Origin: a virus
Taxonomy: Duplodnaviria; Heunggongvirae; Uroviricota; Caudoviricetes
Virus record (IMG/VR): IMGVR_UViG_3300021431_000002
Length of the DNA: 64,000 bases
Reading direction: 5' to 3' (one strand)
Shown here: positions 1 to 64,000 of the stretch, piece by piece
How positions within the stretch are numbered: the first letter of the stretch is position 1
How the letters are laid out: every line of letters starts with the position of its first letter
Program-made: the position numbers and the translations under genes
Notes under the pieces: model-generated
Databases searched by the model: none
The model's input: only the letters and a program-made list of their open reading frames with translations
Told to the model about the DNA's origin: nothing

Positions 1-21
1 AAATACAATAATTTTATTTTT

Positions 22-456
22 TTATTTTATTTTTTTTAATATTATATTATTTGTTTCGTTTTTCCTAAGAGGAAATTGTTTTACTAGTTTCAACCCTTCT
101 TGAGCTATGACCACACCATGTTTAAACCTATCTTGAATGTAGCAGAGTATAGATTTGTCTCGTTCATGTTCAGCAATTTTTATTATCTTGAAAAGTTGTT
201 TATCACCTTCTTGTCTTCTTTTTTCTGTTTTTTTGAAACTACCAGGAGAATAATATGGGAAATCGCTGCTATTCGTAAAATAACGGAATGCTTCAATATA
301 TCTAGGATAAACATCCCTCCAATTTCTAACACGAACAATATCACCAATCCTAAAAGGCAAACAATCTCTACCCCCACTAGCTTTGTAGTAAATAAACACT
401 TCTTTAGCTCTAGGGTTTGAACGTTTCACTGATTGTATCTGTGTTAATTGGCTCAT
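22..456 (-). CDS. hypothetical protein, tandem paralog A (144 aa)
   Basis: ORF in track. About 60% identical to the adjacent ORF 453..887, sharing MSQLTQIQ...GDIVRV...QEGDKQLFKII..IAEHE...GLKLVKQFPLRKNET. Confidence 0.6.
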   Translation of the reverse strand: MSQLTQIQSVKRSNPRAKEVFIYYKASGGRDCLPFRIGDIVRVRNWRDVYPRYIEAFRYFTNSSDFPYYSPGSFKKTEKRRQEGDKQLFKIIKIAEHERDKSILCYIQDRFKHGVVIAQEGLKLVKQFPLRKNETNNIILKKIK

Positions 457-887
457 AGCCCTGTTTCATTTATTTTTTTTAATACTATGTTAATTGTTTC
501 ATTTTTCCTAAGAGGAAACTGCTTTACTAGTTTTAACCCTTCTGGAGCTATGACCACACCACGTTTAAGCCTATCTTGAATATAGCAAACTATATCTCCA
601 CTCATAAGCTCATGCTCTGCAATATTTATTATCTTGAAAAGTTGTTTATCACCTTCTTGTTCTCTTTTATAAAAAGAATAATATGGGGTTTCCCTACTTC
701 CTGTTAGAAAAACGAATGCTTTTGTGTAAGAAGAGTAACAGTAACCCCAATCTGTAACACGAACAATATCGCCAACTCTAAATGGAAAATATTTTGTTCT
801 TCCATAAGAGGTTTGATACATAAAAACTTGTTCAATATTCGAGTCTAGGTGACGTTGTTGCGCTTGTATCTGTGTTAATTGGCTCAT
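453..887 (-). CDS. hypothetical protein, tandem paralog B. Start placed at the internal MSQLTQIQ Met rather than the ORF-track start at 986
   Basis: Protein and DNA similarity to 22..456. An ATG at 887 matches the start of the paralog. Confidence 0.55.
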   Translation of the reverse strand: MSQLTQIQAQQRHLDSNIEQVFMYQTSYGRTKYFPFRVGDIVRVTDWGYCYSSYTKAFVFLTGSRETPYYSFYKREQEGDKQLFKIINIAEHELMSGDIVCYIQDRLKRGVVIAPEGLKLVKQFPLRKNETINIVLKKINETGL

Positions 888-1077
888 AGTCTCTTTCCTC
901 TGTTTCTTCAACGTTACCGTATGGGTAACTCCTAGAGTTATTATAATATGGGTTATACCTATCAGTTTGGTTTTTTGATAGTTCACCCATAAAATAGCAT
1001 CCCTCTACGCAGCCACCCATTAGGCATAACAAAAGCAATGTTCTGATAATACCTCTAAATAAATCTCTAGCCATCAC
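832..1077 (-). CDS. small putative secreted protein or lipoprotein (81 aa)
   Basis: Hydrophobic N-terminus (IIRTLLLLCLMGGC). The start ATG overlaps the stop of the upstream ligase gene (ATGA), suggesting translational coupling. Confidence 0.35.
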   Translation of the reverse strand: MMARDLFRGIIRTLLLLCLMGGCVEGCYFMGELSKNQTDRYNPYYNNSRSYPYGNVEETEERDYEPINTDTSATTSPRLEY

Positions 1078-1979
1078 TCTACCTTAATGTTTTCGATATT
1101 TTCGTGATACCATGTATTAAACTCTTCAAACTCTTCGTCTGAAAACTCTTTACGCACGGTGTCATACTCAATGTAATCACAGTATTTAACTTTTACAATG
1201 ATTCTCTTACCGCTTCCATTACAGAGTGGAATTACTGGGCGAGCAACAATACCCTCCTCAATCATAGTTGGGTCAGCAGCACCCTCAAACTGAGTTGTAA
1301 AACCACTTCTAACCTTATCTTCGATTTCCTTGAGCGCCATTATACCCAAGAAAGGAACAGTGCCTAGTCCAAGACCCTTACACAATGAGTCTCTTACATC
1401 CTTTGGTGTCCACCAACCTTGCTGTTTGATGTCAAACACACGGAATGCATTACCATTCTGAATGTAACGAGAACCGCACTTCTGAATACCAGTACCAAAA
1501 TACTCTCCGTAGATATAAACTGGAACCTCTTCAAGGGTTACACGATACATATCGGAACATAATGTTTCTGCTTTATTTCCATCGAGCCTATAGTACTCTA
1601 TTTTATTTGTTTCCTTATCTTTTACTGGAGTAAATCTAGCACTCTCTTTGGGGAACATTGCGCAAAGTTGTGGCTTGATACGCTCACCAATTTCTTGCAG
1701 CATTTCGAACTGTCCATGCATAGAGCTTGATTTCTCGTTTTTACCTTCAACGCGAATCTCTTGGGTAGATGGGAAAAACGCAATCTTAGAGTTCGTGCCA
1801 TCAATCTTGCTATATGCCTCCCAAGGACAATTGAAAAGGTAACTAGCCTCAATGTTTGAGAACTCGCCCAAGATTATCTTATTTTTGAATTTAAGCCACT
1901 TCTTGTTTGGGCATTTGCTACCATCAAAAATGTACCTTTTGTACATTGTATCAATTTTTTGATAAACTTCTAGACTCAT
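1074..1979 (-). CDS. ATP-dependent RNA ligase (Rnl-like nucleotidyltransferase)
   Basis: Covalent nucleotidyltransferase motifs: KIDGTN (motif I, KxDG), EGIVARP (motif IV), KVKYCD (motif V). Size 301 aa. Confidence 0.7.
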   Translation of the reverse strand: MSLEVYQKIDTMYKRYIFDGSKCPNKKWLKFKNKIILGEFSNIEASYLFNCPWEAYSKIDGTNSKIAFFPSTQEIRVEGKNEKSSSMHGQFEMLQEIGERIKPQLCAMFPKESARFTPVKDKETNKIEYYRLDGNKAETLCSDMYRVTLEEVPVYIYGEYFGTGIQKCGSRYIQNGNAFRVFDIKQQGWWTPKDVRDSLCKGLGLGTVPFLGIMALKEIEDKVRSGFTTQFEGAADPTMIEEGIVARPVIPLCNGSGKRIIVKVKYCDYIEYDTVRKEFSDEEFEEFNTWYHENIENIKVE

Positions 1980-1998
1980 AAATTTTATTTCTAACTAA

Positions 1999-2202
1999 TT
2001 ATTCTGTTTCTCCTCTCCACAAATTATTTTCCATTTTGTCGGAATGGGAAAATTCTATAATTTCGTCAATGTTATCACATTTAATTTTTTTCAGCACATC
2101 CAATTCAATTTCTCCATTATTGATGTCCTCAACAAGAGACAGCAATGTTCTATATGGGGTTAATAAATTTCTAAGATGTGCCCCTAAAGTTTCTGTTGCC
2201 AT
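1999..2202 (-). CDS. small hypothetical protein. The start is probably internal, because the N-terminal extension of ORF 1999..2253 is the reverse complement of a tRNA
   Basis: The ORF overlaps the tRNA at 2218..2302. Confidence 0.25.
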   Translation of the reverse strand: MATETLGAHLRNLLTPYRTLLSLVEDINNGEIELDVLKKIKCDNIDEIIEFSHSDKMENNLWRGETE

Positions 2203-2217
2203 TTTTTTATTAATTAG

Positions 2218-2302
2218 TAGGACAATGTGGACTCGAACCACAGACCTCCCCATACTAGTGTTTCCACGTTCTGGTGTACTCTACCAACTGAGCTATCGTC
2301 CT
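2218..2302 (-). tRNA. tRNA of about 85 nt with an extended variable region. Anticodon not resolved by hand
   Basis: Acceptor AGGACGA/TTGTCCT, D-arm GCTCAGTTGGTAGAGT, T-arm TGTGG-TTCGAGT-CCACA. Confidence 0.5.
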
Positions 2303-2562
2303 TAATGCAATCTTCATGCGGCTAGCGTTTCCTTCTTCCGCACTCATCTAAGTAATTGCTTGATAACTGACTGTTTTACAATCTCGGTCAAACTAACTCC
2401 ATTGCAAGCATCAATCTGTTCCGAAGTCGAGACTGTTATATCTTAGCAATGTCGTGTGGCAGGACTGCCCTCACCACGTCTTTCAGTTACCGTTTTGAAG
2501 CTTCATGGTGCAAATGTACGAAATTAAATTGATATATCCAAATTTTTTTATCTTAAAAAACG

Positions 2563-3267
2563 TTAATTTTTATAGATTTTTATTGTTACTCCTGCACAAT
2601 ATACCAACAATAACCCTAACATTGTTATCAATACAGAACATCCCCACATATAGTATATAAGGCAGAACATTAAAACAAGCCCAACTACAGTAGAACCTAT
2701 TCCGAATAGGAATTGATAATACAATAACGAGTGCTTTATTGGATAAGATTTCTTACTCAAGTAATCTTCAGCATAGAAGCTTAAAAAATTAGTTATACTA
2801 CTTCTATAATTTAATTTTTCCCATTTTTTAACATCATAATTGTTTATATAAATCATTCTGCAAAGTATTTTAAGCCTTTTTATCAAATCAGAATCATTTC
2901 TCATATTATACAATGTGATGCCTTTCAAATAAATAGGAGAGTCGTCTCTTAGCGCACTTCTTTTTTGTCCTGGAGGAACGTCTTTTATCGAATATCTCAT
3001 GCGGAATAGACCAAAAACTTTTTTGTTTTTTAACGCCCTACAAAAATCTTGCACTAGTTGGTGATTTTTACTAATCCCACAGAATTCAGAATCAATATCA
3101 GCATATGGGTCTTTTTTTATTTGTTCTTCCACCTTTTTAGCTTTTTTTAGTTTTCTTTTTATTCTAAGTTGTCTTAGTTTCTTGCTTTTTCTCATCCTTT
3201 TTGAAGACTTCTTTAAATGGACTAATAATGTTTTTCCAACTAAAGATTCTGTTAAGGATTCCTTCAT
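2563..3267 (-). CDS. membrane protein with a lysine-rich N-terminal region and two C-terminal transmembrane segments
   Basis: ORF in track. C-terminal hydrophobic stretches. Start uncertain because it overlaps 3164..3427. Confidence 0.4.
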   Translation of the reverse strand: MKESLTESLVGKTLLVHLKKSSKRMRKSKKLRQLRIKRKLKKAKKVEEQIKKDPYADIDSEFCGISKNHQLVQDFCRALKNKKVFGLFRMRYSIKDVPPGQKRSALRDDSPIYLKGITLYNMRNDSDLIKRLKILCRMIYINNYDVKKWEKLNYRSSITNFLSFYAEDYLSKKSYPIKHSLLYYQFLFGIGSTVVGLVLMFCLIYYMWGCSVLITMLGLLLVYCAGVTIKIYKN

Positions 3268-3427
3268 CTTCTAAATCCATAACAAGACTTTCCAAAATGC
3301 TTAATTTCTCTTTATATATTGCTGTTTCCTTTGAAACATCAACTAGAGTTTGTTCCAATGACTTAACTTTGCTTTTCAAGTCATTATACTCTTTCATTGG
3401 TATCTCTATCCTTGCCATATTACCCAA
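3164..3427 (-). CDS. small coiled-coil protein (87 aa)
   Basis: ORF in track with heptad-like charged composition. Confidence 0.35.
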   Translation of the reverse strand: MGNMARIEIPMKEYNDLKSKVKSLEQTLVDVSKETAIYKEKLSILESLVMDLEDEGILNRIFSWKNIISPFKEVFKKDEKKQETKTT

Positions 3428-3995
3428 TATTGACTCTTTCTGAATTATTGATAAAGTTTATAACTTTTTCCTCCCCATCTTTTGTTATTGCTGGGCAAAA
3501 ATCAATAAGAACGTGGAAATTAACATTTGGAAATGCCCTTAAACCATCTTTCAATGAATCAAAAAGACACACGTCTAAAGCAATGCCAGCCAAATCAATA
3601 TCAGTTACTTTCATCATTTCACAAATATTACTAAGTAATGCATTAGACTTTTCATTCTTAAACACTGAATATTCCTCGTGGTCTTCATCGACCCCTTTAG
3701 TCAAGACAATATAGTCACTATTAATAGCGTTCAAAGCATCAATAATTGGCTGATAGATTGCTGCATCATGCGTATGTTGTACGCAATGTTCAGGCCATAC
3801 CCCACCGTTTGCCTTGAATGAACAATGTGTATGCGGATGCCAATCTGCTGTTAGAAATATCTTATCATATGCTGGACCGTTTTCACGTATAAATTCAGCA
3901 AGACGATTCATTTTATGGGTTGCACCTTCCACTGGAAGATTACCGCCCTCTAGAAAACCATATTGACAATCTATTAAAATCAAAATTTTATTCAT
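3420..3995 (-). CDS. pncA: nicotinamidase/pyrazinamidase (isochorismatase family)
   Basis: Motifs DCQYGF, ADWHPHTHCSF, EHCVQHTHDAAI, and the catalytic Cys region VTDIDLAGIALDVC. Confidence 0.7.
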   Translation of the reverse strand: MNKILILIDCQYGFLEGGNLPVEGATHKMNRLAEFIRENGPAYDKIFLTADWHPHTHCSFKANGGVWPEHCVQHTHDAAIYQPIIDALNAINSDYIVLTKGVDEDHEEYSVFKNEKSNALLSNICEMMKVTDIDLAGIALDVCLFDSLKDGLRAFPNVNFHVLIDFCPAITKDGEEKVINFINNSERVNIG

Positions 3996-4007
3996 AATTT
4001 ATTCTGT

Positions 4008-4502
4008 TTAATTATTATTATTTTCACATGCGACAGCAGCAGTGGTAAGATTTCCAACAATTTCTGCTATAGCATCATTTTTAATCTCTGCTTCTTTCTC
4101 AGCCTCTTTTGGTTTTTTGACCTCTCTTGACTTTGATGTTTTTTTGGTCTCTTTTGGTTTTTTGACCTCTCTTGACTTTGGTGCTTTTTTAACTTTAATT
4201 GTTTTTGATGTAGTCTTTTTTTGCGTTTCTTGAGTGTTTACAACATCATCAGTAGGCATTTCCACTGTTTCATTTAATGCCTCTGTATCAATAGTTTTTT
4301 CTTCATTATTGATGGTTGTTTTCTTTTCATTTGCTAACTCCTCAAGTTCTTTCATGAATTTCTCTTTTTCTTGTTTCACCTTATACTCAGTAATATCATA
4401 TGTAACACAAGAATTATGATATTTTTTCGCAAATAGGGTCATACAAGAATCAGTTTCTGTCTTAAGACCCTTGCAAGGACAGTTTTTACATAGTGTACCC
4501 AT
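4008..4502 (-). CDS. Cys-rich (CxxC) protein with a C-terminal basic KKPKE/SREVKKPK tandem repeat. Possible DNA-binding protein
   Basis: N-terminal CKNCPCKG...C...C. The C-terminal repeat is encoded by a DNA direct repeat at 4090-4200. Confidence 0.4.
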   Translation of the reverse strand: MGTLCKNCPCKGLKTETDSCMTLFAKKYHNSCVTYDITEYKVKQEKEKFMKELEELANEKKTTINNEEKTIDTEALNETVEMPTDDVVNTQETQKKTTSKTIKVKKAPKSREVKKPKETKKTSKSREVKKPKEAEKEAEIKNDAIAEIVGNLTTAAVACENNNN

Positions 4503-4624
4503 AGTTTTTCTTTTTTATGCAAATATACTAAAAATAATTTAAATATAAAAATATTATATTATATATTATATTTTATTAATATTATTTAATATATTATATT
4601 ATTATAATTAAAGAACCTAATGGG

Positions 4625-6031
4625 TCATACCGTTAGGCTCTTTAATTTATTTTCAACAATCTCAAATGCTTCATCTTTAGTCATATTAGGATTTTCAAAA
4701 TATGCTTCTTTAACAGCCTCTAAAAGTATTCCAATATTTGGTCCACTTTTTAAATGAAATTCCTTCAAAATATCGTCTCCAGAGATAGGAAGTTTAACAT
4801 TTGCTGCTTTTTCAGCATCTTCCATTTCCTCTATTCTATTGAGAATATCAAGAACTTGCCGTTTTTTCTTACCAAAGGTGCAATAAAGATTATTGGCGTT
4901 CATTAGGTCAGCAGTTGCCCCCAAATCATCACCAGTTAAGTTGATAAATTTTCTAATCTTCTTATCTGGCGGTAATACGCCATCGGCATAACTTGCAAAA
5001 CCTCTATGATGCTTAATGGCTGTTTCAACAGATTTGATGATATAATTAGGGTATTTCATGTCCTTCAAGTCGCTTGCAGCAATTTCTGCACTAAACTTAT
5101 CTGGCATCACATCCCTACGTTTCTCTGTTATAATTCTACCAACATCATGGAACAAAGCAGCCAATCTATTTTCAAGATATGGTTGAACAGTATCTAGCAC
5201 ATTCATTGTATGGTCAAATGTGCTAACCATAGGATTCCTTGACTCATAGGCGTAGGTTGTATCATAAATGTCTGGCATCACTCTATGCAAAATGCCACAG
5301 AAATACATTTTCCGAATACCGATACTTGGTTTTTCACAAAGTAGAATCTTGGATATTTCCTCACTGATTCTTTCTTGTGAAATGATTTGAATACGGTGCG
5401 CATTTTTAACCATCCCTAACCAAGTGTTTTTTTCAATATCCCAACCGAATCTAGTTGAAAAACGAATTACACGTAGGATTCTCAATGGGTCATCATTGAA
5501 CGTAACATCTGGGTCAGTTGGAGTCTTTATTACTTGATTTACTAAGTCATCTATAGAGCCGTTAAAATCATGTATTTTCTCTGTGCTGATGTTATAATAC
5601 AGAGAATTGATGGTAAGGTCACGCCTTTTTGCATCCTCTTCAAGACTTCCGAATACAGTTTCTGGGTTTCTGCTTTCCTTGTGGTACTGTTCCTTTCTAG
5701 TTTGGACACATTCAATCTCTATATCTTTGAATTCATCGTTCTTGAACAATTGGAACTTCGCAGTTCCATAGTTTTCAAACACTACTGGATTAGTATTCTG
5801 AATAAAACACTGGTGTTTTATTGCCATATATACAGCAAACAGCATTCCACCGTTTTTCATTTCAACAACGATGTCAATGTCTTTAATGGGTAATCCTAAC
5901 AATGCATCACGCACACAACCGCCAACTAAATATACTTTCCCTTCAAAATGGGTGTTTTTGATTGACGCTTGTATGAGGTCAACTAAGTGTTTGATTCTAT
6001 CATCAACTTTTTTAAATAATAGTTCGTTCAT
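4625..6031 (-). CDS. cca: CCA-adding enzyme / tRNA nucleotidyltransferase (PolyA_pol head domain plus HD domain)
   Basis: GGCVRDALLGLPIKDIDIVV head-domain signature. FHDVGR HD motif downstream. Confidence 0.75.
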   Translation of the reverse strand: MNELLFKKVDDRIKHLVDLIQASIKNTHFEGKVYLVGGCVRDALLGLPIKDIDIVVEMKNGGMLFAVYMAIKHQCFIQNTNPVVFENYGTAKFQLFKNDEFKDIEIECVQTRKEQYHKESRNPETVFGSLEEDAKRRDLTINSLYYNISTEKIHDFNGSIDDLVNQVIKTPTDPDVTFNDDPLRILRVIRFSTRFGWDIEKNTWLGMVKNAHRIQIISQERISEEISKILLCEKPSIGIRKMYFCGILHRVMPDIYDTTYAYESRNPMVSTFDHTMNVLDTVQPYLENRLAALFHDVGRIITEKRRDVMPDKFSAEIAASDLKDMKYPNYIIKSVETAIKHHRGFASYADGVLPPDKKIRKFINLTGDDLGATADLMNANNLYCTFGKKKRQVLDILNRIEEMEDAEKAANVKLPISGDDILKEFHLKSGPNIGILLEAVKEAYFENPNMTKDEAFEIVENKLKSLTV

Positions 6032-6032
6032 T

Positions 6033-6989
6033 TTATTTTATTAATTCTAACGGATACATAAATTTAGCCAATTCGTGGTCATAGTAGAAAACTAAGTCAG
6101 AATCGTTTATTTCCATCCCATTGAGTAGTTTATACACTTGTGGGTAATAAGTGTCAGGAACGCAATGTAAAGTGTGTTTCCTGCCATTTAAATAATCTTC
6201 TTTAATATATGCCGTGACAATTCTGTCAGAAACTCCACGTTTGAAGTCTTGAGACATAAGTTTAAATTTATTAACTCTAAATCGGAATCCCATAAACTCT
6301 TCGTTAGTAACAGCAAGTTTTTTAAATTCCTCTTCTGTACCCAAGAACTTGAGAATAATTTCATCAGTCTTGATAGAGTAGAGTTTCATTTTATCATCAA
6401 ATCTTTCGGCAAGTTTCTTTGCAAACTTATTAGATATTAATTTCTCAATGGCAGATGTCCTTTTACCGTTAAGTTTACCAAACAGCATTTGTCTAAGTTG
6501 TTTTGCGTGTTTGAAATACTCTATGTCAGTGAATTTCTCGATAAACTCTTCATAGGTATCACAATCCTTTACAATTGCTGGGTCTGCATAATTTAATGCT
6601 TGGAAGTTTGCCTTAATCATGTCATAAGACACAAAAAAACAATTACACTGTTCCTTCGTATAAAGCTCTGGAGAACCTACAATTGGTGTCTCTGAAGCTA
6701 TCTCACTCTTAGCACCATTAAATGCCTTGTAAGCCTCGGAGTTGAGTATATAGGCTAATATTTGGTCTTCTATATTATGCCGATACTCAAGGAATTTCTG
6801 CATATTACCGTCAAATTTATCCCTAACAGTTTCTAACAAGGTGAGATATTTTGTTTTTGCCCCACAATCATCCTCAAGTAGTGTTATATGCTCGTCAAAA
6901 TAAGGCGATTGAACTACTTGGATAGGCAAATTGAAATCTTTAACAAATTTACTTCTAAATTGTTTGAGTAACAGTGTATTTTCAGTCAT
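6033..6989 (-). CDS. hypothetical protein (318 aa)
   Basis: ORF in track. Stop codon overlaps the start of the cca gene. Confidence 0.5.
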   Translation of the reverse strand: MTENTLLLKQFRSKFVKDFNLPIQVVQSPYFDEHITLLEDDCGAKTKYLTLLETVRDKFDGNMQKFLEYRHNIEDQILAYILNSEAYKAFNGAKSEIASETPIVGSPELYTKEQCNCFFVSYDMIKANFQALNYADPAIVKDCDTYEEFIEKFTDIEYFKHAKQLRQMLFGKLNGKRTSAIEKLISNKFAKKLAERFDDKMKLYSIKTDEIILKFLGTEEEFKKLAVTNEEFMGFRFRVNKFKLMSQDFKRGVSDRIVTAYIKEDYLNGRKHTLHCVPDTYYPQVYKLLNGMEINDSDLVFYYDHELAKFMYPLELIK

Positions 6990-7070
6990 AATCAGTTTAC
7001 ATTTTACGTTAATGCAAATATATGAAAAAAACGTGAGACTGCAAAATTATCTCACGTTTTTTAATTTTTT

Positions 7071-7835
7071 TTAACCATTATTGATTGAGCATTCAAAAAT
7101 GGTAACTAAATCATTTGGTTTGAGACCTTCCACGAATCTAGAATAGAATTCATTTATCCATTCTTTTTCATCCCCAGAGGAATCTACGTCAACCCATCCA
7201 TTTTCATCTGCATAGGCATAGTTCCAATATGAAGTGCTATAGGTGACATAATCCTCTTTTGACTTGAAATTACTGAAATAGGCTTCTTTATCCTTCATTG
7301 ATTCGTAAATGGTCTTCTCTTGGTCGTTTTGCGGCTCTCTACCATCTACCACAAGTTCCCAAGCTGCTTCATATACCTCTTTGTTAGCACCATTCATTGC
7401 ATCCCAATCAATATCTTTAGCCAATGCACTATATGATTCACTGCCATCTTTTAGTTTAAGAGGAATGCAGAAATTTCTTCCAATCCTACAAGTATTATAT
7501 TTGACGTATGGGTTTTCGTCTGATAATGCATCACCATTTTCATCATAGTACATACCATCGGTAAGTTCTCTGTAGTATTCAAATGGAGATAGTTTTTTGA
7601 TGGTGTCTAGCCTATCTTCCACAGCCTCTTTGGTTATTGGTAAATCTATTTTGTCAATATTTGCTAATATGGTATCAAGTGTTTTAATTGCGGTATCTTG
7701 ATATTTTTTAGCGTTTAGGTATTTGTATTTTACATATGGTTCTGTTTTGTATTCAGAACCATATTTTTCCACTATGCTTTTAGGGTTTTCACCGACAACC
7801 ATCAACGAATAAAATTTACTATTGGTTTGTGCCAT
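7071..7835 (-). CDS. hypothetical protein (254 aa)
   Basis: ORF in track. Confidence 0.5.
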   Translation of the reverse strand: MAQTNSKFYSLMVVGENPKSIVEKYGSEYKTEPYVKYKYLNAKKYQDTAIKTLDTILANIDKIDLPITKEAVEDRLDTIKKLSPFEYYRELTDGMYYDENGDALSDENPYVKYNTCRIGRNFCIPLKLKDGSESYSALAKDIDWDAMNGANKEVYEAAWELVVDGREPQNDQEKTIYESMKDKEAYFSNFKSKEDYVTYSTSYWNYAYADENGWVDVDSSGDEKEWINEFYSRFVEGLKPNDLVTIFECSINNG

Positions 7836-9255
7836 TTTCTCCTCCTACATCTATTGTTAATGCTTCTCTAGGAACTCCAGTTATTGCGTTAAGGTCTCCT
7901 CGCAATCTTTCATAGGTCGCTTCAACAGTTGCTATATTATCTTCAGCTATAGCATAACGTCCAGGTTGTTCCCAATAATGTACCACACTAGGACCAAAAT
8001 ATGGTACTCCATTCATTTCATCAGCATTACCGCCAATCTCTTGCGCTGTTTCAATATTTGGATTTGCCATTTCAAAATCTTCCTCCACTTCTCTTTCTTC
8101 ATTATCTTCAGCAGGACCATCTTCATCAGTTTCTTCATCAGCATTGCCAAAAATAGCATCATTAGTAAAAGCATCCCTAAAATTCCCTATTGTTGATGAA
8201 ACGGTATAATAACTTTTTTTATCTATCGAAAATTCATTTTCTTTAAGCTGTTTAGAAAAGTCGATGTTAAAGTAGTCTGCTGCTGCGTTATTAAAGTTGA
8301 AAAACTGAAACGAGCACAATGACTGAAATAAAATGTCGTTAATTACGGATTGATTGGATTCATCAAACCTACTATAAGTCCAGATATAAGGTTTGCTTTT
8401 ACTTTCAATCATTCTATTATATATTTTATCCATTACCACTCTTTCATCGTTAAGGTCATTTAAAAGAGTCTTATCTTTTGTGACCCAAGGGCTTTTCTTG
8501 AAAGCGTTTGTTCCTGGATATGCGAATGATGGCGAACTAGGCGTAATAATACAAGATATTTTATATTCGGAAAGTATTTCATTTATCCCATCTTCATCAA
8601 ATCTCATACGTTCATTTACCCAAAACATTTTTTTACCTATTCTTTTTTCTTGCTCAGATTTCCAAAGCCTATCCAATGAAACTTGACCACCGATACATAA
8701 ACAGTTGAATTTGTTTAGTTTAACCACAGAATAATCTTGAATAGTTTTCACATTACTAAGATTAAGTAATTCATCCGTAAAATATTTGGGGTCATCATTA
8801 CCTCTCACAAATAGGATATGCGTGTTATTATCGGCTAACACATCATTTAGCATATTAAATTTGTCATAATAATATTTCAAATCGTTTTGACCAAATGTAT
8901 TTGAGCCATTGACAATTAACACTGCGTTATCTAAAGAATAGCCACAATATTTTGGATGTTTGCTCATTTTGTTTACACACCTTCTAATGGTATTGCCATG
9001 TTGGTCACGAGGTTGTGGAATACCGCCACCTATGCCAAATGGGTTGTGTATACCACCAAATAATGATTGGGTCTCTTCTTCTTGTTTTCTTCTAATCCTT
9101 TCTTGTCTTTCTATTTCTTTTGGGTGCTGCTCAACTTTATATTTACTTATGTTGGTTAGACTTCCAACAATCATTTTAACAAAACGGTCAACGTTCCCAT
9201 TAATGCTTCCGCATATTAAACAAGTCTTGATTTTACCATAATCATAAATTTTCAT
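7819..9255 (-). CDS. putative calcineurin-like metallophosphoesterase
   Basis: GSINGNVDRF (GDxxDRG-like) and ILFVRGNDD (GNHD/E-like) motifs. Adjacent to cca and the ligase. Confidence 0.35.
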   Translation of the reverse strand: MKIYDYGKIKTCLICGSINGNVDRFVKMIVGSLTNISKYKVEQHPKEIERQERIRRKQEEETQSLFGGIHNPFGIGGGIPQPRDQHGNTIRRCVNKMSKHPKYCGYSLDNAVLIVNGSNTFGQNDLKYYYDKFNMLNDVLADNNTHILFVRGNDDPKYFTDELLNLSNVKTIQDYSVVKLNKFNCLCIGGQVSLDRLWKSEQEKRIGKKMFWVNERMRFDEDGINEILSEYKISCIITPSSPSFAYPGTNAFKKSPWVTKDKTLLNDLNDERVVMDKIYNRMIESKSKPYIWTYSRFDESNQSVINDILFQSLCSFQFFNFNNAAADYFNIDFSKQLKENEFSIDKKSYYTVSSTIGNFRDAFTNDAIFGNADEETDEDGPAEDNEEREVEEDFEMANPNIETAQEIGGNADEMNGVPYFGPSVVHYWEQPGRYAIAEDNIATVEATYERLRGDLNAITGVPREALTIDVGGENGTNQ

Positions 9256-9299
9256 AACAAATTAGGTTTTAATTGTTTAACATAAAATTTTCTTTTTGC

Positions 9300-9332
9300 A
9301 AAGATATGTTTTTTTTTCTTAAAAAACAAATG
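9300..9332 (-). promoter_or_regulatory. Bacteroidetes-type promoter (-7 TATCTTTGCA on the minus strand)
   Basis: tgcaaagata at 9300-9309 on the plus strand, with a TTTG-containing -33 box downstream. Directly upstream of 7819..9255. Confidence 0.45.
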
Positions 9333-9399
9333 AAAAGATAAAAAAAATGAGTGATGAAATTATTTTTTTTTCTTTATTCATCACTCATTTTGATGTTAA

Positions 9400-11505
9400 T
9401 TATGCTTTTGTAAGCTCTAATTCTAATTCCTCTTCTTCTGCTAAAGCACCTACTTTCTCAGTAGTATACTTTCCGAATATTGAGTCAGTTGGCTTTATGT
9501 ATTCGTCCAAGTTAATACCGAATTCTTTTGCCAAACTTTTATCCTCTTTTCTTATTTTCAAATCTGGTCGTTGTCCAAGAACTTTAAGTGCCTCAAGGTT
9601 GTTGTTTCTGATACAATTACCAACTGCTGTGCAATCAAAATCGTTAACAACGTTTACATCAACGTTTTTATTGGAAACTAGCTCTTTTACAATCCATACC
9701 TCATTTGTGTACTCACAAGCAGTATTAAGAGCGCAATCGTTATTGATGTCTTTTGCTGCAAGATTAAAGTTTTTACTAGAAAGGATTGACTTAATCATAT
9801 TAGTCAATATCTTGTTATCCTCTTCTGAACTTGCAACCTCATCACTTCCATGCAAATAGATTAATGACTGAAGCAAAGTTTCGCCAAAACCATCCTCAAT
9901 TTGTGAGTTGAATCCATCACAATTAACAATAGTGTCAAAAAGTTTGAACATTTTGTTAGTTATTGCTGAGAAAACAGGGATTCTCTGGTTAAATTCGTAG
10001 TTAACATTAATATTACCACGTTCTTTCTCAATCAACTTGATAGCCCCAATCTCATCGTTCTCATCAATGAGTTTGTGAAGAAGGATTGATGGGTCAATTG
10101 CCTCACGATTTAGATACTTATCCGTAGAAATACCAATTTTTGATAAATATCCTTCTTTTGAAATTTCAGCACCAAAAATGTCATACATCACAGACAAAGA
10201 CAATGTGCCATACATATCCTTGCGATATTGCATTGCAATAAGTGACCTTTCATTGTTTATTGGGAGGTTAAAATCCATAAACAAATAGGTTTTGTTGTTA
10301 TTGTCAATGGAGTTGAAATTGTTGGTTTTGATGAAAGTCTTTTTAACAAAATCATTGAACACTCTAGAGTTAAGGACATTTATAATCAAACGTCCATCAC
10401 CCTCATATGCAATAGCAAATGATTCTGGAGATTTTTTGACCATTGCTATCATATCGGTAATGTTCCAAGAGAATCCTAGTTCTTTAGGCAAACGCATGAA
10501 AGTGCTCATTTTAATGCCGAAATTATCGAACACATTATAAATACTTAGATTTTCGTTGCCTTGTCTATAAGGATTAATCATTGAATAGTTATGGCAAGTT
10601 TGTGCTTCAACAATGCCAGTTCCACCCTCAACAGTAAAACCAATGTGTGCAAATGCATCACTTTCTTTTCTGCTAAAGTCGAACAAGAAATACTGACTAC
10701 GATTCGCCTTACTTGTTACATAACTCTTGAAATACGACTCTTCACGAGCGATACACCAACCAGTACGTCCATTACCGCATAGTTTATGACTAGATTGGAA
10801 CGATGGAACATAAACAACTACACAAGGACCTTCGTTGAAAACCACTTCGCAGTCTTTTGCATTGTGTTCTATATAAGCAAGAAGGTCTTCTTTACCCTCT
10901 TTCCAATCATAAGTTCTATTGAGGCAATCTAGAATTGCTTGATGGAGTGATGCAGCGTTTTTAAGAGCAGAACTACTGCTGTAGAACTTGTTCTTAATAT
11001 TCATAGGTTTTTTATTGAACGTCTTGAAAACATCATACCATTTCTTAATGTTTGCATTCTCATACGCCTCAATTGGAGTGTATTCCTTACCCAAAATAGA
11101 TTCAGTCAGAATCTTTTTCTGCTCTGTATTGAAATGAGAGATAATATTCTTAACAAAAGCAATACGCTCAAGACCCTTAATCTCTTTAAGTAATTGGGCA
11201 ACTCCACTTTTATTAGAGTATGATACAACATTCTTCTTTTCGAGCTTGTTAATCATGTTACTGTTGGTAGTAATCCAAGTGTGAATGGTTTCCAACTCTT
11301 CAAAGGTCATTGACTGAGAGAATATCATTCTAACAGCCCAAATCTGGTAGTTTGACTGACCATCGAACATTTCACATACTTTAATAAATAATTTGTTAGT
11401 CTCTGGATTGATGCCATACTTATCAATCAAAGGCTGCATCTGTTTTTTATTATAAGTCATGTTTAATAAAAGAATTAAATTTGTTTTTTCCGTTTGTTTG
11501 TGCAA
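9400..11505 (-). CDS. large hypothetical protein (701 aa). Paralog of 11823..14282 with an ankyrin-like C-terminus
   Basis: Shared core with 11823..14282: DKYGxNP, WCI, YFLFDFS...IGFT. C-terminal repeats resemble ankyrin (GNCIRNNNLEALKVL). Confidence 0.6.
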   Translation of the reverse strand: MHKQTEKTNLILLLNMTYNKKQMQPLIDKYGINPETNKLFIKVCEMFDGQSNYQIWAVRMIFSQSMTFEELETIHTWITTNSNMINKLEKKNVVSYSNKSGVAQLLKEIKGLERIAFVKNIISHFNTEQKKILTESILGKEYTPIEAYENANIKKWYDVFKTFNKKPMNIKNKFYSSSSALKNAASLHQAILDCLNRTYDWKEGKEDLLAYIEHNAKDCEVVFNEGPCVVVYVPSFQSSHKLCGNGRTGWCIAREESYFKSYVTSKANRSQYFLFDFSRKESDAFAHIGFTVEGGTGIVEAQTCHNYSMINPYRQGNENLSIYNVFDNFGIKMSTFMRLPKELGFSWNITDMIAMVKKSPESFAIAYEGDGRLIINVLNSRVFNDFVKKTFIKTNNFNSIDNNNKTYLFMDFNLPINNERSLIAMQYRKDMYGTLSLSVMYDIFGAEISKEGYLSKIGISTDKYLNREAIDPSILLHKLIDENDEIGAIKLIEKERGNINVNYEFNQRIPVFSAITNKMFKLFDTIVNCDGFNSQIEDGFGETLLQSLIYLHGSDEVASSEEDNKILTNMIKSILSSKNFNLAAKDINNDCALNTACEYTNEVWIVKELVSNKNVDVNVVNDFDCTAVGNCIRNNNLEALKVLGQRPDLKIRKEDKSLAKEFGINLDEYIKPTDSIFGKYTTEKVGALAEEEELELELTKA

Positions 11506-11553
11506 ATATATAATAATTTTTCTACTCTACAAAATTTTTTATGTTAATAAAAA

Positions 11554-11742
11554 TTAAAAGAAAGAAAAATATATTGTCCATGAGATAATGATTATTATCA
11601 TCATTATAAATGAATAAATTGCACTATTTTTTGTTTCATCTTCGTTGAAGGCGATGACCCTGACTGCTTTACTGAATTTATCGTTTATAAAAAAAACGGT
11701 AAATGCAATAGCAATAAACAACGTAAATGTTTTCATCATCAA
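11554..11742 (-). CDS. small membrane protein (62 aa)
   Basis: ORF in track with two hydrophobic helices. Confidence 0.3.
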   Translation of the reverse strand: MMMKTFTLFIAIAFTVFFINDKFSKAVRVIAFNEDETKNSAIYSFIMMIIIIISWTIYFSFF

Positions 11743-11822
11743 AATGAATTAAAAATGTGGTGTGTAAATACCTTACACACCACTTATTTTTTTTTTTTAG
11801 AATGGTGTGTCAATCACAAATG

Positions 11823-14282
11823 TTAACGGAATGTTACCGTATAGGTTGGCATAGTTACAAATGCGCTAGAAATGAAATCTTCATGCTCTTTCTTTGACTT
11901 TAAAGCACTTTCATAGACTGGTTTAATCCATTCATACTTATCAGCAAGTTTTTTAATTGCTTCTTGCATTTCTTCATCACCATATCTAACGAAATAGTTA
12001 ACGATATATGACGGTGAATCCTTTTTACTAGACATATTCAAATTATTAAGCATCATAAACATGAACTCTTTTATAAGGCCTCCACTAAGGCCTGAGTTGA
12101 AAATGTTACTCAATAATTTTACATAGGCGATATTGAAATCCATTTTGTTACTGTTGTTTTCACTACCCAAGATACGTTTTATCAAAAGATAATAGCCGAC
12201 ATAGATGACATCTTCACGATTAGGTATCTTTTCGTCATAGAACAGATGTATTCTCTCTTCACTAGGTTTTTCAAGAATCCCATTCCTATACAACTGTCTA
12301 GCAGCACTTTTCAGATAGTTAAACAAGTTCTTCAGTAATTCAGCAATATGTGAGGAATCCATATACTCTACAAGATAATGACCGTTGTCATATATCAAAT
12401 CTAGATAATCGAAAGACAAATAATCTACAAGTGACGAATTGATGTAGGAATAGTTATTTCCGATGTCAAAATATTCATGCATTGCCCTGTGCAAGCAATT
12501 TTTATCAACCTTTATGCATTCCTTTAACATCTTAGTATTAAACGATGTATAAGCATTCCTTACTTTTTTGTCAATGTCATCAGTCCTTCTGATAATATCG
12601 TAAGGTACACCAAACTCAATCAGCTTGCCATCGAAACTAGCGCGTGTCTGGGTAGATGACTCATTGAATACGTTGCTTGGGTAATCTTCCCCACAACCAC
12701 CGTCGTATATTATGGAAAACAGCAATTTATTTGAATCATATTGGCTGATAGAAAAATCGGCAAATATGATGTGCTGTAACTCATAATCATCTGACGAAAT
12801 ATTATCCATATAGGCATCACCTAACAAATATTTGATGTTCTCATCACGGACAGAGAGTACTAGTTTATCTCCATCGTGTTTGATTATGTCAACATTGTTT
12901 TTATCAACGCATTCGTAAAGGTACGACATGAAATGGTCATAATCCCACTGATATTGAGGTCTGTCATAATGTGCAACAAGTGTTATGTCAATACCACAAT
13001 TTTGTAGCACACTATATATGCTATTCCTACCGTTAAATCTAGCCAAATATGATTTGAGCATAATTGCGTTAGGATTGTTACCAGCATCCATTAGATTGTC
13101 GTTAATGAAATTATGCGCTGATGTAATGCCTTTGTTGTGCGTGGTTGTAAATCCAATAATGGATAGTTTATCATCCTCTAACTTTGAGAAATCAAATATC
13201 ATATACTGGGTAGATTTACCATGAGTGTTACCGACATATTGATTCCAATATGTTTTGTTTTTAGAAATACACCAGTTAGTAGTCTTACCCAACTGTTTTA
13301 TCGTGTCGTAGTCATCAACTTTAACCAAGACTACATAATCGTTTTCAAATATTACCTTGTAATTAATTCCCTCTACATTATTGATGAAATCCATAAAGGA
13401 ATCTTTGTTCCAGTCAAAATGAACACTTGTCACATGCCTCATCTGACGCATAAGTTCATTGAAATCATCAATCGTGGATACTTTCTTAATGAAATTTATC
13501 TTTTTTATCTCTGAAAGTTTAGAGAATCTTGCAAGGGTTTTTTTATCGGTGTCAGATAATTCGTTGTTTCTCAACAATTTTTTCTGAGCCGTGTTAAATT
13601 CGTTAATCGCATCACCAACTCTCTTCTCATTCCTTAATACTGACAGCTCTTCCATAAGGTCGTTTATATTACTCTGTGTGGTATACGCAGTTATTGTGCC
13701 CTTAGAAAGTTTCTTAGTCAATTGTTTATAGTATTCATTCCATAATAAGATATTATGTATGGTTCTCATAGAGCAATGCGCCTTGAAGTATACATCAACA
13801 GCCCACTGGAAAAAATTCTTAGAGCCATCGGTATATATGTACAATCTCTTGCATTGTATATCATTTGGGTTTAAACCATACTTATCTGAGAGGCTTTTAA
13901 TCATTTTTGCATTTTCTTTCAAAAATGCTTGATAATCCTTATCAAATGATTTTGGCAATAGAGTGATTTCAGTCAAAACATTAGCATAATCGCCAAACCC
14001 ATTTGATGTTTTACTAACCTCTAGTAACCTAGGATGGTTAATGCATTGTAAATCATTCGCAATCTCTTTCGAAAGACTAGCCAAAGCTGAAGTTCCGAAG
14101 TTGTGATTATTAAACCAATTATTGAAAATGAACATTTTTTCACCAATCTGTGAATTTGGGTTTGTCTTTAAAACCTCACAAATGTCAAAACCATGTTCTC
14201 CAGCCCTAACTAAAATCTTTCTAAGAGAGTAATCAGACACCCTAAACAAGTGTCTGATTCCTCTTATATTAGTACCTATCAT
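11823..14282 (-). CDS. large hypothetical protein (819 aa). Paralog of 9400..11505
   Basis: Shared motifs: LSDKYGLNP, TTNWCISKNKTYW, YMIFDFSKLEDDKLSIIGFTTTHNKGITSAHN. Confidence 0.6.
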   Translation of the reverse strand: MIGTNIRGIRHLFRVSDYSLRKILVRAGEHGFDICEVLKTNPNSQIGEKMFIFNNWFNNHNFGTSALASLSKEIANDLQCINHPRLLEVSKTSNGFGDYANVLTEITLLPKSFDKDYQAFLKENAKMIKSLSDKYGLNPNDIQCKRLYIYTDGSKNFFQWAVDVYFKAHCSMRTIHNILLWNEYYKQLTKKLSKGTITAYTTQSNINDLMEELSVLRNEKRVGDAINEFNTAQKKLLRNNELSDTDKKTLARFSKLSEIKKINFIKKVSTIDDFNELMRQMRHVTSVHFDWNKDSFMDFINNVEGINYKVIFENDYVVLVKVDDYDTIKQLGKTTNWCISKNKTYWNQYVGNTHGKSTQYMIFDFSKLEDDKLSIIGFTTTHNKGITSAHNFINDNLMDAGNNPNAIMLKSYLARFNGRNSIYSVLQNCGIDITLVAHYDRPQYQWDYDHFMSYLYECVDKNNVDIIKHDGDKLVLSVRDENIKYLLGDAYMDNISSDDYELQHIIFADFSISQYDSNKLLFSIIYDGGCGEDYPSNVFNESSTQTRASFDGKLIEFGVPYDIIRRTDDIDKKVRNAYTSFNTKMLKECIKVDKNCLHRAMHEYFDIGNNYSYINSSLVDYLSFDYLDLIYDNGHYLVEYMDSSHIAELLKNLFNYLKSAARQLYRNGILEKPSEERIHLFYDEKIPNREDVIYVGYYLLIKRILGSENNSNKMDFNIAYVKLLSNIFNSGLSGGLIKEFMFMMLNNLNMSSKKDSPSYIVNYFVRYGDEEMQEAIKKLADKYEWIKPVYESALKSKKEHEDFISSAFVTMPTYTVTFR

Positions 14283-14293
14283 AAATTGTTTTG

Positions 14294-15742
14294 TTAGAAT
14301 TTAATTTCATTACTAAATTTATCATTGATAACCTTTTCGAATTCACTGAATTCTACTTTAGACTTTTCGCACAAAGCCTTAACCGCCTCAAGAACATCTT
14401 CTTTGATGCCAAGGATATGTGAATCATAGCGATTAACAATATACTTGACTGTTTCAAACTTGAGTTCATCTTCTTTCTTTGTAGTGGTTGTGGTAGTTGT
14501 ACGAGTAGTCTGGCTAGCGAATCCATAATTGCTCCTACGGCAGTTATCTCCAAGGTCTCTAAGCAATTCAGTATCGTCAGTTGTGATACACTTGTATGTA
14601 CCATCAGCGTTGCGCTTGTACGTATTATTTGTACGGTTAGTCCAACTGCTAGTGCTCTTGAGTTTATGCTCTGTGCAGCCAATGTTATCAACAAGGTCAA
14701 TACCCATACCGCAAGCACTATCCATATCCTCTATAATTGTATACTCCGTAGGAGAGTGAGGATTATAGCCACCGTTACCAAAGTTCATACATATAATATC
14801 CGTTTTCTCACGAATATTCTTCACATCGGTATAAGGCTCAGAGAAGAAACATCCTTTAGTAAGACCCCAACGGTCGCATACGCTTTTCATATGCTTTGTG
14901 TAGAAATCATAGCTAAAGAGTTTAACACTGCTACATGCCCAAGCAGCACGATAAAGTTCTGGAGAGTCGAATCCAATAACGTAACCGACATTTTCAAACC
15001 ATTCTTTATCCAAATTATCAGAGCCGTGACATCCAGTTTCCTCATCCAAGAAGAAGCAAGCCTTGAGTTTATCTACATAATTGAACATGGTCAAACAGAT
15101 GCAGACACCACCCTTGTCATCAGCACCAATACCAATAGATGCTCCACCATTCGAGTCAACACTAATTTTATGGTCTCCCTCCTTAGTTCTCTCTGTTTTA
15201 ATATCAAGAGGAACGCCAGCATAGATATATGGGTCTTGTCTATCTTGAACAGTGTCCAAGTGGGAAGTTACACAAGGATAAAATTCTCCCTCTGCAAGTT
15301 CACCCTTTGTGAGGTAAATGTTACCGAAGTCATCGAATTCATAGGTAATGTTATTCTTTCTAGCCCATAACATAATGAATGTAACCATACGATACTCTTT
15401 CTTAGAATGAGTTGGTACAGCCATGCACTCATATACGAATTCTTTATCCAAGTAAAGGAGTTTCATATCATCATCCCTTGGGTCTTCTGGAAGCGTCTCC
15501 TTTACATCTTCATTGGACTTTGACTCAGTTGAGGAATTAGCATTGTTGTCGGTAGCAACAGTGTTAGAAGATGTTTTCTTTTCATCTTTATTCTCTACAT
15601 TCTCGTTAGAGTCATTTTCATTTGTTTTTACCTCTTGCGTAGGAACATTTTCCTCATAAGGTGTGTTGGCAACAACATTGCCATTCTCATTTAAAGTCTT
15701 TGAGTCAGCCATTTCTATTATTGTTTTAATAAGTTTTCGCAA
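14294..15742 (-). CDS. putative M20/M42-family zinc metallopeptidase with a low-complexity N-terminal region
   Basis: HLDTV and GADDKGG motifs. Poly-Thr linker TTRTTTTTTTKK. Confidence 0.45.
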   Translation of the reverse strand: MRKLIKTIIEMADSKTLNENGNVVANTPYEENVPTQEVKTNENDSNENVENKDEKKTSSNTVATDNNANSSTESKSNEDVKETLPEDPRDDDMKLLYLDKEFVYECMAVPTHSKKEYRMVTFIMLWARKNNITYEFDDFGNIYLTKGELAEGEFYPCVTSHLDTVQDRQDPYIYAGVPLDIKTERTKEGDHKISVDSNGGASIGIGADDKGGVCICLTMFNYVDKLKACFFLDEETGCHGSDNLDKEWFENVGYVIGFDSPELYRAAWACSSVKLFSYDFYTKHMKSVCDRWGLTKGCFFSEPYTDVKNIREKTDIICMNFGNGGYNPHSPTEYTIIEDMDSACGMGIDLVDNIGCTEHKLKSTSSWTNRTNNTYKRNADGTYKCITTDDTELLRDLGDNCRRSNYGFASQTTRTTTTTTTKKEDELKFETVKYIVNRYDSHILGIKEDVLEAVKALCEKSKVEFSEFEKVINDKFSNEIKF

Positions 15743-15772
15743 AGATATAAAAATTTTTTAATTAAACAAATT
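15738..15772 (-). promoter_or_regulatory. Bacteroidetes-type promoter
   Basis: cgcaaagata at 15738-15747, with caaatt (the rc of a TTTG box) about 20 nt downstream. Confidence 0.45.
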
Positions 15773-16044
15773 ATTGATATTAATTTTAACTTTCTTTAAC
15801 TCGGATTCATTCTATTATCGCACATCTTACTAATGGTGAATGTTTGATTTTAGGTTCAATCTGAATTCTTCTTTCTTTTCTTTTACCAATTGTAATATCC
15901 TTTTCTTTACAGTCTTTAGTGGCAACATTAACGCCTATCTTATACCCAAGTTCTTTTATGAGACTAACTCTGAATTCAATCTCTTTGACGTGGGTAATAA
16001 AATAACAAATGTCTCTAATATCTCTATTTACATTTTTTACTTTC

Positions 16045-16407
16045 TTACGCATTGTGCAACACAGAATTTAAAAGTTTCTTTTTGTCATGCGGAGAAAGTT
16101 TAAACCATTTACTTGAGAAATGAGACAAACCAAATTCTCGTTTAATTTTGGTTTTATCTACATTTGCTAAAGAGTCGTAAGTTCTAATCAATTCACCTTT
16201 AAGTAAAATATTTTTTTGCTGGTTTGTTAATCCATCAAATCTATTTGCCCAATCATTAGATGGTAAGTTGTATTTTACAAAAATGTGTTTATACTTATAA
16301 CTTGCGTGTATTCTTTCTTGTATGGTTTTTGAGTTCCACTTATCGCATGCTTTTCTCTCTATTATTGTATGAGATAGAATATTACTGACGTTTTCATTTT
16401 CATTCAT
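16045..16407 (-). CDS. hypothetical protein (120 aa)
   Basis: ORF in track. Confidence 0.4.
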   Translation of the reverse strand: MNENENVSNILSHTIIERKACDKWNSKTIQERIHASYKYKHIFVKYNLPSNDWANRFDGLTNQQKNILLKGELIRTYDSLANVDKTKIKREFGLSHFSSKWFKLSPHDKKKLLNSVLHNA

Positions 16408-16409
16408 TT

Positions 16410-16928
16410 TTAATCGTTCTTCTTTAAAACATGGAAGCAGAACTGAGTTCCATTACCTTGCAACATTGATTTGTAATAGGTTCGCCATTCCTTTTCATCA
16501 AACTCTGGAAAAAATGTATCTCCATCATCATCATCTTCCACAATAGTTAACCTTAACTCGTTGACAAGGTTTCTCTCCATAAACTGACGGTATATCTCAC
16601 CACCACCGATTACGAATAGTTCCTTATCAGAGAAAAAAGCGTTACACAATTCGATAACGTCATCAATTGAGTTTACAATGTATACGTTATCGTATTCACC
16701 ACTTACTCCAAAATCTCTAGAAGTCGTAAGAATAATGTTTATCCTATCCTTCAGAGGCACACCATTGGGAAGGGATTCGAAAGTTTTTCTACCCATAATG
16801 ACAACTCCATTATGTTTAGTCATCCTAGCAAAATTATTAATATCGTTATCTATCCGATACAATAATTTACCATTTTTTCCAATTACTTGTTTTCGATTCA
16901 TACAAGCAATAATAATAAATTTAAGCAT
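16410..16928 (-). CDS. folA: dihydrofolate reductase
   Basis: IGKNGKL, VIMGRKTFESLP, PLKDRINIILT and FVIGGGEIY signatures. Start trimmed to the Met that aligns with the DHFR N-terminus. Confidence 0.8.
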   Translation of the reverse strand: MLKFIIIACMNRKQVIGKNGKLLYRIDNDINNFARMTKHNGVVIMGRKTFESLPNGVPLKDRINIILTTSRDFGVSGEYDNVYIVNSIDDVIELCNAFFSDKELFVIGGGEIYRQFMERNLVNELRLTIVEDDDDGDTFFPEFDEKEWRTYYKSMLQGNGTQFCFHVLKKND

Positions 16929-17526
16929 ATATAATATTATTTTGGTTATAAATGTTTTTATAAATTCTATCACTAAAAATATTGTATTTTTTTACTATTG
17001 ATTCCCTAATATAATATTTTAATTTAATTCCGTGTGCTTCACAAATTTCTTTTTTTCTTAAGTCTCTTTCTATTTCGTTTTCTAAAGAACTTGTAAAAAA
17101 ACTAGATTCAATAAAATGCTGTATTCCTTGACACTCGATAGCCACATTTTCTTTATCCAAATAAAAATCCACACTTTGATTACCAAGAATACCGCCAATA
17201 TTACTATACCTTTCATTAGAAATACCCATTCCGTTTAGAATCAATAGTATTTCATTTTCTAACGTACTATTTTTACAATCTGGACACCCTTGACCTCTTA
17301 AATGTGCTGAAGGTATCTGCCAAAATTCGCCATGCTCTGGACATATTATGCACACTTTTGTCTCATTATTTATATATTCTACTTTAGAATAGTCATACTT
17401 ATCACCATGAACTTTTTTAGCATCATTAATAAAGGCATCTAATTTTTTTTTCAATTTATTTGCTGCATTTTTTCTACCGCAAATTGGACATCCTTGACCT
17501 TGAAGATGATTTATAGGCTGCTGCAT
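16921..17526 (-). CDS. putative HEF-like homing endonuclease (duplicated zinc ribbon plus a PD-(D/E)xK-like C-terminus)
   Basis: Duplicated HLQGQGCPICG / HLRGQGCPDCK motifs. VDFYLDKENVAIECQGIQH. The 3' end overlaps the DHFR start. Confidence 0.4.
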   Translation of the reverse strand: MQQPINHLQGQGCPICGRKNAANKLKKKLDAFINDAKKVHGDKYDYSKVEYINNETKVCIICPEHGEFWQIPSAHLRGQGCPDCKNSTLENEILLILNGMGISNERYSNIGGILGNQSVDFYLDKENVAIECQGIQHFIESSFFTSSLENEIERDLRKKEICEAHGIKLKYYIRESIVKKYNIFSDRIYKNIYNQNNIIYA

Positions 17527-17660
17527 AAATTCTCCATGTATAGGGCATCCTATTTTAACTTTAGTATGATTAGTTACATATTCTACTTTAGAATATAAAT
17601 TAAGTAATTTGATGCAAATGTATAAAAAAAAAATGAGAGTTCAAATAGTGAACCCCCATT

Positions 17661-17993
17661 TTAATATACTTTAACATCTAAAATCGTGCGCCATAACATT
17701 TCGCTAAAAAGTTTGTTTACAACTTTTTCATATTTATAATTTTCCAAATCTTCTAGCATTGGATATTGTTTTTTCAATGCTGTCGGTTTTTCATTAATTG
17801 GATATGCAATTTTGATTTTTATTGGTTTCAAATTATCCTCCGTATAATTATTTCCATATGGATTTATATCATATGAATAATACGCAGTAACCTCTTCAAC
17901 ATCGTAATGATTCATTGCAATAAGGTTTTCGCATTTCCAATCTTCTAATTCAATTTCGATTTTCATCTTTCCAGTAGCAATATAAACAGCCAT
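17661..17993 (-). CDS. hypothetical protein (110 aa)
   Basis: ORF in track. Confidence 0.4.
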   Translation of the reverse strand: MAVYIATGKMKIEIELEDWKCENLIAMNHYDVEEVTAYYSYDINPYGNNYTEDNLKPIKIKIAYPINEKPTALKKQYPMLEDLENYKYEKVVNKLFSEMLWRTILDVKVY

Positions 17994-18723
17994 TGTTACA
18001 TTTATGCGGCTTTATTTTTAATAATTCTTTTTTATTACTAGGGCAATGACAACTGTTTCGTTGTCCTTTACTTCCTTCCAATGTAATGTCATCAGTAAGA
18101 CCTAAAATATCAATATCTTTCTGAGAAAGACAAGGTACGCTATCAATTCCTGGCTCTCCGCAAGCCTCAACTGATTCGTAACCGCATTCTTCAGCGCAAT
18201 ATTTAATTGCTGTTAGGCATTTTCGTCTTTCTTTTAGTGGGGCATGAAATTCACCATTATATAGTTCAACCCCAATTTCTTTAAAACGCTCTCTGACGTG
18301 TTTATAATTATCCAAGAAGGAAATCCTTACCCTTTTAATCCCAAGCCCCCTAAAGAGTCTTAAAACGCTTGTAGCGGTGTTTAAACCCTTGAAGGTTGGA
18401 ACTATTGGGTCAACCCTTAATACTATATGGTCTGTTGGAAAGCCACCATCAATCAATTTTTGTAATTTTTCTAAAGTTGCTTGTGGATTAGGAACAAACG
18501 GTTCAATACGAGTTGACCCCATGCCAGTTACGGTAAGATGTAATATTATCTTATCTTTATACTCGATAAGTTTTTCTATCAATTTATCGGTTAACCTTTT
18601 TGTGATGATAATATTAGCCTTATATAGCCTATCGAAAGCATCTAGGTTATAAGCGATTTCACCTGATTCCGTGGTCCCAATTCTATTTCCTATGTCTGAA
18701 ACTGATTTTTTTGTCGAAGCCAT
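17950..18723 (-). CDS. hypothetical protein with a Cys-rich C-terminus (CHCP...C..GC.YC)
   Basis: ORF in track. Confidence 0.4.
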   Translation of the reverse strand: MASTKKSVSDIGNRIGTTESGEIAYNLDAFDRLYKANIIITKRLTDKLIEKLIEYKDKIILHLTVTGMGSTRIEPFVPNPQATLEKLQKLIDGGFPTDHIVLRVDPIVPTFKGLNTATSVLRLFRGLGIKRVRISFLDNYKHVRERFKEIGVELYNGEFHAPLKERRKCLTAIKYCAEECGYESVEACGEPGIDSVPCLSQKDIDILGLTDDITLEGSKGQRNSCHCPSNKKELLKIKPHKCNNGCLYCYWKDENRN

Positions 18724-19447
18724 GCGATTCTATATGTTGGTCGTTAGTTCTTGTATCTTCAAATTCTTTATCTCTTAGAGAAGATATGTATTCATAAAGG
18801 TTATTCCATGCTTCTTTAGCATCAATAAATTTCGGTATGTATGTGCTATAAAGTATTGGATTATACACTATCTGCTCTTTATCATCATCATATATTTTGA
18901 AAACATTTTTATATTGTCTAGTTATCGGAAGGATTGAAATTGGGGCATAAGCCACTCTATCATCTGCTTTTTCAACCCTTTCTTTTTTGATTAGACGGTA
19001 TTTTAAAATTAGTTTTTTATCATCATTATCATCTATGTATCTTTCAACTTCAAATATATAATGATAAAACCCAATTTCAAGCAAGAAATGTAGTATTTTA
19101 CCTTCCATTAAATCAACTGGTGATTTAATTGGTTTAACTCTATGTCCTTTACTCAAAAGCCTCTCCCTCTCTTTCTCTTCTTTTTCTATTGACAGTCTAG
19201 TAGCAACAGAATTAGAATTGTAAATTTTAATCGGTTTCCTTTTTATGTCATCGTAAAGTATCTCACGTCTAAACCAGCGGTCAAAATTGGCGTTAGTATA
19301 ATTGCCACAGTAAAGACCTCTATCGCATATTGGCTTGGAAACTTCAATCGGAAACGAGCCTCTTCTATCATAAACCACCAACTCATCTATGCCATAGATT
19401 CCTTGCAAATAGTCATAATAATCTTTATTTTTATCTATAATTCTCAT
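18683..19447 (-). CDS. hypothetical protein whose C-terminal tail SHGFDKKISFRHRK is shared with 44197..44820
   Basis: ORF in track. The C-terminal motif recurs 25 kb away. Confidence 0.45.
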   Translation of the reverse strand: MRIIDKNKDYYDYLQGIYGIDELVVYDRRGSFPIEVSKPICDRGLYCGNYTNANFDRWFRREILYDDIKRKPIKIYNSNSVATRLSIEKEEKERERLLSKGHRVKPIKSPVDLMEGKILHFLLEIGFYHYIFEVERYIDDNDDKKLILKYRLIKKERVEKADDRVAYAPISILPITRQYKNVFKIYDDDKEQIVYNPILYSTYIPKFIDAKEAWNNLYEYISSLRDKEFEDTRTNDQHIESHGFDKKISFRHRK

Positions 19448-19530
19448 AGTCGTAAAACAATTAAACGCTAGACAATAAACTTTGTTATCATCTAGCGTTA
19501 TTTAACATAATAATCTTTCTTCACTAAAGA

Positions 19531-19704
19531 TTACTCAGCTACCACACTGTCAGCCTCAACTACAAGAGAGTCAACAACAGTAGAATCAACTACTGCTACG
19601 CTGTCAGAGTCGTTTGCTGGAGTCTCGCACTTACTTGTTCCGCAGTTGCAAGAAGCAAATGTCATGGCAACGCTAGCCATAAACAAAAATACTAACTTTT
19701 TCAT
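19531..19704 (-). CDS. small lipoprotein (57 aa)
   Basis: MKKLVFLFMASVAMTFASC signal peptide with lipobox, found by manual translation. Acidic Ser/Val-rich mature part. Below the ORF-track size cutoff. Confidence 0.4.
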   Translation of the reverse strand: MKKLVFLFMASVAMTFASCNCGTSKCETPANDSDSVAVVDSTVVDSLVVEADSVVAE

Positions 19705-19768
19705 TTCTTTTTTTTAATTTTTTAAAATATTATTTTATCTTTAATAAATATCATATCCTCGTAATTTG

Positions 19769-19806
19769 TGCAAAGATATAAATATTTTTTTAAATTTCCA
19801 AATTTT
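19769..19806 (-). promoter_or_regulatory. Bacteroidetes-type promoter (-33 TTTG / -7 TAnnTTTG)
   Basis: tgcaaagata plus an about 19-nt spacer plus ccaaatttt. Reads AAAATTTGG-N19-TATCTTTGCA on the minus strand. Confidence 0.6.
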
Positions 19807-19985
19807 ATCCATTATTATTATTTAATTTTCAATTTTACTTCAATATTTCCATTTTTTGCATCTACAGTATAACTTGTCTCTAGCACATGATACCCCTTTT
19901 CCTCAATGTTTATTTCGGCTATCTTAATAGCTTCAAACACTGCATTTTTTTTTTCTGTATAAAATTCCATATTTTACGTCTCTTT

Positions 19986-20339
19986 TTAATGATATTTATA
20001 AGTAATTGTATGAACGTTTAACCCATATCTTTCATAATCTTCAACAATAACGTTACTGATTGGGCAATTTTCTTTTCGTTCTGCCATTCTATATCCACAC
20101 ACAGCATTATCGTATACTTCATTTGCTCTCTTTTTATTCTCTACGATATAGATGTTTCTTCTTTCATTTGAATTAGGTTTGAAACAAGTCATAAGGTGAC
20201 AGCCACAAATAGTGTTAATAGAAAAACCGCCATCACGATGATAACCACATCCAAATTCAAGCCAAATGGGAATGTGCTTTTTTTTAGAAACTCCACTTTC
20301 ATTCAGATAACTGTAATTAATTTCTTTGTTCATATACAT
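19986..20339 (-). CDS. Cys/His-rich small protein (117 aa)
   Basis: ORF in track with multiple CG.H / C..C pairs. Confidence 0.4.
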   Translation of the reverse strand: MYMNKEINYSYLNESGVSKKKHIPIWLEFGCGYHRDGGFSINTICGCHLMTCFKPNSNERRNIYIVENKKRANEVYDNAVCGYRMAERKENCPISNVIVEDYERYGLNVHTITYKYH

Positions 20340-20407
20340 TATTCTATTTAAAAGTTAAACATGAAATCCATTGAAATGATATAAATATTTTTTTAAATTT
20401 CCAAATT

Positions 20408-20746
20408 TTACCACAAAAATTTTGCTTTAATGTAGAAATTCCACCATTGTACACTCTCTTTGGTAAACTTTAAGAACTCTGAATACCAATGTATGCGTAT
20501 GAATGTGTTTCCTACATCAAGAAAACCACATGCTTGAAGCGCATTGGTTAATGCAGCCAATTCCTCGTAGTCAGAAGGGTATGGATATGTACCCCTACTG
20601 CTATAATTATAGTCCATATAAATCATGTACTCGTCAAACAGCTTGTTTCTCTTGAGATAGCGAAGCCATTTCTTGTAAACAGTACTGACAGATTTTGGCT
20701 GGTTCTTCCTAGTAGAACTATTGAGCAAGCTTACAATCTTTTTCAT
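20408..20746 (-). CDS. hypothetical protein (112 aa)
   Basis: ORF in track. Confidence 0.4.
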   Translation of the reverse strand: MKKIVSLLNSSTRKNQPKSVSTVYKKWLRYLKRNKLFDEYMIYMDYNYSSRGTYPYPSDYEELAALTNALQACGFLDVGNTFIRIHWYSEFLKFTKESVQWWNFYIKAKFLW

Positions 20747-20757
20747 AGCTGCTATGA

Positions 20758-21363
20758 TTAAACGTCCTCGTCTTCATCCCACAAACGCAACTGAAGAGAA
20801 ATCTCTTCAATGCGAGTCTTGTGGTTGAAAGCCCACTCGTAGTTGTCAATGTCCTTAATCTTGACCCACTTAATCTCGCCTACCTCTGCACCCTCATTCT
20901 TCTCTTTTGAGAACTTGAAGTCAGTGGTGATATGGTTTTCAATCTTAGCACCAAAACGGAAAGTCACATTCTGCCTATTAGCAGTAACTGGGTCATCCTC
21001 ATAACCAATGAATATCAAACTTTCAATAGGAAGTTTAACACCTGTTTCCTCAAAGCACTCACGAACCGCACATTCCTTTGTGGTCTCGTCAAAGTCAAGA
21101 TAGCCACAAGGACAATTCCACATGCCTCTGAAATCAGCAGCTTCTTCACCACGTTCAGATGCTAGAACACACCAATCACCATCAGCATCTTTACAGAATA
21201 CAAAAATGGCTGTTGCCATAGAACGGCTAAACCAACCAATAAATGCTTGGCTTAATACTACTCCAATATCTCCTTCTGAAATGCCCAAACTACTTAAATT
21301 GGCTGCAAGCAATTTTATTGCTTTTTCCATGTCTAGACAAGGACGATTTGTCATTTTCTCCAT
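20758..21363 (-). CDS. Nudix hydrolase
   Basis: Nudix box GYLDFDETTKECAVRECFEETGV (Gx5Ex7REUxEExGU). Confidence 0.75.
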   Translation of the reverse strand: MEKMTNRPCLDMEKAIKLLAANLSSLGISEGDIGVVLSQAFIGWFSRSMATAIFVFCKDADGDWCVLASERGEEAADFRGMWNCPCGYLDFDETTKECAVRECFEETGVKLPIESLIFIGYEDDPVTANRQNVTFRFGAKIENHITTDFKFSKEKNEGAEVGEIKWVKIKDIDNYEWAFNHKTRIEEISLQLRLWDEDEDV

Positions 21364-21824
21364 GCTTTTTTATTATATTTATTTTTTTCGTAACTTTTAT
21401 TATACCAAGGTTGTTCTTCTTTTTCTCTTGGGTGATAGCTACTGCTTATTTTGTTGTTAGACCTATAAAGTTTTCTAGATAACTTTCTAGATAATGTAAT
21501 TGGTGGGTGTCTTAAAGTATAAAAATTATGATATATTTGAAACCAATCTATTTTTGATGAACTGTAATAAGCAATAGTCCATTTTAAATCACGAGCAATC
21601 CTATCTATTACATATCTAAGACCTTTATCGTTTGCTACGCCAAATGAATTGATAATTGTGTCTATGTAGTCAGATTTTCCGCATAGACCAAAAATATAGC
21701 GCCTTGGATTAGGAGCGTTTTCACATGCATACGCACATAACGATAAGTCGTTTTTCCATGTGCCATATAGCTTTTTCTCATGTAGATAATCTATCCAATC
21801 TAGATATAATTCTGGGTATTCCAT
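21351..21824 (-). CDS. hypothetical protein (157 aa)
   Basis: ORF in track. Confidence 0.4.
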   Translation of the reverse strand: MEYPELYLDWIDYLHEKKLYGTWKNDLSLCAYACENAPNPRRYIFGLCGKSDYIDTIINSFGVANDKGLRYVIDRIARDLKWTIAYYSSSKIDWFQIYHNFYTLRHPPITLSRKLSRKLYRSNNKISSSYHPREKEEQPWYNKSYEKNKYNKKAWRK

Positions 21825-22411
21825 TATTTCGTAAATAACTTAAAAAAACCGTCCACTAATGTATCATATATACTTTTCTTTAGTTTACTGCTTCCGATGT
21901 ATGTAGAATGATGTTTCTCTTTTTTATCAGTCATATACAGTCTAGCACTCATAATATGGTTAATGCTTGCTTTATTCTCTTCGAACATAAATTCATCATA
22001 TACGTTTTGCCACCAACGGAATGTTCCGTTGCCACTTATGAATTCATCTATGCGTCGGCATATTTTTTTGATTGTGCCAGTGTATTCTAAACCAAAATAA
22101 CTACCGCTAAATCCTCTTCTTTGGCACATTTCATTTATTCTATTGACGTATTTTTGGAATAATTTTCTTTTTTTTAGGAAAGCGTACCATTTTCTTTCAA
22201 TATTACAATGCCACAATTTATGTCTCTTGTTATTCGCAAGAACAAGTTGTTGCGCCAAAAACTTAATTTTATTGTGTTCTGTTAGTCTTTTATTCATATA
22301 ACCATACCATTCTGCCATCCATTTTGCCATATAATGCAAAGATACTAAAAAAAAATTGAATATCCAAAATAAAACCGTTAAAAAAACAAAAAGTTGGTGC
22401 ATCTGCATCAA
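21824..22411 (-). CDS. hypothetical protein (195 aa)
   Basis: ORF in track. Stop overlaps the downstream gene's start. Confidence 0.4.
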   Translation of the reverse strand: MMQMHQLFVFLTVLFWIFNFFLVSLHYMAKWMAEWYGYMNKRLTEHNKIKFLAQQLVLANNKRHKLWHCNIERKWYAFLKKRKLFQKYVNRINEMCQRRGFSGSYFGLEYTGTIKKICRRIDEFISGNGTFRWWQNVYDEFMFEENKASINHIMSARLYMTDKKEKHHSTYIGSSKLKKSIYDTLVDGFFKLFTK

Positions 22412-22429
22412 CTTTTATTCAACTTTTTT

Positions 22430-22537
22430 TTAATAATGCCTATATGAATATTTATAATATTTCTCATTATAGCACTGTGCATACTGGTTAAAATACCATT
22501 TAATTGCTTTCTTAGCTAAATTACCAATTGTCTTCAT
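22430..22537 (-). CDS. tiny Tyr-rich ORF (35 aa) behind the conserved leader AAAGGGAAATAATTATGAAG
   Basis: Manual translation gave MKTIGNLAKKAIKWYFNQYAQCYNEKYYKYSYRHY. Shares a 20-nt leader/RBS with two neighbouring genes. Confidence 0.3.
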   Translation of the reverse strand: MKTIGNLAKKAIKWYFNQYAQCYNEKYYKYSYRHY

Positions 22538-22553
22538 AATTATTTCCCTTTCT

Positions 22554-22949
22554 TCACTTAATTAAAAATTTGTTTAACTCATAAACATCAAATCCCCTAT
22601 TAGTTAGGGTAATGTTAAGAAGCGTCAAATACTTACGATATTGTTTATCGTTCAAGATATAAGACATATATTTGATATTCTTCTTAACAGCGTTTGCAAC
22701 GATTTTCTCGCTGCTCTCTTCTGTATCCATGCAAGATGCAAAAACCAAATCTCTCTCAAGTTCTGAGATTATTTCATCCGACATTTCCATCTGGTCTTTT
22801 GACATATTCAACGCACATGCCAATTTACGATGATTTACTTTCAACTCATACTTTTCAGTATTTGCTAACTTAGTTGCATTGTTATCCTCTGCAAATGAAT
22901 ACACACTCATGGTGAGCATCATCACCATCATTAAAAAAAACTTCTTCAT
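22554..22949 (-). CDS. secreted protein (131 aa) with a signal peptide
   Basis: MKKFFLMMVMMLTMSVYSFA. Preceded by the same AAAGGGAAATAATT leader. Confidence 0.45.
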   Translation of the reverse strand: MKKFFLMMVMMLTMSVYSFAEDNNATKLANTEKYELKVNHRKLACALNMSKDQMEMSDEIISELERDLVFASCMDTEESSEKIVANAVKKNIKYMSYILNDKQYRKYLTLLNITLTNRGFDVYELNKFLIK

Positions 22950-23084
22950 AATTATTTCCCTTTTTACACTTACTTATTTACTTACTTTTTTTTTAAGGAA
23001 CTGTTAAAGGGTCTAAACCCCCAACAATTCCGCTGCACTTACTGTTCTTTTCGTTTGGCTAGGGCAAAACTTCCCAAGCTGTCA

Positions 23085-23168
23085 TTACACCAATGGAATC
23101 ATTCCAGTGGGAGTCATGCTAGCATAGTTGTTAAGCCAAGCATGTAGATAATTTGCTATCTTCTTCAT
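23085..23168 (-). CDS. tiny ORF (29 aa) behind the third copy of the conserved leader
   Basis: MKKIANYLHAWLNNYASMTPTGMIPLV. Leader cttcataattatttcccttt at 23163-23182. Confidence 0.25.
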   Translation of the reverse strand: MKKIANYLHAWLNNYASMTPTGMIPLV

Positions 23169-23551
23169 AATTATTTCCCTTTCAATTTAAATTTAACAAT
23201 CTGATATAGATATGAAAAATAACCATATAGGTCTTTGTAATACTCATCAGCCAATTTCAACTTAGACCATTTATAATACCCTAGCTTTATAAATCCTACA
23301 GATGAGAAACTTTCTTTTGCACTTCTTCCTATTATTTTTTCAAGTTCTCTACTGTTCCTTGCTTTCTAGTGATTACATAACCAAGGTTAAATTTCAAGTT
23401 TTCTATATCAACCATTATTCACTCACTTCCTATAATATATATTATATAATTTTTTTAAAACAATCATTTTATTAATCTATTTTCAAAAAACACCCTTAAT
23501 TTTGACGTAAGTCAATTATGTGTGTGCGAACACACCAATCATTTATAACAT

Positions 23552-23590
23552 TGCAAAGATATGAAAAATATAATTAATACCCAAAATTTC
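23552..23590 (-). promoter_or_regulatory. Bacteroidetes-type promoter
   Basis: tgcaaagata at 23552-23561 and ccaaaattt at 23581-23589. Confidence 0.55.
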
Positions 23591-23660
23591 CAAAGTAAAA
23601 TTGTTGTTTTTACACTTTTAATTGATATAAGTCAGTTCTTAATAATTATCTAAAAATGAA

Positions 23661-23690
23661 AAAAAGCACTCATTTCTGAGTGCTTGGATA
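23661..23690 (-). terminator. rho-independent terminator downstream of the tRNA pair (minus strand)
   Basis: Stem AAGCACTCA/TGAGTGCTT with a 4-nt loop, followed by a T7 run on the minus strand. Confidence 0.5.
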
Positions 23691-23704
23691 TAAAACAAGA
23701 AGCA

Positions 23705-23776
23705 TTAAAGGTGGGATTCGAACCCACAAAAGATAGTTTTGCAGACTATTGAGTATACCATTCCTCCACAGAGTTA
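23705..23776 (-). tRNA. tRNA-Cys(GCA) candidate. Acceptor stem poorly paired
   Basis: Anticodon arm ATAGT-CTGCAAA-ACTAT. T-arm GTGGG-TTCGAAT-CCCAC. Confidence 0.4.
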
Positions 23777-23793
23777 CTTGCTGTATGCTTCTT

Positions 23794-23878
23794 TGTAGCG
23801 AGGGTTGGTTTCGAACCAACGATGAGCCGAAGCTCCCTTCCTTATGAGAGAAGTGCGATAGACCACTCTGCCACCTCG
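23794..23878 (-). tRNA. class-II (long variable arm) tRNA with a CAU anticodon loop CTCATAA. Identity unclear
   Basis: Acceptor GGCGAGG/CCTCGCT plus A73. D-arm GCAGAGTGGTCTATCGC. Anticodon arm CTTCT-CTCATAA-GGAAG. Variable hairpin GGAGCTTCGGCTC. T-arm GTTGG-TTCGAAA-CCAAC. Confidence 0.5.
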
Positions 23879-23952
23879 CCATTAACTAGCTGCGTCACTA
23901 GAATAAATCCGTTCACTATGTTTAAGGTTGTGTACACATACCTACAGCTACT

Positions 23953-24543
23953 TTATCTTCTATCAACGAAATTTAAAAGAAGAAAACCATTTTCATTCTC
24001 ATATTTCTTGATGTAGTATCTATTTCTGAAACTAGATAGGATTGGAAGTAAACGATAAAACCAATTACTATTGCTCATATCAATAATGTTAGGAGTTCCG
24101 TTTTTCGCTTCATACTTAAAGGTATGCAACTTTTCCCCATCATATTTCCTATGACCACCTATATATTTAATGTTTGGATATATGGTTTCCATTATCCCAC
24201 ATATTTCAGAGAATTTTTTCTCAATTCTTTTGTATTCTGTGTCGTTATTCTTATCGTATAAAGACGCTTCAAAAACCACATTAAGAGTTACATCACCTTT
24301 ATCATTGAGATATTTGAGCGTTTCATAGAATGAAAACAAATTATACTCATATTTTCCATTTTTTACAATGATATGGCAATGATTATCAGCATATAAATGG
24401 AAATCAAATAGTCTCACGCCACAATATGTATACTGCTCTTTGTAGTCTGCCGATTGGCATCTTCCAAACCATTTGAAAGCCTTAGACCACCATGTAGATG
24501 GTCTAAGGTATGTTAATGAATTATTAGACCCTATAAACATCAC
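23953..24543 (-). CDS. hypothetical protein (196 aa)
   Basis: ORF in track. Confidence 0.45.
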   Translation of the reverse strand: MMFIGSNNSLTYLRPSTWWSKAFKWFGRCQSADYKEQYTYCGVRLFDFHLYADNHCHIIVKNGKYEYNLFSFYETLKYLNDKGDVTLNVVFEASLYDKNNDTEYKRIEKKFSEICGIMETIYPNIKYIGGHRKYDGEKLHTFKYEAKNGTPNIIDMSNSNWFYRLLPILSSFRNRYYIKKYENENGFLLLNFVDRR

Positions 24544-24631
24544 TTACTTACACTATTAAAATATATTATTTCTACATAAATATTTCCCTATTTTGAAAAA
24601 ATTGTTTATGATTGTATTTAATGGATTCAAA

Positions 24632-25996
24632 TTAATACAAGTCACCTTCGTTGGCAATTGTTTTATACCACTCCTCAGGATTATTATCTTTTACATACGC
24701 TTTGAATGAGGTATAGCTGCCAGTGAGTTGCTTGCGCTCCTTCATCCACTTAGTCTTAGTAGAAACTGCACACTTCTGAGTAGCTTCACCTGTTTTTGCT
24801 GTCAGTTCTGTAGAGCCAACCCTTGTTACAATTTCTAAAGCATTGCGAGTTGCAGTATTATCAGCAGGACCATAATAAATACGGAATTGAACTGGAGCCA
24901 AACCATCAACGCCACCATTAGCATTGGTATTAATCATGGTAGAAACTGGTTGACCAAACAACTCATGCACTTCCTTACCACCAATTGTCAGAGCCTTGGT
25001 ACCACCTGCTGCCCACAAAGTAATAAGAGCATAATCATAATATTTCCAGTCTACTTGACTTTGCTCTGAAATAAATGCGACATCAAATACAGCATCGTTG
25101 AAGTCCCAGTCGCTGATATTAAGATTATCGAGACTGCTGTCCTTCAAGTCCTCAACAAATACGCGCTTAGTATTAATGTACTCTGCAGGACTGATACGTA
25201 CAATCCAGTCAGTAAAGAACCAGTCGCGTTCAACATCCATGTTCTTATTACTCTCTTGTCCTGTTGGATGTGTAGCATAGAAATCGAAGCCAACATAGTA
25301 ATATCCCGCTAAAGAGGGGTCAATTTCAGAACCAGGAATAATTATATATTCATTATGGTATTTAGAATCCACTGCATTATGGTAAGCAAAATCGTATGTA
25401 CCACTATTATACATAAAAGTGTGACCTTCTATAGTACCAAAAGAAGAGTTGTGGTTACCGTTATTGAAGTCGTTTGCATGCTCCCAGTTTCCTACTAAAG
25501 CACCATCAGAGTTAATGCTACCATCACCCTTAAGAACCTGCAAGTGATTCATCTTGTCAGAGCCTAATACATTATTTCCGTCTCCATCTTTAGATGTAGA
25601 CGTACCTTTCCATACCTCAGAAATGAAGTAGTCAGTCCAAATAACGTTATTCTGGTTAACAGCTCCCTCACGTTTTACATTGAAATAGTCATAAACTAGC
25701 TGTCTTTCATTGGGAGTAACGTTTACAGGAACATTAACTGCACATTGGTCTGTTCCCCATTGATTACGGTTTACATTATGAGCACGGCGAGAGGCACTTG
25801 CATCATCTTTATCCTTTACCACATTGGTATTCATATCAGTGAAGCCCCAATTTACATTGGCGTTTACTTGTCCACCCACGAGATTCTCAAATGCAGCAGC
25901 GTACTTCTGGTCTTGAGTCTGTGGGGCAACTTCCTTGTCACTTACGCAACTTGCGAAAGCAAGGGCTACGAAACCCATCAATAAAAACTTTTTCAT
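24632..25996 (-). CDS. surface lipoprotein (454 aa)
   Basis: MKKFLLMGFVALAFASC lipobox. Bacteroidetes-like SpII signal. Confidence 0.55.
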   Translation of the reverse strand: MKKFLLMGFVALAFASCVSDKEVAPQTQDQKYAAAFENLVGGQVNANVNWGFTDMNTNVVKDKDDASASRRAHNVNRNQWGTDQCAVNVPVNVTPNERQLVYDYFNVKREGAVNQNNVIWTDYFISEVWKGTSTSKDGDGNNVLGSDKMNHLQVLKGDGSINSDGALVGNWEHANDFNNGNHNSSFGTIEGHTFMYNSGTYDFAYHNAVDSKYHNEYIIIPGSEIDPSLAGYYYVGFDFYATHPTGQESNKNMDVERDWFFTDWIVRISPAEYINTKRVFVEDLKDSSLDNLNISDWDFNDAVFDVAFISEQSQVDWKYYDYALITLWAAGGTKALTIGGKEVHELFGQPVSTMINTNANGGVDGLAPVQFRIYYGPADNTATRNALEIVTRVGSTELTAKTGEATQKCAVSTKTKWMKERKQLTGSYTSFKAYVKDNNPEEWYKTIANEGDLY

Positions 25997-26746
25997 TTTT
26001 ACTTAATTTTTATAAAATTTTTAATTAAATTATTATAACTAATGTCGGTAGTCATGGATTTGCACCACTGCTGCCTAGGTCAACATTCTCGTACAATGTA
26101 CTACTACCGTTGAGAAACAAAAAGGTTAACCCCTATGCAATAGTTAGCTACGCCATTGCTAGTTGGATTAACCTTAAAAGCCCTTGCATCCCAATCTGCC
26201 TCACGTGCTGGCTAGGTGATACAAATATAAGTCTGTTAAACCACAAGCATAATTTTCTATTAATATATAATTTATTATATTATAGTTCTATATTATATTA
26301 TAGTTCTATTTAAAGTGCTTGCATAATTATTCTATAGGGCTATTCATACCCCCTCCCATAGCATTAGGGTCTTGACCACCCATAGCGTTTGGGTCTTGAG
26401 GTATACCGCTTAATTGTCTAACAAAACTTTCCTTAAGACTTTTTAGCGTATTCTATGCCGTATTCAAAGAATTTCCTACATAACTCGCTCACTTGATTGT
26501 GCGTCATTAATGATGATTCACCAAGTAAAGCTATCCTCAATTTCTTACGAAAATAATCTTGCATTTCTTTATCCTTTGACATCATCATAATTTTATTCTT
26601 ATTTTAATAAGTTAATTTTTCAAGAAATTCATCTTCATCATCTTCTTTAACATATATTCCCATATCGAAAATACATCTAGGTCTGCGATTCGCAAATTCG
26701 CACCTAAAATATAATTGACATTTTTCATCACATGGTATCATAAATA

Positions 26747-27034
26747 TTATGTTTTAAGAAAATTATTTGAAATATCTTTTCCTTCTTTTCGTTGTTTTTT
26801 ATTCTTTATATGCGATTTTATTTTTTCATACACATAAGACCATTTTCTAGTAACAGTCTTATACTGTTTAGCTTTACTCTCTGGAGTATCTAACTCTTTC
26901 CAATTTTTCGCCTTTCTCCATTTGTTGGGAGCATTTTTATCTTCAACATCCCAATAATATAGAACTTTTTTCAGCCTAGATACATATTTCATGTGGTCTT
27001 TCCACCTTCTATATGCTTTATCCCTAGTTTTCAT
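26747..27034 (-). CDS. small lysine-rich protein (95 aa)
   Basis: ORF in track. Confidence 0.35.
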   Translation of the reverse strand: MKTRDKAYRRWKDHMKYVSRLKKVLYYWDVEDKNAPNKWRKAKNWKELDTPESKAKQYKTVTRKWSYVYEKIKSHIKNKKQRKEGKDISNNFLKT

Positions 27035-27083
27035 AATTATAAATATTCGAATACGTACAAAAATAATTAGTATCTGAAATTAG

Positions 27084-27167
27084 AACACCACATGGGATTC
27101 GAACCCATAAGACCTTTCGATACCTCTTTAGGAGAGAGGGACGCTTCCAATTACGTGCTAGTGGTGC
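27084..27167 (-). tRNA. tRNA-Arg(CCU) with an extended variable arm
   Basis: Acceptor GCACCAC/GTGGTGT. Anticodon arm CCTCT-CTCCTAA-AGAGG. Variable TATCGAAAGGTCTT. T-arm ATGGG-TTCGAAT-CCCAT. Confidence 0.55.
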
Positions 27168-27223
27168 GTTTTAATAAAAAAAAGGCTTATCATCCATTCT
27201 CCTAAATGATAAGCCTTAGTTTT

Positions 27224-27832
27224 TTAGTGTCTACCGAGTCTGAACCTACGATTCATAACGGTATCAGCACTCTCTGCCACTGGAGGATTCTTCCAAGGCT
27301 CGTTGCTTCCAAGAACATCATCTTCAATAAGTTTTTTGTCTGATGGTGTTTCATCTTTCTCTAGCTTGCGAACAAAACGTCCGTTTGCGTCTCTCTGAGC
27401 AGTGCGCTGCTCCATTGCACGATAGTTAGCTGAAGCAACTTTATCGATGCTAGGACGTGCCACACGTACCTCTGGTCTACCACACTGACTCTGCCTTGGC
27501 TGTACGCAGCCATTCAGCAACTCAGTAACAACGCAAAGCAACACAGCCGAAGCAATTTGAAGCTCTGGAGTACTGTCAATCAAGTAAACGTGTCCACTAC
27601 CACAGTCAAAGGCAAGAATCGCATGCACACCATTACGTGCCTCATTGCGGATTGTACGTGCCTCTTCACTAGTGAGAGTAAGCTGACGAACCTCGTTAGG
27701 GCCAGTTGCACACTCTACATGATTTTCAGAGAGGTGATAAATAACGAGACGGAGATTAGACTTGTCGCTGCACTGTGACAAAATCTCAGCCATAGGGCTG
27801 TTGTCAGAATGAAGTTTTGCGAATTTCCACAT
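27224..27832 (-). CDS. hypothetical protein (202 aa) in a GC-rich islet
   Basis: ORF in track. Local GC is clearly higher than the surrounding genome. Confidence 0.5.
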   Translation of the reverse strand: MWKFAKLHSDNSPMAEILSQCSDKSNLRLVIYHLSENHVECATGPNEVRQLTLTSEEARTIRNEARNGVHAILAFDCGSGHVYLIDSTPELQIASAVLLCVVTELLNGCVQPRQSQCGRPEVRVARPSIDKVASANYRAMEQRTAQRDANGRFVRKLEKDETPSDKKLIEDDVLGSNEPWKNPPVAESADTVMNRRFRLGRH

Positions 27833-27926
27833 AAAGTCTCTTATCTTTTTAAGTTAATACTTTGAAAAAAAGTAGGTAGCCATTTTGGTGGCTACCCACC
27901 TAGCTTAGATGCGCCTCTAACTTTGA

Positions 27927-28274
27927 TTACTGAGCGTCAGCAGCATCCTCATCGTCACCACCGAAGAACTCGTCATAAGTTGCCTGAGCAATCTTCAGTT
28001 CAACACCAAGCTCGTAGAGACGAGTCTTAGCATCCTGCAGGTCAGCAGCCCACTTGTTAGGATTCCAACCCTTTACACCAGGGCGCAGAGAATCAGTGGT
28101 GTCTGGAGCGAAGTCAGTCAGACCCTGAATCTGCATTTCAACATTGGTTTTCTCAATCTTGAGCTTGTGGATAATCTCCTCCTGGGCAATCTTTGCCTGA
28201 GTGTTAATTTGTGACGCACGTGCTACAAGAGCTTTCGAGTCATTCTGACTCATCATCTGTAAAAACTTTCCCAT
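27927..28274 (-). CDS. hypothetical coiled-coil protein (115 aa) in the GC-rich islet
   Basis: ORF in track. Preceded by two tandem promoters. Confidence 0.5.
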   Translation of the reverse strand: MGKFLQMMSQNDSKALVARASQINTQAKIAQEEIIHKLKIEKTNVEMQIQGLTDFAPDTTDSLRPGVKGWNPNKWAADLQDAKTRLYELGVELKIAQATYDEFFGGDDEDAADAQ

Positions 28275-28361
28275 TTTGTTTAAGTTTTAAAGTTAATAAA
28301 AATTGTGAATTGTGAAATATTTGTCTGCAACTTTCGTTGCTAGTTTGTTTTTGTTTTACAT

Positions 28362-28400
28362 TGCAAAGATATAAATTTTATTTGTAATTTCCAAATTTTT
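28362..28400 (-). promoter_or_regulatory. Bacteroidetes-type promoter, proximal copy
   Basis: tgcaaagata at 28362-28371 and ccaaatttt at 28391-28399. Confidence 0.6.
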
Positions 28401-28464
28401 TCGTGTTAAAAACATTTAAAATTTAAACCTCATTTTGTATATTGTTTTCGTTTCCGAATCACAT

Positions 28465-28503
28465 TGCAAAGATATAGAAAATTTTAGAGACTTCCAAATT
28501 TTT
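28465..28503 (-). promoter_or_regulatory. Bacteroidetes-type promoter, distal tandem copy
   Basis: tgcaaagata at 28465-28474 and ccaaatttt at 28494-28502. Confidence 0.6.
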
Positions 28504-28530
28504 TCGTATTAAAAACTGTTAATGTTTTAA

Positions 28531-29148
28531 CTACTTCCTTAAAATCAAAAGGTTACGTTTGTAATCAATAGAAATATCGTCACCTAGTTTTTTTAAAACG
28601 CTCATACCTAATAGTAAAGGAGCGTCTTGCTGTTCCATAACAACGCAAGGTATGTTATTAATCTTTATGCCTCCTACTTCTACCTCATTTATAATGATTG
28701 TATAAGACTTTACCGTATCTCCATTGGCAATTCTACATTGACCACTCTCTAGAGTTGAATCATTGAGTAATTTTTGCTTTTTTAAGAACAAATACTCAAC
28801 AACAGAAATAGAAATGTCGGTAGCACCAGTATCCAATGTCATTATCATCGGTATTCCGTTGATTTTAGTGGGAACAAGGTAGCAATTATTCTCATGCTGT
28901 AGTTTGACCGCTAATTTAAAATCATTTGGAACTTGTTTCAAAACCTTTGTGGTATCAGTCTTTGGTATTGTATCCGATTTGACAATCTGAACCACTGTGG
29001 TCGTGTCTTTTTCGATTCCTAACGCCTTGGCTTCTAATGTATCATATGCTCTAGGAAATAGTTTAGAGAACGCCCAAATGAATCCCATCACTATTATAAC
29101 CCCTAAAAAAAGTTTGGTGATACAACCAGATAATGTTATTTTTTTCAT
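28531..29148 (-). CDS. retropepsin-like (clan AA) aspartic protease with an N-terminal membrane anchor
   Basis: MTLDTGATDISIS active-site motif (D-T-G-A). N-terminal transmembrane helix. Confidence 0.6.
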   Translation of the reverse strand: MKKITLSGCITKLFLGVIIVMGFIWAFSKLFPRAYDTLEAKALGIEKDTTTVVQIVKSDTIPKTDTTKVLKQVPNDFKLAVKLQHENNCYLVPTKINGIPMIMTLDTGATDISISVVEYLFLKKQKLLNDSTLESGQCRIANGDTVKSYTIIINEVEVGGIKINNIPCVVMEQQDAPLLLGMSVLKKLGDDISIDYKRNLLILRK

Positions 29149-29158
29149 AAATTTTTAT

Positions 29159-30142
29159 TTATTTAGCAAAAGTTTCAAATGCATCATCAACCAATTGAGA
29201 AACCATGTCTATCTGGTATGTCGCTAATTCGCTCCTAAACATTCTTCCACTCATTGTTCTTCTACCTTTCTTTTTCTTAGACACGAAAACTGTTTTACCA
29301 CCTTTGTTATCTTTCGATGGTTTAAGCTGCTCGTCTTCAGTAGAATACCCAATGTGGGTGAAACCTAAAAATGAACCGTTTTTCTCAATTTTGCAGAGTT
29401 CAACATGATTTGCGCCATATTTAAACTCTCCAGTACGAACCTTAATTTGTTTAATGTACCTTGTTGAGGGGTCTTTAAGACTCATACCAACTGCAAACAT
29501 TGCATCAAAAAAATTGGTTAGTTTTTTACTACCACTTAGGCTGTTCTGCGTAAGTGGAGAACCCAAATTCCTTTTTGGTGTATGCGAGAGAACTAGAATA
29601 CTCATTCCGTATTTTTTCTTTAACGTACAGAGATTTTTCATAAGTTTTCCAGCAGTAGTTGCAGTATCTTTCATATTGACAAGCCAACTAAGGTTATCAA
29701 CAATTATAATTTTTGAATTGTATTTGTTAATGTTAGCCTCAATTCCACCAATAAGAACATCATCGAAACTTTCTTTTGTCGCATCACAATAATCTTTGAC
29801 CGCATCTGAATCAAGTTCCACTCTAATGAACTTATCACTGAAATTAAAGGTATCCTTTGTTTTCTCGTCAGTATATCTAAGCTCAAACTGTTTTTTACTC
29901 AACTCAAAATCGTAGTATAAAACAGTCTCACCGTTTTTCACTTTTTCAGCAATGGCATTACCAATCTGAACGGCAAGAATACTCTTACCTACATTTGCGT
30001 CAGCAAAAAGGCAACAGACCTCATTTTCAAACCAAAACTCTTTCCAAAGTTTCTTGGGGTCTTTCTGCTCTTTCGCTTTAACAATTGTCTCATTGGCACT
30101 CATGCCACTGAATATGTCTGCTAAAGATGGTTTATTTGCCAT
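29159..30142 (-). CDS. RecA-like / AAA_25-type P-loop ATPase
   Basis: Walker A ADANVGKS and Walker B KIIIVDNLS. Confidence 0.55.
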   Translation of the reverse strand: MANKPSLADIFSGMSANETIVKAKEQKDPKKLWKEFWFENEVCCLFADANVGKSILAVQIGNAIAEKVKNGETVLYYDFELSKKQFELRYTDEKTKDTFNFSDKFIRVELDSDAVKDYCDATKESFDDVLIGGIEANINKYNSKIIIVDNLSWLVNMKDTATTAGKLMKNLCTLKKKYGMSILVLSHTPKRNLGSPLTQNSLSGSKKLTNFFDAMFAVGMSLKDPSTRYIKQIKVRTGEFKYGANHVELCKIEKNGSFLGFTHIGYSTEDEQLKPSKDNKGGKTVFVSKKKKGRRTMSGRMFRSELATYQIDMVSQLVDDAFETFAK

Positions 30143-30435
30143 TACTTTTGTATTAAAGTTAGAGTTATTTCGTTATTATCGTAGTTATAAACCCTATTAA
30201 TTATTTTCCAATAAAGCCCACCTAATACCACAGTATCGCCTAAATCCAATACTAATGCAGTATTATTAACGTAGAAATACATGTCATGCTTTACAAGTGT
30301 CCCACATTTAAGTATTTCTTTCAATGTGCCATCTGTAAAACCATCTGGACGAGGGAAATTCCCTTTAACGATATATTCCTCAATGAAGTCTCTATCTTCT
30401 GAAATATAAAATCTAGTTCTAGTATAATAATCCAT
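30142..30435 (-). CDS. hypothetical protein. Start trimmed to MDYYTRT because the upstream extension is the rc of a tRNA-like element
   Basis: ORF in track. ATG at 30435. Confidence 0.35.
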   Translation of the reverse strand: MDYYTRTRFYISEDRDFIEEYIVKGNFPRPDGFTDGTLKEILKCGTLVKHDMYFYVNNTALVLDLGDTVVLGGLYWKIINRVYNYDNNEITLTLIQK

Positions 30436-30451
30436 AACGTTTTCTTTTAGA

Positions 30452-30559
30452 GTGCGGTAGAGGAATCGAACCTCTGTATTTGTCCTACCCATAGACGAAT
30501 CACAATGTGATGGTGGGCTCGAACCACCTTTCATGAATCCTAACCACTAGATGAACCGC
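30452..30559 (-). tRNA. 108-nt composite tRNA-like gene with an internal second T-arm-like hairpin
   Basis: Acceptor GTGCGGT/ACCGCAC spans 108 nt. T-arm AGAGG-TTCGATT-CCTCT. Internal GGTGG-TTCGAGC-CCACC and ATCAC-ATT-GTGAT hairpins. Confidence 0.3.
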
Positions 30560-30715
30560 ACATATAAAAACTGACTGCTAGGGGCAGACCCATTCTAATG
30601 TTTATCCCCTCTTAAAGTTGTACGCCCATAGGTATTATTACGTAATTATCCCCTATTGCTTTCAACGTCCTGTGGTACACCTTACTCAAATTACGTGCTC
30701 AACAGTCAGAAAAAT

Positions 30716-30795
30716 TGTGGTGACTAGAAGAATCGAACTTCTACCAAAATATACGTTATCAGCAAATTTAAATTGCGATGTCTAGGTGTTTCCTA
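30716..30795 (-). tRNA. tRNA-like element with a T-arm and a UAA-anticodon-like hairpin. 5' half not found
   Basis: AGAAG-TTCGATT-CTTCT and GCAA-TTTAAAT-TTGC. Confidence 0.25.
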
Positions 30796-30904
30796 AGTTT
30801 ATTTAAAGAGCGTTTTATACTAGGGTCTTTCGCATTCACTCTCTAGTCTGCCAATAGTTTCATTCTGTAACCGTTTGTCACCAAAGCAAAGAAACTTTAT
30901 TATT

Positions 30905-31294
30905 TCATGAGTGAAAAAATGATAAGGCTTTATCATTTTTTATTTCCATATTTTTTGTTTCCATGTTTCCAGAAATAGTAAAATATCTTTTGACCACATC
31001 TATATCTGATAAGGATGGACGAGTAAAACACTCAGTTTTTCCATTATAACATAATATATCCATATTACCAAATTTAGAATGTATTTCTTGTAGGTATTTA
31101 ATTAAATTTTCAAGGTCAAAACTTGCGCCATAATTAGTCGTTTTCACCTTTTTCCTCGTATCACGTAATTCCTTATAACAAATATTACTTACTAAAAGTG
31201 GGGAAAATGTTTTTTTCCTTTCATTGGCTTCACCAATGGTGATTTTTTCTTTTTCAACCCCATCTATTATAACACTTACAACTTTTTTATCCAT
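30905..31294 (-). CDS. hypothetical protein, with the start trimmed at the tRNA overlap
   Basis: ORF in track. Confidence 0.35.
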   Translation of the reverse strand: MDKKVVSVIIDGVEKEKITIGEANERKKTFSPLLVSNICYKELRDTRKKVKTTNYGASFDLENLIKYLQEIHSKFGNMDILCYNGKTECFTRPSLSDIDVVKRYFTISGNMETKNMEIKNDKALSFFHS

Positions 31295-31311
31295 ATTCCT
31301 AAATGTTTGTA

Positions 31312-31390
31312 CCCCCTCAAGGAATCGAACCTCGTTCTCCAGCGTCACGCTATTGTTGTCCTAACCTTTAGACGAAGGGAGTATAGCGGT
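31312..31390 (-). tRNA. tRNA-like element (T-arm CGAGG-TTCGATT-CCTTG) with an unresolved cloverleaf
   Basis: T-arm and partial acceptor only. Confidence 0.25.
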
Positions 31391-31585
31391 GGATTGATTT
31401 TGCTAGCGTTGCTCATTCCACCTAAAGCAAACAGTTGTACTCAACCAACGAGACGGTTTAGTTCCCCCGCAGACTCGAATTCCGACAACCCAGTCAGTTG
31501 CTTTAGGGCAACCACTCCACAACCTTATGCGTCATGCCATTACGCAATAGAAAAGGGAAGGTTGTGTACCCTTAGTATGTCTAGT

Positions 31586-32410
31586 TTATCGTCTGACATT
31601 CCACATTTGGCTAGCGTTACCACCAACTAGCACATCAATATTAGCGCCTTGTTTTGCAGCAATAGTTTCAATCCACTTAAGACTGATGAAATCTTGTGTA
31701 CTCAAACCAAGTTCCTCACGATATGCCTTATCAGCCTTTGCCCTCTGACGTTCAGCCTTTTCACGAGCCAACTGTACCTCTGCCTCACGCTCTTGAGTCT
31801 GCTTTGCTTGCACAGCCTTTGCAGTCTTGTTCATTTCAGCCAACTGTTCCTTATTAGGCATAGCCTTACCAATGGTAACTTGTTTTACGACAACTGGAAA
31901 CTCTTTCTCCTTGGACAACTTTGCCACATAATCTTGCATCTGCTTAAGCACCTTTGCGTCAATTTCATTGAGGATTGCACGATTACTCATAAGGTCAAAA
32001 GGACTATGCTGAGAAATATGGTCACGTACCAAGTTGCAGTAATAGTTATACAAGTTAGTATTGAACCAATCTACACCATAATTCTGCAACAGAATAGGAG
32101 ACTTACCCTTCTCAATCTGTGTGATGATAATGGTATGGAAATCCAACGGTGTGTTGTCATCAGAGAACAAATCGTCCATATCAACTTGATGTTTGAACGG
32201 AACAATCTTAAATGTCTCAGAAGACGTGCTCCACCAAACCCACGTCAAACCTGTCTGTACTGGAGTCATGTCAATACCACCATGTCCAAAAAACCAAGGC
32301 TTTTCAATGAGAACTGATTCCTCATCAGCCCCTGGACGCACACCATGACAACTTGTCATACTAGCCATTGCTACAACAGCAAGCGAAAATACTACTAAAA
32401 ATTTCTTCAT
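31586..32410 (-). CDS. lipoprotein with a possible SPFH/band-7-like C-terminus
   Basis: MKKFLVVFSLAVVAMASMTSC lipobox. C-terminal charged coiled region. Confidence 0.35.
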   Translation of the reverse strand: MKKFLVVFSLAVVAMASMTSCHGVRPGADEESVLIEKPWFFGHGGIDMTPVQTGLTWVWWSTSSETFKIVPFKHQVDMDDLFSDDNTPLDFHTIIITQIEKGKSPILLQNYGVDWFNTNLYNYYCNLVRDHISQHSPFDLMSNRAILNEIDAKVLKQMQDYVAKLSKEKEFPVVVKQVTIGKAMPNKEQLAEMNKTAKAVQAKQTQEREAEVQLAREKAERQRAKADKAYREELGLSTQDFISLKWIETIAAKQGANIDVLVGGNASQMWNVRR

Positions 32411-32445
32411 GTTTTAATATTTAAATTAATTGTTTGAAATTCGAT

Positions 32446-32482
32446 ACAAAGATATGAAAAAAAATTGGTTTAACCAAATTTG
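32446..32482 (-). promoter_or_regulatory. Bacteroidetes-type promoter
   Basis: tacaaagata plus a ccaaattt box, immediately upstream of 31586..32410. Confidence 0.5.
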
Positions 32483-32499
32483 TTAACATCATTTAAGAA

Positions 32500-32859
32500 C
32501 TAATCCTCAGTAATCGTATCTACAACCCATTGGATAAATTTATCTTGGAGTTTTGCTGCATCCGTATGGTTAAGATGATAACACCCTTCACTAGTTCCAG
32601 TGAGTTTTCTCCAACCACGAACCATAATCAGATTACCTTTTATGTATAGCTTGTCTTTCTCTACAGCTACATCTTTTTTATTGTATTTTTCAGATGGCTC
32701 ACCATTGAGAATGCCTACAATGTTAAGCATATGCGATTGCGCAACATCCCCAAACGCTGTAAACGTTTTAGTTCCGTTCTTGCTGAAACCATAAATTTTG
32801 AACCCACCAACATAAAATGGTGGCATATATACGTCTTTAAACGTTAATTCTTTATTCAT
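32500..32859 (-). CDS. hypothetical protein (119 aa)
   Basis: ORF in track. Confidence 0.4.
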   Translation of the reverse strand: MNKELTFKDVYMPPFYVGGFKIYGFSKNGTKTFTAFGDVAQSHMLNIVGILNGEPSEKYNKKDVAVEKDKLYIKGNLIMVRGWRKLTGTSEGCYHLNHTDAAKLQDKFIQWVVDTITED

Positions 32860-32877
32860 GCACTATATATTTCTTAG

Positions 32878-32950
32878 TTGCAGAAGATAGATTCGAACTA
32901 CCGACCTCCCCATTATGCGTGGGGCGAGCTACCGACTGCTCCACTCTGCG
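32878..32950 (-). tRNA. initiator-like tRNA-fMet(CAU) with a C1:A72 mismatch
   Basis: Acceptor CGCAGAG/TTCTGCA. D-arm GAGC-AGTCGGTA-GCTC. Anticodon arm CCCCA-CGCATAA-TGGGG. T-arm GGTAG-TTCGAAT-CTATC. Confidence 0.55.
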
Positions 32951-32995
32951 ATGCTATCTGTTTATATCGTCTATTATAGCAAAGACCTAAGTACC

Positions 32996-33055
32996 TAGAA
33001 TGGTATCGAACTTTCAAAAGGTAATGGCCTGTCACCTAATGACTCTGATACCATC
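32996..33055 (-). ncRNA. tRNA-like minihelix with a 7-bp acceptor-like stem and no canonical arms
   Basis: TGGTATC...GATACCA terminal stem, with an internal GGTGA-CAGGCCA-TTACC hairpin. Confidence 0.2.
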
Positions 33056-33056
33056 G

Positions 33057-33130
33057 TGGGCCTAGCAAGGCTTGAACTTGCGACCTTCAGATTATGAGTC
33101 TGCTGCTCTAACCAACTGAGCTATAGGCCC
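33057..33130 (-). tRNA. tRNA-Met(CAU), elongator or Ile2 type
   Basis: Acceptor GGGCCTA/TAGGCCC. D-arm GCTC-AGTTGGTTA-GAGC. Anticodon arm GCAGA-CTCATAA-TCTGA. T-arm GCAAG-TTCAAGC-CTTGC. Confidence 0.7.
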
Positions 33131-33426
33131 TAGTGCCAAAGGAACTTTCAAATTAATTCTATCGCATATACCGTGTTTTACGCCTAGACTATAACACATT
33201 TAAGCTAATATCCTTCCGTTTTAGCGCATATACAAATCCTACGTTAGACTCTCTTTGGCTATATCTTTATTTATTAACCCCAATCATCATCATAGTCTTC
33301 ATCGTATTCATCAGAAAGAGATTCATCGCAATCCTCTTCATAATCATCATAAAGGGATTCATCTAGATAATCGTTATACTCCTCAACCATAATTTACAAT
33401 GTTTTTTGTTTCACAATGCAAAGATA

Positions 33427-33464
33427 CGGAAAAAAAATGTAATAGCCAAATTTATTAACTTTTT
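33427..33464 (-). promoter_or_regulatory. Bacteroidetes-type promoter
   Basis: tgcaaagata and ccaaattt boxes. Upstream of a 38-aa acidic micro-ORF (33296-33391). Confidence 0.45.
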
Positions 33465-33865
33465 TTACAAATTGTAACTATTCCAATTATCACCAAAATT
33501 ATAGCGCATAAAATAAAAACGATTAAAACGATAGCTGCCATCCCAATAATAGTAACAGATAGTTTTAAAAGATTATTCGCTAAATTTTGAATGAATGCAG
33601 CAGTCTTTTTTTCTTTTTCTATTTTTTCATCTATTTTTTTCTGTTTCTCTATGGAGTCGGTTTTAGATATTATAGGAACTAACTGCAATTTGTCATTTTC
33701 ATCTATCTTGAGGCCAATATCAACTCGTCCATCATTGAAAATAAGATATTCTTTGCCATTTGCATCTTTTCCCTTTACCCCTTGAAAATAATAGGTATCA
33801 GCATATGTAAACAAAGACAACGATAACGCAATCACAATTGTCCAAATTTTTTTTTCACCAATCAT
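33455..33865 (-). CDS. membrane protein (136 aa)
   Basis: N- and C-terminal transmembrane helices. Confidence 0.4.
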   Translation of the reverse strand: MIGEKKIWTIVIALSLSLFTYADTYYFQGVKGKDANGKEYLIFNDGRVDIGLKIDENDKLQLVPIISKTDSIEKQKKIDEKIEKEKKTAAFIQNLANNLLKLSVTIIGMAAIVLIVFILCAIILVIIGIVTICKKS

Positions 33866-33866
33866 A

Positions 33867-34235
33867 TCAGTATTTTTGTTTAGATTGAATTACACCTCTC
33901 ACACCCCCTCTTGGGTCTTCGCAATCACCATTATATCTAGGTATAATGTGTATATGGCAATGCATAACGGTTTGTCCAGCAGCCTCGCCACAATTCACCC
34001 CTATGTTATAGCCATTTGGCTGGTATTTAGAATCAAGTATTTCTTTAACGTGGTCAACTGCACTAGCTAGAGCACCCAATTCCACTTGGTTTAAATCAAA
34101 ATATGTTTCACAATGCCTTTTGGGAATTAATAGGGTATGTCCTTTCGAAACTGGATAACCATCTGAAATAGCCACCCATAAAGAATCTTGATAGATTATT
34201 CTATCTTCTTTGATACCACAAAATACACAGCCCAT
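33867..34235 (-). CDS. HIT-family (histidine triad) hydrolase
   Basis: HCHIHIIPR histidine-triad motif. Confidence 0.75.
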   Translation of the reverse strand: MGCVFCGIKEDRIIYQDSLWVAISDGYPVSKGHTLLIPKRHCETYFDLNQVELGALASAVDHVKEILDSKYQPNGYNIGVNCGEAAGQTVMHCHIHIIPRYNGDCEDPRGGVRGVIQSKQKY

Positions 34236-34735
34236 TATTCTTCAGCAGTAATGCGTTTAACTTCAACTATAAGAGCGTCTAAAGCAGATTCAATTACAGT
34301 TTCAATATTTTGACCTCGCAGACCATCTACTTGTATTTTGCTATATTTAAAATCTACTTTCTTATCTGTCATTGTTGCTATACAAATCCAAACGACATTA
34401 TGAGTCTCCTCATTAAAGTCTTCCGTAGGTGATACATTACCAACCACCGCAACACAAATATCTGTATCTAACTTATAAAGACCATTTAAAGCCATTTGGC
34501 AAGCCACTTGGGAACTTACAAGCCCATTGTTTTTTATTGCGTTAGATGACACATCTAACAGTTTTTCCATGTGAGGCTGGTCAACAACAACTATTGTTCC
34601 GCAATAAACTGTATCTAGTCCACACATACTTGATATGGATGCGCCAAGTAAACCACTAGTACAATGTTCTACTGTGCCAATCGTTAAGTTTGAATTAAGT
34701 AACTCTACGCCCAATACCCTTAATTTATCCTTCAT
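34235..34735 (-). CDS. CinA C-terminal / PncC-like NMN deamidase
   Basis: TVEHCTSGLLG matches the AESCTGG motif. VAVVGNVSP matches the SISGIAGP region. Confidence 0.55.
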   Translation of the reverse strand: MKDKLRVLGVELLNSNLTIGTVEHCTSGLLGASISSMCGLDTVYCGTIVVVDQPHMEKLLDVSSNAIKNNGLVSSQVACQMALNGLYKLDTDICVAVVGNVSPTEDFNEETHNVVWICIATMTDKKVDFKYSKIQVDGLRGQNIETVIESALDALIVEVKRITAEE

Positions 34736-34740
34736 ATGTT

Positions 34741-35214
34741 TTATTTTTTATACAATTCTTTTTGGAGAGCAAGCATTTTCTTATCAACATTTCTACGCTC
34801 TTCCCTTAGTCTATTAATAACTATATTATATGCATCCTCTTTTTGAAGGTAGATGCATATATCTGCTCTACCCCTATAATACCAATGGTTTCTAACCATC
34901 GAAGATTCTCCAACTAGTTTAGTGGTGTTTCTAGGTGATGGTGTGGTAATACCATTAGGTAATATGAAGTAAGACAAATGTATAATAGTATCATAACCAG
35001 TTTGCCTACCTAGTTTATCATATTTCATTAATACTAGGCTATTGCCATAACCATTATATCTAACTTTCGCAGTTCTAGGGGTGACTTTGTTTCCACACAC
35101 CTCATAATACTGAATCATTTGTCCGTTTAATTGTTTTAAATCATTAAATGTCATTGCATAATAATTTATAATTTCATTTTGCGCAAATGTATAAAAAAAA
35201 ATTGAGAAAGACAA
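34741..35214 (-). CDS. hypothetical protein (157 aa)
   Basis: ORF in track. Confidence 0.4.
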   Translation of the reverse strand: MSFSIFFYTFAQNEIINYYAMTFNDLKQLNGQMIQYYEVCGNKVTPRTAKVRYNGYGNSLVLMKYDKLGRQTGYDTIIHLSYFILPNGITTPSPRNTTKLVGESSMVRNHWYYRGRADICIYLQKEDAYNIVINRLREERRNVDKKMLALQKELYKK

Positions 35215-35235
35215 CCATCTTCCTCAACTTTAAGC

Positions 35236-35643
35236 TTATTTAACAGTTAGTGCCTTTATTTCTATTTGTCGAGCAACATCCATCATCGTTTCGCTTGTGA
35301 TGCTGTTTTCAAAATAAGTATATATCTCTTCTTTACTTTTTAATACAGCACCCTCTTTGTGGTAGACTGTTTTCATGAGAAACCTTTCTCCATATTTCTC
35401 ATATAATGGGTCAAAACTTTTGCGAACAACCAATTTTGAAGCCGCCTCAATAGAATCACGCAGTTCATCGGCATCAACTGAATAATACCCCTCAGTATTG
35501 TATACTTTCAAGGTGTATTCTAGTTTAACGCTATCTTTAAGTGCCTCATAAGTTGTAAATGCACACTGAATGTCTAAACCAGGGGTTTCATTACATGATG
35601 CGAGACATACAATCGCTAAAATTGCTAATAAAATCTTTTTCAT
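35236..35643 (-). CDS. lipoprotein (135 aa)
   Basis: MKKILLAILAIVCLASC lipobox. Confidence 0.5.
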   Translation of the reverse strand: MKKILLAILAIVCLASCNETPGLDIQCAFTTYEALKDSVKLEYTLKVYNTEGYYSVDADELRDSIEAASKLVVRKSFDPLYEKYGERFLMKTVYHKEGAVLKSKEEIYTYFENSITSETMMDVARQIEIKALTVK

Positions 35644-35662
35644 ACTGTTTATTGTTTTATTG

Positions 35663-35735
35663 ATGCAAAGGTACGAAAAAAAGCTGAACTAGCCAAATAA
35701 TCAGTTCAACTTTAACAATCTTTAATCATTTATTA
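35663..35735. repeat. about 72-bp promoter/leader repeat, copy 1 (second copy at 36337..36410)
   Basis: gcaaaggtacgaaaaaaag..gaacta.ccaaataat.agt.caactttaacaatctttaa is nearly identical in both copies. Confidence 0.6.
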
Positions 35736-36303
35736 AACATCTTCTCTTTTTGGGCTTATAGTCATATGTGAATTCAAATCTTTTAAGCATTTGGTTGACT
35801 GTAAGCATTAAAATATCTTTAAGTTTGTTTTTAAAGAATTCTTGATAATCTTTATATGGAAAATTTTCTTTTTTTCTTTTCCAGTATTTTGTTTTATGCA
35901 GTTTGCTCAAATTAAAATAAAAATTATATCCGTCATACATTTCATCCCCTAAAGATATTGTGTTATCGTTATTTATTTTGAAATAAAATGATATAAATGA
36001 TGTTGGAGAAAAATCGTTAAAAATTGATTTTGTATTTATTAAGAAACCTTTTTGTTCTTTGCAAAATTTATAATGTCCAAATACATAATTATCATAATAA
36101 TAATATTTGCTTCCACAAGGTTTTTCATCCAAAGAACTTGTGAGAATTACGCAGTTATGTAATCCGATAAACTTTAACACTGCTGGTGCTATTGGACTTA
36201 ATGGAACAAATAAAAGATAATCACCAAACATAAAATCTACATAATCAACCCCATAAATTAATTTTTTTTTGTTTTTGTTGTACTCTTCTATAAAATTTGT
36301 CAT
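35722..36303 (-). CDS. hypothetical protein (193 aa)
   Basis: ORF in track. Confidence 0.4.
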   Translation of the reverse strand: MTNFIEEYNKNKKKLIYGVDYVDFMFGDYLLFVPLSPIAPAVLKFIGLHNCVILTSSLDEKPCGSKYYYYDNYVFGHYKFCKEQKGFLINTKSIFNDFSPTSFISFYFKINNDNTISLGDEMYDGYNFYFNLSKLHKTKYWKRKKENFPYKDYQEFFKNKLKDILMLTVNQMLKRFEFTYDYKPKKRRCLIND

Positions 36304-36336
36304 AAAAAAATATTTTTATTACTATTTTAATTTATA

Positions 36337-36410
36337 GTGCAAAGGTACGAAAAAAAGTCGAACTAACCAAATAATTAGTCCAACTTTAACAATCTTTAAC
36401 TTTACACTTG
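36337..36410. repeat. about 72-bp promoter/leader repeat, copy 2
   Basis: See 35663..35735. Confidence 0.6.
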
Positions 36411-36607
36411 TTTTGCGCCTTGTTTATCTTAGGTCAATAATATAGAATAGGTTTACCTATACCAACCATAAAGGTATCCTCTTATCCATCAAGGAACTAG
36501 GGTAAGGGGCTAATCCTCGCACCGCATTACTGCTTCACCTACCATTTCTTACGTGGTTTGTGCTGTCTTACCTATTTCAGTACTTCACTTGAGTACACCA
36601 GCCGTAG

Positions 36608-36698
36608 TGAGCATAGTAGGATTCGAACCCACGATGAACTTTCTCAAGCCCATAACGGTTTTAGGGACCGCCACAATCGACCACTCTGCCATATGCCC
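36608..36698 (-). tRNA. class-II tRNA with a CUA anticodon loop (CCCTAAA): candidate amber-suppressor tRNA
   Basis: Acceptor GGGCATA/TATGCTC plus A73. D-arm GCA-GAGTGGTCGAT-TGT. Anticodon arm GCGGT-CCCTAAA-ACCGT. Long variable arm. T-arm GTGGG-TTCGAAT-CCTAC. Confidence 0.45.
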
Positions 36699-36707
36699 AG
36701 TTAAATA

Positions 36708-37028
36708 TTAAGATTCAGATAATCTTTTTAATTTATTATTAAGAACAAGAATCATACCTTCAGCGATTAGTTTCTCATTCTCATAGTGTTTTATTCTTTT
36801 TTTCAAAGTTTCAACTAGTACTTTATTTGCTTCTTCTGTGGTGTCATATACTACACTGCCGTTAATTAGATAATCACCATTTGCTAGGTCTTTCCGTCCA
36901 ATTTTGAAAATAGGGCGTTCCCTACCATCATCAATTGGTTTACTAACTACGACACTAGTAGTTATTTCATCATCACCACTTATATATATGGCAGTATCGC
37001 CAACATTTAAATCTGCTGCTTTTTTCAT
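36708..37028 (-). CDS. hypothetical protein (106 aa)
   Basis: ORF in track. Confidence 0.4.
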   Translation of the reverse strand: MKKAADLNVGDTAIYISGDDEITTSVVVSKPIDDGRERPIFKIGRKDLANGDYLINGSVVYDTTEEANKVLVETLKKRIKHYENEKLIAEGMILVLNNKLKRLSES

Positions 37029-37129
37029 AATGCAAATATATGAAAATTATTTTAAATAACAAAATATTTTCAATAGTTTTAACAAAAAAAAGCACTATAA
37101 GCTAAAGCCCATAGTACTTTTATATCGCA

Positions 37130-37429
37130 TCAGTCTTCGGTTACTGTTTTCAAATTTTTAAATAGCTCTTCGTGTCCGAAAACCGCCAAGGCTGTTGTTT
37201 TATAGTTTAAATCTGGTTCTTTAAACTCGGTATAGTCAATGCCATACCCTTCAAGCCTTCTTTTCCACTTATCTACGTCAGCATATAGATAAATCAAATA
37301 ATCGTTACTCCATTCAAGGCTATTGGGATGCTCAATCATCCATTGAGCCACTGCATGACCTCCTTGAACACAACCATATACTGGTTTTAACGCTCTATCT
37401 ACGAGTATGTATAACTTCTTTTTAATCAT
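37130..37429 (-). CDS. possible PTH2-like peptidyl-tRNA hydrolase
   Basis: KLYILVDRALKPVYGCVQGGHAVAQW resembles the PTH2 GKGKIAAQCxHA core. Start trimmed to MIKKK. Confidence 0.3.
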   Translation of the reverse strand: MIKKKLYILVDRALKPVYGCVQGGHAVAQWMIEHPNSLEWSNDYLIYLYADVDKWKRRLEGYGIDYTEFKEPDLNYKTTALAVFGHEELFKNLKTVTED

Positions 37430-37733
37430 TGTCTTCTGCGGATGCAAATTTGTTATACTCCTCGATAACGTAATTTTTAAAAAGTGGAATTGCATAATTC
37501 TCAGTCATATCACCACCACTACCAACTATTCTACCATTGTAGAGACCTTTATGGCAACGAGTCTTAACCTCTTCATCAAGGTACTTATCACGTTCCTCAC
37601 CTTCAATACGATGCTTAAAAATGTAATATGCTACGTAAGTCCAATGAGAATGCTCTCTACTTTTGATATACTCCTTAAATTTAAGATACTGTTCTTTAGT
37701 GGTTGCGTTGTTTGTAAAAATTTTTGTATTCAT
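37422..37733 (-). CDS. hypothetical protein (103 aa)
   Basis: ORF in track. Confidence 0.4.
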   Translation of the reverse strand: MNTKIFTNNATTKEQYLKFKEYIKSREHSHWTYVAYYIFKHRIEGEERDKYLDEEVKTRCHKGLYNGRIVGSGGDMTENYAIPLFKNYVIEEYNKFASAEDND

Positions 37734-37957
37734 ATTTTTTCCTATTATTAATTCGTTATATTCTTTAAATGTTAAAAACTTTACTTCACTTTTTTTCCCT
37801 AACGAATTAATTTTAGGAGTGCCACGAACACGATTCAGCTACCAAAATTGGCTGAAAACCTACCAAAAACTGTTTTTCTTCATAATAATAATTTTTATTT
37901 TAATTAGTTAATAAAAGGAAATGATATACTTGTTGGCATAAAAAGAGTGTCATAATT

Positions 37958-38233
37958 TTAATCTTTGTGTGATTGATTATATTCATCCATAGCACGTTTT
38001 GCCTCTTCATAAGAATATGTTTTTCTATCATTTGGCAAAAACCAACACTTCTGACCGTATTCATCGATTGTTTCAATACCTCTCATTGTAATCATATCAA
38101 AGTCGTATTTTTTGGCTAATAATTTTATTTTTTCACAATCTCTGTAATTATCTCTTCCAAAGATTTTTCTTGCAGCATCACTAAGTGATGAGCAATTATC
38201 AAAAAATTCGTAATTTAAATTTTCCATATTCAT
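37958..38233 (-). CDS. hypothetical protein (91 aa)
   Basis: ORF in track. Confidence 0.4.
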   Translation of the reverse strand: MNMENLNYEFFDNCSSLSDAARKIFGRDNYRDCEKIKLLAKKYDFDMITMRGIETIDEYGQKCWFLPNDRKTYSYEEAKRAMDEYNQSHKD

Positions 38234-38284
38234 TATACCTTTTATTATAAATATAATGAAATGTGGAGAAAATTCAAGTCGAAA

Positions 38285-38356
38285 GTAAAAAAGTGGAGGC
38301 TGTGGGATTCGAACCCCTCTGTGACAGTGCAGATGTCAAGTGCTAGCCTTTACACT
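38285..38356 (-). tRNA. tRNA-Ala(UGC)-like with a G3:U70 pair and a weak T-stem
   Basis: Acceptor GGGGGCT/AGCCTCC. Anticodon arm TGACA-TCTGCAC-TGTCA. T-arm AGGGG-TTCGAAT-CCCAC has two mismatches. Confidence 0.4.
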
Positions 38357-38520
38357 ACAGCCCCCGTTTGTTAGTTTTTATACAGAACTAACAAACTGTT
38401 GCGAAAACAATGAAGATTCTCAAGATTGTTTACAGGATATTAGAGACTATTCATTTCATTGTTTCATTTGTCACCCATTATGGAGTCGAACCATAAAATA
38501 CCACTTGGGTATTGGAGAAT

Positions 38521-38847
38521 TCAAAGTATCTCCACAACTTTTCCGTAGATTTGGTTTCTACCTACCCATCCGTTCATATGTCCGTGATTGTTACCAATAA
38601 GATATTCACTATCATTTTTAATTGCATGGATTAGGTGCAGATAATGATGACCTCTAACTTTGCAAAGAACAATATTTTTCTTTTCTAGTTTTGTGTCATC
38701 TTTTACTGGTTCACATATAACCGCTTGTCTTGATTTAAGAATAGGGGCCATAGAGTTACCAATACCAGTTACTTTACACGTCTCACCTCCTCTGAGGTGA
38801 TTGCAAGTTTCTTGATTTTCGAAACCGCTATAAGTAAATTCTCTCAT
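38521..38847 (-). CDS. S24 (LexA/UmuD-like) peptidase domain protein
   Basis: GIGNSMAPIL matches the GDSM catalytic Ser motif. C-terminal region is lysine-containing. Confidence 0.5.
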   Translation of the reverse strand: MREFTYSGFENQETCNHLRGGETCKVTGIGNSMAPILKSRQAVICEPVKDDTKLEKKNIVLCKVRGHHYLHLIHAIKNDSEYLIGNNHGHMNGWVGRNQIYGKVVEIL

Positions 38848-38863
38848 ATGTTAATTGTTTAAG

Positions 38864-38973
38864 TGGAGTATTGGAGATTCGAACTCCAAGAGGTCTTATG
38901 TTTCCCGCCTCTCGTATGGTCTTCTTATGCATGAAACCGACCAGCAGGTCACCACCCAACGTGTTTATACCCC
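38864..38973 (-). tRNA. 110-nt tRNA-like gene with an internal insert (palindrome TTATGCATAA)
   Basis: Acceptor GGGGTAT/ATACTCC spans 110 nt. T-arm TGGAG-TTCGAAT-CTCCA. Confidence 0.3.
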
Positions 38974-40185
38974 ATGAGAATTACTTATTGCAGGGACTGA
39001 CGGATTCGAACCGCCATCGTTTATTAACAGTTAAAGGCACACTCTGTTCCGAGGTCGAGAGTGCTTTATTCCTTAAAGCGCAACAAATTACTTTACCATT
39101 AAGCTAAATCCCTATATAAATACAAAAGACTGAGAATGTTGTCTTATTGTTAATGCCATTTTACAAGCGTTGGAACTTGCTATTCACACGTCACCTTACG
39201 ATGAACGTAGACATCATGCACGGAAGTCTTGAGAAGACAACCAAGAATCTTACTAGTTTAAACCTTGCGGTGCAGCATCATAGCTTTCAGTTCTTCGCCA
39301 AGCTCTTGCGGATTCATAGGATGCCTCCTATTAACTCAGACGAGTACTTTTACACGCTCATTGAATTCCTTGCGAGTCCTCAATGTCTCAATATTTCATG
39401 AGAATAAGTGCATTTTAGCTGCCTAGTGTCGCACACTTTTGCTTAAATTGATTTTTGAATCATATTTATGTTCCGTAGGCGGTTTGGAAGACGAGGTGCG
39501 ACTAAGGACATCTGTAACTTTTGGCTACAGCCCATCCAATCGCCTCCCTGTGCTAGCTCACCACAAGCTATTCACTATTATACACCATCACCTCATATGA
39601 GTTCTTACACATTTCTATGTAAGACTAGTGCATAACTGAGTACAACACGCCAACTGGTGATTATTGCATCATACTCCATACAGTAATCTATCGTGTCACC
39701 ACTCATTCAAAGATTCCTCACCCTTGAAAATATACAACTTTGGTGTTACCCACATTGTATACCGTACTGTATGCTTTTCAGTGAAATACATGAGAGTTTC
39801 TCATATATCTGCAACGTTTACCGCTAGTACACGTCACATTTATCCCATCACTGGATTATCCTTCCATCTGGCTACGAAAGCTAGCCATTAGCCTCATATC
39901 TTTCGCAAGATATTTCCTCATGGAAATTGGCTTATTTCTTGAGTTTTTCATTCGTTTTCAGTTTATTATAATAGGTAAACTGCTTCCTCTTTAGAGGTGG
40001 GTTCATATCCCAAGCTCCTATTTTTTAGCCCTACATCGAATTTTTTTACCCAATACTTACTTTTTTCTAGTACACGTTCTCTAGAATATGGTTCCCGAAG
40101 TTACCATTGCTATGGATTGTTTAACCACATAAAACCCATTTTTACCGTTGTCTACGGCACGAAAAGGCATATCTCGTTGGTTAGA

Positions 40186-40320
40186 GCAGATTTGCACTGC
40201 TGAAGCTTCCGAAGAAACACATCAAGCACGAACTTGATGCCCATTTGTCTACATCGTCATTGCTGACGTTCTCCTCTGGTACTAACCAAAAGGTGGTTTT
40301 TTGACTTGTCCACCACAAGG
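40186..40320. repeat. about 135-bp direct repeat, copy 1 (copy 2 at 40481..40620)
   Basis: gatttgcact..gaag..tccgaaga..cacatcaagcacgaacttgatgcccatttgtctacatcgtcattgctgacgttctcctctggta..ccaaaaggtggtttttt. Contains the CATCAAG/CTTGATG hairpin. Confidence 0.7.
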
Positions 40321-40480
40321 TATAGTGTGTAGTATTGTAAAGGCTAATTCATTTTGCAGAACTAATTTAATGGTAAAGGACATCTGCTATGTTTCATACA
40401 GTTGTGTGTTTGTCGCAACCTCACTTTCCTCGCCAACCTTTACTGCCGATTGCACCTGAGCGTTTATACTACATTTGTTG

Positions 40481-40620
40481 GTAGAGCTAGATTTGCACTA
40501 GCGAAGACTCCGAAGAGCCACATCAAGCACGAACTTGATGCCCATTTGTCTACATCGTCATTGCTGACGTTCTCCTCTGGTATCTACCAAAAGGTGGTTT
40601 TTTAACTTGCCCACCACAAG
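40481..40620. repeat. about 135-bp direct repeat, copy 2
   Basis: See 40186..40320. Confidence 0.7.
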
Positions 40621-40625
40621 AATAG

Positions 40626-40698
40626 TTGCGGCAGTAGGAGTCGAACCCACTGTTACTAGGTTATGAGCCTAGTGTGTAAACCGTTTCACTCTGCCACG
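40626..40698 (-). tRNA. tRNA(CAU), Met or Ile2 type, with C1:A72
   Basis: Acceptor CGTGGCA/TGCCGCA. Anticodon arm CTAGG-CTCATAA-CCTAG. T-arm GTGGG-TTCGACT-CCTAC. Confidence 0.6.
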
Positions 40699-40803
40699 AT
40701 ATTATGTATTTAAATCGGAAACTTTTTCTAAACGTTTCAAAGTGACAATTTGATGTTAAGAATAGTTTGCTGTGAGTTTCCTTTATTGTTTTCAAATCAA
40801 CAA

Positions 40804-40842
40804 TGCAAAGATATGAAAAATATTTTTAATATCCAAATTTTT
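40804..40842 (-). promoter_or_regulatory. Bacteroidetes-type promoter
   Basis: tgcaaagata at 40804-40813 and ccaaatttt at 40833-40841. Confidence 0.6.
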
Positions 40843-41111
40843 TAAGATTTCTTTGCATTTTTGGCGAAATACTCTTTGAGTTTAGCCCATTCTGAAAGGA
40901 TGGTACTATATTCATCGGCACTAAGTAATACTTCCTCTTTGCCATGCTCAATACTATCTGCTTGCCCCCTAAGTTTATCAACTAAATTGATTTTAAGAGC
41001 CTCATAATATTTTACGCTAACAATATTAGTAGCTTCTCCTTTGCTATACCCAGCCTCTTGAAGGTTTTTATATAGTTCACTTCTGAAATCTTTATCTAAA
41101 ATTTTACTCAT
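40842..41111 (-). CDS. hypothetical protein (89 aa)
   Basis: ORF in track. Confidence 0.4.
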   Translation of the reverse strand: MSKILDKDFRSELYKNLQEAGYSKGEATNIVSVKYYEALKINLVDKLRGQADSIEHGKEEVLLSADEYSTILSEWAKLKEYFAKNAKKS

Positions 41112-41133
41112 TGTATGTCTTTTTCTTTAACAG

Positions 41134-41171
41134 TGCAAAAATATACAAAATTTTTGAAAGTTCCAAATTTT
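41134..41171 (-). promoter_or_regulatory. Bacteroidetes-type promoter (variant -7 TATTTTTGCA)
   Basis: tgcaaaaata and ccaaatttt boxes. Confidence 0.5.
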
Positions 41172-41191
41172 AAGCGATTTTTTTAAAGATT

Positions 41192-41452
41192 TTAACATCT
41201 TCCTTCATATAAATCATCATAATTGGTTTTACCTCTTTTGAATATTGTAATATTTTTTGCGTCTTGGAAAAGACACCAACCAATTACTGACAAACATATT
41301 CCCACGATAACGCCAATGCTTAACCATGACAATAAACCACATACAAATGCAGCAATCAAATCAGCAAGAGTTACGACTCTAAATTTTGGGCATCTAACAG
41401 CTAGTGTTAGAAAAAACGCAACAATGCATCCAATAAAATAAATACTTCCCAT
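41192..41452 (-). CDS. small membrane protein (86 aa)
   Basis: Hydrophobic helices. Confidence 0.4.
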   Translation of the reverse strand: MGSIYFIGCIVAFFLTLAVRCPKFRVVTLADLIAAFVCGLLSWLSIGVIVGICLSVIGWCLFQDAKNITIFKRGKTNYDDLYEGRC

Positions 41453-41965
41453 AACTAAATTGTTTTTTTACTTTAAAAATAATCAGCTACACGAACCTCT
41501 TCAATGTACTTATGAAAGATTCCCTTCCATACATGTTATACAGATTAACGCATGACTTATATCCTAATATAGCCTAACTTTACTGTAAAAGTTTACTTCA
41601 TCATCCAACCCTGACTGATTATTTAGTGGACTTGCGCAGAGTCGAACTGCGGTCCAAACAACCATTCCATAAGAAATTATACAAGCTTTGATTTGGAAAG
41701 TTGACAGCAAACGCTGCCCTCACCGCTACCTTATTTTGCGAAAACAAGGAAAACTATACAAAGATGACTAAAGAATAATGCTAGGGTGTTCTGTTCCTAA
41801 GAGCCTAGCCTCTCGGCTTACATTACGCAGCTATAGCGTACTCGTAAGCAGGAGAATCAACATTCTCGCCAGTTATATTTTTTGCTATTGAAGTGTATGC
41901 CCACTGCTTGTTTCTTACCAAATGCATTGCTGTCAAATCCATTACAAGCCCATGATAAAAAATTG

Positions 41966-42039
41966 TCGAGAGGGTAGGACTTGAACCTACGACCTTCATC
42001 TTATCAGGATGACAATCTAACCAACTGATATACCCCTCG
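41966..42039 (-). tRNA. tRNA-Ile(GAU)
   Basis: Acceptor CGAGGGG/CCTCTCG. Anticodon arm TCATC-CTGATAA-GATGA. T-arm GTAGG-TTCAAGT-CCTAC. Confidence 0.8.
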
Positions 42040-42179
42040 ATAAGCTAGTTTGTGGAATTCCGATTCTTCACCACACAAGTTTCACTAGACCTCCTAATGT
42101 TATATGCGTCCGTTATAGGATACCAACGTTATACGCTTGCCAATTTATTTATCGTACTGCGGAACTAGCTATATTCCTA

Positions 42180-42740
42180 TTACACGTCTTTAAATGCTTC
42201 AATAAAATGTTTCAAAATCATTGCATTTTCTATGACGCAAGTCGGAACTGCTTCTCTAAGGCTTTCAACATCCTCTTTCAAAATCATTTCTCTTACTTTC
42301 GTAGCAGAAAGACTATTATGGATAGTTCCTCTTGCATTAAGTTTGAATGATACGAAATCTCTCGTAATGAAAGGTGGAAACCACTGCATAATTATCTCAA
42401 AACCATCAGAGTAATATATTGTAAACTCTGGAGATTTTGTAAACCCAACAATGTGGCTATAGAGATAAAAACCCCAATCATGAGAATTGTCCGATTCATC
42501 TGTAAGGTCTGCTAATGGTTGTATTATAACCCTTTTAGAGTCCTCTTTAAATGCCTCTTCTATCGCCTTATTAGCGAGTTCCAATCTCATGGCAATTGGT
42601 ATTGGATTCCTTTTATTGAGTTTATCAGCAGAACCAACGAGCAGAAGAACATTTTCATTCTCGTTTAGTGCTTGCCGTATTAACTCAAGATGCCCTTTAT
42701 GTATGGGCTGTATTCTTGCAATGATAACACCTACTGCCAT
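42180..42740 (-). CDS. nadM: nicotinamide-nucleotide adenylyltransferase (NadM-like cytidylyltransferase fold)
   Basis: ARIQPIHKGHLELI matches (H/T)xGH. ISATKVRE matches the ISSTxxR motif. Confidence 0.7.
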   Translation of the reverse strand: MAVGVIIARIQPIHKGHLELIRQALNENENVLLLVGSADKLNKRNPIPIAMRLELANKAIEEAFKEDSKRVIIQPLADLTDESDNSHDWGFYLYSHIVGFTKSPEFTIYYSDGFEIIMQWFPPFITRDFVSFKLNARGTIHNSLSATKVREMILKEDVESLREAVPTCVIENAMILKHFIEAFKDV

Positions 42741-42846
42741 TATAAATATTGTTTTTTGTTAAAAAAAAATACGGAAACATGTTTTTAGAAATCAAAATTA
42801 AAAGTTTTGCTCTTAAAAATTCCTAATATTTGCTGTATGTTTCCTT

Positions 42847-42925
42847 AGTGCTTGTGATAGGATTTGAACCTACTGTACCCCACTATAAGATGGCGTGTGT
42901 CTTCCAATATATCACCCCTCAAGCA
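42847..42925 (-). tRNA. tRNA, anticodon unresolved (loop CTTATA)
   Basis: Acceptor GCTTGAG/CACAAGC. T-arm GTAGG-TTCAAAT-CCTAT. Confidence 0.35.
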
Positions 42926-43233
42926 TATTTCGCCTACTGTACCCCTTCGAGCCATCGCAGACTTGTCTTGCATTAACGTAGTTAAGACCAATATACGGCA
43001 TTCTTAATCTAAAGTATGCTTACGAGCACGTTATAAAGAATATGGAGTTGTTTAACTTGTCCTGTTTATAAACCCCTAACGTACAAAAGGTTATTTTTCA
43101 GTATATCTAAAATGAAAACCACAATGAGGGCATAAAAACACCTCACCATTCTCATCAATCGCATTGGAAACGTCAATTTTGACATGATTTCCACATCTTA
43201 CACATTCTACTTCCATAACATTTATTTTTATAA

Positions 43234-43273
43234 TGCAAAGATATGTAAAAAAAATGAAATAGCCAAATATTTT
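43234..43273 (-). promoter_or_regulatory. Bacteroidetes-type promoter
   Basis: tgcaaagata and ccaaatatttt boxes. Upstream of a 41-aa CxxC zinc-ribbon micro-ORF (43091-43217). Confidence 0.45.
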
Positions 43274-43294
43274 AACATTTTTTTTATGAAAAAG

Positions 43295-43365
43295 TAGGGT
43301 ATGACGGAATCGAACCGCCCTTCTTAGGATGTAAGCCTAATGTCCTTCCGATGAACGAATACCCT
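43295..43365 (-). tRNA. tRNA-Val(UAC)
   Basis: Acceptor AGGGTAT/ATACCCT. Anticodon arm TTAGG-CTTACAT-CCTAA. T-arm GGCGG-TTCGATT-CCGTC. Confidence 0.75.
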
Positions 43366-43556
43366 AGTTTGGCACTAACATCTTGTCATATACACATTGT
43401 ATATTACTAGACAAACTCAGTGCCTTTTCCGTAAGTTTATTAGCCTATTAGAGACCAATCTTGCCTTTGTACTTATAAGCAAACCAACCTACAACGCCAC
43501 CAATGATAAACTCAATCATAATCGTAATTTATTTAGTTAGACATTTAATTTAACAA

Positions 43557-43594
43557 TGCAAAGATATATAAAGTTTTTGAAAGTTCCAAATCTT
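43557..43594 (-). promoter_or_regulatory. Bacteroidetes-type promoter
   Basis: tgcaaagata and ccaaatctt boxes. Confidence 0.45.
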
Positions 43595-43612
43595 AATAGT
43601 TAAAATATGTTT

Positions 43613-44200
43613 TTAATCAGATAAAATATATTCACGTTCCGCATCTGTTAATGGCGCATGTTTTCCTTTGACTACTTTCTTCGTGCGTACTTTTTTATTT
43701 TCACGAGTTATAGCGTTTTTCCCATCACCCCAACGATATTGAAGCCATCCTTCATATTCACCAGTATCAAAAACATAGTCTTTAGGTATTTCGTCTTCAC
43801 CTCTAAATAATTCATCAAGCATTCTAAGGCTTACTGGTTCTGACCCCCAACTTCTTATACCATATTTATGATATTTATAGATTCCGTCACCACCAAGCTT
43901 AATAACTCTTTCTTTATCAAAATCAAGGACAAGGTAGCCCCAAAATCTACTGTTTATTTCAAATTCCCATGTTTTCTCATGGTATTTAGAACCCTCTTTC
44001 TCTACTTTATACGGTCTAGGAGTATCTGCATATACATCTTCAATTAATTCTACTTCCTCTTTCCATTCTGATTCAGTATCAAATTCGGCTTCAGAATAAG
44101 TATATTCTTTAAGATTAAACAGCCCCCTCATATCTTTTGCAGACAGAGACTTTCCCCACATAGAGAAAATGACCATAAATCGTTTTGTGTGCTTTTTCAT
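43613..44200 (-). CDS. hypothetical protein (195 aa)
   Basis: ORF in track. Confidence 0.45.
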   Translation of the reverse strand: MKKHTKRFMVIFSMWGKSLSAKDMRGLFNLKEYTYSEAEFDTESEWKEEVELIEDVYADTPRPYKVEKEGSKYHEKTWEFEINSRFWGYLVLDFDKERVIKLGGDGIYKYHKYGIRSWGSEPVSLRMLDELFRGEDEIPKDYVFDTGEYEGWLQYRWGDGKNAITRENKKVRTKKVVKGKHAPLTDAEREYILSD

Positions 44201-44820
44201 ACTTCTTTTCTTTTCCTAAATGACATTTTTAAATCAAAACCGTGAGAAAGAATCTTTCCTTCATTCGTTTGGGATTTCATTCCATCTGGAAAACCAAACA
44301 AATTTGTGAATACATCATTTTTAAACTCTGAAATCTTTTCTTTATTATATAGTTTTGTTCCATACATGAAATTAATAATATCATTCAGAACCTTTTCCAA
44401 ATCCTTTATAAAATGGTCTGGCATTCCATTACCACTTAAATCCCAAGGTCTTGTATCATGGCATATTGAAGTATTGTTGTACGAAACAAGATATTTTATT
44501 TCATACCTACCACCGTCAAAAGTGATAATATATCTCTTTCTTATACCGCATTCATCATAAGTCGTTTTATAACGTATATCGCTTTCATTTTTAAAATAAT
44601 AGAAACCTAGGGGCGATTTACATTTTATCTTACATTTCCGTCTCCCCTCTTTAGATACGATTCTATCACCGTTTATAATCTCCTTACGTTCACCAACATG
44701 AAAAAAAGATTCACTATGAGTGATTGAATATGAGTCTATTGCGTGATTATCGTATTTTTCAATAATAACATCACAATTACTGAATAGTATTTTTTTCTTT
44801 TCAATTACTTTATCATTCAT
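44197..44820 (-). CDS. hypothetical protein whose C-terminal tail SHGFDLKMSFRKRK matches 18683..19447. Start trimmed to MNDKV
   Basis: ORF in track. Shared C-terminal motif. Confidence 0.4.
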   Translation of the reverse strand: MNDKVIEKKKILFSNCDVIIEKYDNHAIDSYSITHSESFFHVGERKEIINGDRIVSKEGRRKCKIKCKSPLGFYYFKNESDIRYKTTYDECGIRKRYIITFDGGRYEIKYLVSYNNTSICHDTRPWDLSGNGMPDHFIKDLEKVLNDIINFMYGTKLYNKEKISEFKNDVFTNLFGFPDGMKSQTNEGKILSHGFDLKMSFRKRKEV

Positions 44821-45019
44821 TGTCAAAACAATTTCTAACGGCTTTAAAAGGCCAAAAAAATATAAAAAGCATGAGCAATAACGTAGCCATTGCATCTGAT
44901 GCATCACCACGTTCTTTTGCGTACTCGTATTCTGCCTTATACTCATCATTCCACCACATAAATGCTAGCGATGTTCCAATTACAAAATACAAAATAGTAA
45001 TAATATATTCAATACTCAT
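44813..45019 (-). CDS. small membrane protein (68 aa)
   Basis: Two transmembrane helices. Confidence 0.35.
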   Translation of the reverse strand: MSIEYIITILYFVIGTSLAFMWWNDEYKAEYEYAKERGDASDAMATLLLMLFIFFWPFKAVRNCFDNE

Positions 45020-45136
45020 AACAATAGAGTAGGCTTCCTCTACCTACCACGACAGTTAACGGTTTTTGTTAGTTCAAGGTACTAATAGACCAAGCGCAGT
45101 GCTCTGTTACACCGTAAACACCGATAAGGATTATAG

Positions 45137-45212
45137 CTCGCAGGGTGCGATTCGAACACACGTACAATTCATTTGGAGTGAATCAGATTAGACCACTTTC
45201 GTTTACCTGCGA
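45137..45212 (-). tRNA. tRNA-Trp(CCA)
   Basis: Acceptor TCGCAGG/CCTGCGA. Anticodon arm ATTCA-CTCCAAA-TGAAT. T-arm GTGTG-TTCGAAT-CGCAC. Confidence 0.65.
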
Positions 45213-45282
45213 GTGTATTATATTCCTAAATAATCTTTTAATTCTTTTTTACTAATTGGCAAATCATTTGGTTCGATTTTCT

Positions 45283-45780
45283 TTAAAAAACCCAGCCACT
45301 TTGGTTTGTAAATTCTATTTTCTTTCCTTTATAGACTATATAACCTTTTTTGCCTTTATAGATGATTGGACAAATTTTAGGCATTGAAATGCTGCATTTA
45401 TTGCTGTTTCTCCAACCAACAAGTGCTTTCTTCTTACCAAAAAAATCAACAATGCAAAGGTCTTTGTTTTTGTTTTTAATTAACTCAATTGGCTTGTTAA
45501 ATGTCAACGCATGTTCTGTGAGCCATGCATCTTCATCATTTGGTTTCTTATGCTTTTTATGCAGTTCCTTAAACTCCGTTTTCAATTCCTCGTCAGATGG
45601 GCATTCATCTTGCCATTCCTCGCAAATTCGTTTCCTTTCGTCTTTAAACTCTTGAAGAGTCATTAAACGAGAGGATTTTGGTTTTGTATAAGCCCCATCA
45701 ACCCTAGTTAGATATTTATAAGGAACATTCAAATAATGGCTGTCAACAGACCTATGTTTCCCAAATTTATTTACTGACAT
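45283..45780 (-). CDS. hypothetical protein (165 aa)
   Basis: ORF in track. Confidence 0.45.
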   Translation of the reverse strand: MSVNKFGKHRSVDSHYLNVPYKYLTRVDGAYTKPKSSRLMTLQEFKDERKRICEEWQDECPSDEELKTEFKELHKKHKKPNDEDAWLTEHALTFNKPIELIKNKNKDLCIVDFFGKKKALVGWRNSNKCSISMPKICPIIYKGKKGYIVYKGKKIEFTNQSGWVF

Positions 45781-45781
45781 A

Positions 45782-46429
45782 TTATTTATCTTCTACATAC
45801 ACACCACAATATTGAGGTTTGCCCAATTCAACCCATTCATCGTGAGTCATAATGTGATATGTCTTGTGTTTCGACTGTTTTTTATCACCTACCGATTTAA
45901 TGTCTCTTGTTTTAGAATCAACGGATTTGATAATATCTGGTATTCTATAATTACCAACCATTTGCTTTATTAACGATGCATAATTATTAGTGAAATACCA
46001 CTCAGAGCATGTTATCCATAAAGGTGTCTTTGAGTTACCACGTAAAATTTCAACACAATCTGGTATCTCACAATGGTATGGGTTTTTAGCAATCCCAACA
46101 ATTGATATATCTGGTCTGTTGTATTTTTCCATTAAAGCATTTGCCAAACGCATACCAATTCCAGGTGTTTTATCTTTTCCGTTTTCAGATAGCCAAACAA
46201 ATCCATCAACGATAATTGTGTCAACATCATCTAGGTCTATCATTTTTAAACACTGCATAATACATGGTAGTTCACGTTTATATAATTCTCCTGGTTTGTA
46301 CTCTGCGTCAATTGTTTCTCTTTTACTTGTAATGAAATATTTTACTTTTGTGTCTGCCCAACTTTCAAACACCCCACCAACGGTATACGAATACCCATCG
46401 TAATAATATGTATCAAACGCAATAATCAT
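45782..46429 (-). CDS. endonuclease V (Nfi)-like protein
   Basis: DTIIVDGFVW...PGIGMRLANAL...ISIVGIAKNP follows the EndoV LVDGxG...G.A.H.GV....P.IGVAK pattern. Confidence 0.45.
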   Translation of the reverse strand: MIIAFDTYYYDGYSYTVGGVFESWADTKVKYFITSKRETIDAEYKPGELYKRELPCIMQCLKMIDLDDVDTIIVDGFVWLSENGKDKTPGIGMRLANALMEKYNRPDISIVGIAKNPYHCEIPDCVEILRGNSKTPLWITCSEWYFTNNYASLIKQMVGNYRIPDIIKSVDSKTRDIKSVGDKKQSKHKTYHIMTHDEWVELGKPQYCGVYVEDK

Positions 46430-46438
46430 AAAAACTTG

Positions 46439-46720
46439 TTATTCAAGGTATCCATGCTCAATAAGGTATTTTTTACCTTTCTTTGTAGCATGATATTTTG
46501 TTCTTACTACCTCCCCATACCTATGTCTGTATTCATTTGTACGGTACTTATGCCTATCAACAATCTTCTCTATTATGTAGCCATCCTTTATCAATCTCTC
46601 AATTGAGTATGAAATACCATATTCTGAAATAGTTTTTAAATATGGCAATGCTCCTATCTCACCATACGACATCGGTATGGCATGAATACTAGCCAATATT
46701 TTTTCCGTAACTTCTAACAT
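46439..46720 (-). CDS. hypothetical protein (93 aa)
   Basis: ORF in track. Confidence 0.4.
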   Translation of the reverse strand: MLEVTEKILASIHAIPMSYGEIGALPYLKTISEYGISYSIERLIKDGYIIEKIVDRHKYRTNEYRHRYGEVVRTKYHATKKGKKYLIEHGYLE

Positions 46721-46721
46721 A

Positions 46722-47129
46722 TTATAAATACCAACTGAATATTACTTTGTAGCCATTTCTATTACATAAGCAATCAAACATACACCCACAACTTTCGACA
46801 TGTAAAGTTATATGAAAACCAAGCACATTGAATTCTTCTTTAATCATAGATTCAATAAATTTAGTTTGTTTTTCTCCATAAACTCTAAGACGCTTTGGTA
46901 TCATAATCTCAACTTTTTGCTCATCATAATTTTTGGACAATACTTTTTTTATCTCATCCTCATATGTTTTTTTCAAAAAGCCAATAATTAAATTGCCTTT
47001 ATCGTGCAATTTTTTTTCTTCTTCCATTCGGTTTAGTTCAGCCCAATATTTAGCTGACTTATTATCAAAAACTTTTTCCATATTTTTTGTGCTTTTATGG
47101 CGCAAATATATGAAAAAAAAATGAAACAA
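46722..47129 (-). CDS. hypothetical protein (135 aa)
   Basis: ORF in track. Confidence 0.4.
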   Translation of the reverse strand: MFHFFFIYLRHKSTKNMEKVFDNKSAKYWAELNRMEEEKKLHDKGNLIIGFLKKTYEDEIKKVLSKNYDEQKVEIMIPKRLRVYGEKQTKFIESMIKEEFNVLGFHITLHVESCGCMFDCLCNRNGYKVIFSWYL

Positions 47130-47425
47130 CCAAATTCATTAACTTTTTTTTAGAAAAAAAGGGTACATTAAACCAACATTTCAACCCCTCCAAATGTCAT
47201 AGCTAAAAATGCGGAGGGGGTAGGAATCGAACCTACGTTACACAAATTAACAGTCTGCTTGAAAAAAATAATTTTGCTGTGTGTACCCACTAAATATGTT
47301 TCCAAAGTAACCTTCCCTGACATCGAACCTTTGGCACATTATTACAGACTAATGCGTTCTGTTCTAGATTCCTCACCGTATAAAAATGCATCTGTATACC
47401 TAATATGCGGCTTCTCCTAGTATCG

Positions 47426-47497
47426 AGCCTACTAGTGGAATCGAACCACTCTCTCAAGATTACGAACCATGTGTAATAACCGATATACTAAATAGGC
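47426..47497 (-). tRNA. tRNA-Thr(CGU) candidate
   Basis: Acceptor GCCTATT/AGTAGGC. Anticodon arm CATGG-TTCGTAA-TCTTG with one mismatch. T-arm AGTGG-TTCGATT-CCACT. Confidence 0.4.
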
Positions 47498-47529
47498 ATT
47501 TTTCGTATTTCATGAGATTCTTTTTTTTG

Positions 47530-47601
47530 TTCCCCCAGAGAATTTTGCAATCTCGACCCCATGTTTAAGAGACACGTGCTCTACTTCTGAGCTATGAGGG
47601 A
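47530..47601 (-). tRNA. tRNA-Lys(CUU) paralog with a non-canonical T-loop (TGCAAAA)
   Basis: Acceptor TCCCTCA/TGGGGGA. D-arm GCTC-AGAAGTA-GAGC. Anticodon arm CGTGT-CTCTTAA-ACATG. Confidence 0.45.
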
Positions 47602-47611
47602 ATATGAACTG

Positions 47612-47686
47612 TACGCCTGGTGGGATTCGAACCCACGTAGTCACAGATTAAAAGTCTGGTGCATAAAGCCACTCTGCCACAAGCGC
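47612..47686 (-). tRNA. tRNA-Lys(UUU)
   Basis: Acceptor GCGCTTG/CAGGCGT. Anticodon arm CAGA-CTTTTAA-TCTG. T-arm GTGGG-TTCGAAT-CCCAC. Confidence 0.6.
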
Positions 47687-47694
47687 AAATATTG

Positions 47695-47766
47695 TGCGCC
47701 CAGAGGATTCTGCCACCTCGACTCCTAGTTTAAAAGACTAGTGCTCTACTTCTGAGCTATGAGCGC
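47695..47766 (-). tRNA. tRNA-Lys(UUU) paralog with a non-canonical T-loop (GGCAGAA)
   Basis: Acceptor GCGCTCA/TGGGCGC. D-arm GCTC-AGAAGTA-GAGC. Anticodon arm CTAGT-CTTTTAA-ACTAG. Confidence 0.45.
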
Positions 47767-48086
47767 AATTTCTACTATTTTTACCTATAGCTAAAAGAGG
47801 CCGTAGCTCTACCATTAAGCTATAGGAGCATTTCTATATCTTATCCATAACGCTCCTTGCCCAACGGTGTTGGTTGCAAACAGAGCGTTACATCTGTTTC
47901 TTACGTTTTATGTACTTAATCATAGTCTTCATATGTTAATTTTAAAATGTTTTAATATTTTTTTTAATTCCATTATAACAGTTCCACTATATTCTATTTC
48001 CGAAATAGTTGATTTGGAACTTGACAACTTTTTTTAGTTTATGTTATACCTTTTTAAGATGTAATCCAAAACCTTATTACTATCCA

Positions 48087-48332
48087 TCACTTAATTTTTA
48101 TCAGTGTGCCATTTTCGTTTGCCCTTCTAATCCACCTCATAAGGAGCAATCCCTTCTCAGTTGGTTTAAATGCAGCAGTTTCGCCAACATCTTTCTTGTC
48201 AGAAAGGTCAATCTCTAGTTGATATTTGTTACCATCCACATCAATGATGTGATATACGGCAATACCGCCAGCCATGATATACTGCAATTGAGCAATACCT
48301 TTTATCAAAGGCTTAATATCATCCAAAATCAT
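48087..48332 (-). CDS. hypothetical protein (81 aa)
   Basis: ORF in track. Confidence 0.4.
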   Translation of the reverse strand: MILDDIKPLIKGIAQLQYIMAGGIAVYHIIDVDGNKYQLEIDLSDKKDVGETAAFKPTEKGLLLMRWIRRANENGTLIKIK

Positions 48333-48724
48333 ATTATTTTAAATCTTTTTCTATCTAATTTATATTTGTATTCGGCAATTTCATTAAGAAATAACTCTCT
48401 CATATTATTCTCTTTCACGCCAAATTCTTTTTTCTGTGTTTTATATACATGATAATCAAGTAAAAGAGCAACAATGCTTAAAGCAAAAACAAACCATCTA
48501 AGTTCTATTAATGCTGCAATGCTATTAAATATTAACCCTATTATCATTAATAGCCAACCCATTAATATTTTTCTATGATTACTTCGGTATTTTTTTGCCC
48601 AAACAAAATATAGACCCAAGTATATATCAATAACACCAATAGCCCAAAAAATCCAAAAAATCCAACCTAATGCTGTACTCATAACATTAAACTCATTAAA
48701 TATGTTAGGATTCCGCTTTCCCAA
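48329..48724 (-). CDS. membrane protein (131 aa)
   Basis: Multiple transmembrane helices. Confidence 0.45.
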   Translation of the reverse strand: MGKRNPNIFNEFNVMSTALGWIFWIFWAIGVIDIYLGLYFVWAKKYRSNHRKILMGWLLMIIGLIFNSIAALIELRWFVFALSIVALLLDYHVYKTQKKEFGVKENNMRELFLNEIAEYKYKLDRKRFKII

Positions 48725-49152
48725 ATGATTGACATAATTTTTTTATGCCAAGTTACACTCCGTCAAGTTTATCCAATTTATTTTCTACTCTCCTATATAC
48801 GCAGAAGAGAAGCCCAGTCAATGGTGAATCCAAGTTCATCCCAACGGTGCTGAATGCTCTCACGTATCTGTTTTTGTGCGTTGTACTCGATATTACCAAC
48901 TACACCACTTGATAAAAATTCTTTCATAAATACTTCTGTCATACTCTACCTCTTTGTTTTAATGAAATTAAATAAATTAGATGTTGCCTACCTACACGCA
49001 TTATACTCGCTCCCAATCTCTATTTTACTAGAAGGTGAATTAGTACTGCCCTTTCAGCCCTTCACATTTCCTTTTTTCTTCCTCGATAGGACCAACATCT
49101 ACGTCTTTTGTTCGCTCAATTAAGAACAGCCCAGAGAACTAACTGGGAAATG

Positions 49153-49239
49153 CGGAGGGTAGTGGATTCGAACCACTGGTACCATTGAAGGTACACCTCT
49201 TTAGCAGAGAGGCGGTATAAGCCACTCACCCAACCCTCC
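49153..49239 (-). tRNA. tRNA-Ser(GCU), class II
   Basis: Acceptor GGAGGGT/ACCCTCC plus G73. D-stem GGT/ACC. Anticodon arm CCTCT-CTGCTAA-AGAGG. Variable hairpin GTACC-TTCAAT-GGTAC. T-arm AGTGG-TTCGAAT-CCACT. Confidence 0.85.
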
Positions 49240-49251
49240 TTATTATTGTAG

Positions 49252-49325
49252 TAGTGATGGTAGGACTTGAACCTACGACCTTCATCTTATCAGGATGACA
49301 ATCTGACCAACTGATATACACCACT
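49252..49325 (-). tRNA. tRNA-Ile(GAU), second copy with a different acceptor stem
   Basis: Acceptor AGTGGTG/CATCACT. The body is identical to the copy at 41966 (TCATC-CTGATAA-GATGA). Confidence 0.7.
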
Positions 49326-49412
49326 ATTTAAATACCTACATTCCACTATCTCGTACAACTCTACAAGGAGCGTCTTTAACATCCCACTCTTTAATTATCG
49401 ACTTGTGGTTGC

Positions 49413-49700
49413 CTACGATAACTTCTTCAAGCTATTACCCTTGATGTTTCCTTCAGTATTATATCTTGCTAATAGCCCATTATACCAATGAAGACATCTT
49501 ACGTACTTTCTGTGTATTCTATAATGAACTAATTTTCCATTCCAAGGCGTTATTCCATCAACATCAAAAAACTCTCCATTGAACTTCAAATGCCTAATGC
49601 TACACCAAGTATATTCGCCTTTATAATTTTCATAAGGTCTAATGTACCTTACCTCAAATGGTTGATGATTTTTCAACCAATCAAATTGCTTTTTAGTCAT
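49413..49700 (-). CDS. hypothetical protein (95 aa)
   Basis: ORF in track. Confidence 0.4.
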   Translation of the reverse strand: MTKKQFDWLKNHQPFEVRYIRPYENYKGEYTWCSIRHLKFNGEFFDVDGITPWNGKLVHYRIHRKYVRCLHWYNGLLARYNTEGNIKGNSLKKLS

Positions 49701-49729
49701 TTTATATCAGCCGCCACCAACTATATTTG

Positions 49730-50167
49730 TTACTCCCCTAATACTAGAAGGGATGCTTTTCTTATCATTGTCGGCAATAATTCCCCACAAGGAACAAACC
49801 CCAACTTACCATAGAATCGTCTTAAATCTTTTACCGTTTTATGTGATTCATCATAATGCCCTCTAGGCATTGGATGGCATAAAAGATAGAGATTAAAATC
49901 TTTATATATCCTAATCACCTCTTTCAGTAGTTCTGTTGCAACACCCCAACCGCAATATTCACTGTCAGTTTCAACTCTGACGATTTTGGCTAGTTTGTTT
50001 CCGTTACATAAATGCTTGTATCTTTCATACTCAACATTTTTAACGTCAACTATAACTTTGCCAAGATGCACCCAATTATGCTCTGCGTCATAGGCATTAA
50101 AACACATTATACCATCAAGACTAGCATACCATTCTATCTTAAATAAACTACTTCTATCTTCAAGCAT
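49730..50167 (-). CDS. possible GNAT-family acetyltransferase
   Basis: CGWGVATELLKEV resembles the GNAT motif A (Q/RxxGxG/A). Confidence 0.3.
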   Translation of the reverse strand: MLEDRSSLFKIEWYASLDGIMCFNAYDAEHNWVHLGKVIVDVKNVEYERYKHLCNGNKLAKIVRVETDSEYCGWGVATELLKEVIRIYKDFNLYLLCHPMPRGHYDESHKTVKDLRRFYGKLGFVPCGELLPTMIRKASLLVLGE

Positions 50168-50173
50168 AACATT

Positions 50174-51088
50174 TCATTGATTAATACTACTCAATATATG
50201 TTCTTTCCAGTAATTACGTCTTGTACTATTTTTGTTTTTAGATTTAAAAGTGTCTAGTTGACTATCACAGTTAGGGCATATCATCCTTAAATTTTCTCTT
50301 TTGTTGTTTGACGCATCACCATCAATATGGTCTAATACAAACACTAACGGTTTACCATTATGTTCTGGTTTACATCCGCATATTGCACAAACACCACCTT
50401 GCTCAGACATAAATTGTTCTCTTACAAAGCCTCTAGGCGTGTAATTTCCTCTACAATATTTTTCATTGTTCTCTATAAAATCTTTATATCTATCTTCTTT
50501 TAGTTTGTTTGATGAACATTCATTCGAACAGAATCTAGCTTTAAGATTTTTTGTTTGAAATGGTTTACCACAGAATTCACAAATTTTAGTTAGTATTTGT
50601 TTACTTCTACAATTACCTTTTCTTTGTTTGTCGTATAAAACTTTTCTACATTCATCACTACAATACTTTGTATTCTTTCCTTCTAGTTCTTTTCCACAAA
50701 CAACACAATATCTTTTAGGGTGTTCTACTTTTTTCGTAGATTCTTTTCTAAGTGCATTAGCAACCCTTTCATAAACGGATTTATCTCTATGTTCATTGTT
50801 ATACTTAGCTGAACAAGCTGAACAACAAAAATCCTTGCCCCATTTACTAGTAATTTCTTTACCGCATTGTTTGCAATATCTAATTGGTTTCTTTCGTCTC
50901 TCTTTATAAACAGACAAATCAAATCCAACTGACAATGCAATTTCTTTCAAGTATTCAGAACCTTGTTTATTATCACTAATTCCAAAATATACGTGTGCTT
51001 GATTTTTACTAGTAAAGCCATCAAGTCTTTCAAAGACCTCTTTCTTTTTCTCTTCGGTACTAATGTCAATAATTTTTCTTTTTCTCAT
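50174..51088 (-). CDS. HNH endonuclease with multiple N-terminal zinc-ribbon repeats
   Basis: C-terminal VLDHIDGDASNNKRENLRMICPNCDSQ HNH motif. Repeated C..C...C..C modules. Confidence 0.7.
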   Translation of the reverse strand: MRKRKIIDISTEEKKKEVFERLDGFTSKNQAHVYFGISDNKQGSEYLKEIALSVGFDLSVYKERRKKPIRYCKQCGKEITSKWGKDFCCSACSAKYNNEHRDKSVYERVANALRKESTKKVEHPKRYCVVCGKELEGKNTKYCSDECRKVLYDKQRKGNCRSKQILTKICEFCGKPFQTKNLKARFCSNECSSNKLKEDRYKDFIENNEKYCRGNYTPRGFVREQFMSEQGGVCAICGCKPEHNGKPLVFVLDHIDGDASNNKRENLRMICPNCDSQLDTFKSKNKNSTRRNYWKEHILSSINQ

Positions 51089-51175
51089 ATTTAAATGTAT
51101 TACCTATATAATAAATAATACATTTTTGCGGAAAATCAAGGTTTTGACTAATTTTTTTTTATAACACTGTTGTCG

Positions 51176-51264
51176 AGGAAGGAGAGGGATTCAAACCCTC
51201 GGAACGCTCATCACGTTCGCAGCTTTTCAAGAGCTGTGCAATAAATCACTCTGCCACCCTTCCA
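51176..51264 (-). tRNA. tRNA-Ser(UGA), class II
   Basis: Acceptor GGAAGGG/TCCTTCC. D-stem GCA/TGC. Anticodon arm CAGCT-CTTGAAA-AGCTG. Variable hairpin CGAACG-TGATGA-GCGTTC. T-arm GAGGG-TTTGAAT-CCCTC. Confidence 0.75.
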
Positions 51265-51277
51265 TTTTTCTACCTTG

Positions 51278-51350
51278 TGGAGCTGAAGAGAATCGAACTC
51301 TCCCACGAACCTTGCAAAGGTCCATCGCCAGCCTTGGAACATGCAACCCC
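51278..51350 (-). tRNA. tRNA-Ala(UGC) with G3:U70
   Basis: Acceptor GGGGTTG/CAGCTCC plus A73. Anticodon arm GGACC-TTTGCAA-GGTTC. T-arm GAGAG-TTCGATT-CTCTT. Confidence 0.55.
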
Positions 51351-51527
51351 TACTGCCTCATCACTATCGTAGATGAAAGGCTTGCACACGACTAGGTAAA
51401 ATGACTGCTACCTTGAACGGACGTATGGCTAACGTTGTGGGTTACTTCGTCCCACTTCACAGTTTAACAACCCTAGTCACCCATATGTACATCTTTGGAT
51501 GTTGTTTTAGGCCCACGTCTGGGATTG

Positions 51528-51600
51528 CTGGTCCACTGGGACTCGAACCCAGCCTCGCAGATTAACAGTCTGCCGTGCTAACCACTATCACTATAGACCA
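51528..51600 (-). tRNA. tRNA-Asn(GUU)
   Basis: Acceptor TGGTCTA/TGGACCA. Anticodon arm GCAGA-CTGTTAA-TCTGC. T-arm CTGGG-TTCGAGT-CCCAG. Confidence 0.75.
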
Positions 51601-51607
51601 ATATTTG

Positions 51608-51679
51608 CTGGGAAGGAGAATTTCGAAATCTCGACCTGATGATTAACAGTCATCTGCTCTGCCTCTGAGCTACTACCCA
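51608..51679 (-). tRNA. tRNA-Asn(GUU) paralog with an aberrant T-arm
   Basis: D-arm GCTC-AGAGGCA-GAGC. Anticodon arm GATGA-CTGTTAA-TCATC. T-region GAGA-TTTCGAAAT-TCTC. Confidence 0.5.
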
Positions 51680-51831
51680 ATGTAAAAAAGATGCTGTGTT
51701 GGAGGCGTAAATCTCTCGCCCACTTTAACCCAAACTAGGCGTGGAAAACACGTCTGCTCGGAAGGGTACGACTTTCCACATTTAATCTACTTCAACGCAT
51801 TTCGAACTACGTTTTTTTGAACACCTTTTGT

Positions 51832-51940
51832 GGATGCAATAGGATTCGAACCTATGATTTAATTACCATCGTCATGGGTGTAACGCCCCCCATCGCGCAA
51901 CTCAGATGGTCACTCCCCAGAGGAGTCCTTACACGCATCC
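51832..51940 (-). tRNA. 109-nt tRNA-like gene with an unresolved internal region
   Basis: Acceptor GGATGCG/TGCATCC spans 109 nt. T-arm ATAGG-TTCGAAT-CCTAT. Confidence 0.3.
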
Positions 51941-52120
51941 ATTTTTTTTATTTTGTTTAAACAGTACCTTACATTTAATTAAACTACCTTGACAGCAGTC
52001 ATTGCAAGTCCCATACCAAGGTAAAATACATTTTGTTCCTTTCCACCAAGTACAAATATTGCAAAGTTTTACGAGAATTTGATTTATTTTTTGTGGTTTT
52101 TTTATCTTTTTAAATTTCAT
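51929..52120 (-). CDS. small Cys-rich protein (63 aa)
   Basis: ORF in track. C..C......C...C. Confidence 0.3.
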   Translation of the reverse strand: MKFKKIKKPQKINQILVKLCNICTWWKGTKCILPWYGTCNDCCQGSLIKCKVLFKQNKKNGCV

Positions 52121-52280
52121 AACTCTGTTTCCAATATATATTTTAATGGTCTTACGGCTTCGTTTGGGATTTGTTTGTTAAGATGTTTAATACGTTTGTC
52201 AATATATTCTCCATTAGTAGAATCCTCTATAAATTGTTTCCCGCCATTATGCCATAATTTATAAATTTTATATTTCATTG

Positions 52281-52353
52281 CGGAACATACGAGAGTTGAA
52301 CTCGCTCCTTACTGCGTGACAGGCAGAAATCTTAACCGTTTGACCTATGTTCC
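52281..52353 (-). tRNA. tRNA-Asp(GUC)
   Basis: Acceptor GGAACAT/ATGTTCC plus G73. Anticodon loop CTGTCAC in stem CTGC/GCAG. T-arm GCGAG-TTCAACT-CTCGT. Confidence 0.75.
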
Positions 52354-52359
52354 TTTTTG

Positions 52360-52442
52360 AGCTGGAGACAGGATTCGAACCTGCGAGGGCTTTCGCCTTT
52401 GGGTTACAAAGCCAACCTATTCAACCACTCTAGCACTCCAGC
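52360..52442 (-). tRNA. class-II tRNA with an unresolved anticodon (Tyr- or Leu-like body)
   Basis: Acceptor GCTGGAG/CTCCAGC. D-stem CTA/TAG. Variable hairpin GGC-GAAA-GCC. T-arm GCAGG-TTCGAAT-CCTGT. Confidence 0.5.
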
Positions 52443-52627
52443 AATTGTTAAACTAGGTCTCCGCTCTTATCGGAAGTTACGCACAGAGTTGCTTGCTAAA
52501 TATTGGCGTTGCAACGGTCTTAGCAATTAATCTCTTCCATTCTAGAAATGGAGTCACAGAAACTCAGCGTTTACTATTCAAATGACCTTTTAAAAACCAA
52601 ATTCACGCATTGTTATTACCTAGTTTG

Positions 52628-52656
52628 TGGGGAGGGGTGGACTCGAACCACCATTA
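52628..52656 (-). other. tRNA 3' half (T-arm plus 3' acceptor) directly downstream of the HNH gene
   Basis: GGTGG-TTCGAGT-CCACC followed by CCTCCCC. The matching 5' piece GGGGAGGTAGCAAAGATGG lies at 53233-53251, beyond the HNH gene. Confidence 0.45.
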
Positions 52657-52659
52657 CCC

Positions 52660-53136
52660 TTATGTTTTATTTTTACCACAATATGTTTCTGTTTGAGAAT
52701 GGCAGTTAGGGCATAATAGTCTTAAATTTTCTATCCTATTATCTCTATTATTGCCGTTAATGTGGTCTAATTGTAAAACTATTTTTTTACCCAACCATTC
52801 ATTAATACCACATATTGCACATTTATATTCTATTAAATTTGACTTTAGAATTCTTAGTTTAAGACGAGTCATATTTGTATATATACTATCTTTTACTAAA
52901 ATTTTTTCTAAAGGAAATGTTTCATTTTTGGCTAAACCATTAGATTTACCTAAAAAATGAGAAAAACTAATATTATTCTCTCTAAGATATTTTTTCAACG
53001 GTTGATACGAGTTTCCTCTATTCGCAGTATAGCCTAGTTTTCTCATAACTTCAGCGAATGTTTTGCTATTTTGCACAATATTAGATAACTCTTCTTTATC
53101 AATTTTTTTATAATAACATTCCATTATTATTTTCAA
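52660..53136 (-). CDS. HNH homing-type endonuclease, inserted between the two halves of a Tyr-like tRNA
   Basis: LQLDHINGNNRDNRIENLRLLCPNCH HNH motif. Flanked by tRNA half sequences. Confidence 0.75.
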   Translation of the reverse strand: MKIIMECYYKKIDKEELSNIVQNSKTFAEVMRKLGYTANRGNSYQPLKKYLRENNISFSHFLGKSNGLAKNETFPLEKILVKDSIYTNMTRLKLRILKSNLIEYKCAICGINEWLGKKIVLQLDHINGNNRDNRIENLRLLCPNCHSQTETYCGKNKT

Positions 53137-53232
53137 TTAACTATGTGGGGGTTCCAGTTGCCGCCACTGGTCCTATTGATTTTCAGTCAATCGCTTCTAC
53201 TGAGTTAGCTTAACCCCCAAATTATTAAACCA

Positions 53233-53251
53233 TCTTTGCTACCTCCCCAAT
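53233..53251 (-). other. tRNA 5' fragment (acceptor plus start of the D-arm) upstream of the HNH gene
   Basis: GGGGAGG-TA-GCAAAGATGG. A near-identical motif occurs at 60071-60090. Confidence 0.4.
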
Positions 53252-53262
53252 ATTTACTTTTT

Positions 53263-53300
53263 TGCAAAGATACAAAAAAATTTTTTAATATCCAAATTTT
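53263..53300 (-). promoter_or_regulatory. Bacteroidetes-type promoter
   Basis: tgcaaagata at 53263-53272 and ccaaatttt at 53292-53300. Confidence 0.55.
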
Positions 53301-53637
53301 TGTAAATAAATTAACTTTCATTAACCCATAGCATATAAAAAAGCTGCTGATTACTTTTTTGGAGTTCATCAACAGCTTGGGAAATATATAGTGAAGTAAG
53401 TGCCTTTATATTATTCTTTTATATCATACCTCCATATCACCTTCTAGCTGTTCTAGAACCTTTGAGTTAAACACAACTGTATCATTCCATTTACTATCCG
53501 CAAATGAATTAGAAAATGTATTAGCGATATTTTTAATAGTTGCATTCATAATATAAAAGTTTAATTGATTTTTTCTATAATTATTATTTAACTCTCAAAA
53601 AGTTCTATTTTTTGTAATTTTTTTTTTATTTTTTTTT

Positions 53638-54072
53638 TTACTTTAAGTCGTTTCCGCACTTTTTACACTTGTTTTTAACGTCATCAAAGTATTTTTTTGC
53701 TTCTTGATTTGATGTGAAATCTCTTGTTTCATCATTTCTACTATTCAAGCAAGAGATTATCACCTTTGCTTTAGCATAGACTGCTTTTTCGTTCTCATTC
53801 AAAAAACTATCCCAATATTCATAATTCAGTTCATATGCTTTTTTAAGTGGTTGAAACCTAAATAAAGTGTTTCCCCAACCAACTTTATACAAATCTTCTT
53901 TTGCACGTTTCGGAATCAATGGAATTAAACCAAAAAGTTTCCAAAAAAACCATTTTCCTCTTGGAACAGCAACTTTCATTTCCTCTATTTTTTCCATTGG
54001 TATGAAAAGTATGCTTTTTATACTTTTATAGAAAGCAGTGCCTTCTACCTTAATAGGATTATAGGTTTCCAT
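53638..54072 (-). CDS. hypothetical protein (144 aa) with a C-terminal CxxC pair
   Basis: ORF in track. Confidence 0.45.
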   Translation of the reverse strand: METYNPIKVEGTAFYKSIKSILFIPMEKIEEMKVAVPRGKWFFWKLFGLIPLIPKRAKEDLYKVGWGNTLFRFQPLKKAYELNYEYWDSFLNENEKAVYAKAKVIISCLNSRNDETRDFTSNQEAKKYFDDVKNKCKKCGNDLK

Positions 54073-54099
54073 TGTATTCGTTGTTTATTGAGTTTCACA

Positions 54100-54148
54100 A
54101 TGCAAATATATAAATAATTTTTTTAATTTCCAAATTTTTAGCGAAAAA
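54100..54148 (-). promoter_or_regulatory. Bacteroidetes-type promoter (variant -7 TATATTTGCA)
   Basis: tgcaaatata and ccaaatttt boxes. Confidence 0.5.
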
Positions 54149-54151
54149 AAA

Positions 54152-54484
54152 TTATGCAGATTCTGCAATTGATATGTCTTTTTCTTCATCAGTAACATCA
54201 CTATAGCTAGTAACACTAGAAATATGTTCAACGCTTTTATCCCCAATTTGTGTAAAAACTTGGTTTATGCCTCTGATTTTTACTTTTTCTCCATTGGTAT
54301 ACCCATCAACATATCCTTTGTAGCCACCTTTTTTACCATCTTCTTTGATGTAGTCAAAACTAACAATATCTCCTTCTACCCCTTCATATTTTTTAGTGAT
54401 AGTATTATAGAGTTTTTTGTCTTTAACTATCAAATATGTTTCATCTATGTTGATTTCTATGTCAGTATTTACTTTTATTATCAT
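54152..54484 (-). CDS. hypothetical protein. Start trimmed because the N-terminal extension overlaps a tRNA
   Basis: ORF in track. Confidence 0.35.
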   Translation of the reverse strand: MIIKVNTDIEINIDETYLIVKDKKLYNTITKKYEGVEGDIVSFDYIKEDGKKGGYKGYVDGYTNGEKVKIRGINQVFTQIGDKSVEHISSVTSYSDVTDEEKDISIAESA

Positions 54485-54503
54485 ATTTGGAAATTTGATT
54501 TTG

Positions 54504-54592
54504 TATAGAGGGTGGGATTCGAACCCACAAGTACCTTTCGATACACTAGTTTCGTAGACTAGGACGGTCATCCAGTTACGTTTTACCCCTAC
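54504..54592 (-). tRNA. tRNA-Arg(ACG) with an extended variable arm (89 nt)
   Basis: Acceptor GTAGGGG/CCTCTAT. D-loop AACTGGATGA. Anticodon arm CTAGT-CTACGAA-ACTAG. Variable TGTATCGAAAGGTACT. T-arm GTGGG-TTCGAAT-CCCAC. Confidence 0.55.
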
Positions 54593-54795
54593 ATAAAGGA
54601 ACGGTCAATTTATTGCCTTGACTCGGCATTCGCTCCGAAGAGCATAGATAAGTGCCTCGCAATGATTATTTAACGCTTCTCTTATCCTTCGTCTAGTCAG
54701 ATTAATAATTAAAAATGTTTTGTAAATTAATATCAAACTGCTGTACGCTCCTACTAACACGCAAATAGATGCAACTAGGCATTCTAGATACGTTG

Positions 54796-54884
54796 TGGCC
54801 CTAGAGGGATTCGAACCCCCAACTACCTCTCAGTAGAACTGTTTAGAAGACAGTGACGGTCATCCAATTACGTTTTATAGGGTC
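54796..54884 (-). tRNA. tRNA-Arg(UCU) with an extended variable arm. Paralog of 54504
   Basis: Same D-arm (TAAAACGTAATTGGATGACCGTC). Anticodon arm ACTGT-CTTCTAA-ACAGT. T-arm GGGGG-TTCGAAT-CCCTC. Confidence 0.55.
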
Positions 54885-54892
54885 AATTAGTA

Positions 54893-54975
54893 CATCCGCT
54901 GGGACTCGAACCCAGAACCTACGGCTTCTTGCCACTCTATGTTGCCATAGCCAAGTAATGCTATTAAAGTATGTA
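54893..54975 (-). tRNA. tRNA-like element (T-arm CTGGG-TTCGAGT-CCCAG). 5' half unresolved
   Basis: T-arm and 3' acceptor CGGATGT only. Confidence 0.25.
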
Positions 54976-55500
54976 ACGAAGGCACCCGTATCCTTCTCTT
55001 AATGGGTTATTTATCACATACACATCAGTTGTTGTGGTCTAGAATACATTATTACCATATTGAAATTCTTGCAAGTAAAGAACATCAGATAACACTATTT
55101 TAGGACTGTCAGCCTCTCTCGATGACTGTATACGGGGTTGTCATCCCAAATAGGTAATGAGCCTATCGTACCATTTCTTTTGTTCTTAATTTCAACTTAG
55201 GTATCTCCTATATGCTCTCTACACATTTATGAATGTAGCATACTTAATCATTAACTTTTCTGAAGCGTATTTTCATTCTCATTAGAGATTTTTTCGCCTC
55301 TACATTCAATTTAGCACGGTATTATCCTTACACGTTATTGGTTAGTGTGACGTTCTCTTAGTGCGCTGTGCATAACCTTTGAACTATAGTAGCACGTGCC
55401 GTTTTCCAAGAAGGACTTCCACCGTTTTAGGGAGATTCTACATAGGGATTTCTCGCCTATGCATCCAATTTGGTTTAATCATTTTCGGATGTATTTATTG

Positions 55501-55581
55501 TGATGGGACTGGGACTCGAACCCAGATTCCTTTCGGAGCCAGTTTAGAAGACTGGTGCATTATCCATCCTGCCCTCCCACC
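55501..55581 (-). tRNA. tRNA-Arg(UCU)-like with a 3-bp D-stem and an extended variable arm
   Basis: Acceptor GGTGGGA/TCCCATC. D-arm GCA-GGATGGATAA-TGC. Anticodon arm CCAGT-CTTCTAA-ACTGG. T-arm CTGGG-TTCGAGT-CCCAG. Confidence 0.5.
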
Positions 55582-55979
55582 AAATAAAATTTATCTATTT
55601 TTTCATTATATCTATAAAACTTACAACCAAGTTCAGATATTATTTCTTTTTGCCTTTTGATGGGTCATAATCCCCATAAATAAAAGGCTCTTTTGGGTCA
55701 ACCTTTTTAGCGTGTTTAATCTCATAGAGAAATAATCCAAGAGATAAAACCACCATAATCCCTATAACAATAAAAATAATAGTCATAATTATTGTTTGTT
55801 TTTTATTTTGTTGGCTAAATCATCAATATCCTTTTCAAAAGTTTCTCTGTTTTCTTTTTTAGAGGTTTTATTGCCTTTTCTACCTAAGAAATCAGACACC
55901 ACCATAAATACAAGTGCCATGATTAATGCAGTGAACATAAAAAATAGTAATCTTCCCATTTGTTTTTTCGTTTTAACAA

Positions 55980-56015
55980 TGCAAATATATGAAAAAAAAT
56001 TGGAATAGCCAAATT
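55980..56015 (-). promoter_or_regulatory. Bacteroidetes-type promoter variant
   Basis: tgcaaatata and ccaaatt boxes. Confidence 0.4.
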
Positions 56016-56034
56016 ATTTCACATTTTTAAAGAA

Positions 56035-56274
56035 TTATTTTTGTTTAATGTAATTGTTCCAAGAAAGTTGTGTTGAAGGAATACCTCTCTTCAACCCCTC
56101 TTCTCTCCAAGCCTTAAATGCATCATAGGATGGATTACCCATTCTTCCTAATCCTTTAAAATTCTGTTCTCTTTCCTCTGGTGTATAAGGAGTAAACTGG
56201 TCTACATTACCAAAAGTTGCTTCTTCAATTGTTTCTCTAATGATTTGTTTTATTCTATCTTCTGAAAGTTTCAT
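56035..56274 (-). CDS. hypothetical protein (79 aa)
   Basis: ORF in track. Confidence 0.4.
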   Translation of the reverse strand: MKLSEDRIKQIIRETIEEATFGNVDQFTPYTPEEREQNFKGLGRMGNPSYDAFKAWREEGLKRGIPSTQLSWNNYIKQK

Positions 56275-56750
56275 AATATTAAAAAGTTGATACCTATTAT
56301 TTAATAATAATAAATATCAACTAAAAATAAATAGTTACAGGTGTGCTGTTACGCCAAAGACAGCGCAGTTAACTTTACGCCTCACGATTTACGTTTACTT
56401 TTGTCCAAGAGTCCAGCAGCGGCTTTAAAGGTTCTCTAGCTTGACTTCACGAGCCTCATTCGGTCTTATATTTCAGACTCTCCGACTTCGACCTCTCGTC
56501 TCTCGCCAGTTAGGGATTTGCAACTCCCAGATTATCTAGACGCACCTAGGGTTTTTGCACGAGGTGTAAACCCATAAAACATTCTACCTCACCACTTACT
56601 GAGCACTGTCACTCTTTAGCAGATGGCTGCTTCCAAGCCTACTGTCCTATACCTATTAATAAAGGCTGTTATTCAAATACCATTTAACTACAGCGTTATA
56701 CGAACTCGCCACTATCAAATTGGCTTCCTCAGTCTGTCGTAGCACCTTTG

Positions 56751-56833
56751 TGGGGCTAGTGGGAGTCGAACCCACACGCCTTTCGGCATTAGTTCCTAAG
56801 ACTAACGTGTACTACCAATTTCACCATAGCCCC
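56751..56833 (-). tRNA. tRNA-Leu(UAG), class II
   Basis: Acceptor GGGGCTA/TAGCCCC plus A73. D-stem GTG/CAC. Anticodon arm TTAGT-CTTAGGA-ACTAA. Variable hairpin GCC-GAAA-GGC. T-arm GTGGG-TTCGACT-CCCAC. Confidence 0.8.
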
Positions 56834-56860
56834 ATAAAAAAAAACAGGAAACGTGTTTTT

Positions 56861-56925
56861 ATACTGTCGCATTTAGCCACTCTGCCAACCTTCAAAGAAG
56901 GTGTGGGATTCGAACCCACGAAACC
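56861..56925 (-). other. tRNA 3' half followed immediately by a class-II tRNA 5' half (permuted or fragment arrangement)
   Basis: On the minus strand: GTGGG-TTCGAAT-CCCAC ACCTTC-TTT-GAAGGT TG GCA GAGTGGCTAAA TGC. No 5' half lies upstream of the T-arm. Confidence 0.35.
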
Positions 56926-57070
56926 ATACGGTAACGGTTTTCAGAACAAATATTGCTGCTTGTTTCCTTTGTAAAAAAACTACTGAGTAATTGTAGGGGC
57001 GATGGGTAATGCTCCCACTATCTCATGCTTATAAGGCATGTGCTTTTACTGTCTAAGCTACACCCCAATC

Positions 57071-57295
57071 TTACTTAAAACTATTCCAATATGGATAATT
57101 TCTCTTTTCAGATTCTGGTGTACCTGTCAACTCATACCTTGCACCGCAATAAGGGCAATGTGCATAAGTCACCATCGTATCGTCATCTTCATTCAATTCT
57201 TCTCCGTTGATTTCACTAAGCATAAAGTTTCCTTCTAGAATTATCTCATGCTTACAACGCATACATTTTTCCATATTGTCAGTTTTCAGTTTCAT
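57071..57295 (-). CDS. zinc-ribbon protein (about 75 aa). Start trimmed at the tRNA-like overlap
   Basis: CMRCKHE...CPYCG. Confidence 0.35.
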   Translation of the reverse strand: MKLKTDNMEKCMRCKHEIILEGNFMLSEINGEELNEDDDTMVTYAHCPYCGARYELTGTPESEKRNYPYWNSFK

Positions 57296-57437
57296 AGAGC
57301 CGTGTGCTGGATTCGAACCAACGTTAGTACTTAAACACCCCTTTACGCATATGCTGGTACCAAATTGGGGTCGCCTTGTTTGCGCTGTGCTGTCCATCTT
57401 ACACTAACACGGCATGGTGCAACTTTCTAGTCTAATG

Positions 57438-57510
57438 AGCGAGTAATGGGACTCGAACCCACAACCCTCTGTCTGGCAGGCAGATGCTCTAACCATTGAG
57501 CTATACTCGC
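57438..57510 (-). tRNA. tRNA-Gly(GCC)
   Basis: Acceptor GCGAGTA/TACTCGC. D-arm GCTC-AATGGTTA-GAGC. Anticodon loop CTGCCAG. T-arm GTGGG-TTCGAGT-CCCAT. Confidence 0.7.
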
Positions 57511-57519
57511 AATTAATTT

Positions 57520-57714
57520 TTATAGGCTATATTTCTCCGTTAGCCACTCTACAAATAAAAATGGTAAAGGGTCATCGAAAACAAAATTGCCACACACTGC
57601 ATATCTGAGACAAAAATAGATAAGCTGTAAAGGTATTAATAACGTTAAAGGTATAAATAAAATTATTATTGTCAACCTTAAAAAAATCTTTTTAATTGTA
57701 TTTTTTCCACCCAT
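57520..57714 (-). CDS. small membrane protein (64 aa)
   Basis: Hydrophobic helix. Confidence 0.3.
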   Translation of the reverse strand: MGGKNTIKKIFLRLTIIILFIPLTLLIPLQLIYFCLRYAVCGNFVFDDPLPFLFVEWLTEKYSL

Positions 57715-57756
57715 AGTTTATCCATTTAAAAAAAGGAAACGTTTGTTGTTTATTTT

Positions 57757-57880
57757 TAGTGCTCTATCCAACTGAGCTACCGCCACATTATCGTTATAAA
57801 ATTGAGTGGCGGACAGGACTCGAACCTGCGACCCCTAGCTTGGAATGCTTTTTAAACGATATACATTGCTGTACGTTTCC
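57757..57880 (-). other. circularly permuted-looking tRNA module. The T-arm plus 3' acceptor (57806-57830) is followed 15 nt downstream by a canonical 5' acceptor plus D-arm (57757-57790)
   Basis: Minus strand reads ...GCAGG-TTCGAGT-CCTGT CCGCCAC T [15 nt] GTGGCGG TA GCTC AGTTGGATA GAGC A. The two acceptor strands are perfectly complementary. Confidence 0.4.
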
Positions 57881-57886
57881 ACGTTG

Positions 57887-57959
57887 AGCGAGTGAACGGA
57901 ATCGAACCGTCATATGAACCTTGGAGGGGTCCCATTCTAACCATTGAACTACACTCGCA
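57887..57959 (-). tRNA. tRNA-Gly(UCC)
   Basis: Acceptor GCGAGTG/CACTCGC. Anticodon arm GGACC-CCTCCAA-GGTTC. T-arm GACGG-TTCGATT-CCGTT. Confidence 0.7.
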
Positions 57960-58209
57960 TGGTGAACTAACTTAGTGATGTTCCACAAATATATTTTATG
58001 AACACATATATTTAATGAAAAGGCAAGAACATCTGGTTTGGTATTAGTCCTTGAGCTGTTTACCTTATCGCAGCAACCGTTTATCTAATCACCTATAGAA
58101 TTGAAAATAAGGAGAATGTAGACAAATATTTGATGACCGATAAACTTGCGGTTTTGGACGTAGAATCACCGCCAACGCAAATCGTTTGTAATTCTCCTTA
58201 GTTGAGTTG

Positions 58210-59238
58210 TTACTGAACTGTCTTAACAACAGCAGACCTACCACTCTCGACACTTACGCCCTTGCCAGCGAAACTATTAACTTTCACTCCACGATTTGAT
58301 AGGTAATCGGCAACAACTGCTGCTCTCTTCTCAGAGAGACGCTGGTTAAACTCTTTTGAACCATCAGGACTTGCTGTTGCAGTAACATCTACAACTGCAT
58401 TATCCCCAACTTGGTTAAGAATGAACTTAGCCTCATTTGTCAATACTGAGCTTGCTGTGGCAAATGTAACAACCCAAGAGTCATTTCCATTCTTTACCAC
58501 TGCTGCATCAGTAGTTGGGGCATTCACTTCAACAATCTTCTCAACAACCTTTGGTTCACGTTTCTCACACTCATCAAGTCTTCCACGCAGATAGTTAATC
58601 TCGTTAGCCATTGCGCCAACATCGTAGGTCTTGAAATGATGTGTTCCGTTGCTAGTCTTAAAATGATATACATAAGTCAAGTTAAGTGCCAACTGTGCGC
58701 CCTTCTTATTGAACTGAATTGCGTCAATCTTATGCAAGTTCCAATACACCGCTGGTGTCAACACCAAACTATGTGCCTTATTCTTACCAATGTTAAACGC
58801 AAGGTCAAGACCAGTCTTTGCAGTTAGACTATTCTCAGATACGTTCCATGCATGAAGCCATCCAAGACCCGCAATGGCGCTAACCTCAAACACTCGTGGA
58901 GTACCCTTGTAGCCCCAAAAAAGGTTTGACAGATTCAATGCGCCATTAAGTCCGATATTAGTTGCCTTCACAGCGGTCTTAAGGTCACTGAAATGATTGT
59001 CGTTGAGTATGGCAAGACCCTCAATCTGGAATCCGATTACTGGTGTAATATCCTTAGTAATCTTCAAACCAACGTTTGTGTTCAAAGGGAACACGGAATT
59101 GAAATCAAGTGGTGTAGATACACCAGCGGTAACACCAACCCCAACGTTATCGAAAACGTTACTATTCTCTGTCGCAATCTGTGCATTTGCACTCACAACG
59201 GCACAAATAAGTGCCAACATTAAAAAAATTTTCTTCAT
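58210..59238 (-). CDS. OmpA-family outer-membrane protein with a signal peptide
   Basis: MKKIFLMLALICAVVSANAQ signal. C-terminal OmpA-like domain (SEKRAAVVADYLSNRGV...). Confidence 0.6.
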   Translation of the reverse strand: MKKIFLMLALICAVVSANAQIATENSNVFDNVGVGVTAGVSTPLDFNSVFPLNTNVGLKITKDITPVIGFQIEGLAILNDNHFSDLKTAVKATNIGLNGALNLSNLFWGYKGTPRVFEVSAIAGLGWLHAWNVSENSLTAKTGLDLAFNIGKNKAHSLVLTPAVYWNLHKIDAIQFNKKGAQLALNLTYVYHFKTSNGTHHFKTYDVGAMANEINYLRGRLDECEKREPKVVEKIVEVNAPTTDAAVVKNGNDSWVVTFATASSVLTNEAKFILNQVGDNAVVDVTATASPDGSKEFNQRLSEKRAAVVADYLSNRGVKVNSFAGKGVSVESGRSAVVKTVQ

Positions 59239-59290
59239 AACTTTTTTTATTTATTATTGTTTAAAATATGAATTAATATCAAAATTTTAA

Positions 59291-59605
59291 CTAAAATGGT
59301 AAATCATTTGCATTTGGGAGTTTAATAAGTTTCCAATTATAAGTATATATTTTCACCCCATCTTTTTTCACTAGATGAAAAGTTGGAATTCTAGTGCTAA
59401 AACCTTTTCTCTCAAATGTTCTAACAATCAGTTCAAAAGCCTCATAGCAATAAGGATGTTCTGAAGTTTCCAACTCCAATGATAATTCGTCTCCTGGATT
59501 CGTAATATCATTCTCCTCCAAACTTTCAATTATTTCTTTAATGAAAAAGAAACAATAATTAGGAAAATCAATGTCTTCTTTTGTTATTTTTTTATATTCT
59601 CCCAT
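59291..59605 (-). CDS. hypothetical protein (104 aa)
   Basis: ORF in track. Confidence 0.4.
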   Translation of the reverse strand: MGEYKKITKEDIDFPNYCFFFIKEIIESLEENDITNPGDELSLELETSEHPYCYEAFELIVRTFERKGFSTRIPTFHLVKKDGVKIYTYNWKLIKLPNANDLPF

Positions 59606-59874
59606 AATATTATCATAAAAACGGATACTTTTGTTTTAATATACCAATACCCACGAATGGGTGCTTAAACCACATGTTTAGCTTGGATTCGAACCAAGAA
59701 ATTGTAACAAAGTTACATTGCTGTAAGTATCCTTAGTTGATGGTGTGGGATTCGAACCCACGTTGCCGATAGGCTGCGTTCCTACAGAATTTATTCACCT
59801 ATCCATAGGATTCACTACTCTCTAGTTTCTTTTAGTACCGCCTTGCGCAATCCTCTTACTGAACCACCAATTTG

Positions 59875-59947
59875 TCTAGGTGAAGGGACTCGAACCCCCG
59901 ACCACAGCCGCCCAAGGGCCGCATTCTACCAACTGAACTACACCTAG
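59875..59947 (-). tRNA. tRNA-Pro(UGG)
   Basis: Acceptor CTAGGTG/CACCTAG. D-arm GTTC-AGTTGGTA-GAAT. Anticodon arm CGGCC-CTTGGGC-GGCTG with G37. T-arm GGGGG-TTCGAGT-CCCTT. Confidence 0.75.
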
Positions 59948-60070
59948 ATAAAACGATGCAAGTGATAAGCCTCGCAGTTTTTTTATTTAACGTGGAGAAC
60001 CTTGGATACTTCCTGCGTTACCAAACTCCATTCCTACCCTATGATTTTTGGAAACATTTTTTTCCATCTT

Positions 60071-60130
60071 AGCTACCTCCCCAAGTTTAATAATTTGTGG
60101 GGAGGGTTGGACTCGAACCAACGACCCTTA
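60071..60130 (-). other. Tyr-like tRNA 3' half followed by a 5' fragment (permuted arrangement). A repeat of the pieces flanking the HNH gene at 52628/53245
   Basis: GTTGG-TTCGAGT-CCAAC CCTCCCC A [16 nt] GGGGAGG TA GCTAAGATGG. Confidence 0.4.
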
Positions 60131-60373
60131 AATTATTAGTTTAATGCTATACCCTTTAATACTTGCTGTATGTTTCCTTGTATCATTTAATCATATAAAC
60201 CTCCGTGTGTTGGTTCATATTCTCCACCACTTTTATTAGTTACAGCATCCACCATGTGTTGGTTCGTACTCACCACCTCCGTAGAGGTATGGGTCTTCAT
60301 CATCGTGCATCATGAGGTTGCTATAATCATTCTTATCAACTGCTGCCATAATAATTCTTTTTTAAATTACTTT

Positions 60374-60412
60374 TGCAAAGATATATAAAATATTTCTTAT
60401 TTCAAAATTTTC
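60374..60412 (-). promoter_or_regulatory. Bacteroidetes-type promoter variant
   Basis: tgcaaagata plus a ttcaaaatttt box. Confidence 0.4.
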
Positions 60413-60425
60413 AATGAACTTTTTT

Positions 60426-60608
60426 TCAATACACCTCTATTTTGTTTCCGCAACTTGGACAAGTAATAAACTTACCAATATAGGTTTCTCCAGCATATGA
60501 CTGAACGCCATAAGAACATTCTTTTTCCTCTATGTCAGATGCCCCATATTTTATATATTGACTGCATTTGTAACATTTTACAACGTTTTTACCAAGTGTT
60601 TTTGCCAT
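60426..60608 (-). CDS. zinc-ribbon protein (60 aa)
   Basis: CYKC...CPSC. Confidence 0.35.
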   Translation of the reverse strand: MAKTLGKNVVKCYKCSQYIKYGASDIEEKECSYGVQSYAGETYIGKFITCPSCGNKIEVY

Positions 60609-60630
60609 AATATTCTCTTTTACTTTTTGG

Positions 60631-60704
60631 GGTGTTCGACAGGACTCGAACCTGCGTAAACAAGTGCCACAAACTTGCGCCTAAACCACTCGGCCACGAA
60701 CACC
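60631..60704 (-). tRNA. tRNA-His(GUG) with an encoded G-1:C73 pair
   Basis: G-1 plus acceptor GTGTTCG/CGAACAC plus C73. D-arm GCC-GAGTGGTTTA-GGC. Anticodon arm CAAGT-TTGTGGC-ACTTG. T-arm GCAGG-TTCGAGT-CCTGT. Confidence 0.8.
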
Positions 60705-60721
60705 ATATTAAAAAATTGAAC

Positions 60722-60800
60722 ATGCGTCAGGCGAGCTGGATTCAAACCAGCGAACTCTGCTATATCAAACACGGCTTAGTTGCAGACAGTGTGCCGTTTC
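60722..60800 (-). tRNA. tRNA-like element (T-arm GCTGG-TTTGAAT-CCAGC) with an unresolved cloverleaf
   Basis: Acceptor CAGGCGG/TCGCCTG. Confidence 0.3.
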
Positions 60801-60834
60801 CGCCTGAATTAAAGACTTGGACAATATATTTTAA

Positions 60835-61773
60835 CTATTTTTTTTCAAACTCTATTTCACAAACCAATGGTAAGTGGTCAGAAACACCTTTCATTTCCTT
60901 ATCAAAATAACAACTCTTGATATTCAAAGTTTTCAGTAATTCCACATTACTTATTGCATATATTCTGTCACAATCTGCAAAATTCTGTGGCACAACCTCT
61001 TGTATTGTTAAGTTATGCGTTGATTCAATTGGCTCAATTAAATTCTTCTTAAGGTTATCTACATCCCAAGAATATTGATTATAACTGTTTGTATCACCCA
61101 TGATTATTGTCAATGGATTATTCCCCTTTGAATTTTCTATTATGTCTTTTACCAATTGCTTCAATTGTGCTTCTCTAGCCTTGATGTCTTTTGGTGTCTC
61201 TGTAGTCTCAGCGGTATAGTAATTGGCATCCATATGAATCACATACACACCAATTTTTACGTTTTCTTTTATAATTTCATAAAACCTATACCCCTTATGA
61301 GTTAATGCATCATTGGCGTTGCTGAAATATCCACAATTCTTTTTCCATGATATAATGGTTTCATCAATTGTGGTAACTTTTTCTTTTTTGGTTAGCAAGT
61401 TAAGACCATCACACTTAAATCTAGGAAGTGGGAAATATGTTAACCATTCAGTGTTTGAGAATATCTTAGAAAGGTCAAAACCACCGAGATAAGTACCGCA
61501 ATTATATTTCTTATCCAACTTAGACATTAAGTTGTCATGGTAGTTAAAATCCTCTTGAACCGCAATGATGTCAGCATCAGAGGAATTTAAATAATTGGCA
61601 ATCTTATCATTATTCTCTTCTTTATTTACGTTATCATTAATTGTAATGACAGTTGTACCCTTTATTAGTTTATATATCCATACAAAAGGTTTAAACAGCC
61701 AAGGAAGGTCATTCAAATCCAATGTTTCTGGAAGTCCATCAACGTTATATGTAAGCAATTTAAGATTCGTCAT
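60835..61773 (-). CDS. endonuclease/exonuclease/phosphatase (EEP) family protein
   Basis: LKLLTYNVDGL, IIAVQE, GDTNSY and SDHLPLVCEI motifs. Confidence 0.65.
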   Translation of the reverse strand: MTNLKLLTYNVDGLPETLDLNDLPWLFKPFVWIYKLIKGTTVITINDNVNKEENNDKIANYLNSSDADIIAVQEDFNYHDNLMSKLDKKYNCGTYLGGFDLSKIFSNTEWLTYFPLPRFKCDGLNLLTKKEKVTTIDETIISWKKNCGYFSNANDALTHKGYRFYEIIKENVKIGVYVIHMDANYYTAETTETPKDIKAREAQLKQLVKDIIENSKGNNPLTIIMGDTNSYNQYSWDVDNLKKNLIEPIESTHNLTIQEVVPQNFADCDRIYAISNVELLKTLNIKSCYFDKEMKGVSDHLPLVCEIEFEKK

Positions 61774-61793
61774 AATATTACAAACAAATTATG

Positions 61794-61867
61794 GGGGTAG
61801 TGTTGGAATCAAACCAACCTAAACAAGTGCCACAAACTTGCGCCTAAATCACTCTGCCAACTATCCC
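61794..61867 (-). tRNA. tRNA-His(GUG) paralog with acceptor mismatches and a TTTGATT T-loop. Possibly a decaying copy
   Basis: Same D-loop and anticodon arm as 60631. Acceptor GGATAGT/ACTACCC with G-1:C73. Confidence 0.45.
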
Positions 61868-61963
61868 ATTTAAAAAACTTGGACAATTTACCGCCACTGA
61901 TGGATTGGGCTTGGCTTTTCAAGGTCACGCTTCCAAGTTATATGTCGGAATCATTAAAACTAA

Positions 61964-62036
61964 GGTGGTGCAGGATTCGAACCTACGTTCTCTTGGTAAA
62001 ATCCAAGGCTTTAAACCACTAAGCTAACCGTCTGGA
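61964..62036 (-). tRNA. tRNA-like gene with a 6-nt anticodon loop (CTTGG-ATTTTA-CCAAG)
   Basis: D-arm GCTT-AGTGGTTTA-AAGC. T-arm GTAGG-TTCGAAT-CCTGC. Acceptor has two mismatches. Confidence 0.3.
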
Positions 62037-62068
62037 GTTTATATCAATTGCTGTTAGATTCCTTTTTG

Positions 62069-62141
62069 TCAGGGTACTTGGACTCGAACCAAGAACAGCG
62101 TGTCTCCAAAGCACGTCGTCTACCTATTGACGTACACCCTG
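62069..62141 (-). tRNA. tRNA with a Gln-like acceptor. Anticodon loop reads TTTGGAG (UGG) or CTTTGGA (UUG) depending on register
   Basis: Acceptor CAGGGTG/TACCCTG. D-arm CGTC-AATAGGTAGA-GACG. T-arm CTTGG-TTCGAGT-CCAAG. Confidence 0.45.
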
Positions 62142-62237
62142 AGTTAAAATGCCAACACTCTAGAATTCTTGCATTATATCCTCTATCGTCTTATGCTGCT
62201 CTTAGAGAGGTTGCCTAAAGACTTGCGTTAGCATTTG

Positions 62238-62323
62238 TCGGAGGGGAGGGATTCGAACCCCCAGTGTTTCTGATGTGCTGGTTTTACAGACCAGTGCTAA
62301 TCCGCCATCTTAGCAGCCCTCCG
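62238..62323 (-). tRNA. tRNA-Tyr(GUA), class II
   Basis: Acceptor CGGAGGG/CCCTCCG plus A73. D-stem GCT/AGC. Anticodon arm CTGGT-CTGTAAA-ACCAG. Long variable arm. T-arm GGGGG-TTCGAAT-CCCTC. Confidence 0.7.
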
Positions 62324-62395
62324 ATTAAGCATAGGTTTCTCAACCACAATCCTTTCGAATTGACCACAGTGGTGAACTATGTATGCTTTAGCGTT

Positions 62396-62833
62396 TCATT
62401 TAAATTTTCCTAATCTTATACCTTCAACAAGGTAGTTATACAATATTTCCCAATCTGTTTCGGCTTCAAATCCGAACTTATCATCTATCCCTACATTGAA
62501 ATATGTTTTCTCATCGAAGCAAGACAGCGATGTGTTTTCTGTTTCAGTGTTTCGGTTAATATAATCAAACCTAATACCATTAGTTTTAAAATATTCAACA
62601 TAATCATTTATAACATTTTTATACGTTGATGTCCATAGTATGAGAGAAATCTGCTGGGCATGACTCATAATTTCCAATGCTTCTTTCGCAAAAGGATACC
62701 ACTTATACTCTTCTTTCTCGTGATAGCAAGCCTCAAATACAGTGTCGTGAATATCAACAAGCACATATATTTTCTCCCAATTACGGTCTTTCATTCGTTT
62801 GAATGCGCCATCGAAACTTTTTTCTATATTCAT
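62396..62833 (-). CDS. possible HAD-like phosphatase
   Basis: VLVDIHDTVF resembles the DxDxT motif I. Confidence 0.25.
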   Translation of the reverse strand: MNIEKSFDGAFKRMKDRNWEKIYVLVDIHDTVFEACYHEKEEYKWYPFAKEALEIMSHAQQISLILWTSTYKNVINDYVEYFKTNGIRFDYINRNTETENTSLSCFDEKTYFNVGIDDKFGFEAETDWEILYNYLVEGIRLGKFK

Positions 62834-63484
62834 AACGGCATATGTTTTTTAAATAAAGGGAAGTAGTTTCAAATCAAGCAAACAAACCAAAGTACCCTCT
62901 ATGGTTGTTATGACATTCTCATATGCCTTGGGTAATCTGCATCAAATGACATATCTCGAAAGACTTGCTTCCCAACAAGGCTTACATAGTTTGAGTGACG
63001 CTTTGCGACTCTCAGTGACTAATAAGCTCCATTCCTTAAATGGGTAAACCACACCACAAATAGATAGTCAATCATTGAGATTCGTGAAATGTGGGCTTGC
63101 ACCTTCTATACTACTCTCTAGACTCCTCATATAGACCCTTATACCCATTTTGTCAGCCAAGGCAGATTCGAACTACCACCGTTATTTCTAACGCCACCAA
63201 GCCTTCCCATATGCACTATAGCTTGAAACCTCCTAGGCAAATACTAGGTGTGCTACCATTACACCATTGACTGAAATTTGCTATGTTGGATGGATTCGAA
63301 CCATCGTAGAAAACGAAAGATTGTTTTCGAGTCATATCTAACGTGGGTCTCAATGTTTAAAGTCTCTGCTAGCAACGACTCCCTCGTTTCATTGACGGTT
63401 TCTCTCATTTGTCCCAGACATGGCATTAAAACTTGCAATTTTTTTCAAACACTCCATGTCCATTCCTCTGATACAACATAGTTG

Positions 63485-63557
63485 TTGGGATAGAGGGATT
63501 CGAACCCCCACAAACCAAGTGCCAGAAACTTGTGCGCTACCGTTACGCCATACCCCA
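63485..63557 (-). tRNA. tRNA-Gln(CUG)
   Basis: Acceptor TGGGGTA/TATCCCA. D-arm GCG-TAACGGTAG-CGC. Anticodon arm CAAGT-TTCTGGC-ACTTG. T-arm GGGGG-TTCGAAT-CCCTC. Confidence 0.75.
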
Positions 63558-63844
63558 ATGAAAACTGAAACCCTAGCTAGTAACGTATTTTAACAGCATC
63601 CTTACCTATTCTCTCAACCTCTCAGTGACGTTGGGCAATTTAGTCAATCAACGTGGTTTCAGTTTATACTGAAAGTTGAAATTCTCATGAGTATAGTCTA
63701 TCATGTCATTCACTCAAGCTTTACTGAGCCGAATCGTAGTGCTATAATTTCAACTTTATATTATAAGGGAACATTTAACTGTACTTTTAAAACCCAAATT
63801 TAATTACTTGTTAATTCAAAATACTTGCTGTGTGTTCCCACTTG

Positions 63845-63928
63845 TACCCCCAGTAGGAGTCGAACCTACAATGTCCTTTCGAACTCCACATCCTTAGTGT
63901 GGCGGCTATACCATTCGCCTATAGGGGC
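63845..63928 (-). tRNA. class-II Leu-like tRNA with anticodon loop CTAAGGA (AAG, A34)
   Basis: Acceptor GCCCCTA/TGGGGGT. D-stem GGC/GCC. Anticodon arm CCACA-CTAAGGA-TGTGG. Long variable arm. T-arm GTAGG-TTCGACT-CCTAC. Confidence 0.5.
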
Positions 63929-64000
63929 ACAGTGTTCGCTATGAACGATATTGTAAAAGGTCAGAGCACCATAGATAGTCTTGTTTTCACAATTCGGATT

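Follow-up and report, generated by a model that had tools for sequence, protein, structure and literature searches.

The 64-kb stretch of DNA analysed here (the window) comes from a Lak-related megaphage genome of ~408 kb that has ~38 tRNA genes, and a 407,876 bp contig carries a protein with 100% identity to the RNA ligase encoded in the window. Positions 1074-9255 carry genes for this ligase, a CCA-adding enzyme and a metallophosphoesterase-like (MPE-like) protein, which a sequence-only reading had grouped as a co-oriented tRNA repair block, with PTH2-, EndoV- and HAD-like genes elsewhere in the window. The ORF coordinates agree with that placement for all six genes, and the grouped genes do share a strand. 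However, each of the 90 ORFs retained from the 64 kb lies on the minus strand, as does every feature of the window described below, so co-orientation of the three genes carries no information, and seven other genes, some of them NAD+ genes, are interleaved among them. One is a nicotinamidase with a PncA-like isochorismatase fold (3420..3995; PF00857, E=9e-8; NCBIfam nicotinamidase/pyrazinamidase, E=8e-17), whose role, judging from these matches, is NAD+ salvage and not tRNA-related. Another is a stand-alone right-hand polymerase-like protein of 318 aa made of palm and fingers (6033..6989), the stop codon of which ends 1 nt ahead of the CCA gene start codon. It is separated from the MPE-like gene by a gene for a 254-aa protein (7071..7835) with no significant match in Pfam, NCBIfam or PHROG searches, and the series also includes a tRNA gene bearing an insert.

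The RNA ligase and the CCA-adding enzyme

The claim that the first of these genes encodes an ATP-dependent RNA ligase (KxDG) holds up well. This 301-aa protein (1074..1979) matches PF09414 (RNA_ligase, E=6e-15) as a member of the Rnl2 superfamily consisting of the nucleotidyltransferase domain only, and motifs I (K58xDGxN: K58, D60, G61, N63), III (E159), IV (D183) and V (E242-G243, K263xK265) are intact, as judged across 12 diverse homologs. The best PDB match of the family profile is T4 Rnl2 (gp24.1; 1S68/2HVQ, E=4e-11 to 1e-10), with which it shares all the nucleotidyltransferase motifs including the lysine nucleophile, ahead of Pab1020 (E=2e-5) and of the chains labelled 'DNA ligase' (E=3e-5 at best). 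T4 Rnl2 thus outscored the profile types that would have told against a role in tRNA repair, those of a DNA ligase or a capping enzyme, while no PF09511 or Rnl1 NCBIfam match was obtained at E<=0.1. On these profile comparisons, the protein is best classed as an Rnl2-type RNA ligase, neither DNA ligase nor capping enzyme. It nevertheless differs from T4 Rnl2 in lacking the ~90-aa C-terminal domain (the profile alignment to PDB stops at T4 Rnl2 residue ~237, which corresponds to the N-terminal domain alone, and ~35 residues follow motif V) and in having an N-terminal segment, Y-x-K-I-x-T-x-[YF]-K-R, that is particular to its family, as well as a ~45-aa insert. Its score against the Rnl2 equivalog model TIGR02307 is 15.7 bits, for a cut-off of 197.

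The CCA-adding enzyme (468 aa, 4625..6031) is just as recognisable as the sequence-only reading had it, that is, as a class II tRNA nucleotidyltransferase with an HD domain. The Pol-beta head (PF01743, E=2e-25, 90 bits), the RNA-binding neck (PF12627, E=2e-15, 56 bits) and the HD domain (PF01966, 25 bits for a cut-off of 22) were all detected above their cut-offs, the GGxVRD, DxD, RRD and H...HD motifs are legible in the sequence, and phrog_2244 (tRNA nucleotidyltransferase) matches with E=3e-64. This is the architecture of the multifunctional E. coli-type enzyme (NF008137 'multifunctional CCA addition/repair protein', E=1e-31), from which the phage protein is divergent (its best phage identities are 34-36%). 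The best NCBIfam model, TIGR02692 (E=7e-64), gives 216 bits for an equivalog cut-off of 438.8, and PcnB and A-adding models score lower still. Because the equivalog cut-offs are missed, the specificity is only presumed to be for the whole CCA, rather than for A-adding, CC-adding or poly(A). What distinguishes this enzyme from its E. coli-type counterpart is its setting, a phage in which nearly all tRNA genes are CCA-less: an encoded CCA follows only one of the 34 Rfam-supported tRNA genes, and in 30 of them the discriminator is followed by a C and then by a non-C base. Since 33 out of 34 genes do not encode CCA, the enzyme is most simply seen as a maturation enzyme, a role that is both clear and testable. 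Its main job would be finishing the 3' ends of phage tRNAs, and rebuilding damaged CCA ends would be a secondary one.

A metallophosphoesterase fold with degenerate metal-ligand motifs

The third gene (7819..9255) encodes a 478-aa protein that had been taken for a calcineurin-like phosphoesterase, of which the fold stands and the enzyme probably does not. Searches of Pfam, NCBIfam and PHROG returned no match. An AF2 model consists of a core (residues ~1-345, pLDDT mostly 80-95), in which the calcineurin-like beta-alpha-beta-alpha-beta sandwich is present, followed by a disordered acidic C-terminal tail, which is long and specific to the clade of the window protein. Foldseek matched this model to Dbr1, PolD DP1, LpxH, Mre11, GpdQ and Rv0805 (probability 0.9-1.0 for Dbr1, LpxH, Mre11, GpdQ and Rv0805), the best structural match being Dbr1, an RNA phosphodiesterase. 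The metal-ligand motifs, however, are degenerate. Distant members of the family read GD(I/V)HG, GDxGFG, RGNHDDP and SH(T/S)xP where the window clade reads GSINGN, NGSNTFG, RGN-DDP and TPSSPSF, so that the canonical D-x-H, G-D, G-N-H-[DE] and G-H-x-H have become S-I-N, G-S, G-N-(deletion)-D and P-S-S-P. Wherever distant relatives retain an Asp or His ligand at motifs I, II, III and V, the window clade has none, and these relatives score above the cut-off of PF00149 (Metallophos, 30-41 bits), which the window protein does not match. We therefore predict from its sequence that the MPE-like protein is inactive and unlikely to heal RNA ends, although loss of the canonical ligands is no strict proof of zero catalytic activity. 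Since many positions away from the active site do not vary, it seems to have retained a function, but a different one, and may be a conserved non-catalytic derivative. There are precedents for this among its Foldseek matches, such as the DNA polymerase B-subunit (5VBN) and GAP50 (3TGH), which we take to be catalytically dead proteins that kept the fold while their metal ligands were replaced. The MPE-like protein differs from these in that its closest relatives are apparently active phage metallophosphoesterases and in that no OB or polymerase-docking features are known for it here. Automated annotation (like a first-pass reading) would name an enzyme what in this clade appears to be a conserved pseudoenzyme, and repair models resting on it would be wrong.

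The remaining parts of a repair pathway are not found nearby either. Pfam detected no domain of the polynucleotide kinase, 2H or RtcB type in the 64-kb window, nor in the ORFs called within the final ~6.6 kb of the 8.9 kb flank, no RlaP was seen in the window, and the sole Walker A/P-loop among the 90 ORFs belongs to a KaiC/AAA_25-like protein. A heal-and-seal pathway for 2',3'-cyclic-phosphate/5'-OH ends is thus incomplete in this window, although the remaining ~340 kb of the genome could harbour a kinase or another enzyme that heals RNA ends.

tRNA genes with inserts and remote tRNA-related homologs

Directly upstream of the ligase gene is a tRNA gene (2217..2302) that scores 42.9 bits with the Rfam tRNA model, above the gathering threshold, in spite of an insertion of 12-14 nt on the immediate 5' side of the anticodon loop, which brings the anticodon region to 27 nt, compared to 15 in the model. 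It is missed by a default ARAGORN run, while ARAGORN -i returns Thr(agt) with an intron (31,14), which suggests that the gene would read as tRNA-Thr(AGU) with the insert removed. The same adjacency, with a near-identical tRNA copy, is found in relative L008, variants of this tRNA are present in L010/L011, and the adjacency is missing in L006 and L007. At least two tRNA genes combine a score above gathering with an insert in the anticodon arm, of ~12-14 nt in one case and ~51-53 nt in the other, for which ARAGORN -i models Thr(AGU) and Asn(GUU), the introns falling at position 31-32 and the anticodon stems being weak. The longer insert, for which only two distinct sequences were found in all, contains a hairpin in which pairing is preserved by double changes in a diverged phage. 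Lak phages have been reported to carry 'enigmatic' tRNA introns (10.1101/356790). As for the two tRNAs with A34 anticodons that had been noticed, these are confirmed as Arg-ACG and Leu-AAG.

The three outlying genes do resemble, at the places given, the families after which they had been named, but at scores below cut-off or with no Pfam match. The possible PTH2-like hydrolase (121 aa, 37130..37495) matches phrog_3668 ('hydrolase', E=2.8e-7), with no Pfam, NCBIfam or PDB sequence match; Lak phages account for 15 of the 18 records with relatives in the phage collection (47-50% identity among the matches listed), and a peptidyl-tRNA release gene has been reported in these phages (10.1101/356790). 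The remote EndoV-like protein (215 aa, 45782..46429) reaches 19.9 bits with PF04493 (E=6.4e-4), below the cut-off of 23.4 and over 42 residues only. Its best PDB sequence match, B. subtilis EndoV (3GA2), is weak (E=0.44), although the alignment pairs Y-x-G-x-L-x-x-R-E-L-P and DG motifs in the two proteins, a resemblance judged by eye; the 15 phage records that match all belong to Lak phages, which are the closest relatives in the collection for both genes. Finally, the BT0820-type HAD-fold protein (145 aa, 62396..62833) matches NCBIfam NF046079 (E=2e-10, below cut-off) and PDB 2OBB (E=1.4e-6), but the DxDx(T/V) nucleophile/general-acid motif is absent (D-I-H-D-T vs D-F-D-G-T), the catalytic Asp+2 residue being a His where VDIHDT is aligned to VDFDGT of BT0820.

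A tRNA-support gene set or a repair pathway

Much of this inventory is familiar. The kit of RNA-repair, tRNA and NAD+ genes has been described in jumbo phages (Iyer et al., 2021, PMC7824862, section 3.4.9) and in Lak megaphages (Devoto et al., 10.1101/356790). It has in common with the window a large tRNA array, an Rnl2-family ligase, a CCA enzyme, a PTH2-like hydrolase (a candidate in the window), a stand-alone HAD-fold protein, a calcineurin-like protein, NAD+ salvage and NADAR genes, and tRNAs with unexplained introns. The window differs in that the ligase and CCA genes are ~2.6 kb apart, the calcineurin-like member is degenerate, and polynucleotide kinase, 2H, RtcB and RlaP were not seen. 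Published work ties the kit to tRNA maintenance and counter-defence, and to this extent the proposal of a tRNA upkeep module acting as a counter-measure is partly supported, although the CCA enzyme would have a simpler job in maturation. The reading that we favour, with a probability of roughly 0.6 and on sequence grounds, is that these are tRNA-support genes of a known type, as opposed to a new tRNA repair pathway in the style of T4, since the phosphoesterase has lost its metal-binding residues and the window shows no kinase. Positions 1074-9255 would then be a long same-strand run of auxiliary genes for the phage translation apparatus and NAD+ supply, rather than a dedicated repair operon. 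The ligase may join 3'-OH/5'-phosphate breaks in structured RNA, its putative substrates being broken tRNAs or the exons of insert-bearing tRNAs, and, if E. coli Cca is a guide, the 3'-end phosphoesterase of this set would more credibly be the HD domain of the CCA enzyme.

The original proposal was of heal-and-seal tRNA repair comparable to T4 Pnkp/Rnl1 or Clostridium Pnkp, in which the 478-aa phosphoesterase would strip the 2',3'-cyclic/3'-phosphates that host anticodon nucleases leave behind and the ligase would reseal the tRNA, alongside the CCA enzyme. The three genes do exist, in an order conserved in close relatives, the structural likeness to Dbr1 is suggestive, and calcineurin-type domains act as RNA end-healing enzymes in some systems, a role also mentioned for a few jumbo phages (PMC7824862). 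With T4, the phage shares an ATP-dependent RNA ligase of its own and a heavy investment in tRNAs. The analogy nonetheless breaks down, which makes this reading highly improbable: the ligase is not of the Rnl1 family, the window has neither a kinase domain nor a canonical DxDxT phosphatase, inactivity is predicted for the candidate phosphoesterase, and only close relatives keep the grouping. The gene order is preserved in those with 74-100% ligase identity and in no others. Prevotella Lak phages do have homologs of the ligase, CCA, MPE-like, PTH2-like and EndoV-like genes, but there the ligase is 68-150 kb away from the CCA and MPE-like genes, and the toolkit is spread over ~160 kb (in Lak-A1, at 246, 289, 336, 397 and 407 kb).

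Two further readings concern the ligase by itself. It might have no specific relation to tRNA and seal RNA 3'-OH nicks in duplexes (RNA-primed DNA, RNA:DNA hybrids) during replication or recombination. T4 Rnl2-type enzymes favour nicked duplexes, the family is widespread in phages of varied hosts and genome sizes, and small relatives adjoin DNA polymerase I in the crAss-like phage cr116_1 and, in a podovirus of 65 kb, an exonuclease and an HNH endonuclease. This is unlikely here, where the neighbours of the ligase are a tRNA gene, NAD+ salvage genes and the CCA enzyme and not replication genes, and where the C-domain required by T4 Rnl2 for nick recognition and sealing is missing. Alternatively, the ligase could join exons in phage tRNA splicing, once a separate endonuclease has excised the short inserts by the anticodon loop, as the above-threshold scores and modelled introns of the two tRNA genes, the compensated hairpin and the insert-bearing gene next to the ligase in the window and L008 might suggest. 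This is quite improbable, considering that no splicing endonuclease was found, that the adjacency does not extend to L006 and L007, that the long insert is known in two distinct sequences only, that the modelled stems are weak and that the inserts could be permanent, yielding tRNA-like RNAs or decoys. A more specific version, in which tRNA genes of Lak-like megaphages are interrupted by structured inserts of 14-53 nt, located at a non-canonical site adjoining the anticodon loop on its 5' side, and the Rnl2-type ligase joins the exons once a phage nuclease has cut, is very improbable; candidates for this nuclease could include the EndoV-like protein or other ORFs. Were it true, it would amount to a protein-dependent tRNA splicing pathway within a bacterial cell.

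If the conservative reading of a tRNA-support gene set is true, the window represents a further case of a jumbo phage equipped with its own tRNA supply chain and NAD+ salvage, which is unsurprising but of use for annotation. In addition, the presence of insert-bearing tRNA genes beside an RNA ligase offers a concrete test of the unexplained "tRNA introns" of Lak megaphages.

An RNA ligase and a CCA-adding enzyme in a region with all genes on one strand

The ORF coordinates of the sequence-only reading match the called ORFs exactly, and its ATP-dependent RNA ligase (1074-1979, minus strand, 301 aa) is borne out. The protein matches Pfam family PF09414 (RNA_ligase, E=6e-15) and PHROG RNA-ligase families, no DNA-ligase, capping or Rnl1 model in Pfam matched, and its scores on NCBIfam equivalog models are far from the thresholds. 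A single-sequence PDB search gave nothing useful. In an alignment with Lak, crAss-like, Streptomyces-phage and podovirus homologs, K58-x-D60-G61-x-N63, E159, D183, E242-G243 and K263-x-K265 are kept, and the best PDB match of the resulting profile is T4 Rnl2 (1s68/2hvq, E about 1e-10), with Rnl3 and chains named 'DNA ligase' scoring far below. This match spans the N-terminal nucleotidyltransferase domain only, and the protein has neither the Rnl2 C-domain nor the Rnl5 N-domain. Since the isolated T4 Rnl2 N-domain, which self-adenylylates and seals pre-adenylylated nicks, is poor in overall nick sealing, substrate recognition must, on this analogy, presumably lie in a clade-specific N-terminal segment and insert or in a partner protein. 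The family is not tied to tRNA arrays, because crAss-like phage cr116_1 has a small homolog next to DNA polymerase I, and a 65 kb podovirus has one alongside an exonuclease and an HNH endonuclease.

No near-identical DNA was found among GenBank phages, and the ligase is 100% identical to a product of a 407,876 bp metagenomic contig (ENA ERZ12302815 NODE_9). Five proteins, that is, the ligase, the CCA enzyme, the metallophosphoesterase-like (MPE-like) protein, the PTH2-like protein (37130-37495, minus strand) and the EndoV-like protein (45782-46429, minus strand), have homologs in Prevotella Lak megaphages (29-50% identity), the last two with their closest relatives in the phage collection there, which is why we take the source to be a Lak-related megaphage. 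The window has a GC content of ~34% and a negative GC skew throughout. An alternative genetic code was rejected (all three stop codons are in use and ORFs are intact with table 11), and a promoter and terminator scan was uninformative, with counts equal to those in shuffles.

That the ligase, CCA and MPE-like genes form a co-oriented block is worthless as evidence of a module, because the minus strand carries all 90 ORFs kept in the 64 kb. In transcription order, the block runs from the MPE-like gene (9255-7819) through genes for a 254-aa protein of unknown function, a 318-aa polymerase-like protein (6033-6989), the CCA enzyme (6031-4625), a 164-aa low-complexity protein and a nicotinamidase (3995-3420), then two small ORFs and a tRNA gene (2302-2217), to the ligase (1979-1074), seven other genes being interleaved with the three. 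Tandem 144-aa paralogs (22-456 and 453-887) lie immediately downstream of the ligase. Large paralogous proteins of 701 and 819 aa (9400-11505 and 11823-14282), both without a known-family match, have a common WCI...FDFS...IGFT core, and ankyrin repeats end the 701-aa one.

The call of a CCA-adding enzyme with head and HD domains (4625-6031, 468 aa) is upheld by Pfam (head, RNA-binding and HD domains each above cut-off), PHROG (phrog_2244, E=3e-64) and NCBIfam (TIGR02692, E=7e-64), and the sequence shows GGxVRD, DxD, RRD and H...HD. Default ARAGORN finds 31 tRNAs and one tmRNA (23.8-64 kb), and Rfam raises the total to 35 tRNA matches, including 2218-2302. The tRNA genes give the most telling result. 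Among 34 Rfam-supported genes, CCA is encoded in one (His, 60631-60703) and lacking in 33; in 30 of the 34, the discriminator is followed by C and then a non-C, most commonly as CAA, which may be a shared 3'-processing signal. Because the phage encodes so many CCA-less tRNAs, maturation of their 3' ends is the obvious predicted role of its CCA enzyme, and a clear and checkable one. As a second role, the enzyme could plausibly repair 3' ends that have been damaged.

A metallophosphoesterase-like protein predicted to be inactive

The 478-aa MPE-like protein (7819-9255, minus strand), previously called a calcineurin-like phosphoesterase, has no match in Pfam, NCBIfam or PHROG. PDB searches returned nothing useful with the single sequence and nothing with a clade profile, so structure prediction was needed. 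The model has a core (about residues 1-345, pLDDT mostly 80-95) with a disordered loop (73-100), followed by an acidic, disordered C-terminal third. A Foldseek search of the PDB retrieves structures with the metallophosphoesterase fold (Dbr1, PolD DP1, LpxH, Mre11, GpdQ, Rv0805 and PptH), hence the fold was called correctly.

Activity is another matter. In this fold, metal ligands sit in loops after strands. We collected 211 homologs, on contigs up to 416 kb, and aligned 21; an exhaustive profile search gave 1502 cluster representatives, and the distant members compared here (28-32% identity) keep the canonical motifs and score 30-41 bits on PF00149. Where these have GD(I/V)HG (motif I), GDxGFG (II), RGNHDDP (III) and SH(T/S)xP (V), the window clade has G-S-I-N-G-N, N-G-S-N-T-F-G, R-G-N-(gap)-D-D-P and T-P-S-S-P-S-F, respectively; at motif IV, the clade has C-I-G-G and the distant members also G-G, with His in neither group. 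Many residues elsewhere in the alignment are invariant, among them HPKEIERQ, W198, D195, E271-R272 and W292. Judging from these motifs, the protein is a derived member that has lost metal ligands retained by intact-motif relatives, and we read it as a conserved pseudoenzyme, predicted to be inactive, which removes the proposed end-healing step. Whether it is an Mre11/SbcD-type DNA nuclease is moot with the ligands missing (the fold search could not separate Mre11 from Dbr1, LpxH or GpdQ in any case). If a 2',3'-cyclic phosphodiesterase/phosphatase is to be sought, the HD domain of the CCA enzyme would be a more credible candidate than the MPE-like protein, by parallel with E. coli Cca. Automated or first-pass annotation would name the 478-aa protein an enzyme, and repair models built on it would be wrong.

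The 318-aa protein (6033-6989, minus strand), whose stop codon ends 1 nt before the CCA gene start codon, matched no family model and is confidently modelled as a stand-alone right-hand polymerase-like palm and fingers, with invariant carboxylates D123 and D209-E210. Homologs occur in Salicola phage SCTP-2 and in two phage records from metagenomes (one of 642 kb, the other a 38 kb fragment). The idea that the inactive MPE-like protein is a B-subunit-like partner of this polymerase-like protein was rejected as a main explanation: Lak phages have an MPE-like gene and no detectable 318-aa homolog, and the two genes lie ~178 kb apart in LR756502.

Repair pathway or dispersed toolkit

A heal-and-seal pathway analogous to T4 Pnkp/Rnl1, as proposed in the sequence-only reading, fails on the lost phosphoesterase ligands and on the Pfam search of all remaining window ORFs, which found no polynucleotide kinase, 2H, RtcB or Tpt1 domain; the sole Walker A motif among window ORFs is in an AAA_25/KaiC-like protein. 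In the 8.9 kb flank beyond the window edge, Pfam likewise detected none of these domains, and no second ligase, among the ORFs called in the final ~6.6 kb. In two close relatives, a second and smaller PF09414 RNA ligase (228 aa) and a genuine Metallophos protein are encoded 7-10 kb downstream of the first one (17268-17954 and 20220-20903 in L007; 16606-17292 and 20567-20900 in L008); the window's own phage showed neither in the corresponding stretch. HNH endonuclease genes inside the tRNA array (50174-51088 and 52660-53124) and DUF723 genes inserted beside the ligase and CCA genes in L008 point to mobile-element traffic in the region.

The sequence-only observation is confirmed in part, and its interpretation is supported in part. 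What stands is a tRNA-maintenance gene set of known kind, without a T4-like pathway built on this phosphoesterase, a reading to which we give a probability of roughly 0.6. Gene order is kept in relatives with 74-100% ligase identity, which are probably syntenic genome-wide. In Lak-A1, the homologs are scattered (ligase at 245.8 kb, PTH2-like at 289.3, EndoV-like at 335.7, CCA at 397.1 and MPE-like at 406.9), only the CCA and MPE-like genes remaining within about 10 kb, which argues for a shared toolkit and no conserved operon. The PTH2-like and EndoV-like genes are shared with Lak phages, with weak family assignments, and the HAD-like protein (62396-62833, minus strand) does match BT0820 (PDB 2OBB) but has D-I-H-D-T instead of D-x-D-x-T. 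Dispersed among the tRNA-support genes are NAD+ salvage and ADP-ribose genes, all on the minus strand in the window: PncA-like nicotinamidase (3420-3995), NUDIX (20758-21363), HIT and CinA/PncC-like (33867-34735, the latter at 34235-34735) and NMN adenylyltransferase (42180-42740), with NAPRTase and NADAR just outside in the flank (12039-14362 of L001, the phage's own DNA beyond the window edge). Such a set would fit a role in offsetting host NAD+ depletion.

Insert-bearing tRNA genes and the jumbo-phage kit

Two minus-strand tRNA genes above the Rfam gathering score, both missed by default ARAGORN, carry extra anticodon-arm sequence. With introns allowed, ARAGORN reads one as Thr(AGU) with 14 inserted nt (2217-2302) and the other as Asn(GUU) with 53 inserted nt (38990-39113); both inserts, which are structured, fall at position 31-32, immediately 5' of the anticodon loop. 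Directly upstream of the ligase is the Thr(AGU) gene, of which L008 has a near-identical copy; other contigs hold one similar insert-bearing copy and one insert-free variant. In a diverged phage, double substitutions preserve the pairing of the Asn(GUU) insert hairpin; a search for insert-free alleles of this gene, which would fix splice sites, found only insert-bearing copies. Weaker insert-bearing candidates lie at 30450-30561, 57297-57413 and 63152-63273. Besides Thr(AGU) and Asn(GUU), the intron-allowing ARAGORN run called three 'intron' tRNAs and two more whose introns would be 352-531 nt long, all lacking Rfam support and taken to be unreliable. These genes are reminiscent of the 'enigmatic' tRNA introns of Lak megaphages (10.1101/356790). 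Putative phage-encoded splicing using the Rnl2-type ligase is improbable in our view, and insert-bearing tRNA genes beside an RNA ligase nevertheless offer a concrete handle on these unexplained introns.

Met, Arg (three genes) and Thr tRNAs of 82-90 nt (23795-23880, 27083-27167, 52359-52442, 54503-54592 and 55500-55581) have type-II-like long variable arms with GAAA or UUCG loops, which is unusual in these isoacceptors. Another long variable arm is that of a 92-nt tRNA (36607-36698) whose CUA anticodon reads amber; since TAG still ends 8 of the 90 window ORFs, any recoding would have to lie elsewhere in the genome.

The repair idea is the standard one, because the gene kit has already been described. 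Section 3.4.9 of a jumbo-phage survey lists, alongside tRNA arrays, Rnl1/Rnl2/RtcB ligases, kinases, HAD and 2H proteins, occasional calcineurin-like phosphatases, CCA-adding enzymes and PTH2, as well as NAD+ salvage and NADAR systems (Iyer et al., 2021, PMC7824862), and the Lak megaphage preprint lists CCA addition and peptidyl-tRNA release, together with an RNA ligase for which it proposes tRNA repair (10.1101/356790). The window is a new instance, differing in that one key component, the MPE-like protein, is predicted to be inactivated. If this conservative reading is true, it would be a further case of a jumbo phage bringing its own tRNA supply and NAD+ salvage, which is unsurprising but useful for annotation.

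Follow-up and report, generated by a model that had tools for sequence, protein, structure and literature searches.

Does the large phage genome recovered as IMG/VR record IMGVR_UViG_3300021431_000002 carry its own route from nicotinamide to NAD+, and which of its genes belong to that route? An earlier note on the 64,000-nt stretch analyzed here (the window, taken at its full length) had proposed five NAD genes, encoding a nicotinamidase, a Nudix hydrolase, a HIT protein, a PncC-like NMN deamidase, and an NMN adenylyltransferase. All five open reading frames (ORFs) were found on the minus strand exactly where the note had placed them (Table 1), and a profile search scored each above the gathering score of its claimed Pfam family. 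The window lies within a 407,876-bp phage contig, the overlaps being 100% identical with 0 mismatches, and the host is probably an animal-gut Bacteroidota bacterium. Direct observation covered which genes are present, the families to which they belong, their catalytic motifs, and the linkage of their counterparts in other phages. We consider it likely that the phage encodes a nicotinamide–nicotinate–NaMN–NaAD–NAD+ (Preiss–Handler) route, although the limited share of the genome that was read (~84 of 408 kb) counts against this view.

Table 1. Candidate NAD-related genes in the window and on the same contig beyond its edges.
Gene product	Position	Strand	Length (aa)	Pfam match (bits)	Assignment
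PncA-type nicotinamidase	3420..3995	-	191	Isochorismatase (32.9)	Predicted step 1, nicotinamide to nicotinate + NH3
Nudix hydrolase	20758..21363	-	201	NUDIX (51.8)	Accessory member of NAD module
HIT-family nucleotide hydrolase/transferase	33867..34235	-	122	HIT (88.6)	Outside the route
CinA C-terminal-domain protein	34235..34735	-	166	CinA (82.9)	Degenerate active site; outside the route
NadM-type NMN/NaMN adenylyltransferase	42180..42740	-	186	CTP_transf_like (31.9)	Candidate for step 3
PncB	Begins 60 nt beyond window position 1		407		Predicted step 2
NadE	~7.5 kb past position 64000 of the window		303		Predicted step 4

Genes for the nicotinamide-to-NAD+ route

The PncA-type product appears, from its residues, to be a good nicotinamidase with an intact Asp/Lys/Cys triad and Asp/His/His metal site: D9/K100/C143 align with the triad D10/K94/C133 of P. 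horikoshii PncA (PhPncA), D51/H53/H70 with its Zn ligands D52/H54/H71, and I138-A139 with its cis-peptide V128-A129 (roles of the PhPncA residues: PMC3025910). All seven PDB matches were nicotinamidases/pyrazinamidases or direct homologs, led by PhPncA (1ILW, E 9.5e-20). Against the favored explanation stands a score of 61.7, short of the NCBIfam equivalog cut-off of 174.

The earlier note had seen neither PncB nor NAMPT in the window, and Pfam scans of 45 of its larger ORFs likewise found neither; since PncB begins only just past the edge, its apparent gap is an edge effect. The note had also suggested searching the genome for the missing steps, and PncB and NadE were both found on the same contig. 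PncB scores above the TIGR01514 equivalog cut-off (333.7 versus 269.55), has P. gingivalis NAPRT as its top PDB match (2IM5, 9e-70), and carries His225 within GTMSHQ. NadE scores above the TIGR00552 cut-off (131.1 versus 63.65), contains SGGIDS, and matches NAD synthetases in 22 of 22 PDB hits, those from C. jejuni, S. avermitilis, and H. pylori ranking highest. With these two genes encoded just outside the window the phage would cover the full route, and the deamidating pathway described earlier is real and more complete than had been claimed.

We infer the enzyme activities, the substrate of the NadM-type enzyme, the role of the Nudix hydrolase, and the purpose of the route as follows. The starting material would be nicotinamide, the base freed when NADase defense effectors or ADP-ribosyltransferases cut NAD+. 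PncA would convert it to nicotinate, which PncB would combine with PRPP to give NaMN; an adenylyltransferase, for which the NadM-type enzyme is the only candidate seen, would then make NaAD, to be amidated to NAD+ by the NH3-dependent NadE. The Nudix hydrolase would most likely cleave ADP-ribose or trim the dinucleotide pool, and ADP-ribose cleavage would yield ribose-5-phosphate, which the host could convert into the PRPP needed by PncB. The route may serve to maintain NAD+ while infection proceeds, including, we infer, in the face of NAD-depleting defense.

Quite conceivably, if at somewhat less than even odds, the genes are instead an auxiliary metabolic module of general use, supplying phage NAD consumers (ligases, ADP-ribosyltransferases, and dehydrogenases) and having no specific counter-defense function, a reading compatible with the Preiss–Handler route and not exclusive of it. 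It is consistent with the NADAR gene adjoining PncB and with a locus that indicates no particular defense system, but the nicotinamide start and the conserved Nudix hydrolase fit the recycling of both products of NADase cleavage, and NARP1, NARP2, and NARP3 show that rebuilding NAD defeats NAD-depleting systems.

The adenylation step

Sequence and structural model make the NadM-type product a candidate for conversion of NaMN to NaAD, of NMN to NAD+, or of both. It carries the motifs H14-K-G-H17 and S145-A-T-K-V-R150, and a search of the PDB with its family profile returned NMNATs as the top 15 matches (1.6e-12 to 3e-3), with PPAT first appearing at 0.008. Foldseek comparison of the AF2 model (pLDDT 87.7) placed M. 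thermoautotrophicum NMNAT (E 2.7e-9) and Synechocystis NadM-Nudix (TMq 0.76) at the top, followed by PPAT. Two points count against the favored explanation: the top NCBIfam matches, all NMNAT models, fall under their cut-offs (NF002243, 56.7 versus 127), and NadM-type enzymes generally go with NadV and NMN (PMC9503650), with NaMN a putative substrate here. The gene is also found alone in smaller Bacteroides-type phages and shares one 435-kb phage (loci L036 and L111) with a NadD-containing cluster, and may therefore serve a different branch.

Accordingly, it is possible, though rather doubtful, that the phage gives only PncA, PncB, and NadE while host NadD performs the adenylation and the NadM-like enzyme separately converts NMN to NAD+; just as tentatively, its NMN would come from, for example, NAD-dependent ligases or be taken from the host. 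In Bacteroides phage BS-TP1 and many 20–100-kb contigs, the NadM-like gene has no PncA, PncB, or NadE in its neighborhood; it accompanies a NadD-containing cluster in UViG_3300021256_000054, and in the phage studied here its distance is 39–43 kb to PncA/PncB and 30 kb to NadE. However, compact clusters containing PncB and NadE nearly always include an adenylyltransferase, suggesting that this step is normally phage-supplied, and the NadM type is the only adenylyltransferase found in this clade. In gut phage MT835470, PncA-PncB-NadE-AAA-NadD-Nudix form a single co-directional cluster, and PncA-NadE-PncB-Nudix-NadD fit into 5 kb of a 356-kb IMG/VR phage with a 77% identical PncB; within 3-kb flanks, the only DNA considered, 80 NadD-type IMG/VR loci contained NadE in 66 cases, PncB in 50, and a Nudix homolog in 71.

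Less probable still is an order of the Francisella type, in which NadE would act as an NMN synthetase (NaMN to NMN) and the NadM-type enzyme would take NMN to NAD+, so that no NaMN adenylyltransferase is required. This route was reportedly established in Francisella by Sorci et al. in 2009. The phage has both NadM and NadE, the latter being similar to the short NadE enzymes, among them that of F. tularensis (3FIU, E 1.5e-18); no NadD-type match appeared in the 84 kb read, and the ~410-kb relatives with this NadM were absent among the best 80 NadD-type IMG/VR loci. The NadD search was, however, pattern-based and non-exhaustive, with 37 further matches outside those 80, and the top matches of NadE are the three enzymes named above and not that of Francisella.

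Genes that belong with the route and genes that do not

The Nudix box of the hydrolase (G87-V109) is intact. The protein is 52.7% identical to its counterpart in the MT835470 cluster, and further homologs lie within the compact clusters of loci L018, L037, L044, and L045. Because homologs sit inside compact PncA-PncB-NadE-NadD-Nudix clusters on many gut phage contigs, the hydrolase belongs with the NAD set, as had been proposed, and is truly associated with the module. Its PDB matches are generic, with weak matches to the Nudix half of NadM-Nudix, and it probably acts as a pyrophosphatase on ADP-ribose or dinucleotides.

It is highly improbable that the five genes together make up one set, with the CinA-like protein serving as NMN deamidase and the HIT protein likewise active in NAD metabolism. 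The CinA domain match, the JGI label 'PncC family amidohydrolase' on some homologs, and a score slightly under the PncC_domain cut-off (61.6 versus 68.9) point that way, but the positions of S31, K63, Y58, and T105 in AtCinA are occupied in the alignment by H24, M56, V51, and V98, and S31A, K63A, and Y58A each abolish AtCinA activity (PMC5384747). In a survey of the 150 best representatives from 1.84 billion proteins, canonical members carried S, K, Y, and T(S) at these positions in 136, 134, 136, and 134 cases, and the ~14 nearest relatives of the phage clade carried H/Q/C/A/E, M/L/I/A/Q, V/C/N/F/P, and V, respectively; the motif EHCTSG is nearly invariant among 20 close homologs. Across the clade, other residues stand in place of the Ser/Lys dyad, Tyr58, and Thr105. 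The ORF is therefore not a canonical PncC, and with every residue shown to be necessary for activity missing, the deamidase assignment is unsupported.

The HIT protein has an HxHxH motif at residue 92, and its gene, which shares a TAATG stop/start overlap with the CinA-like gene, is translationally coupled to it and adjoins it in three relatives. Neither gene was ever present in the compact NAD clusters examined among IMG/VR loci. The HIT protein is generic, its sole link being to its CinA-like neighbor and none to NAD synthesis. Both genes are thus left outside the NAD+ route, and of the five proposed members PncA, the NadM-type enzyme, and the Nudix hydrolase are retained.

The layout counts against the favored explanation, as the NAD genes do not form a single operon but are interspersed with tRNA and RNA-repair genes across ~74 kb, and promoter and terminator scans gave no operon signal above shuffled controls. 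The arrangement is nonetheless shared: five related IMG/VR contigs have PncA ~3.5 kb upstream of PncB, followed by NADAR, and the spacing of NadE, NadM, and PncB is similar in ~410-kb relatives. Among 50,697 GenBank phage records, 13 had a PncB match and 51 a NadE match, with both in 7 versus ~0.013 expected; this excess, together with the single clusters of other phages, argues that the grouping is not chance. That these are unrelated pick-ups sharing a cofactor theme by chance in a very large genome, as the dispersal might suggest, is barely credible, given that a linear pathway is represented by four successive steps and that the linkage data contradict this reading.

Comparison with known systems

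Preiss–Handler sets have already been reported in gut jumbo phages, so the novelty of the locus had been overestimated. A computational study found complete salvage or Preiss–Handler pathways in 174 of 668 animal-gut jumbo phages, and pncB-nadD-nadE clusters in a Bacteroidota-infecting jumbo phage clade (Li et al. 2024, Microbiome, PMC11662467). Like the present phage, these are metagenomic genomes of >200 kb with phage-borne pncB, nadE, and an adenylyltransferase (pncA is mentioned there too), with predicted Bacteroidota hosts in the main clade and the same proposed roles in phage NAD supply and in countering NAD depletion. Unlike the pncB-nadD-nadE cluster of Kuafu_71, the genes here are scattered and the adenylyltransferase is of the NadM and not the NadD type; that account describes neither the conserved Nudix partner nor the degenerate CinA-like gene. 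The compact clusters of MT835470 and loci L018, L037, and L044 have homologous PncA (37%), PncB (35–77%), NadE (42–47%), and Nudix (30–53%) proteins, but are single, co-directional, and NadD-type, often on contigs <200 kb. Bacterial Preiss–Handler salvage (PncA, PncB, NadD, NadE, and PncC) uses the same families in the same order, and the phage PncB is nearest a Bacteroidota enzyme; in the phage, by contrast, a NadM-type enzyme replaces or supplements NadD and the PncC homolog is without its catalytic residues.

The locus differs, as the earlier note had held, from NARP1 and NARP2, and also from NARP3. NARP2 and the NadV-NatV pair of KVP40 (Nampt + Nmnat-Nudix) share with it a nicotinamide start, a NadM-family enzyme, a Nudix hydrolase, and, with the route proposed here, the purpose of NAD+ reconstitution. 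In NARP2, however, Nampt converts nicotinamide directly to NMN in a two-step pathway, whereas the route here would pass through nicotinate, NaMN, and NaAD by way of PncA, PncB, and NadE; Nampt was not found in the 84 kb read, and 21 kb separate NadM from Nudix, each a gene of its own. NARP1 (Adps + Namat) and NARP3 (PnuC + NadR) likewise rebuild NAD+ with phage-encoded enzymes but by different chemistry, and no PRPS-like, Namat-like, PnuC, or NadR genes were present among the ORFs scanned in the window and its flanks. What is local to this phage is the dispersed layout and a NadM-type enzyme in place of NadD.

Genomic setting of the NAD genes

Three proteins encoded in the window are matched exactly on a metagenome contig of 407,876 bp (ENA ERZ12302815 NODE_9), on which a contig coordinate is obtained by subtracting the window coordinate from 182,985. 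The 10-kb flanks fetched beyond window positions 1 (L008) and 64000 (L010) overlap the window by 11,979 nt and 11,605 nt with 0 mismatches and are therefore its true neighbours; window and flanks together span 84 kb. All long ORFs of the window lie on the minus strand and the GC content is ~34%. Promoter and terminator scans gave results no better than shuffled sequence and are thus uninformative about operons. When 15 kb were compared with GenBank phages by megablast, tRNA matches alone came back, and so these phages include no close sequenced relative. The host is likely a Bacteroidota bacterium: in GenBank the adenylyltransferase is matched best by a Bacteroides phage, among solved structures PncB is closest to a Porphyromonas gingivalis protein, and Shine-Dalgarno-like sequences are missing at gene starts. 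The sample accessions are presumably ruminant gut metagenomes.

Features of the window and its flanks; positions are window coordinates unless marked L008 or L010.
Feature	Position	Strand	Remarks
PncB	L008 12039-13262		407 aa; starts 60 nt beyond window position 1; NAPRTase_N and NAPRTase domains
NADAR-domain protein	L008 13856-14362		~1.9-2.4 kb beyond window position 1, 0.6 kb downstream of PncB; TIGR02464, 147.6 bits
RNA ligase	1074-1979	-	PF09414
PncA	3420-3995	-	nicotinamidase-type by PDB matches and conserved residues
CCA-adding tRNA nucleotidyltransferase	4625-6031	-	with HD domain
Large ORF	7819-9255	-	478 aa; no Pfam/PHROGs family
Large ORF	9400-11505	-	701 aa; ankyrin repeats; no Pfam/PHROGs family
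Large ORF	11823-14282	-	819 aa; no Pfam/PHROGs family
Dihydrofolate reductase	16410-16973	-
DUF1848 protein	17950-18723	-
Nudix	20758-21363	-	Nudix box intact, residues 87-109
tRNA island	23710-63928	-
Large ORF	24632-25996	-	454 aa; no Pfam/PHROGs family
Retropepsin-like aspartyl protease	28531-29148	-
SPFH/Band 7 protein	31586-32410	-
HIT	33867-34235	-	HxHxH motif
CinA-like ORF	34235-34735	-	PF02464, 82.9 bits against 23.5
tRNA with CUA anticodon	36607-36698	-	amber suppressor type; ARAGORN label Pyl
Region of ~1.8 kb	38850-40650		no long minus-strand ORF amid minus-strand coding
tRNA-like gene	38991-39113	-	123-nt Rfam tRNA match
tmRNA	41624-41951	-	Rfam 78.8 bits
NadM-type adenylyltransferase	42180-42740	-	by motifs, profile and fold
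HNH endonuclease genes	50174-51088, 52660-53136
OmpA-domain protein	58210-59238	-
tRNA-like gene	61962-62033	-	irregular anticodon loop; ARAGORN '???', anticodon 'tt'
NadE	L010 374-1285		303 aa; ~7.5 kb beyond position 64000; NAD synthetase
RtcB ligase	L010 2126-3490		just beyond the window
TelA	L010 4520-5821		flank

The tRNA island is very large (31 tRNAs and a tmRNA by ARAGORN; 35 tRNA matches and a tmRNA by Rfam) and is interspersed with small ORFs and genes for HNH endonucleases. The predicted tag peptide of the tmRNA is GENVDSPAYEYAIAA. The longer of the two odd tRNA-like genes may contain an insertion or an intron; the ~1.8-kb region around it otherwise holds only short plus-strand ORFs. 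Because of the tRNA with a CUA anticodon, stop-codon recoding was examined in the window: reading TAG or TGA as sense raised coding only slightly, from 0.74 to 0.82 or 0.78, and produced no new long ORFs. The standard genetic code was kept for the window; recoding could still affect late genes in other parts of the genome. The RNA ligase, the CCA-adding enzyme and RtcB surround the NAD genes as a kit for RNA repair, suggesting protection from host nucleases that cut tRNA.

Enzymes of the predicted deamidated route

The earlier note had proposed five NAD genes (PncA, Nudix, HIT, a CinA/PncC-like gene and a NadM-like gene). All five ORFs were found, each scoring above the Pfam gathering score of the family named for it. 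The NAD gene set that we now propose is a route through the deamidated branch and is fuller than the one first described; two of the five genes drop out of it (HIT and the CinA-like gene) and two enter from outside the window (PncB and NadE).

We had to consider whether PncA might be a generic isochorismatase, and the comparison with solved structures favours the nicotinamidase originally suggested. Each of its seven PDB matches is a nicotinamidase/pyrazinamidase or a direct homolog, the top one being Pyrococcus horikoshii PncA (PhPncA, E 9.5e-20), for which a catalytic triad (Asp10, Lys94, Cys133), Zn ligands (Asp52, His54, His71) and a cis-peptide Ala have been described (PMC3025910). The triad is kept in the phage protein (D9/K100/C143 align with D10/K94/C133), as are the metal site (D51/H53/H70 with D52/H54/H71) and the oxyanion-hole cis-peptide (I138-A139 with V128-A129). 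The cut-off of the NCBIfam equivalog NF008623 was not reached (61.7 bits; 174 required). The protein thus reads as a predicted nicotinamidase that is, judged by sequence, a divergent member of its family.

The check for the missing PncB and NadE steps was borne out just beyond the window ends. PncB passes the TIGR01514 nicotinate phosphoribosyltransferase equivalog (333.7 against 269.55) and its PDB matches are NAPRTs in 6/6 cases (best 9e-70). NadE scores above the TIGR00552 cut-off (131.1 against 63.65), has only NAD synthetases as PDB matches and carries SGGIDS, the SGGxDS ATP-pyrophosphatase loop, at residue 41; a glutaminase domain is absent. With PncA, PncB, an adenylyltransferase and NadE encoded, every step from nicotinamide to NAD+ via the deamidated branch is therefore covered by a predicted enzyme. 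Scans of the large hitless ORFs (318, 254, 478, 819, 454 aa and others) with PHROGs and Pfam revealed no hidden NAD enzymes, and NadD-type, Nampt, PRPS-like, PnuC and NadR proteins were not found in the 84 kb. The NADAR protein, whose position 3' of PncB is kept in five related contigs, may strip bases of ADP-ribose or act on derivatives of ADP-ribose.

The adenylyltransferase contains the motifs HKGH (H14-H17) and SATKVR (S145-R150), invariant in 27 homologs. Its best NCBIfam matches are NMNAT models, all below cut-off (NF002243, 56.7 against 127; TIGR01527, 48 against 181). A 28-member family profile searched against the PDB ranked NMNATs (NadM, NadM-Nudix, NadR) as the top 15, ahead of other enzymes, and Foldseek with an AlphaFold model (pLDDT 87.7) placed an archaeal NMNAT and Synechocystis NadM-Nudix on top, with PPAT close behind. 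Solved NMNATs could not be aligned with the central, pyridine-nucleotide-binding part of the protein (residues ~80-140), and so the comparison does not discriminate between NMN and NaMN as substrate.

The distribution of the gene suggests that NadM takes the place of NadD in this clade: the NadM-like gene is present, with 83-86% identity, in near-complete relatives of ~410 kb, and none of the best 80 of 117 NadD relatives from an alignment-based pattern search, a method that is not exhaustive, lies on these ~410-kb phages. A single-protein pattern search for NadD in the clade returned the query itself only. Set against such a replacement are the pattern-based nature of the NadD search, judged on the best 80 of 117, a 435-kb phage that has a NadD-containing cluster as well as a NadM-like gene (fetched loci L036 and L111), and the solitary occurrence of the NadM-like gene in Bacteroides phage BS-TP1 and many smaller contigs. 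In one variant, NaMN may be adenylated by NadM. Alternatively, NadE may first amidate NaMN to NMN, as in Francisella, with NadM then making NAD+. In a third variant, the deamidated step may be carried out by host NadD, with NadM serving NMN recycling.

Linkage in other phages and the status of the Nudix, CinA-like and HIT genes

The association of these genes recurs in other phages. Among GenBank phages, PncB occurs in 13 records and NadE in 51, with both in 7 against ~0.013 expected; PncA occurs in 8 records, 6 of which also have PncB. The human gut phage MT835470 (117 kb) encodes, in a single co-directional and partly overlapping cluster, PncA, a 98-aa ORF, PncB, NadE, an AAA ATPase, an 85-aa ORF, a NadD-type adenylyltransferase (PDB matches all NadD) and a Nudix protein 52.7% identical to that of the window. 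PncA, NadE and PncB lie inside 8 kb in the 735-kb phage LR756501, and a 356-kb phage whose PncB is 77% identical has PncA-NadE-PncB-Nudix-NadD inside 5 kb. The set PncA-PncB-NadE-NadD-Nudix is also present on several other contigs, and five close IMG/VR relatives share the order PncA, ~3.5 kb, PncB, NADAR. A separate group of many 230-400-kb jumbo phage contigs from IMG/VR sample 3300045988 (L046-L091) has NadE (~41% identity) with a distant PncA-like gene (23% identity) 0.5 kb after it and no PncB within 10 kb, and may represent another NAD-gene arrangement.

Within the best 80 of 117 NadD-type loci, taken with 3-kb flanks, a Nudix homolog is found at 71/80, NadE at 66/80, PncB at 50/80 and PncA at 27/80. 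Because Nudix homologs recur at these loci and in the clusters, we regard Nudix as a regular member of the module, and its place in the original proposal holds. Comparison with the PDB and NCBIfam gave no readable substrate signal: PDB matches are generic, with weak matches (E 1e-5) to the Nudix portion of NadM-Nudix. Pro125 lies 16 residues past the Nudix box, a position at which we take Pro to be an ADPRase marker.

The CinA-like ORF had been put forward as a PncC-type NMN deamidase, an assignment that its active site contradicts. In Agrobacterium CinA (AtCinA), activity is lost in the variants S31A, K63A, Y58A and R145A and impaired in T105A (PMC5384747). Pairwise and profile alignments place H24, M56, V51 and V98 of the phage protein at S31, K63, Y58 and T105, respectively, so that the Ser/Lys dyad and the phosphate and substrate contacts Y58 and T105 are replaced, including three whose Ala mutants are inactive (S31A, K63A, Y58A); an Arg is kept at the likely R145 position (R140), and EHCTSG is kept in 20 close homologs. 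A profile of the family was scored against 1.84 billion representatives and the best 150 were aligned. Among these, the canonical Ser, Lys, Tyr and Thr(Ser) are present in 136, 134, 136 and 134 of ~147 sequences, and in the ~14 sequences closest to the phage clade the four positions are occupied by H/Q/C/A/E, M/L/I/A/Q, V/C/N/F/P and V, respectively. As the former nucleophile position varies, loss of catalysis is likelier than a new nucleophile. We rejected the ORF as PncC; the dyad is likewise missing across its clade.

A TAATG overlap joins the HIT gene to the end of the CinA-like gene at its stop codon, and homologs of the two are mutually adjacent only within the window's own clade. Neither has homologs in the compact NAD clusters of the other phages examined, and we exclude HIT from the NAD set. 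We speculated that the translationally coupled genes could form a new counter-defence pair rather than act in salvage, as a sponge and/or degrader of NAD-derived or other nucleotide immune signals; the CinA-like protein keeps the fold and the phosphate-binding Arg, with all catalytic residues lost. We consider such a role improbable.

Comparison with known phage NAD systems

NAD+ depletion is a common bacterial anti-phage defence, and a counter-defence role of the route predicted here is plausible. Phage NAD pathways have been shown experimentally for NARP1 (Adps and Namat), NARP2 (Nampt and Nmnat) and NARP3 (PnuC and NadR; PMC13464706). PncA, PncB, NadE and nicotinic acid are all absent from the preprint on NARP1 and NARP2, and neither PncA nor NadE of a phage is named in the NARP3 paper (PMC13464706). 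A 2022 survey of viral NAD systems lists NadV, NadM and NadR only, every phage with NadM also having NadV (PMC9503650). The difference from NARP1 and NARP2 noted earlier is upheld across the 84 kb. Unlike NARP2, the phage has no Nampt/NadV there, the sole NAPRTase-family protein being the PncB equivalog; in contrast to NARP1, PRPS-like Adps and Namat have no Pfam match among the scanned window ORFs and flank genes; and PnuC and NadR of NARP3 were not found.

The closest precedent is a survey of animal-gut jumbo phages, which reported complete salvage or Preiss-Handler pathways in 174/668 phages, including a pncB-nadD-nadE cluster, with a main clade predicted to infect Bacteroidota, and which proposed NAD supply and counter-defence without experiments (Li et al. 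2024; PMC11662467). The window locus fits this class (>200 kb, every pathway gene) with its 407,876 bp, PncB, NadE and adenylyltransferase, provided that NaMN is accepted by the NadM-like enzyme or by NadE. Since the idea has already been published as a genomic survey, the value of our analysis lies in a sharper parts list and the correction of two mis-assigned genes. The additions are modest: PncA as entry step, a dispersed layout with a NadM-type enzyme, Nudix as conserved partner, a CinA-like gene that is not PncC, and the same module on many contigs <200 kb. The deamidated route appears to be widespread among gut phages, some of whose contigs are far smaller than jumbo size; it could therefore influence how well phages fare against Bacteroidota, as well as the gut's niacin/NAD economy. 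None of NARP1, NARP2 and NARP3 runs via the deamidated branch; the window locus and its compact relatives provide a test set (PncA, PncB, NadE, an adenylyltransferase of NadD or NadM type, and the conserved Nudix) with which this branch could be tested as a fourth route, recycling nicotinamide and perhaps ADP-ribose.

Follow-up and report, generated by a model that had tools for sequence, protein, structure and literature searches.

Two neighbouring genes of a very large phage from gut or rumen encode true, ancient paralogs, here called A and B. Both carry a module without annotation in which one cysteine is invariant, and in each of them this module is fused to a different protein-binding repeat domain. 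The window analysed is a stretch of 64,000 nucleotides from a member of the Caudoviricetes (IMG/VR record IMGVR_UViG_3300021431_000002), and both genes are present on its minus strand where an earlier note, made from the sequence alone, had placed two giant, tandem-duplicated ORFs (9400..11505 and 11823..14282), "giant" being an overstatement for proteins of 686 and 819 aa. The paralogy proposed in that note is borne out by BLASTP (E 3e-27; A19-382 / B124-483, some 370 residues at 24% identity), with an aligned stretch that takes in both the DKYGxNP region and the WCI...YF(L/I)FDFS...IGFT...GI core. Because the copies are 24% identical and their orthologs stand in the same order in all related loci (16/16, down to 32-36% identity), the duplication is ancient, and only the recent event implied by "tandem-duplicated" has to be given up.

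The program-made ORF of gene A reaches a TTG at 11505 (701 aa), and the start is most likely the ATG at 11460 (gene A, 9400..11460, minus strand, 686 aa), because the homologs, which begin with MTYNKKQ, do not share the 15 residues that the TTG start adds in front. We found 401 homologs of A, none of them named. In the AF2 model (mean pLDDT 91.5), the protein consists, in this order, of an all-helical domain common to B, with the DKYGxNP and FNTxQKK motifs (residues 16-215, 10861..11460), an alpha/beta Cys core (residues 216-335, 10501..10860, with the Cys251 codon at 10753-10755), a second alpha/beta domain also common to A and B (residues 336-450, 10156..10500) and an ankyrin-repeat domain (residues about 470-680, 9466..10098), all on the minus strand. 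That A ends in ankyrin repeats, as noted earlier, is supported by Pfam Ank_4 (24.1 bits, above the cut-off of 22.7), by precomputed Ank_2 or Ank_4 matches in many A homologs and by the stacked helix-turn-helix repeat fold of the C-terminus; Ank_2 itself scores 24.8 bits on A, under its cut-off of 27.3.

Gene B (11823..14282, minus strand, 819 aa; 334 homologs found; AF2 model with a mean pLDDT of 89.0) shows the same domain order, preceded by an extra N-terminal domain (residues 1-110, 13953..14282) that is beta-rich in the predicted structure, has no family match and starts in the B homologs with a conserved MIGTNIR..RHL.RVSD. The helical domain is followed by the Cys core (residues 303-435, 12978..13376, with the Cys338 codon at 13269-13271), the second alpha/beta domain and a C-terminal alpha-solenoid of helical repeats, putatively HEAT/ARM/TOG-like (residues 546-806, 11865..12647), all again on the minus strand. 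This solenoid is the least conserved part of B and evolves much faster than the core (identity 0.38 vs 0.68), as would be expected of a target-recognition part. A Foldseek search of the B model against the PDB gave no match below E 1. Just past the B stop codon, a consensus scan finds a terminator-like hairpin (11757..11783, minus strand, a 12-bp stem and then a T-rich tail), which says nothing on function.

The module common to A and B covers roughly 320 residues, made of the all-helical domain and a small alpha/beta domain around an invariant T-x-W-C-I motif; in both proteins it is better conserved than the rest. It is not covered by any match in Pfam, PHROG, NCBIfam, PADLOC or the PDB sequences, in agreement with the earlier remark that neither protein shows a known domain, and no match recurred when whole proteins, excised cores and 17-/30-member alignments were scanned with Pfam, PHROG, NCBIfam and PADLOC. 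Clear homology to structural proteins or to replication proteins was likewise looked for and not found. DUF3873 gave weak matches in the family scans (E 0.012-0.06).

A third family, of A type and with the ankyrin end present, occurs in Lak-like phages of 630-640 kb. Its 641-aa representative (LR745206.1, L018:5128-7053; 425 relatives) matches A with an hhalign probability of 98.3% (E 2e-14) and is a true homolog, sharing the helical domain, the Cys core and the ankyrin end. Unlike A, it has H-C-I for W-C-I and Asn, Gln and Asp at positions 276, 281 and 306 (the first two being Asp276 and Glu281 in A), and it apparently lacks the second alpha/beta domain, as the hhalign match stops at the core and the ankyrin matches start about 50 residues on. 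The Lak-type gene neighbourhood also differs, with no neighbours in common with the window, and no B-type paralog was detected in the Lak-like phage records of INPHARED.

Across the A, B and Lak-type families, Cys251 (A numbering) occurs in every one of the 522 aligned sequences with coverage there. Thr248, Tyr262, Gln271, Gly289 and Thr291 vary little or not at all, and polar residues that never change (Thr, Cys, Tyr, Gln, Thr, Asn) form a string that is kept at 20-25% identity. In the helical domain, W56, W77, Y96, E108, N126, T127, Q129, S179 and W201 are invariant in the A and B families. In the A model, Cys251 starts a helix (251-254) followed by three strands, and His287, Gln302 and Asn306 lie on or just past these strands. 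The candidate catalytic His has no one fixed position. His stands at position 302 throughout B (121/121), in 111 of 117 Lak-type sequences and in most of the divergent A-type representatives; the A subclade of the window has Gln302 (136/136) together with His287, the position of which is occupied by Ile375 in B and by Thr or Val in the Lak-type family. The B core conserves His390 and Asn394. At position 306, A and B have Asn where the Lak-type family has Asp, an exchange that is typical where a residue orients a catalytic His.

The gene 11 nt upstream of B (14294..15742, minus strand) encodes a putative M20-like metallopeptidase with a low-complexity N-terminus, a short C-terminal domain and the poly-Thr stretch reported earlier, seven Thr in a row (residues 415-421). 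Its product matches PHROG 4191 "peptidase" (E 5e-30), Pfam M20 under the cut-off (E 0.0025, 18.2 bits for 24.6) and the NCBIfam PepD and PepT subfamily models (E 2e-7 and 5e-7, both far under their cut-offs), and it carries SHLDTV at 160, GADDKGG at 206, LDEETG at 232, GFDSPE at 257 and NPHSPTEY at 327, which we take to be the M20 metal ligands (H-x-D, bridging Asp, Glu-Glu, Asp/Glu, His). The presence of an M20-like peptidase beside the pair, as given in the earlier note, is supported; the "phosphoesterase" on the other side (7819-9255) has no family match in any library searched. Between B and A lies s62 (11554..11742, minus strand), a 62-aa ORF with two hydrophobic segments, presumably a small membrane protein, which has a tblastn match at the same position in 13 of 16 related loci (42-85% identity); a 61-aa gene is called at this position in one of them (L001).

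These genes form a conserved block, peptidase-B-s62-A-p478-p254-(p318)-CCA enzyme, the order of which is kept in all 16 related loci, at 32-94% protein identity, with synteny seen in 15 related viral contigs. Around it lie the genes for DHFR, RNA ligase, the CCA-adding enzyme and a protein of the isochorismatase family, together with a large tRNA array; PADLOC gave no match around the block and PHROG no defence or anti-defence-type match. The locus is a conserved block in metabolic surroundings, and the anti-defence-type island suggested for it, which would vary in gene content between related genomes, is not supported.

A and B belong to the genes conserved in a lineage of very large phages with contigs of about 270-425 kb, several of those carrying the block being near 410 kb. 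Since the Lak-like phages have it too, the family is a mark of two megaphage lineages or more. Public data hold more than 1,200 clusters of the family at 50% identity, all without annotation in the searches run. Close DNA and protein searches of INPHARED gave no match to the region or to B, and the A core alone matched two Lak-like records; tblastn with the B core gave no match in plasmids, and a scan of 185,579 species genomes returned one relative only, the contig of which had been assigned to a Bacilli MAG by binning. The family is restricted to phages. A stop-codon recoding test within the window gave no signal, and a literature search found nothing on megaphage ankyrin proteins.

Our tentative reading, which we consider possible while holding it well short of even confidence, is that A and B are thiol-dependent enzymes aimed by their repeat domains at two different host or phage proteins. 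The shared module would be a thiol-dependent hydrolase or transferase, in which the invariant Cys at a helix N-terminus would face strands with a conserved His/Gln and Asn/Asp, and the solenoid joined to it, ankyrin in A and HEAT/ARM-like in B, would bring it to a different protein target in each paralog, inside the infected cell. That both proteins lack an N-terminal hydrophobic stretch is in keeping with this reading. Against it, sequence and profile searches gave no statistically supported link of the module to enzyme families, the candidate His shifts in position, Asp276 and Glu281 are exchanged for Asn and Gln in the Lak-type family, and an invariant Cys can be structural. Ankyrin repeats accompany an enzymatic module in Legionella AnkX, RNase L and tankyrase and also make up ankyrin immunity proteins; the module attached in A matches none of their catalytic domains. 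The role of effector or inhibitor put forward in the earlier note is plausible from the architecture, a conserved module with protein-binding repeats, and remains putative. A bolder version, in which the module is an unrecognised thiol-enzyme domain marking gut and rumen megaphages, duplicated onto different solenoids, aimed at two host proteins and maybe a remote counterpart of PcfJ, seems to us rather doubtful.

The proteins may instead be non-catalytic binders, the solenoids of which sequester or inhibit host proteins of defence or housekeeping while the module serves only in folding, oligomerisation or A-B pairing. This is somewhat doubtful: the matches of A do include ankyrin enzyme inhibitors and immunity proteins (Bd3460, 5cea; a T6SS lipase immunity protein, 7ubz), no enzyme family is detected for the module and the candidate His positions are not alike between the paralogs, but the module is the best-conserved part of both proteins, and the retention of its polar string across three such divergent families is not what one expects of a mere scaffold. 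It is very improbable that A and B are virion-associated, ejected or other structural proteins, whether in the megaphage particle or in a replication compartment; they are large and conserved clade-wide, and large phages package big internal proteins, but neither matches a PHROG structural family and their neighbours are metabolic. Equally improbable is a lysis cassette in which A and B would be NlpC/P60-type cell-wall hydrolases acting with s62, by virtue of its two hydrophobic segments, and the M20 peptidase. NlpC/P60 and papain-like hydrolases resemble the core in having a Cys at a helix N-terminus followed by strands with a His and a polar residue, and a weak motif resemblance is seen when the core profile is matched to the NlpC/P60 chain 7cfl_A (E 0.24, AHIGFT aligned with sHVGIY) or compared by hhalign with 79 NlpC/P60 domains (P 0.038; reversed control 0.36). 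However, the NlpC/P60 HMM reaches at most 10.6 bits, against 11.8 bits for its reversed control, hhalign against four E. coli NlpC/P60 paralogs gives a probability of 0.07% and Pfam NLPC_P60 (PF00877) does not match. The catalytic triad is not found at its canonical positions, A having Cys251, His287 and Gln302, and neither B nor the Lak-type family has the canonical His. A and B also have no N-terminal hydrophobic stretch, their genes stand among those of nucleotide and tRNA metabolism and, in our view, an endolysin with ankyrin or HEAT-like domains would be out of the ordinary. As the similarity is no higher than that of reversed-profile controls, membership of the core in the NlpC/P60 family was rejected.

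The comparison with PcfJ (Pfam PF14284) is suggestive, with a sequence similarity that is not significant, and we regard it as unlikely that the core represents a PcfJ-like domain after very strong divergence, with the role that PcfJ has in conjugative plasmids and prophages, possibly in establishment or anti-defence. Core and PcfJ show the same order of motifs (strand-helix, [HW]-C-[VI], Tyr, hydrophobic strand, polar loop, x-T-x strand, x-[HQR]-x-x-x-N), W/H-C-I, Tyr262, Thr291 and Asn306 being the core counterparts, and the Lak-type R-H-C-I resembles the R-H-C-V of PcfJ; the Glu and the Gly in the Thr-x-Glu and Gly-x-x-Asn motifs of PcfJ have no counterpart in the core. PcfJ was tested with 5- and 34-sequence profiles and with reversed and shuffled controls. 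Hhalign aligned 99 columns in exactly this motif register, but with P 0.16 (reversed control 0.52), and the 5-sequence profile found nothing (P 0.67); the PcfJ HMM picked 19-23 core sequences at >=5 bits vs 0-1 in reversed controls, but in a column-shuffle test 21/150 shuffles reached the hhalign score and 8-11/150 the HMM measures. Of 30 core sequences, the Pfam PcfJ model matched a single one (E 0.1) and missed the remaining 29, it matched none of ten Lak-type proteins, and no core sequence reached the PcfJ gathering score. Like A and B, PcfJ (447 aa in pCF10) has a long, poorly conserved N-terminal region and then a small domain with an invariant [H/W]-C-[V/I] at similar spacing; unlike them, it has neither ankyrin or HEAT-like ends nor the second alpha/beta domain, and its domain stands at the protein end, whereas the A/B core is internal. 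It is carried by mobile elements and many viral contigs, and in pCF10 it adjoins a gene annotated as AcrIIA9 family; a literature search found nothing on its function.

Megaphages, which are uncultivated, abound in animal guts, and the majority of their genes are without an assigned function. Given its fixed synteny in one megaphage lineage and its recurrence in the Lak-like lineage, the family probably does something that these phages need, and its architecture, an invariant-Cys module with exchangeable protein-binding repeats, gives a testable handle on what this is. Should the remote link to PcfJ be true, work on A and B would also inform on this widespread plasmid protein; and if A and B are indeed thiol enzymes guided by their repeats, one catalytic chemistry would be aimed at two host proteins during takeover.

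The two large ORFs described in the earlier note, A (window 9400-11505, 701 aa) and B (window 11823-14282, 819 aa), are present as it had stated, both on the minus strand, and their paralogy is confirmed by BLASTP (E 3e-27, 24% identity, A19-382 against B124-483), the aligned region spanning both of the motifs that they were said to share. The TTG-started ORF of A opens with 15 residues (window 11461-11505) that are absent from its homologs, which begin MTYNKKQ, so the protein probably starts at the ATG at 11460.

AlphaFold models were built for A from a 132-sequence alignment and for B from a 99-sequence alignment, and both are confident (mean pLDDT 91.5 and 89.0, respectively). In the model, A is composed of a helical domain (16-215), an alpha/beta core (216-335), a second alpha/beta domain (336-450) and, as had been proposed from its sequence, C-terminal ankyrin repeats (about residues 470-680). 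B is predicted to carry the same three domains (111-545), preceded at the N-terminus by a B-specific, beta-rich domain (1-110) and followed by a helical C-terminal domain (546-806). In both models the cysteine of the T-x-W-C-I core motif lies at the start of a short helix, after which come three strands.

Using one profile, we aligned 525 sequences drawn from the A type, the B type, representatives of the 50% clusters and the Lak type, the last being a third, A-like family from Lak-like phages of 630-640 kb. The T-x-W-C-I cysteine is found in every aligned sequence that covers its column, and there is little or no variation at Thr248, Tyr262, Gln271, Gly289 and Thr291 (numbering of A). At position 302, all B sequences, 111 of the 117 Lak-type sequences and most of the divergent A-type representatives have His, and the 136 A sequences close to the window all have Gln. 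A-type proteins carry His at position 287, where B has Ile and the Lak type has Thr or Val; at position 306, A and B share Asn and the Lak type has Asp. Conservation within each family is highest in the helical and core domains, and in B it is lowest in the C-terminal solenoid (identity 0.38 versus 0.68 for the core).

No Pfam, PHROGs, NCBIfam, PADLOC or PDB-sequence match covers the module shared by A and B (helical domain and cysteine core), in keeping with the statement that no known domain is recognised in it. Foldseek of the B model against the PDB gave no match below E 1; the three fold searches used full-length models, so that repeat domains dominated their match lists. The core profile weakly matched an NlpC/P60 (PF00877) chain (E 0.24). 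Compared with a reference set of four E. coli paralogs and 80 viral NlpC/P60 domains, the HMM score was no better than that of the reversed control and hhalign gave a probability of 0.07% against the small set and P 0.038 against the large one, and this identity was rejected.

Another lead, PcfJ (PF14284), came from the core motif, which resembles the H-C-V motif of that family. With HMMs from a reference set of pCF10 PcfJ, four plasmid relatives and 80 viral PcfJ domains, 19-23 core sequences scored at least 5 bits, versus 0-1 for reversed controls. Hhalign aligned 99 columns in the expected register, with Cys on Cys, Thr on Thr and Asn on Asn (P 0.16), and 8-21 of 150 column shuffles reached the observed values; the link of the core to PcfJ is therefore no more than suggestive. 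A literature search found no function on record for PcfJ, and no solved relative of it was found by sequence. On plasmid pCF10 (15874-17984), the gene directly adjoining that of PcfJ carries the annotation Cas9 inhibitor AcrIIA9 family, with an ArdC-like gene at a distance of a few kb.

With a threshold of E 0.001, a profile search with the shared region among 1.84 billion proteins recovered 1,257 cluster representatives, and all of the best 150 are A-like or B-like in length and layout. Named homologs are annotated as hypothetical proteins throughout, except one Lak-type entry described as an ankyrin repeat protein. Among 185,579 species genomes, the sole relative lies on a 97.9-kb contig (JBGVIL010000178.1) binned to a fecal 'Bacilli bacterium' MAG; either this contig comes from a phage and was mis-binned or its bin hints at the host. 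The core of A also matched two uncultured phage records of 634-642 kb, one of which encodes a 641-aa protein that has the helical domain and ends in ankyrin repeats, its core motif reading R-H-C-I. This Lak-type protein is homologous to the shared module (hhalign probability 98.3%), and its 425 relatives occur on contigs reaching 630 kb. Its neighbouring genes differ from those of A and B. In the 634-kb Lak-like record LR745206.1, an oppositely oriented 359-aa ORF (2178-3257, minus strand) with an H-E-L-N-H (HExxH) motif lies upstream of the A-type homolog, at a distance of about 1.9 kb.

The order peptidase, B, small hydrophobic ORF, A, p478, p254, (p318), CCA enzyme, where p478, p254 and p318 are neighbouring genes, is kept in 15 IMG/VR loci and one ENA contig, with ortholog identity down to 32-36%. 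From this distribution and synteny we infer an old duplication, an A/B pair held in a conserved block, and an A-type layout in at least two megaphage lineages. Since the block is conserved rather than variable, its description as an anti-defence island is not borne out.

The M20-like peptidase (14294-15742) is recovered as such (PHROG 4191, E 5e-30; expected metal-binding motifs found; Pfam and NCBIfam matches weak), together with its poly-Thr linker, a run of seven Thr; its N-terminus forms an acidic, low-complexity stretch of about 95 residues in which Asn and Ser abound, and a C-terminal domain of about 60 residues follows the run. The p478 gene product (7819-9255, minus strand, 478 aa), previously called a phosphoesterase, has no Pfam, PHROG, NCBIfam, PADLOC or PDB-sequence match; it is kept in synteny, its conservation lying mostly in the N-terminal 340 residues. 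Between B and A, a 62-aa minus-strand ORF (11554-11742) with two hydrophobic segments has a tblastn match at the same position in 13 of 16 related loci; it lacks the kind of charged tail that holins typically have. Directly after the B stop codon comes a strong terminator-like hairpin (11757-11783; 12-bp stem, T-rich tail), and the minus strand has a promoter-like site at 11813-11786; B and A may be separate transcription units.

All long ORFs of the window are on the minus strand, GC is about 0.34 and GC skew is steadily negative. Around A and B (1074-6031 and 16410-18723) are genes for an RNA ligase, an isochorismatase-family protein, a CCA-adding enzyme, DHFR and a DUF1848 protein, to which the corresponding region of a related 412-kb contig adds genes for NUDIX and NAPRTase; this looks like a region of RNA repair, NAD and nucleotide metabolism. 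A minus-strand array (23795-63928) holds 31 tRNA genes, four of them tRNA-Met, and a tmRNA (41626-41951, tag GENVDSPAYEYAIAA). Its CTA-anticodon tRNA (36607-36698) could read TAG; a crude test gave no sign of TAG or TGA recoding inside the window. Contigs with homologs of A and B reach 360-425 kb and several viral contigs of about 410 kb are in IMG/VR; the source of the window is therefore a very large phage.

The solenoids of A and B differ and one of them evolves fast. A strongly conserved module that keeps invariant polar residues and a cysteine capping a helix, and that is fused to a different protein-binding solenoid in each protein, fits expectations for an enzyme directed at protein targets. 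The main rival is that A and B are non-catalytic binders or inhibitors, and a role in the virion or as cell-wall hydrolases is unlikely. The reading that we tentatively favour, while giving it rather less than an even chance, is that A and B would be thiol-dependent hydrolases or transferases acting inside the infected cell; an effector role is a hypothesis only.
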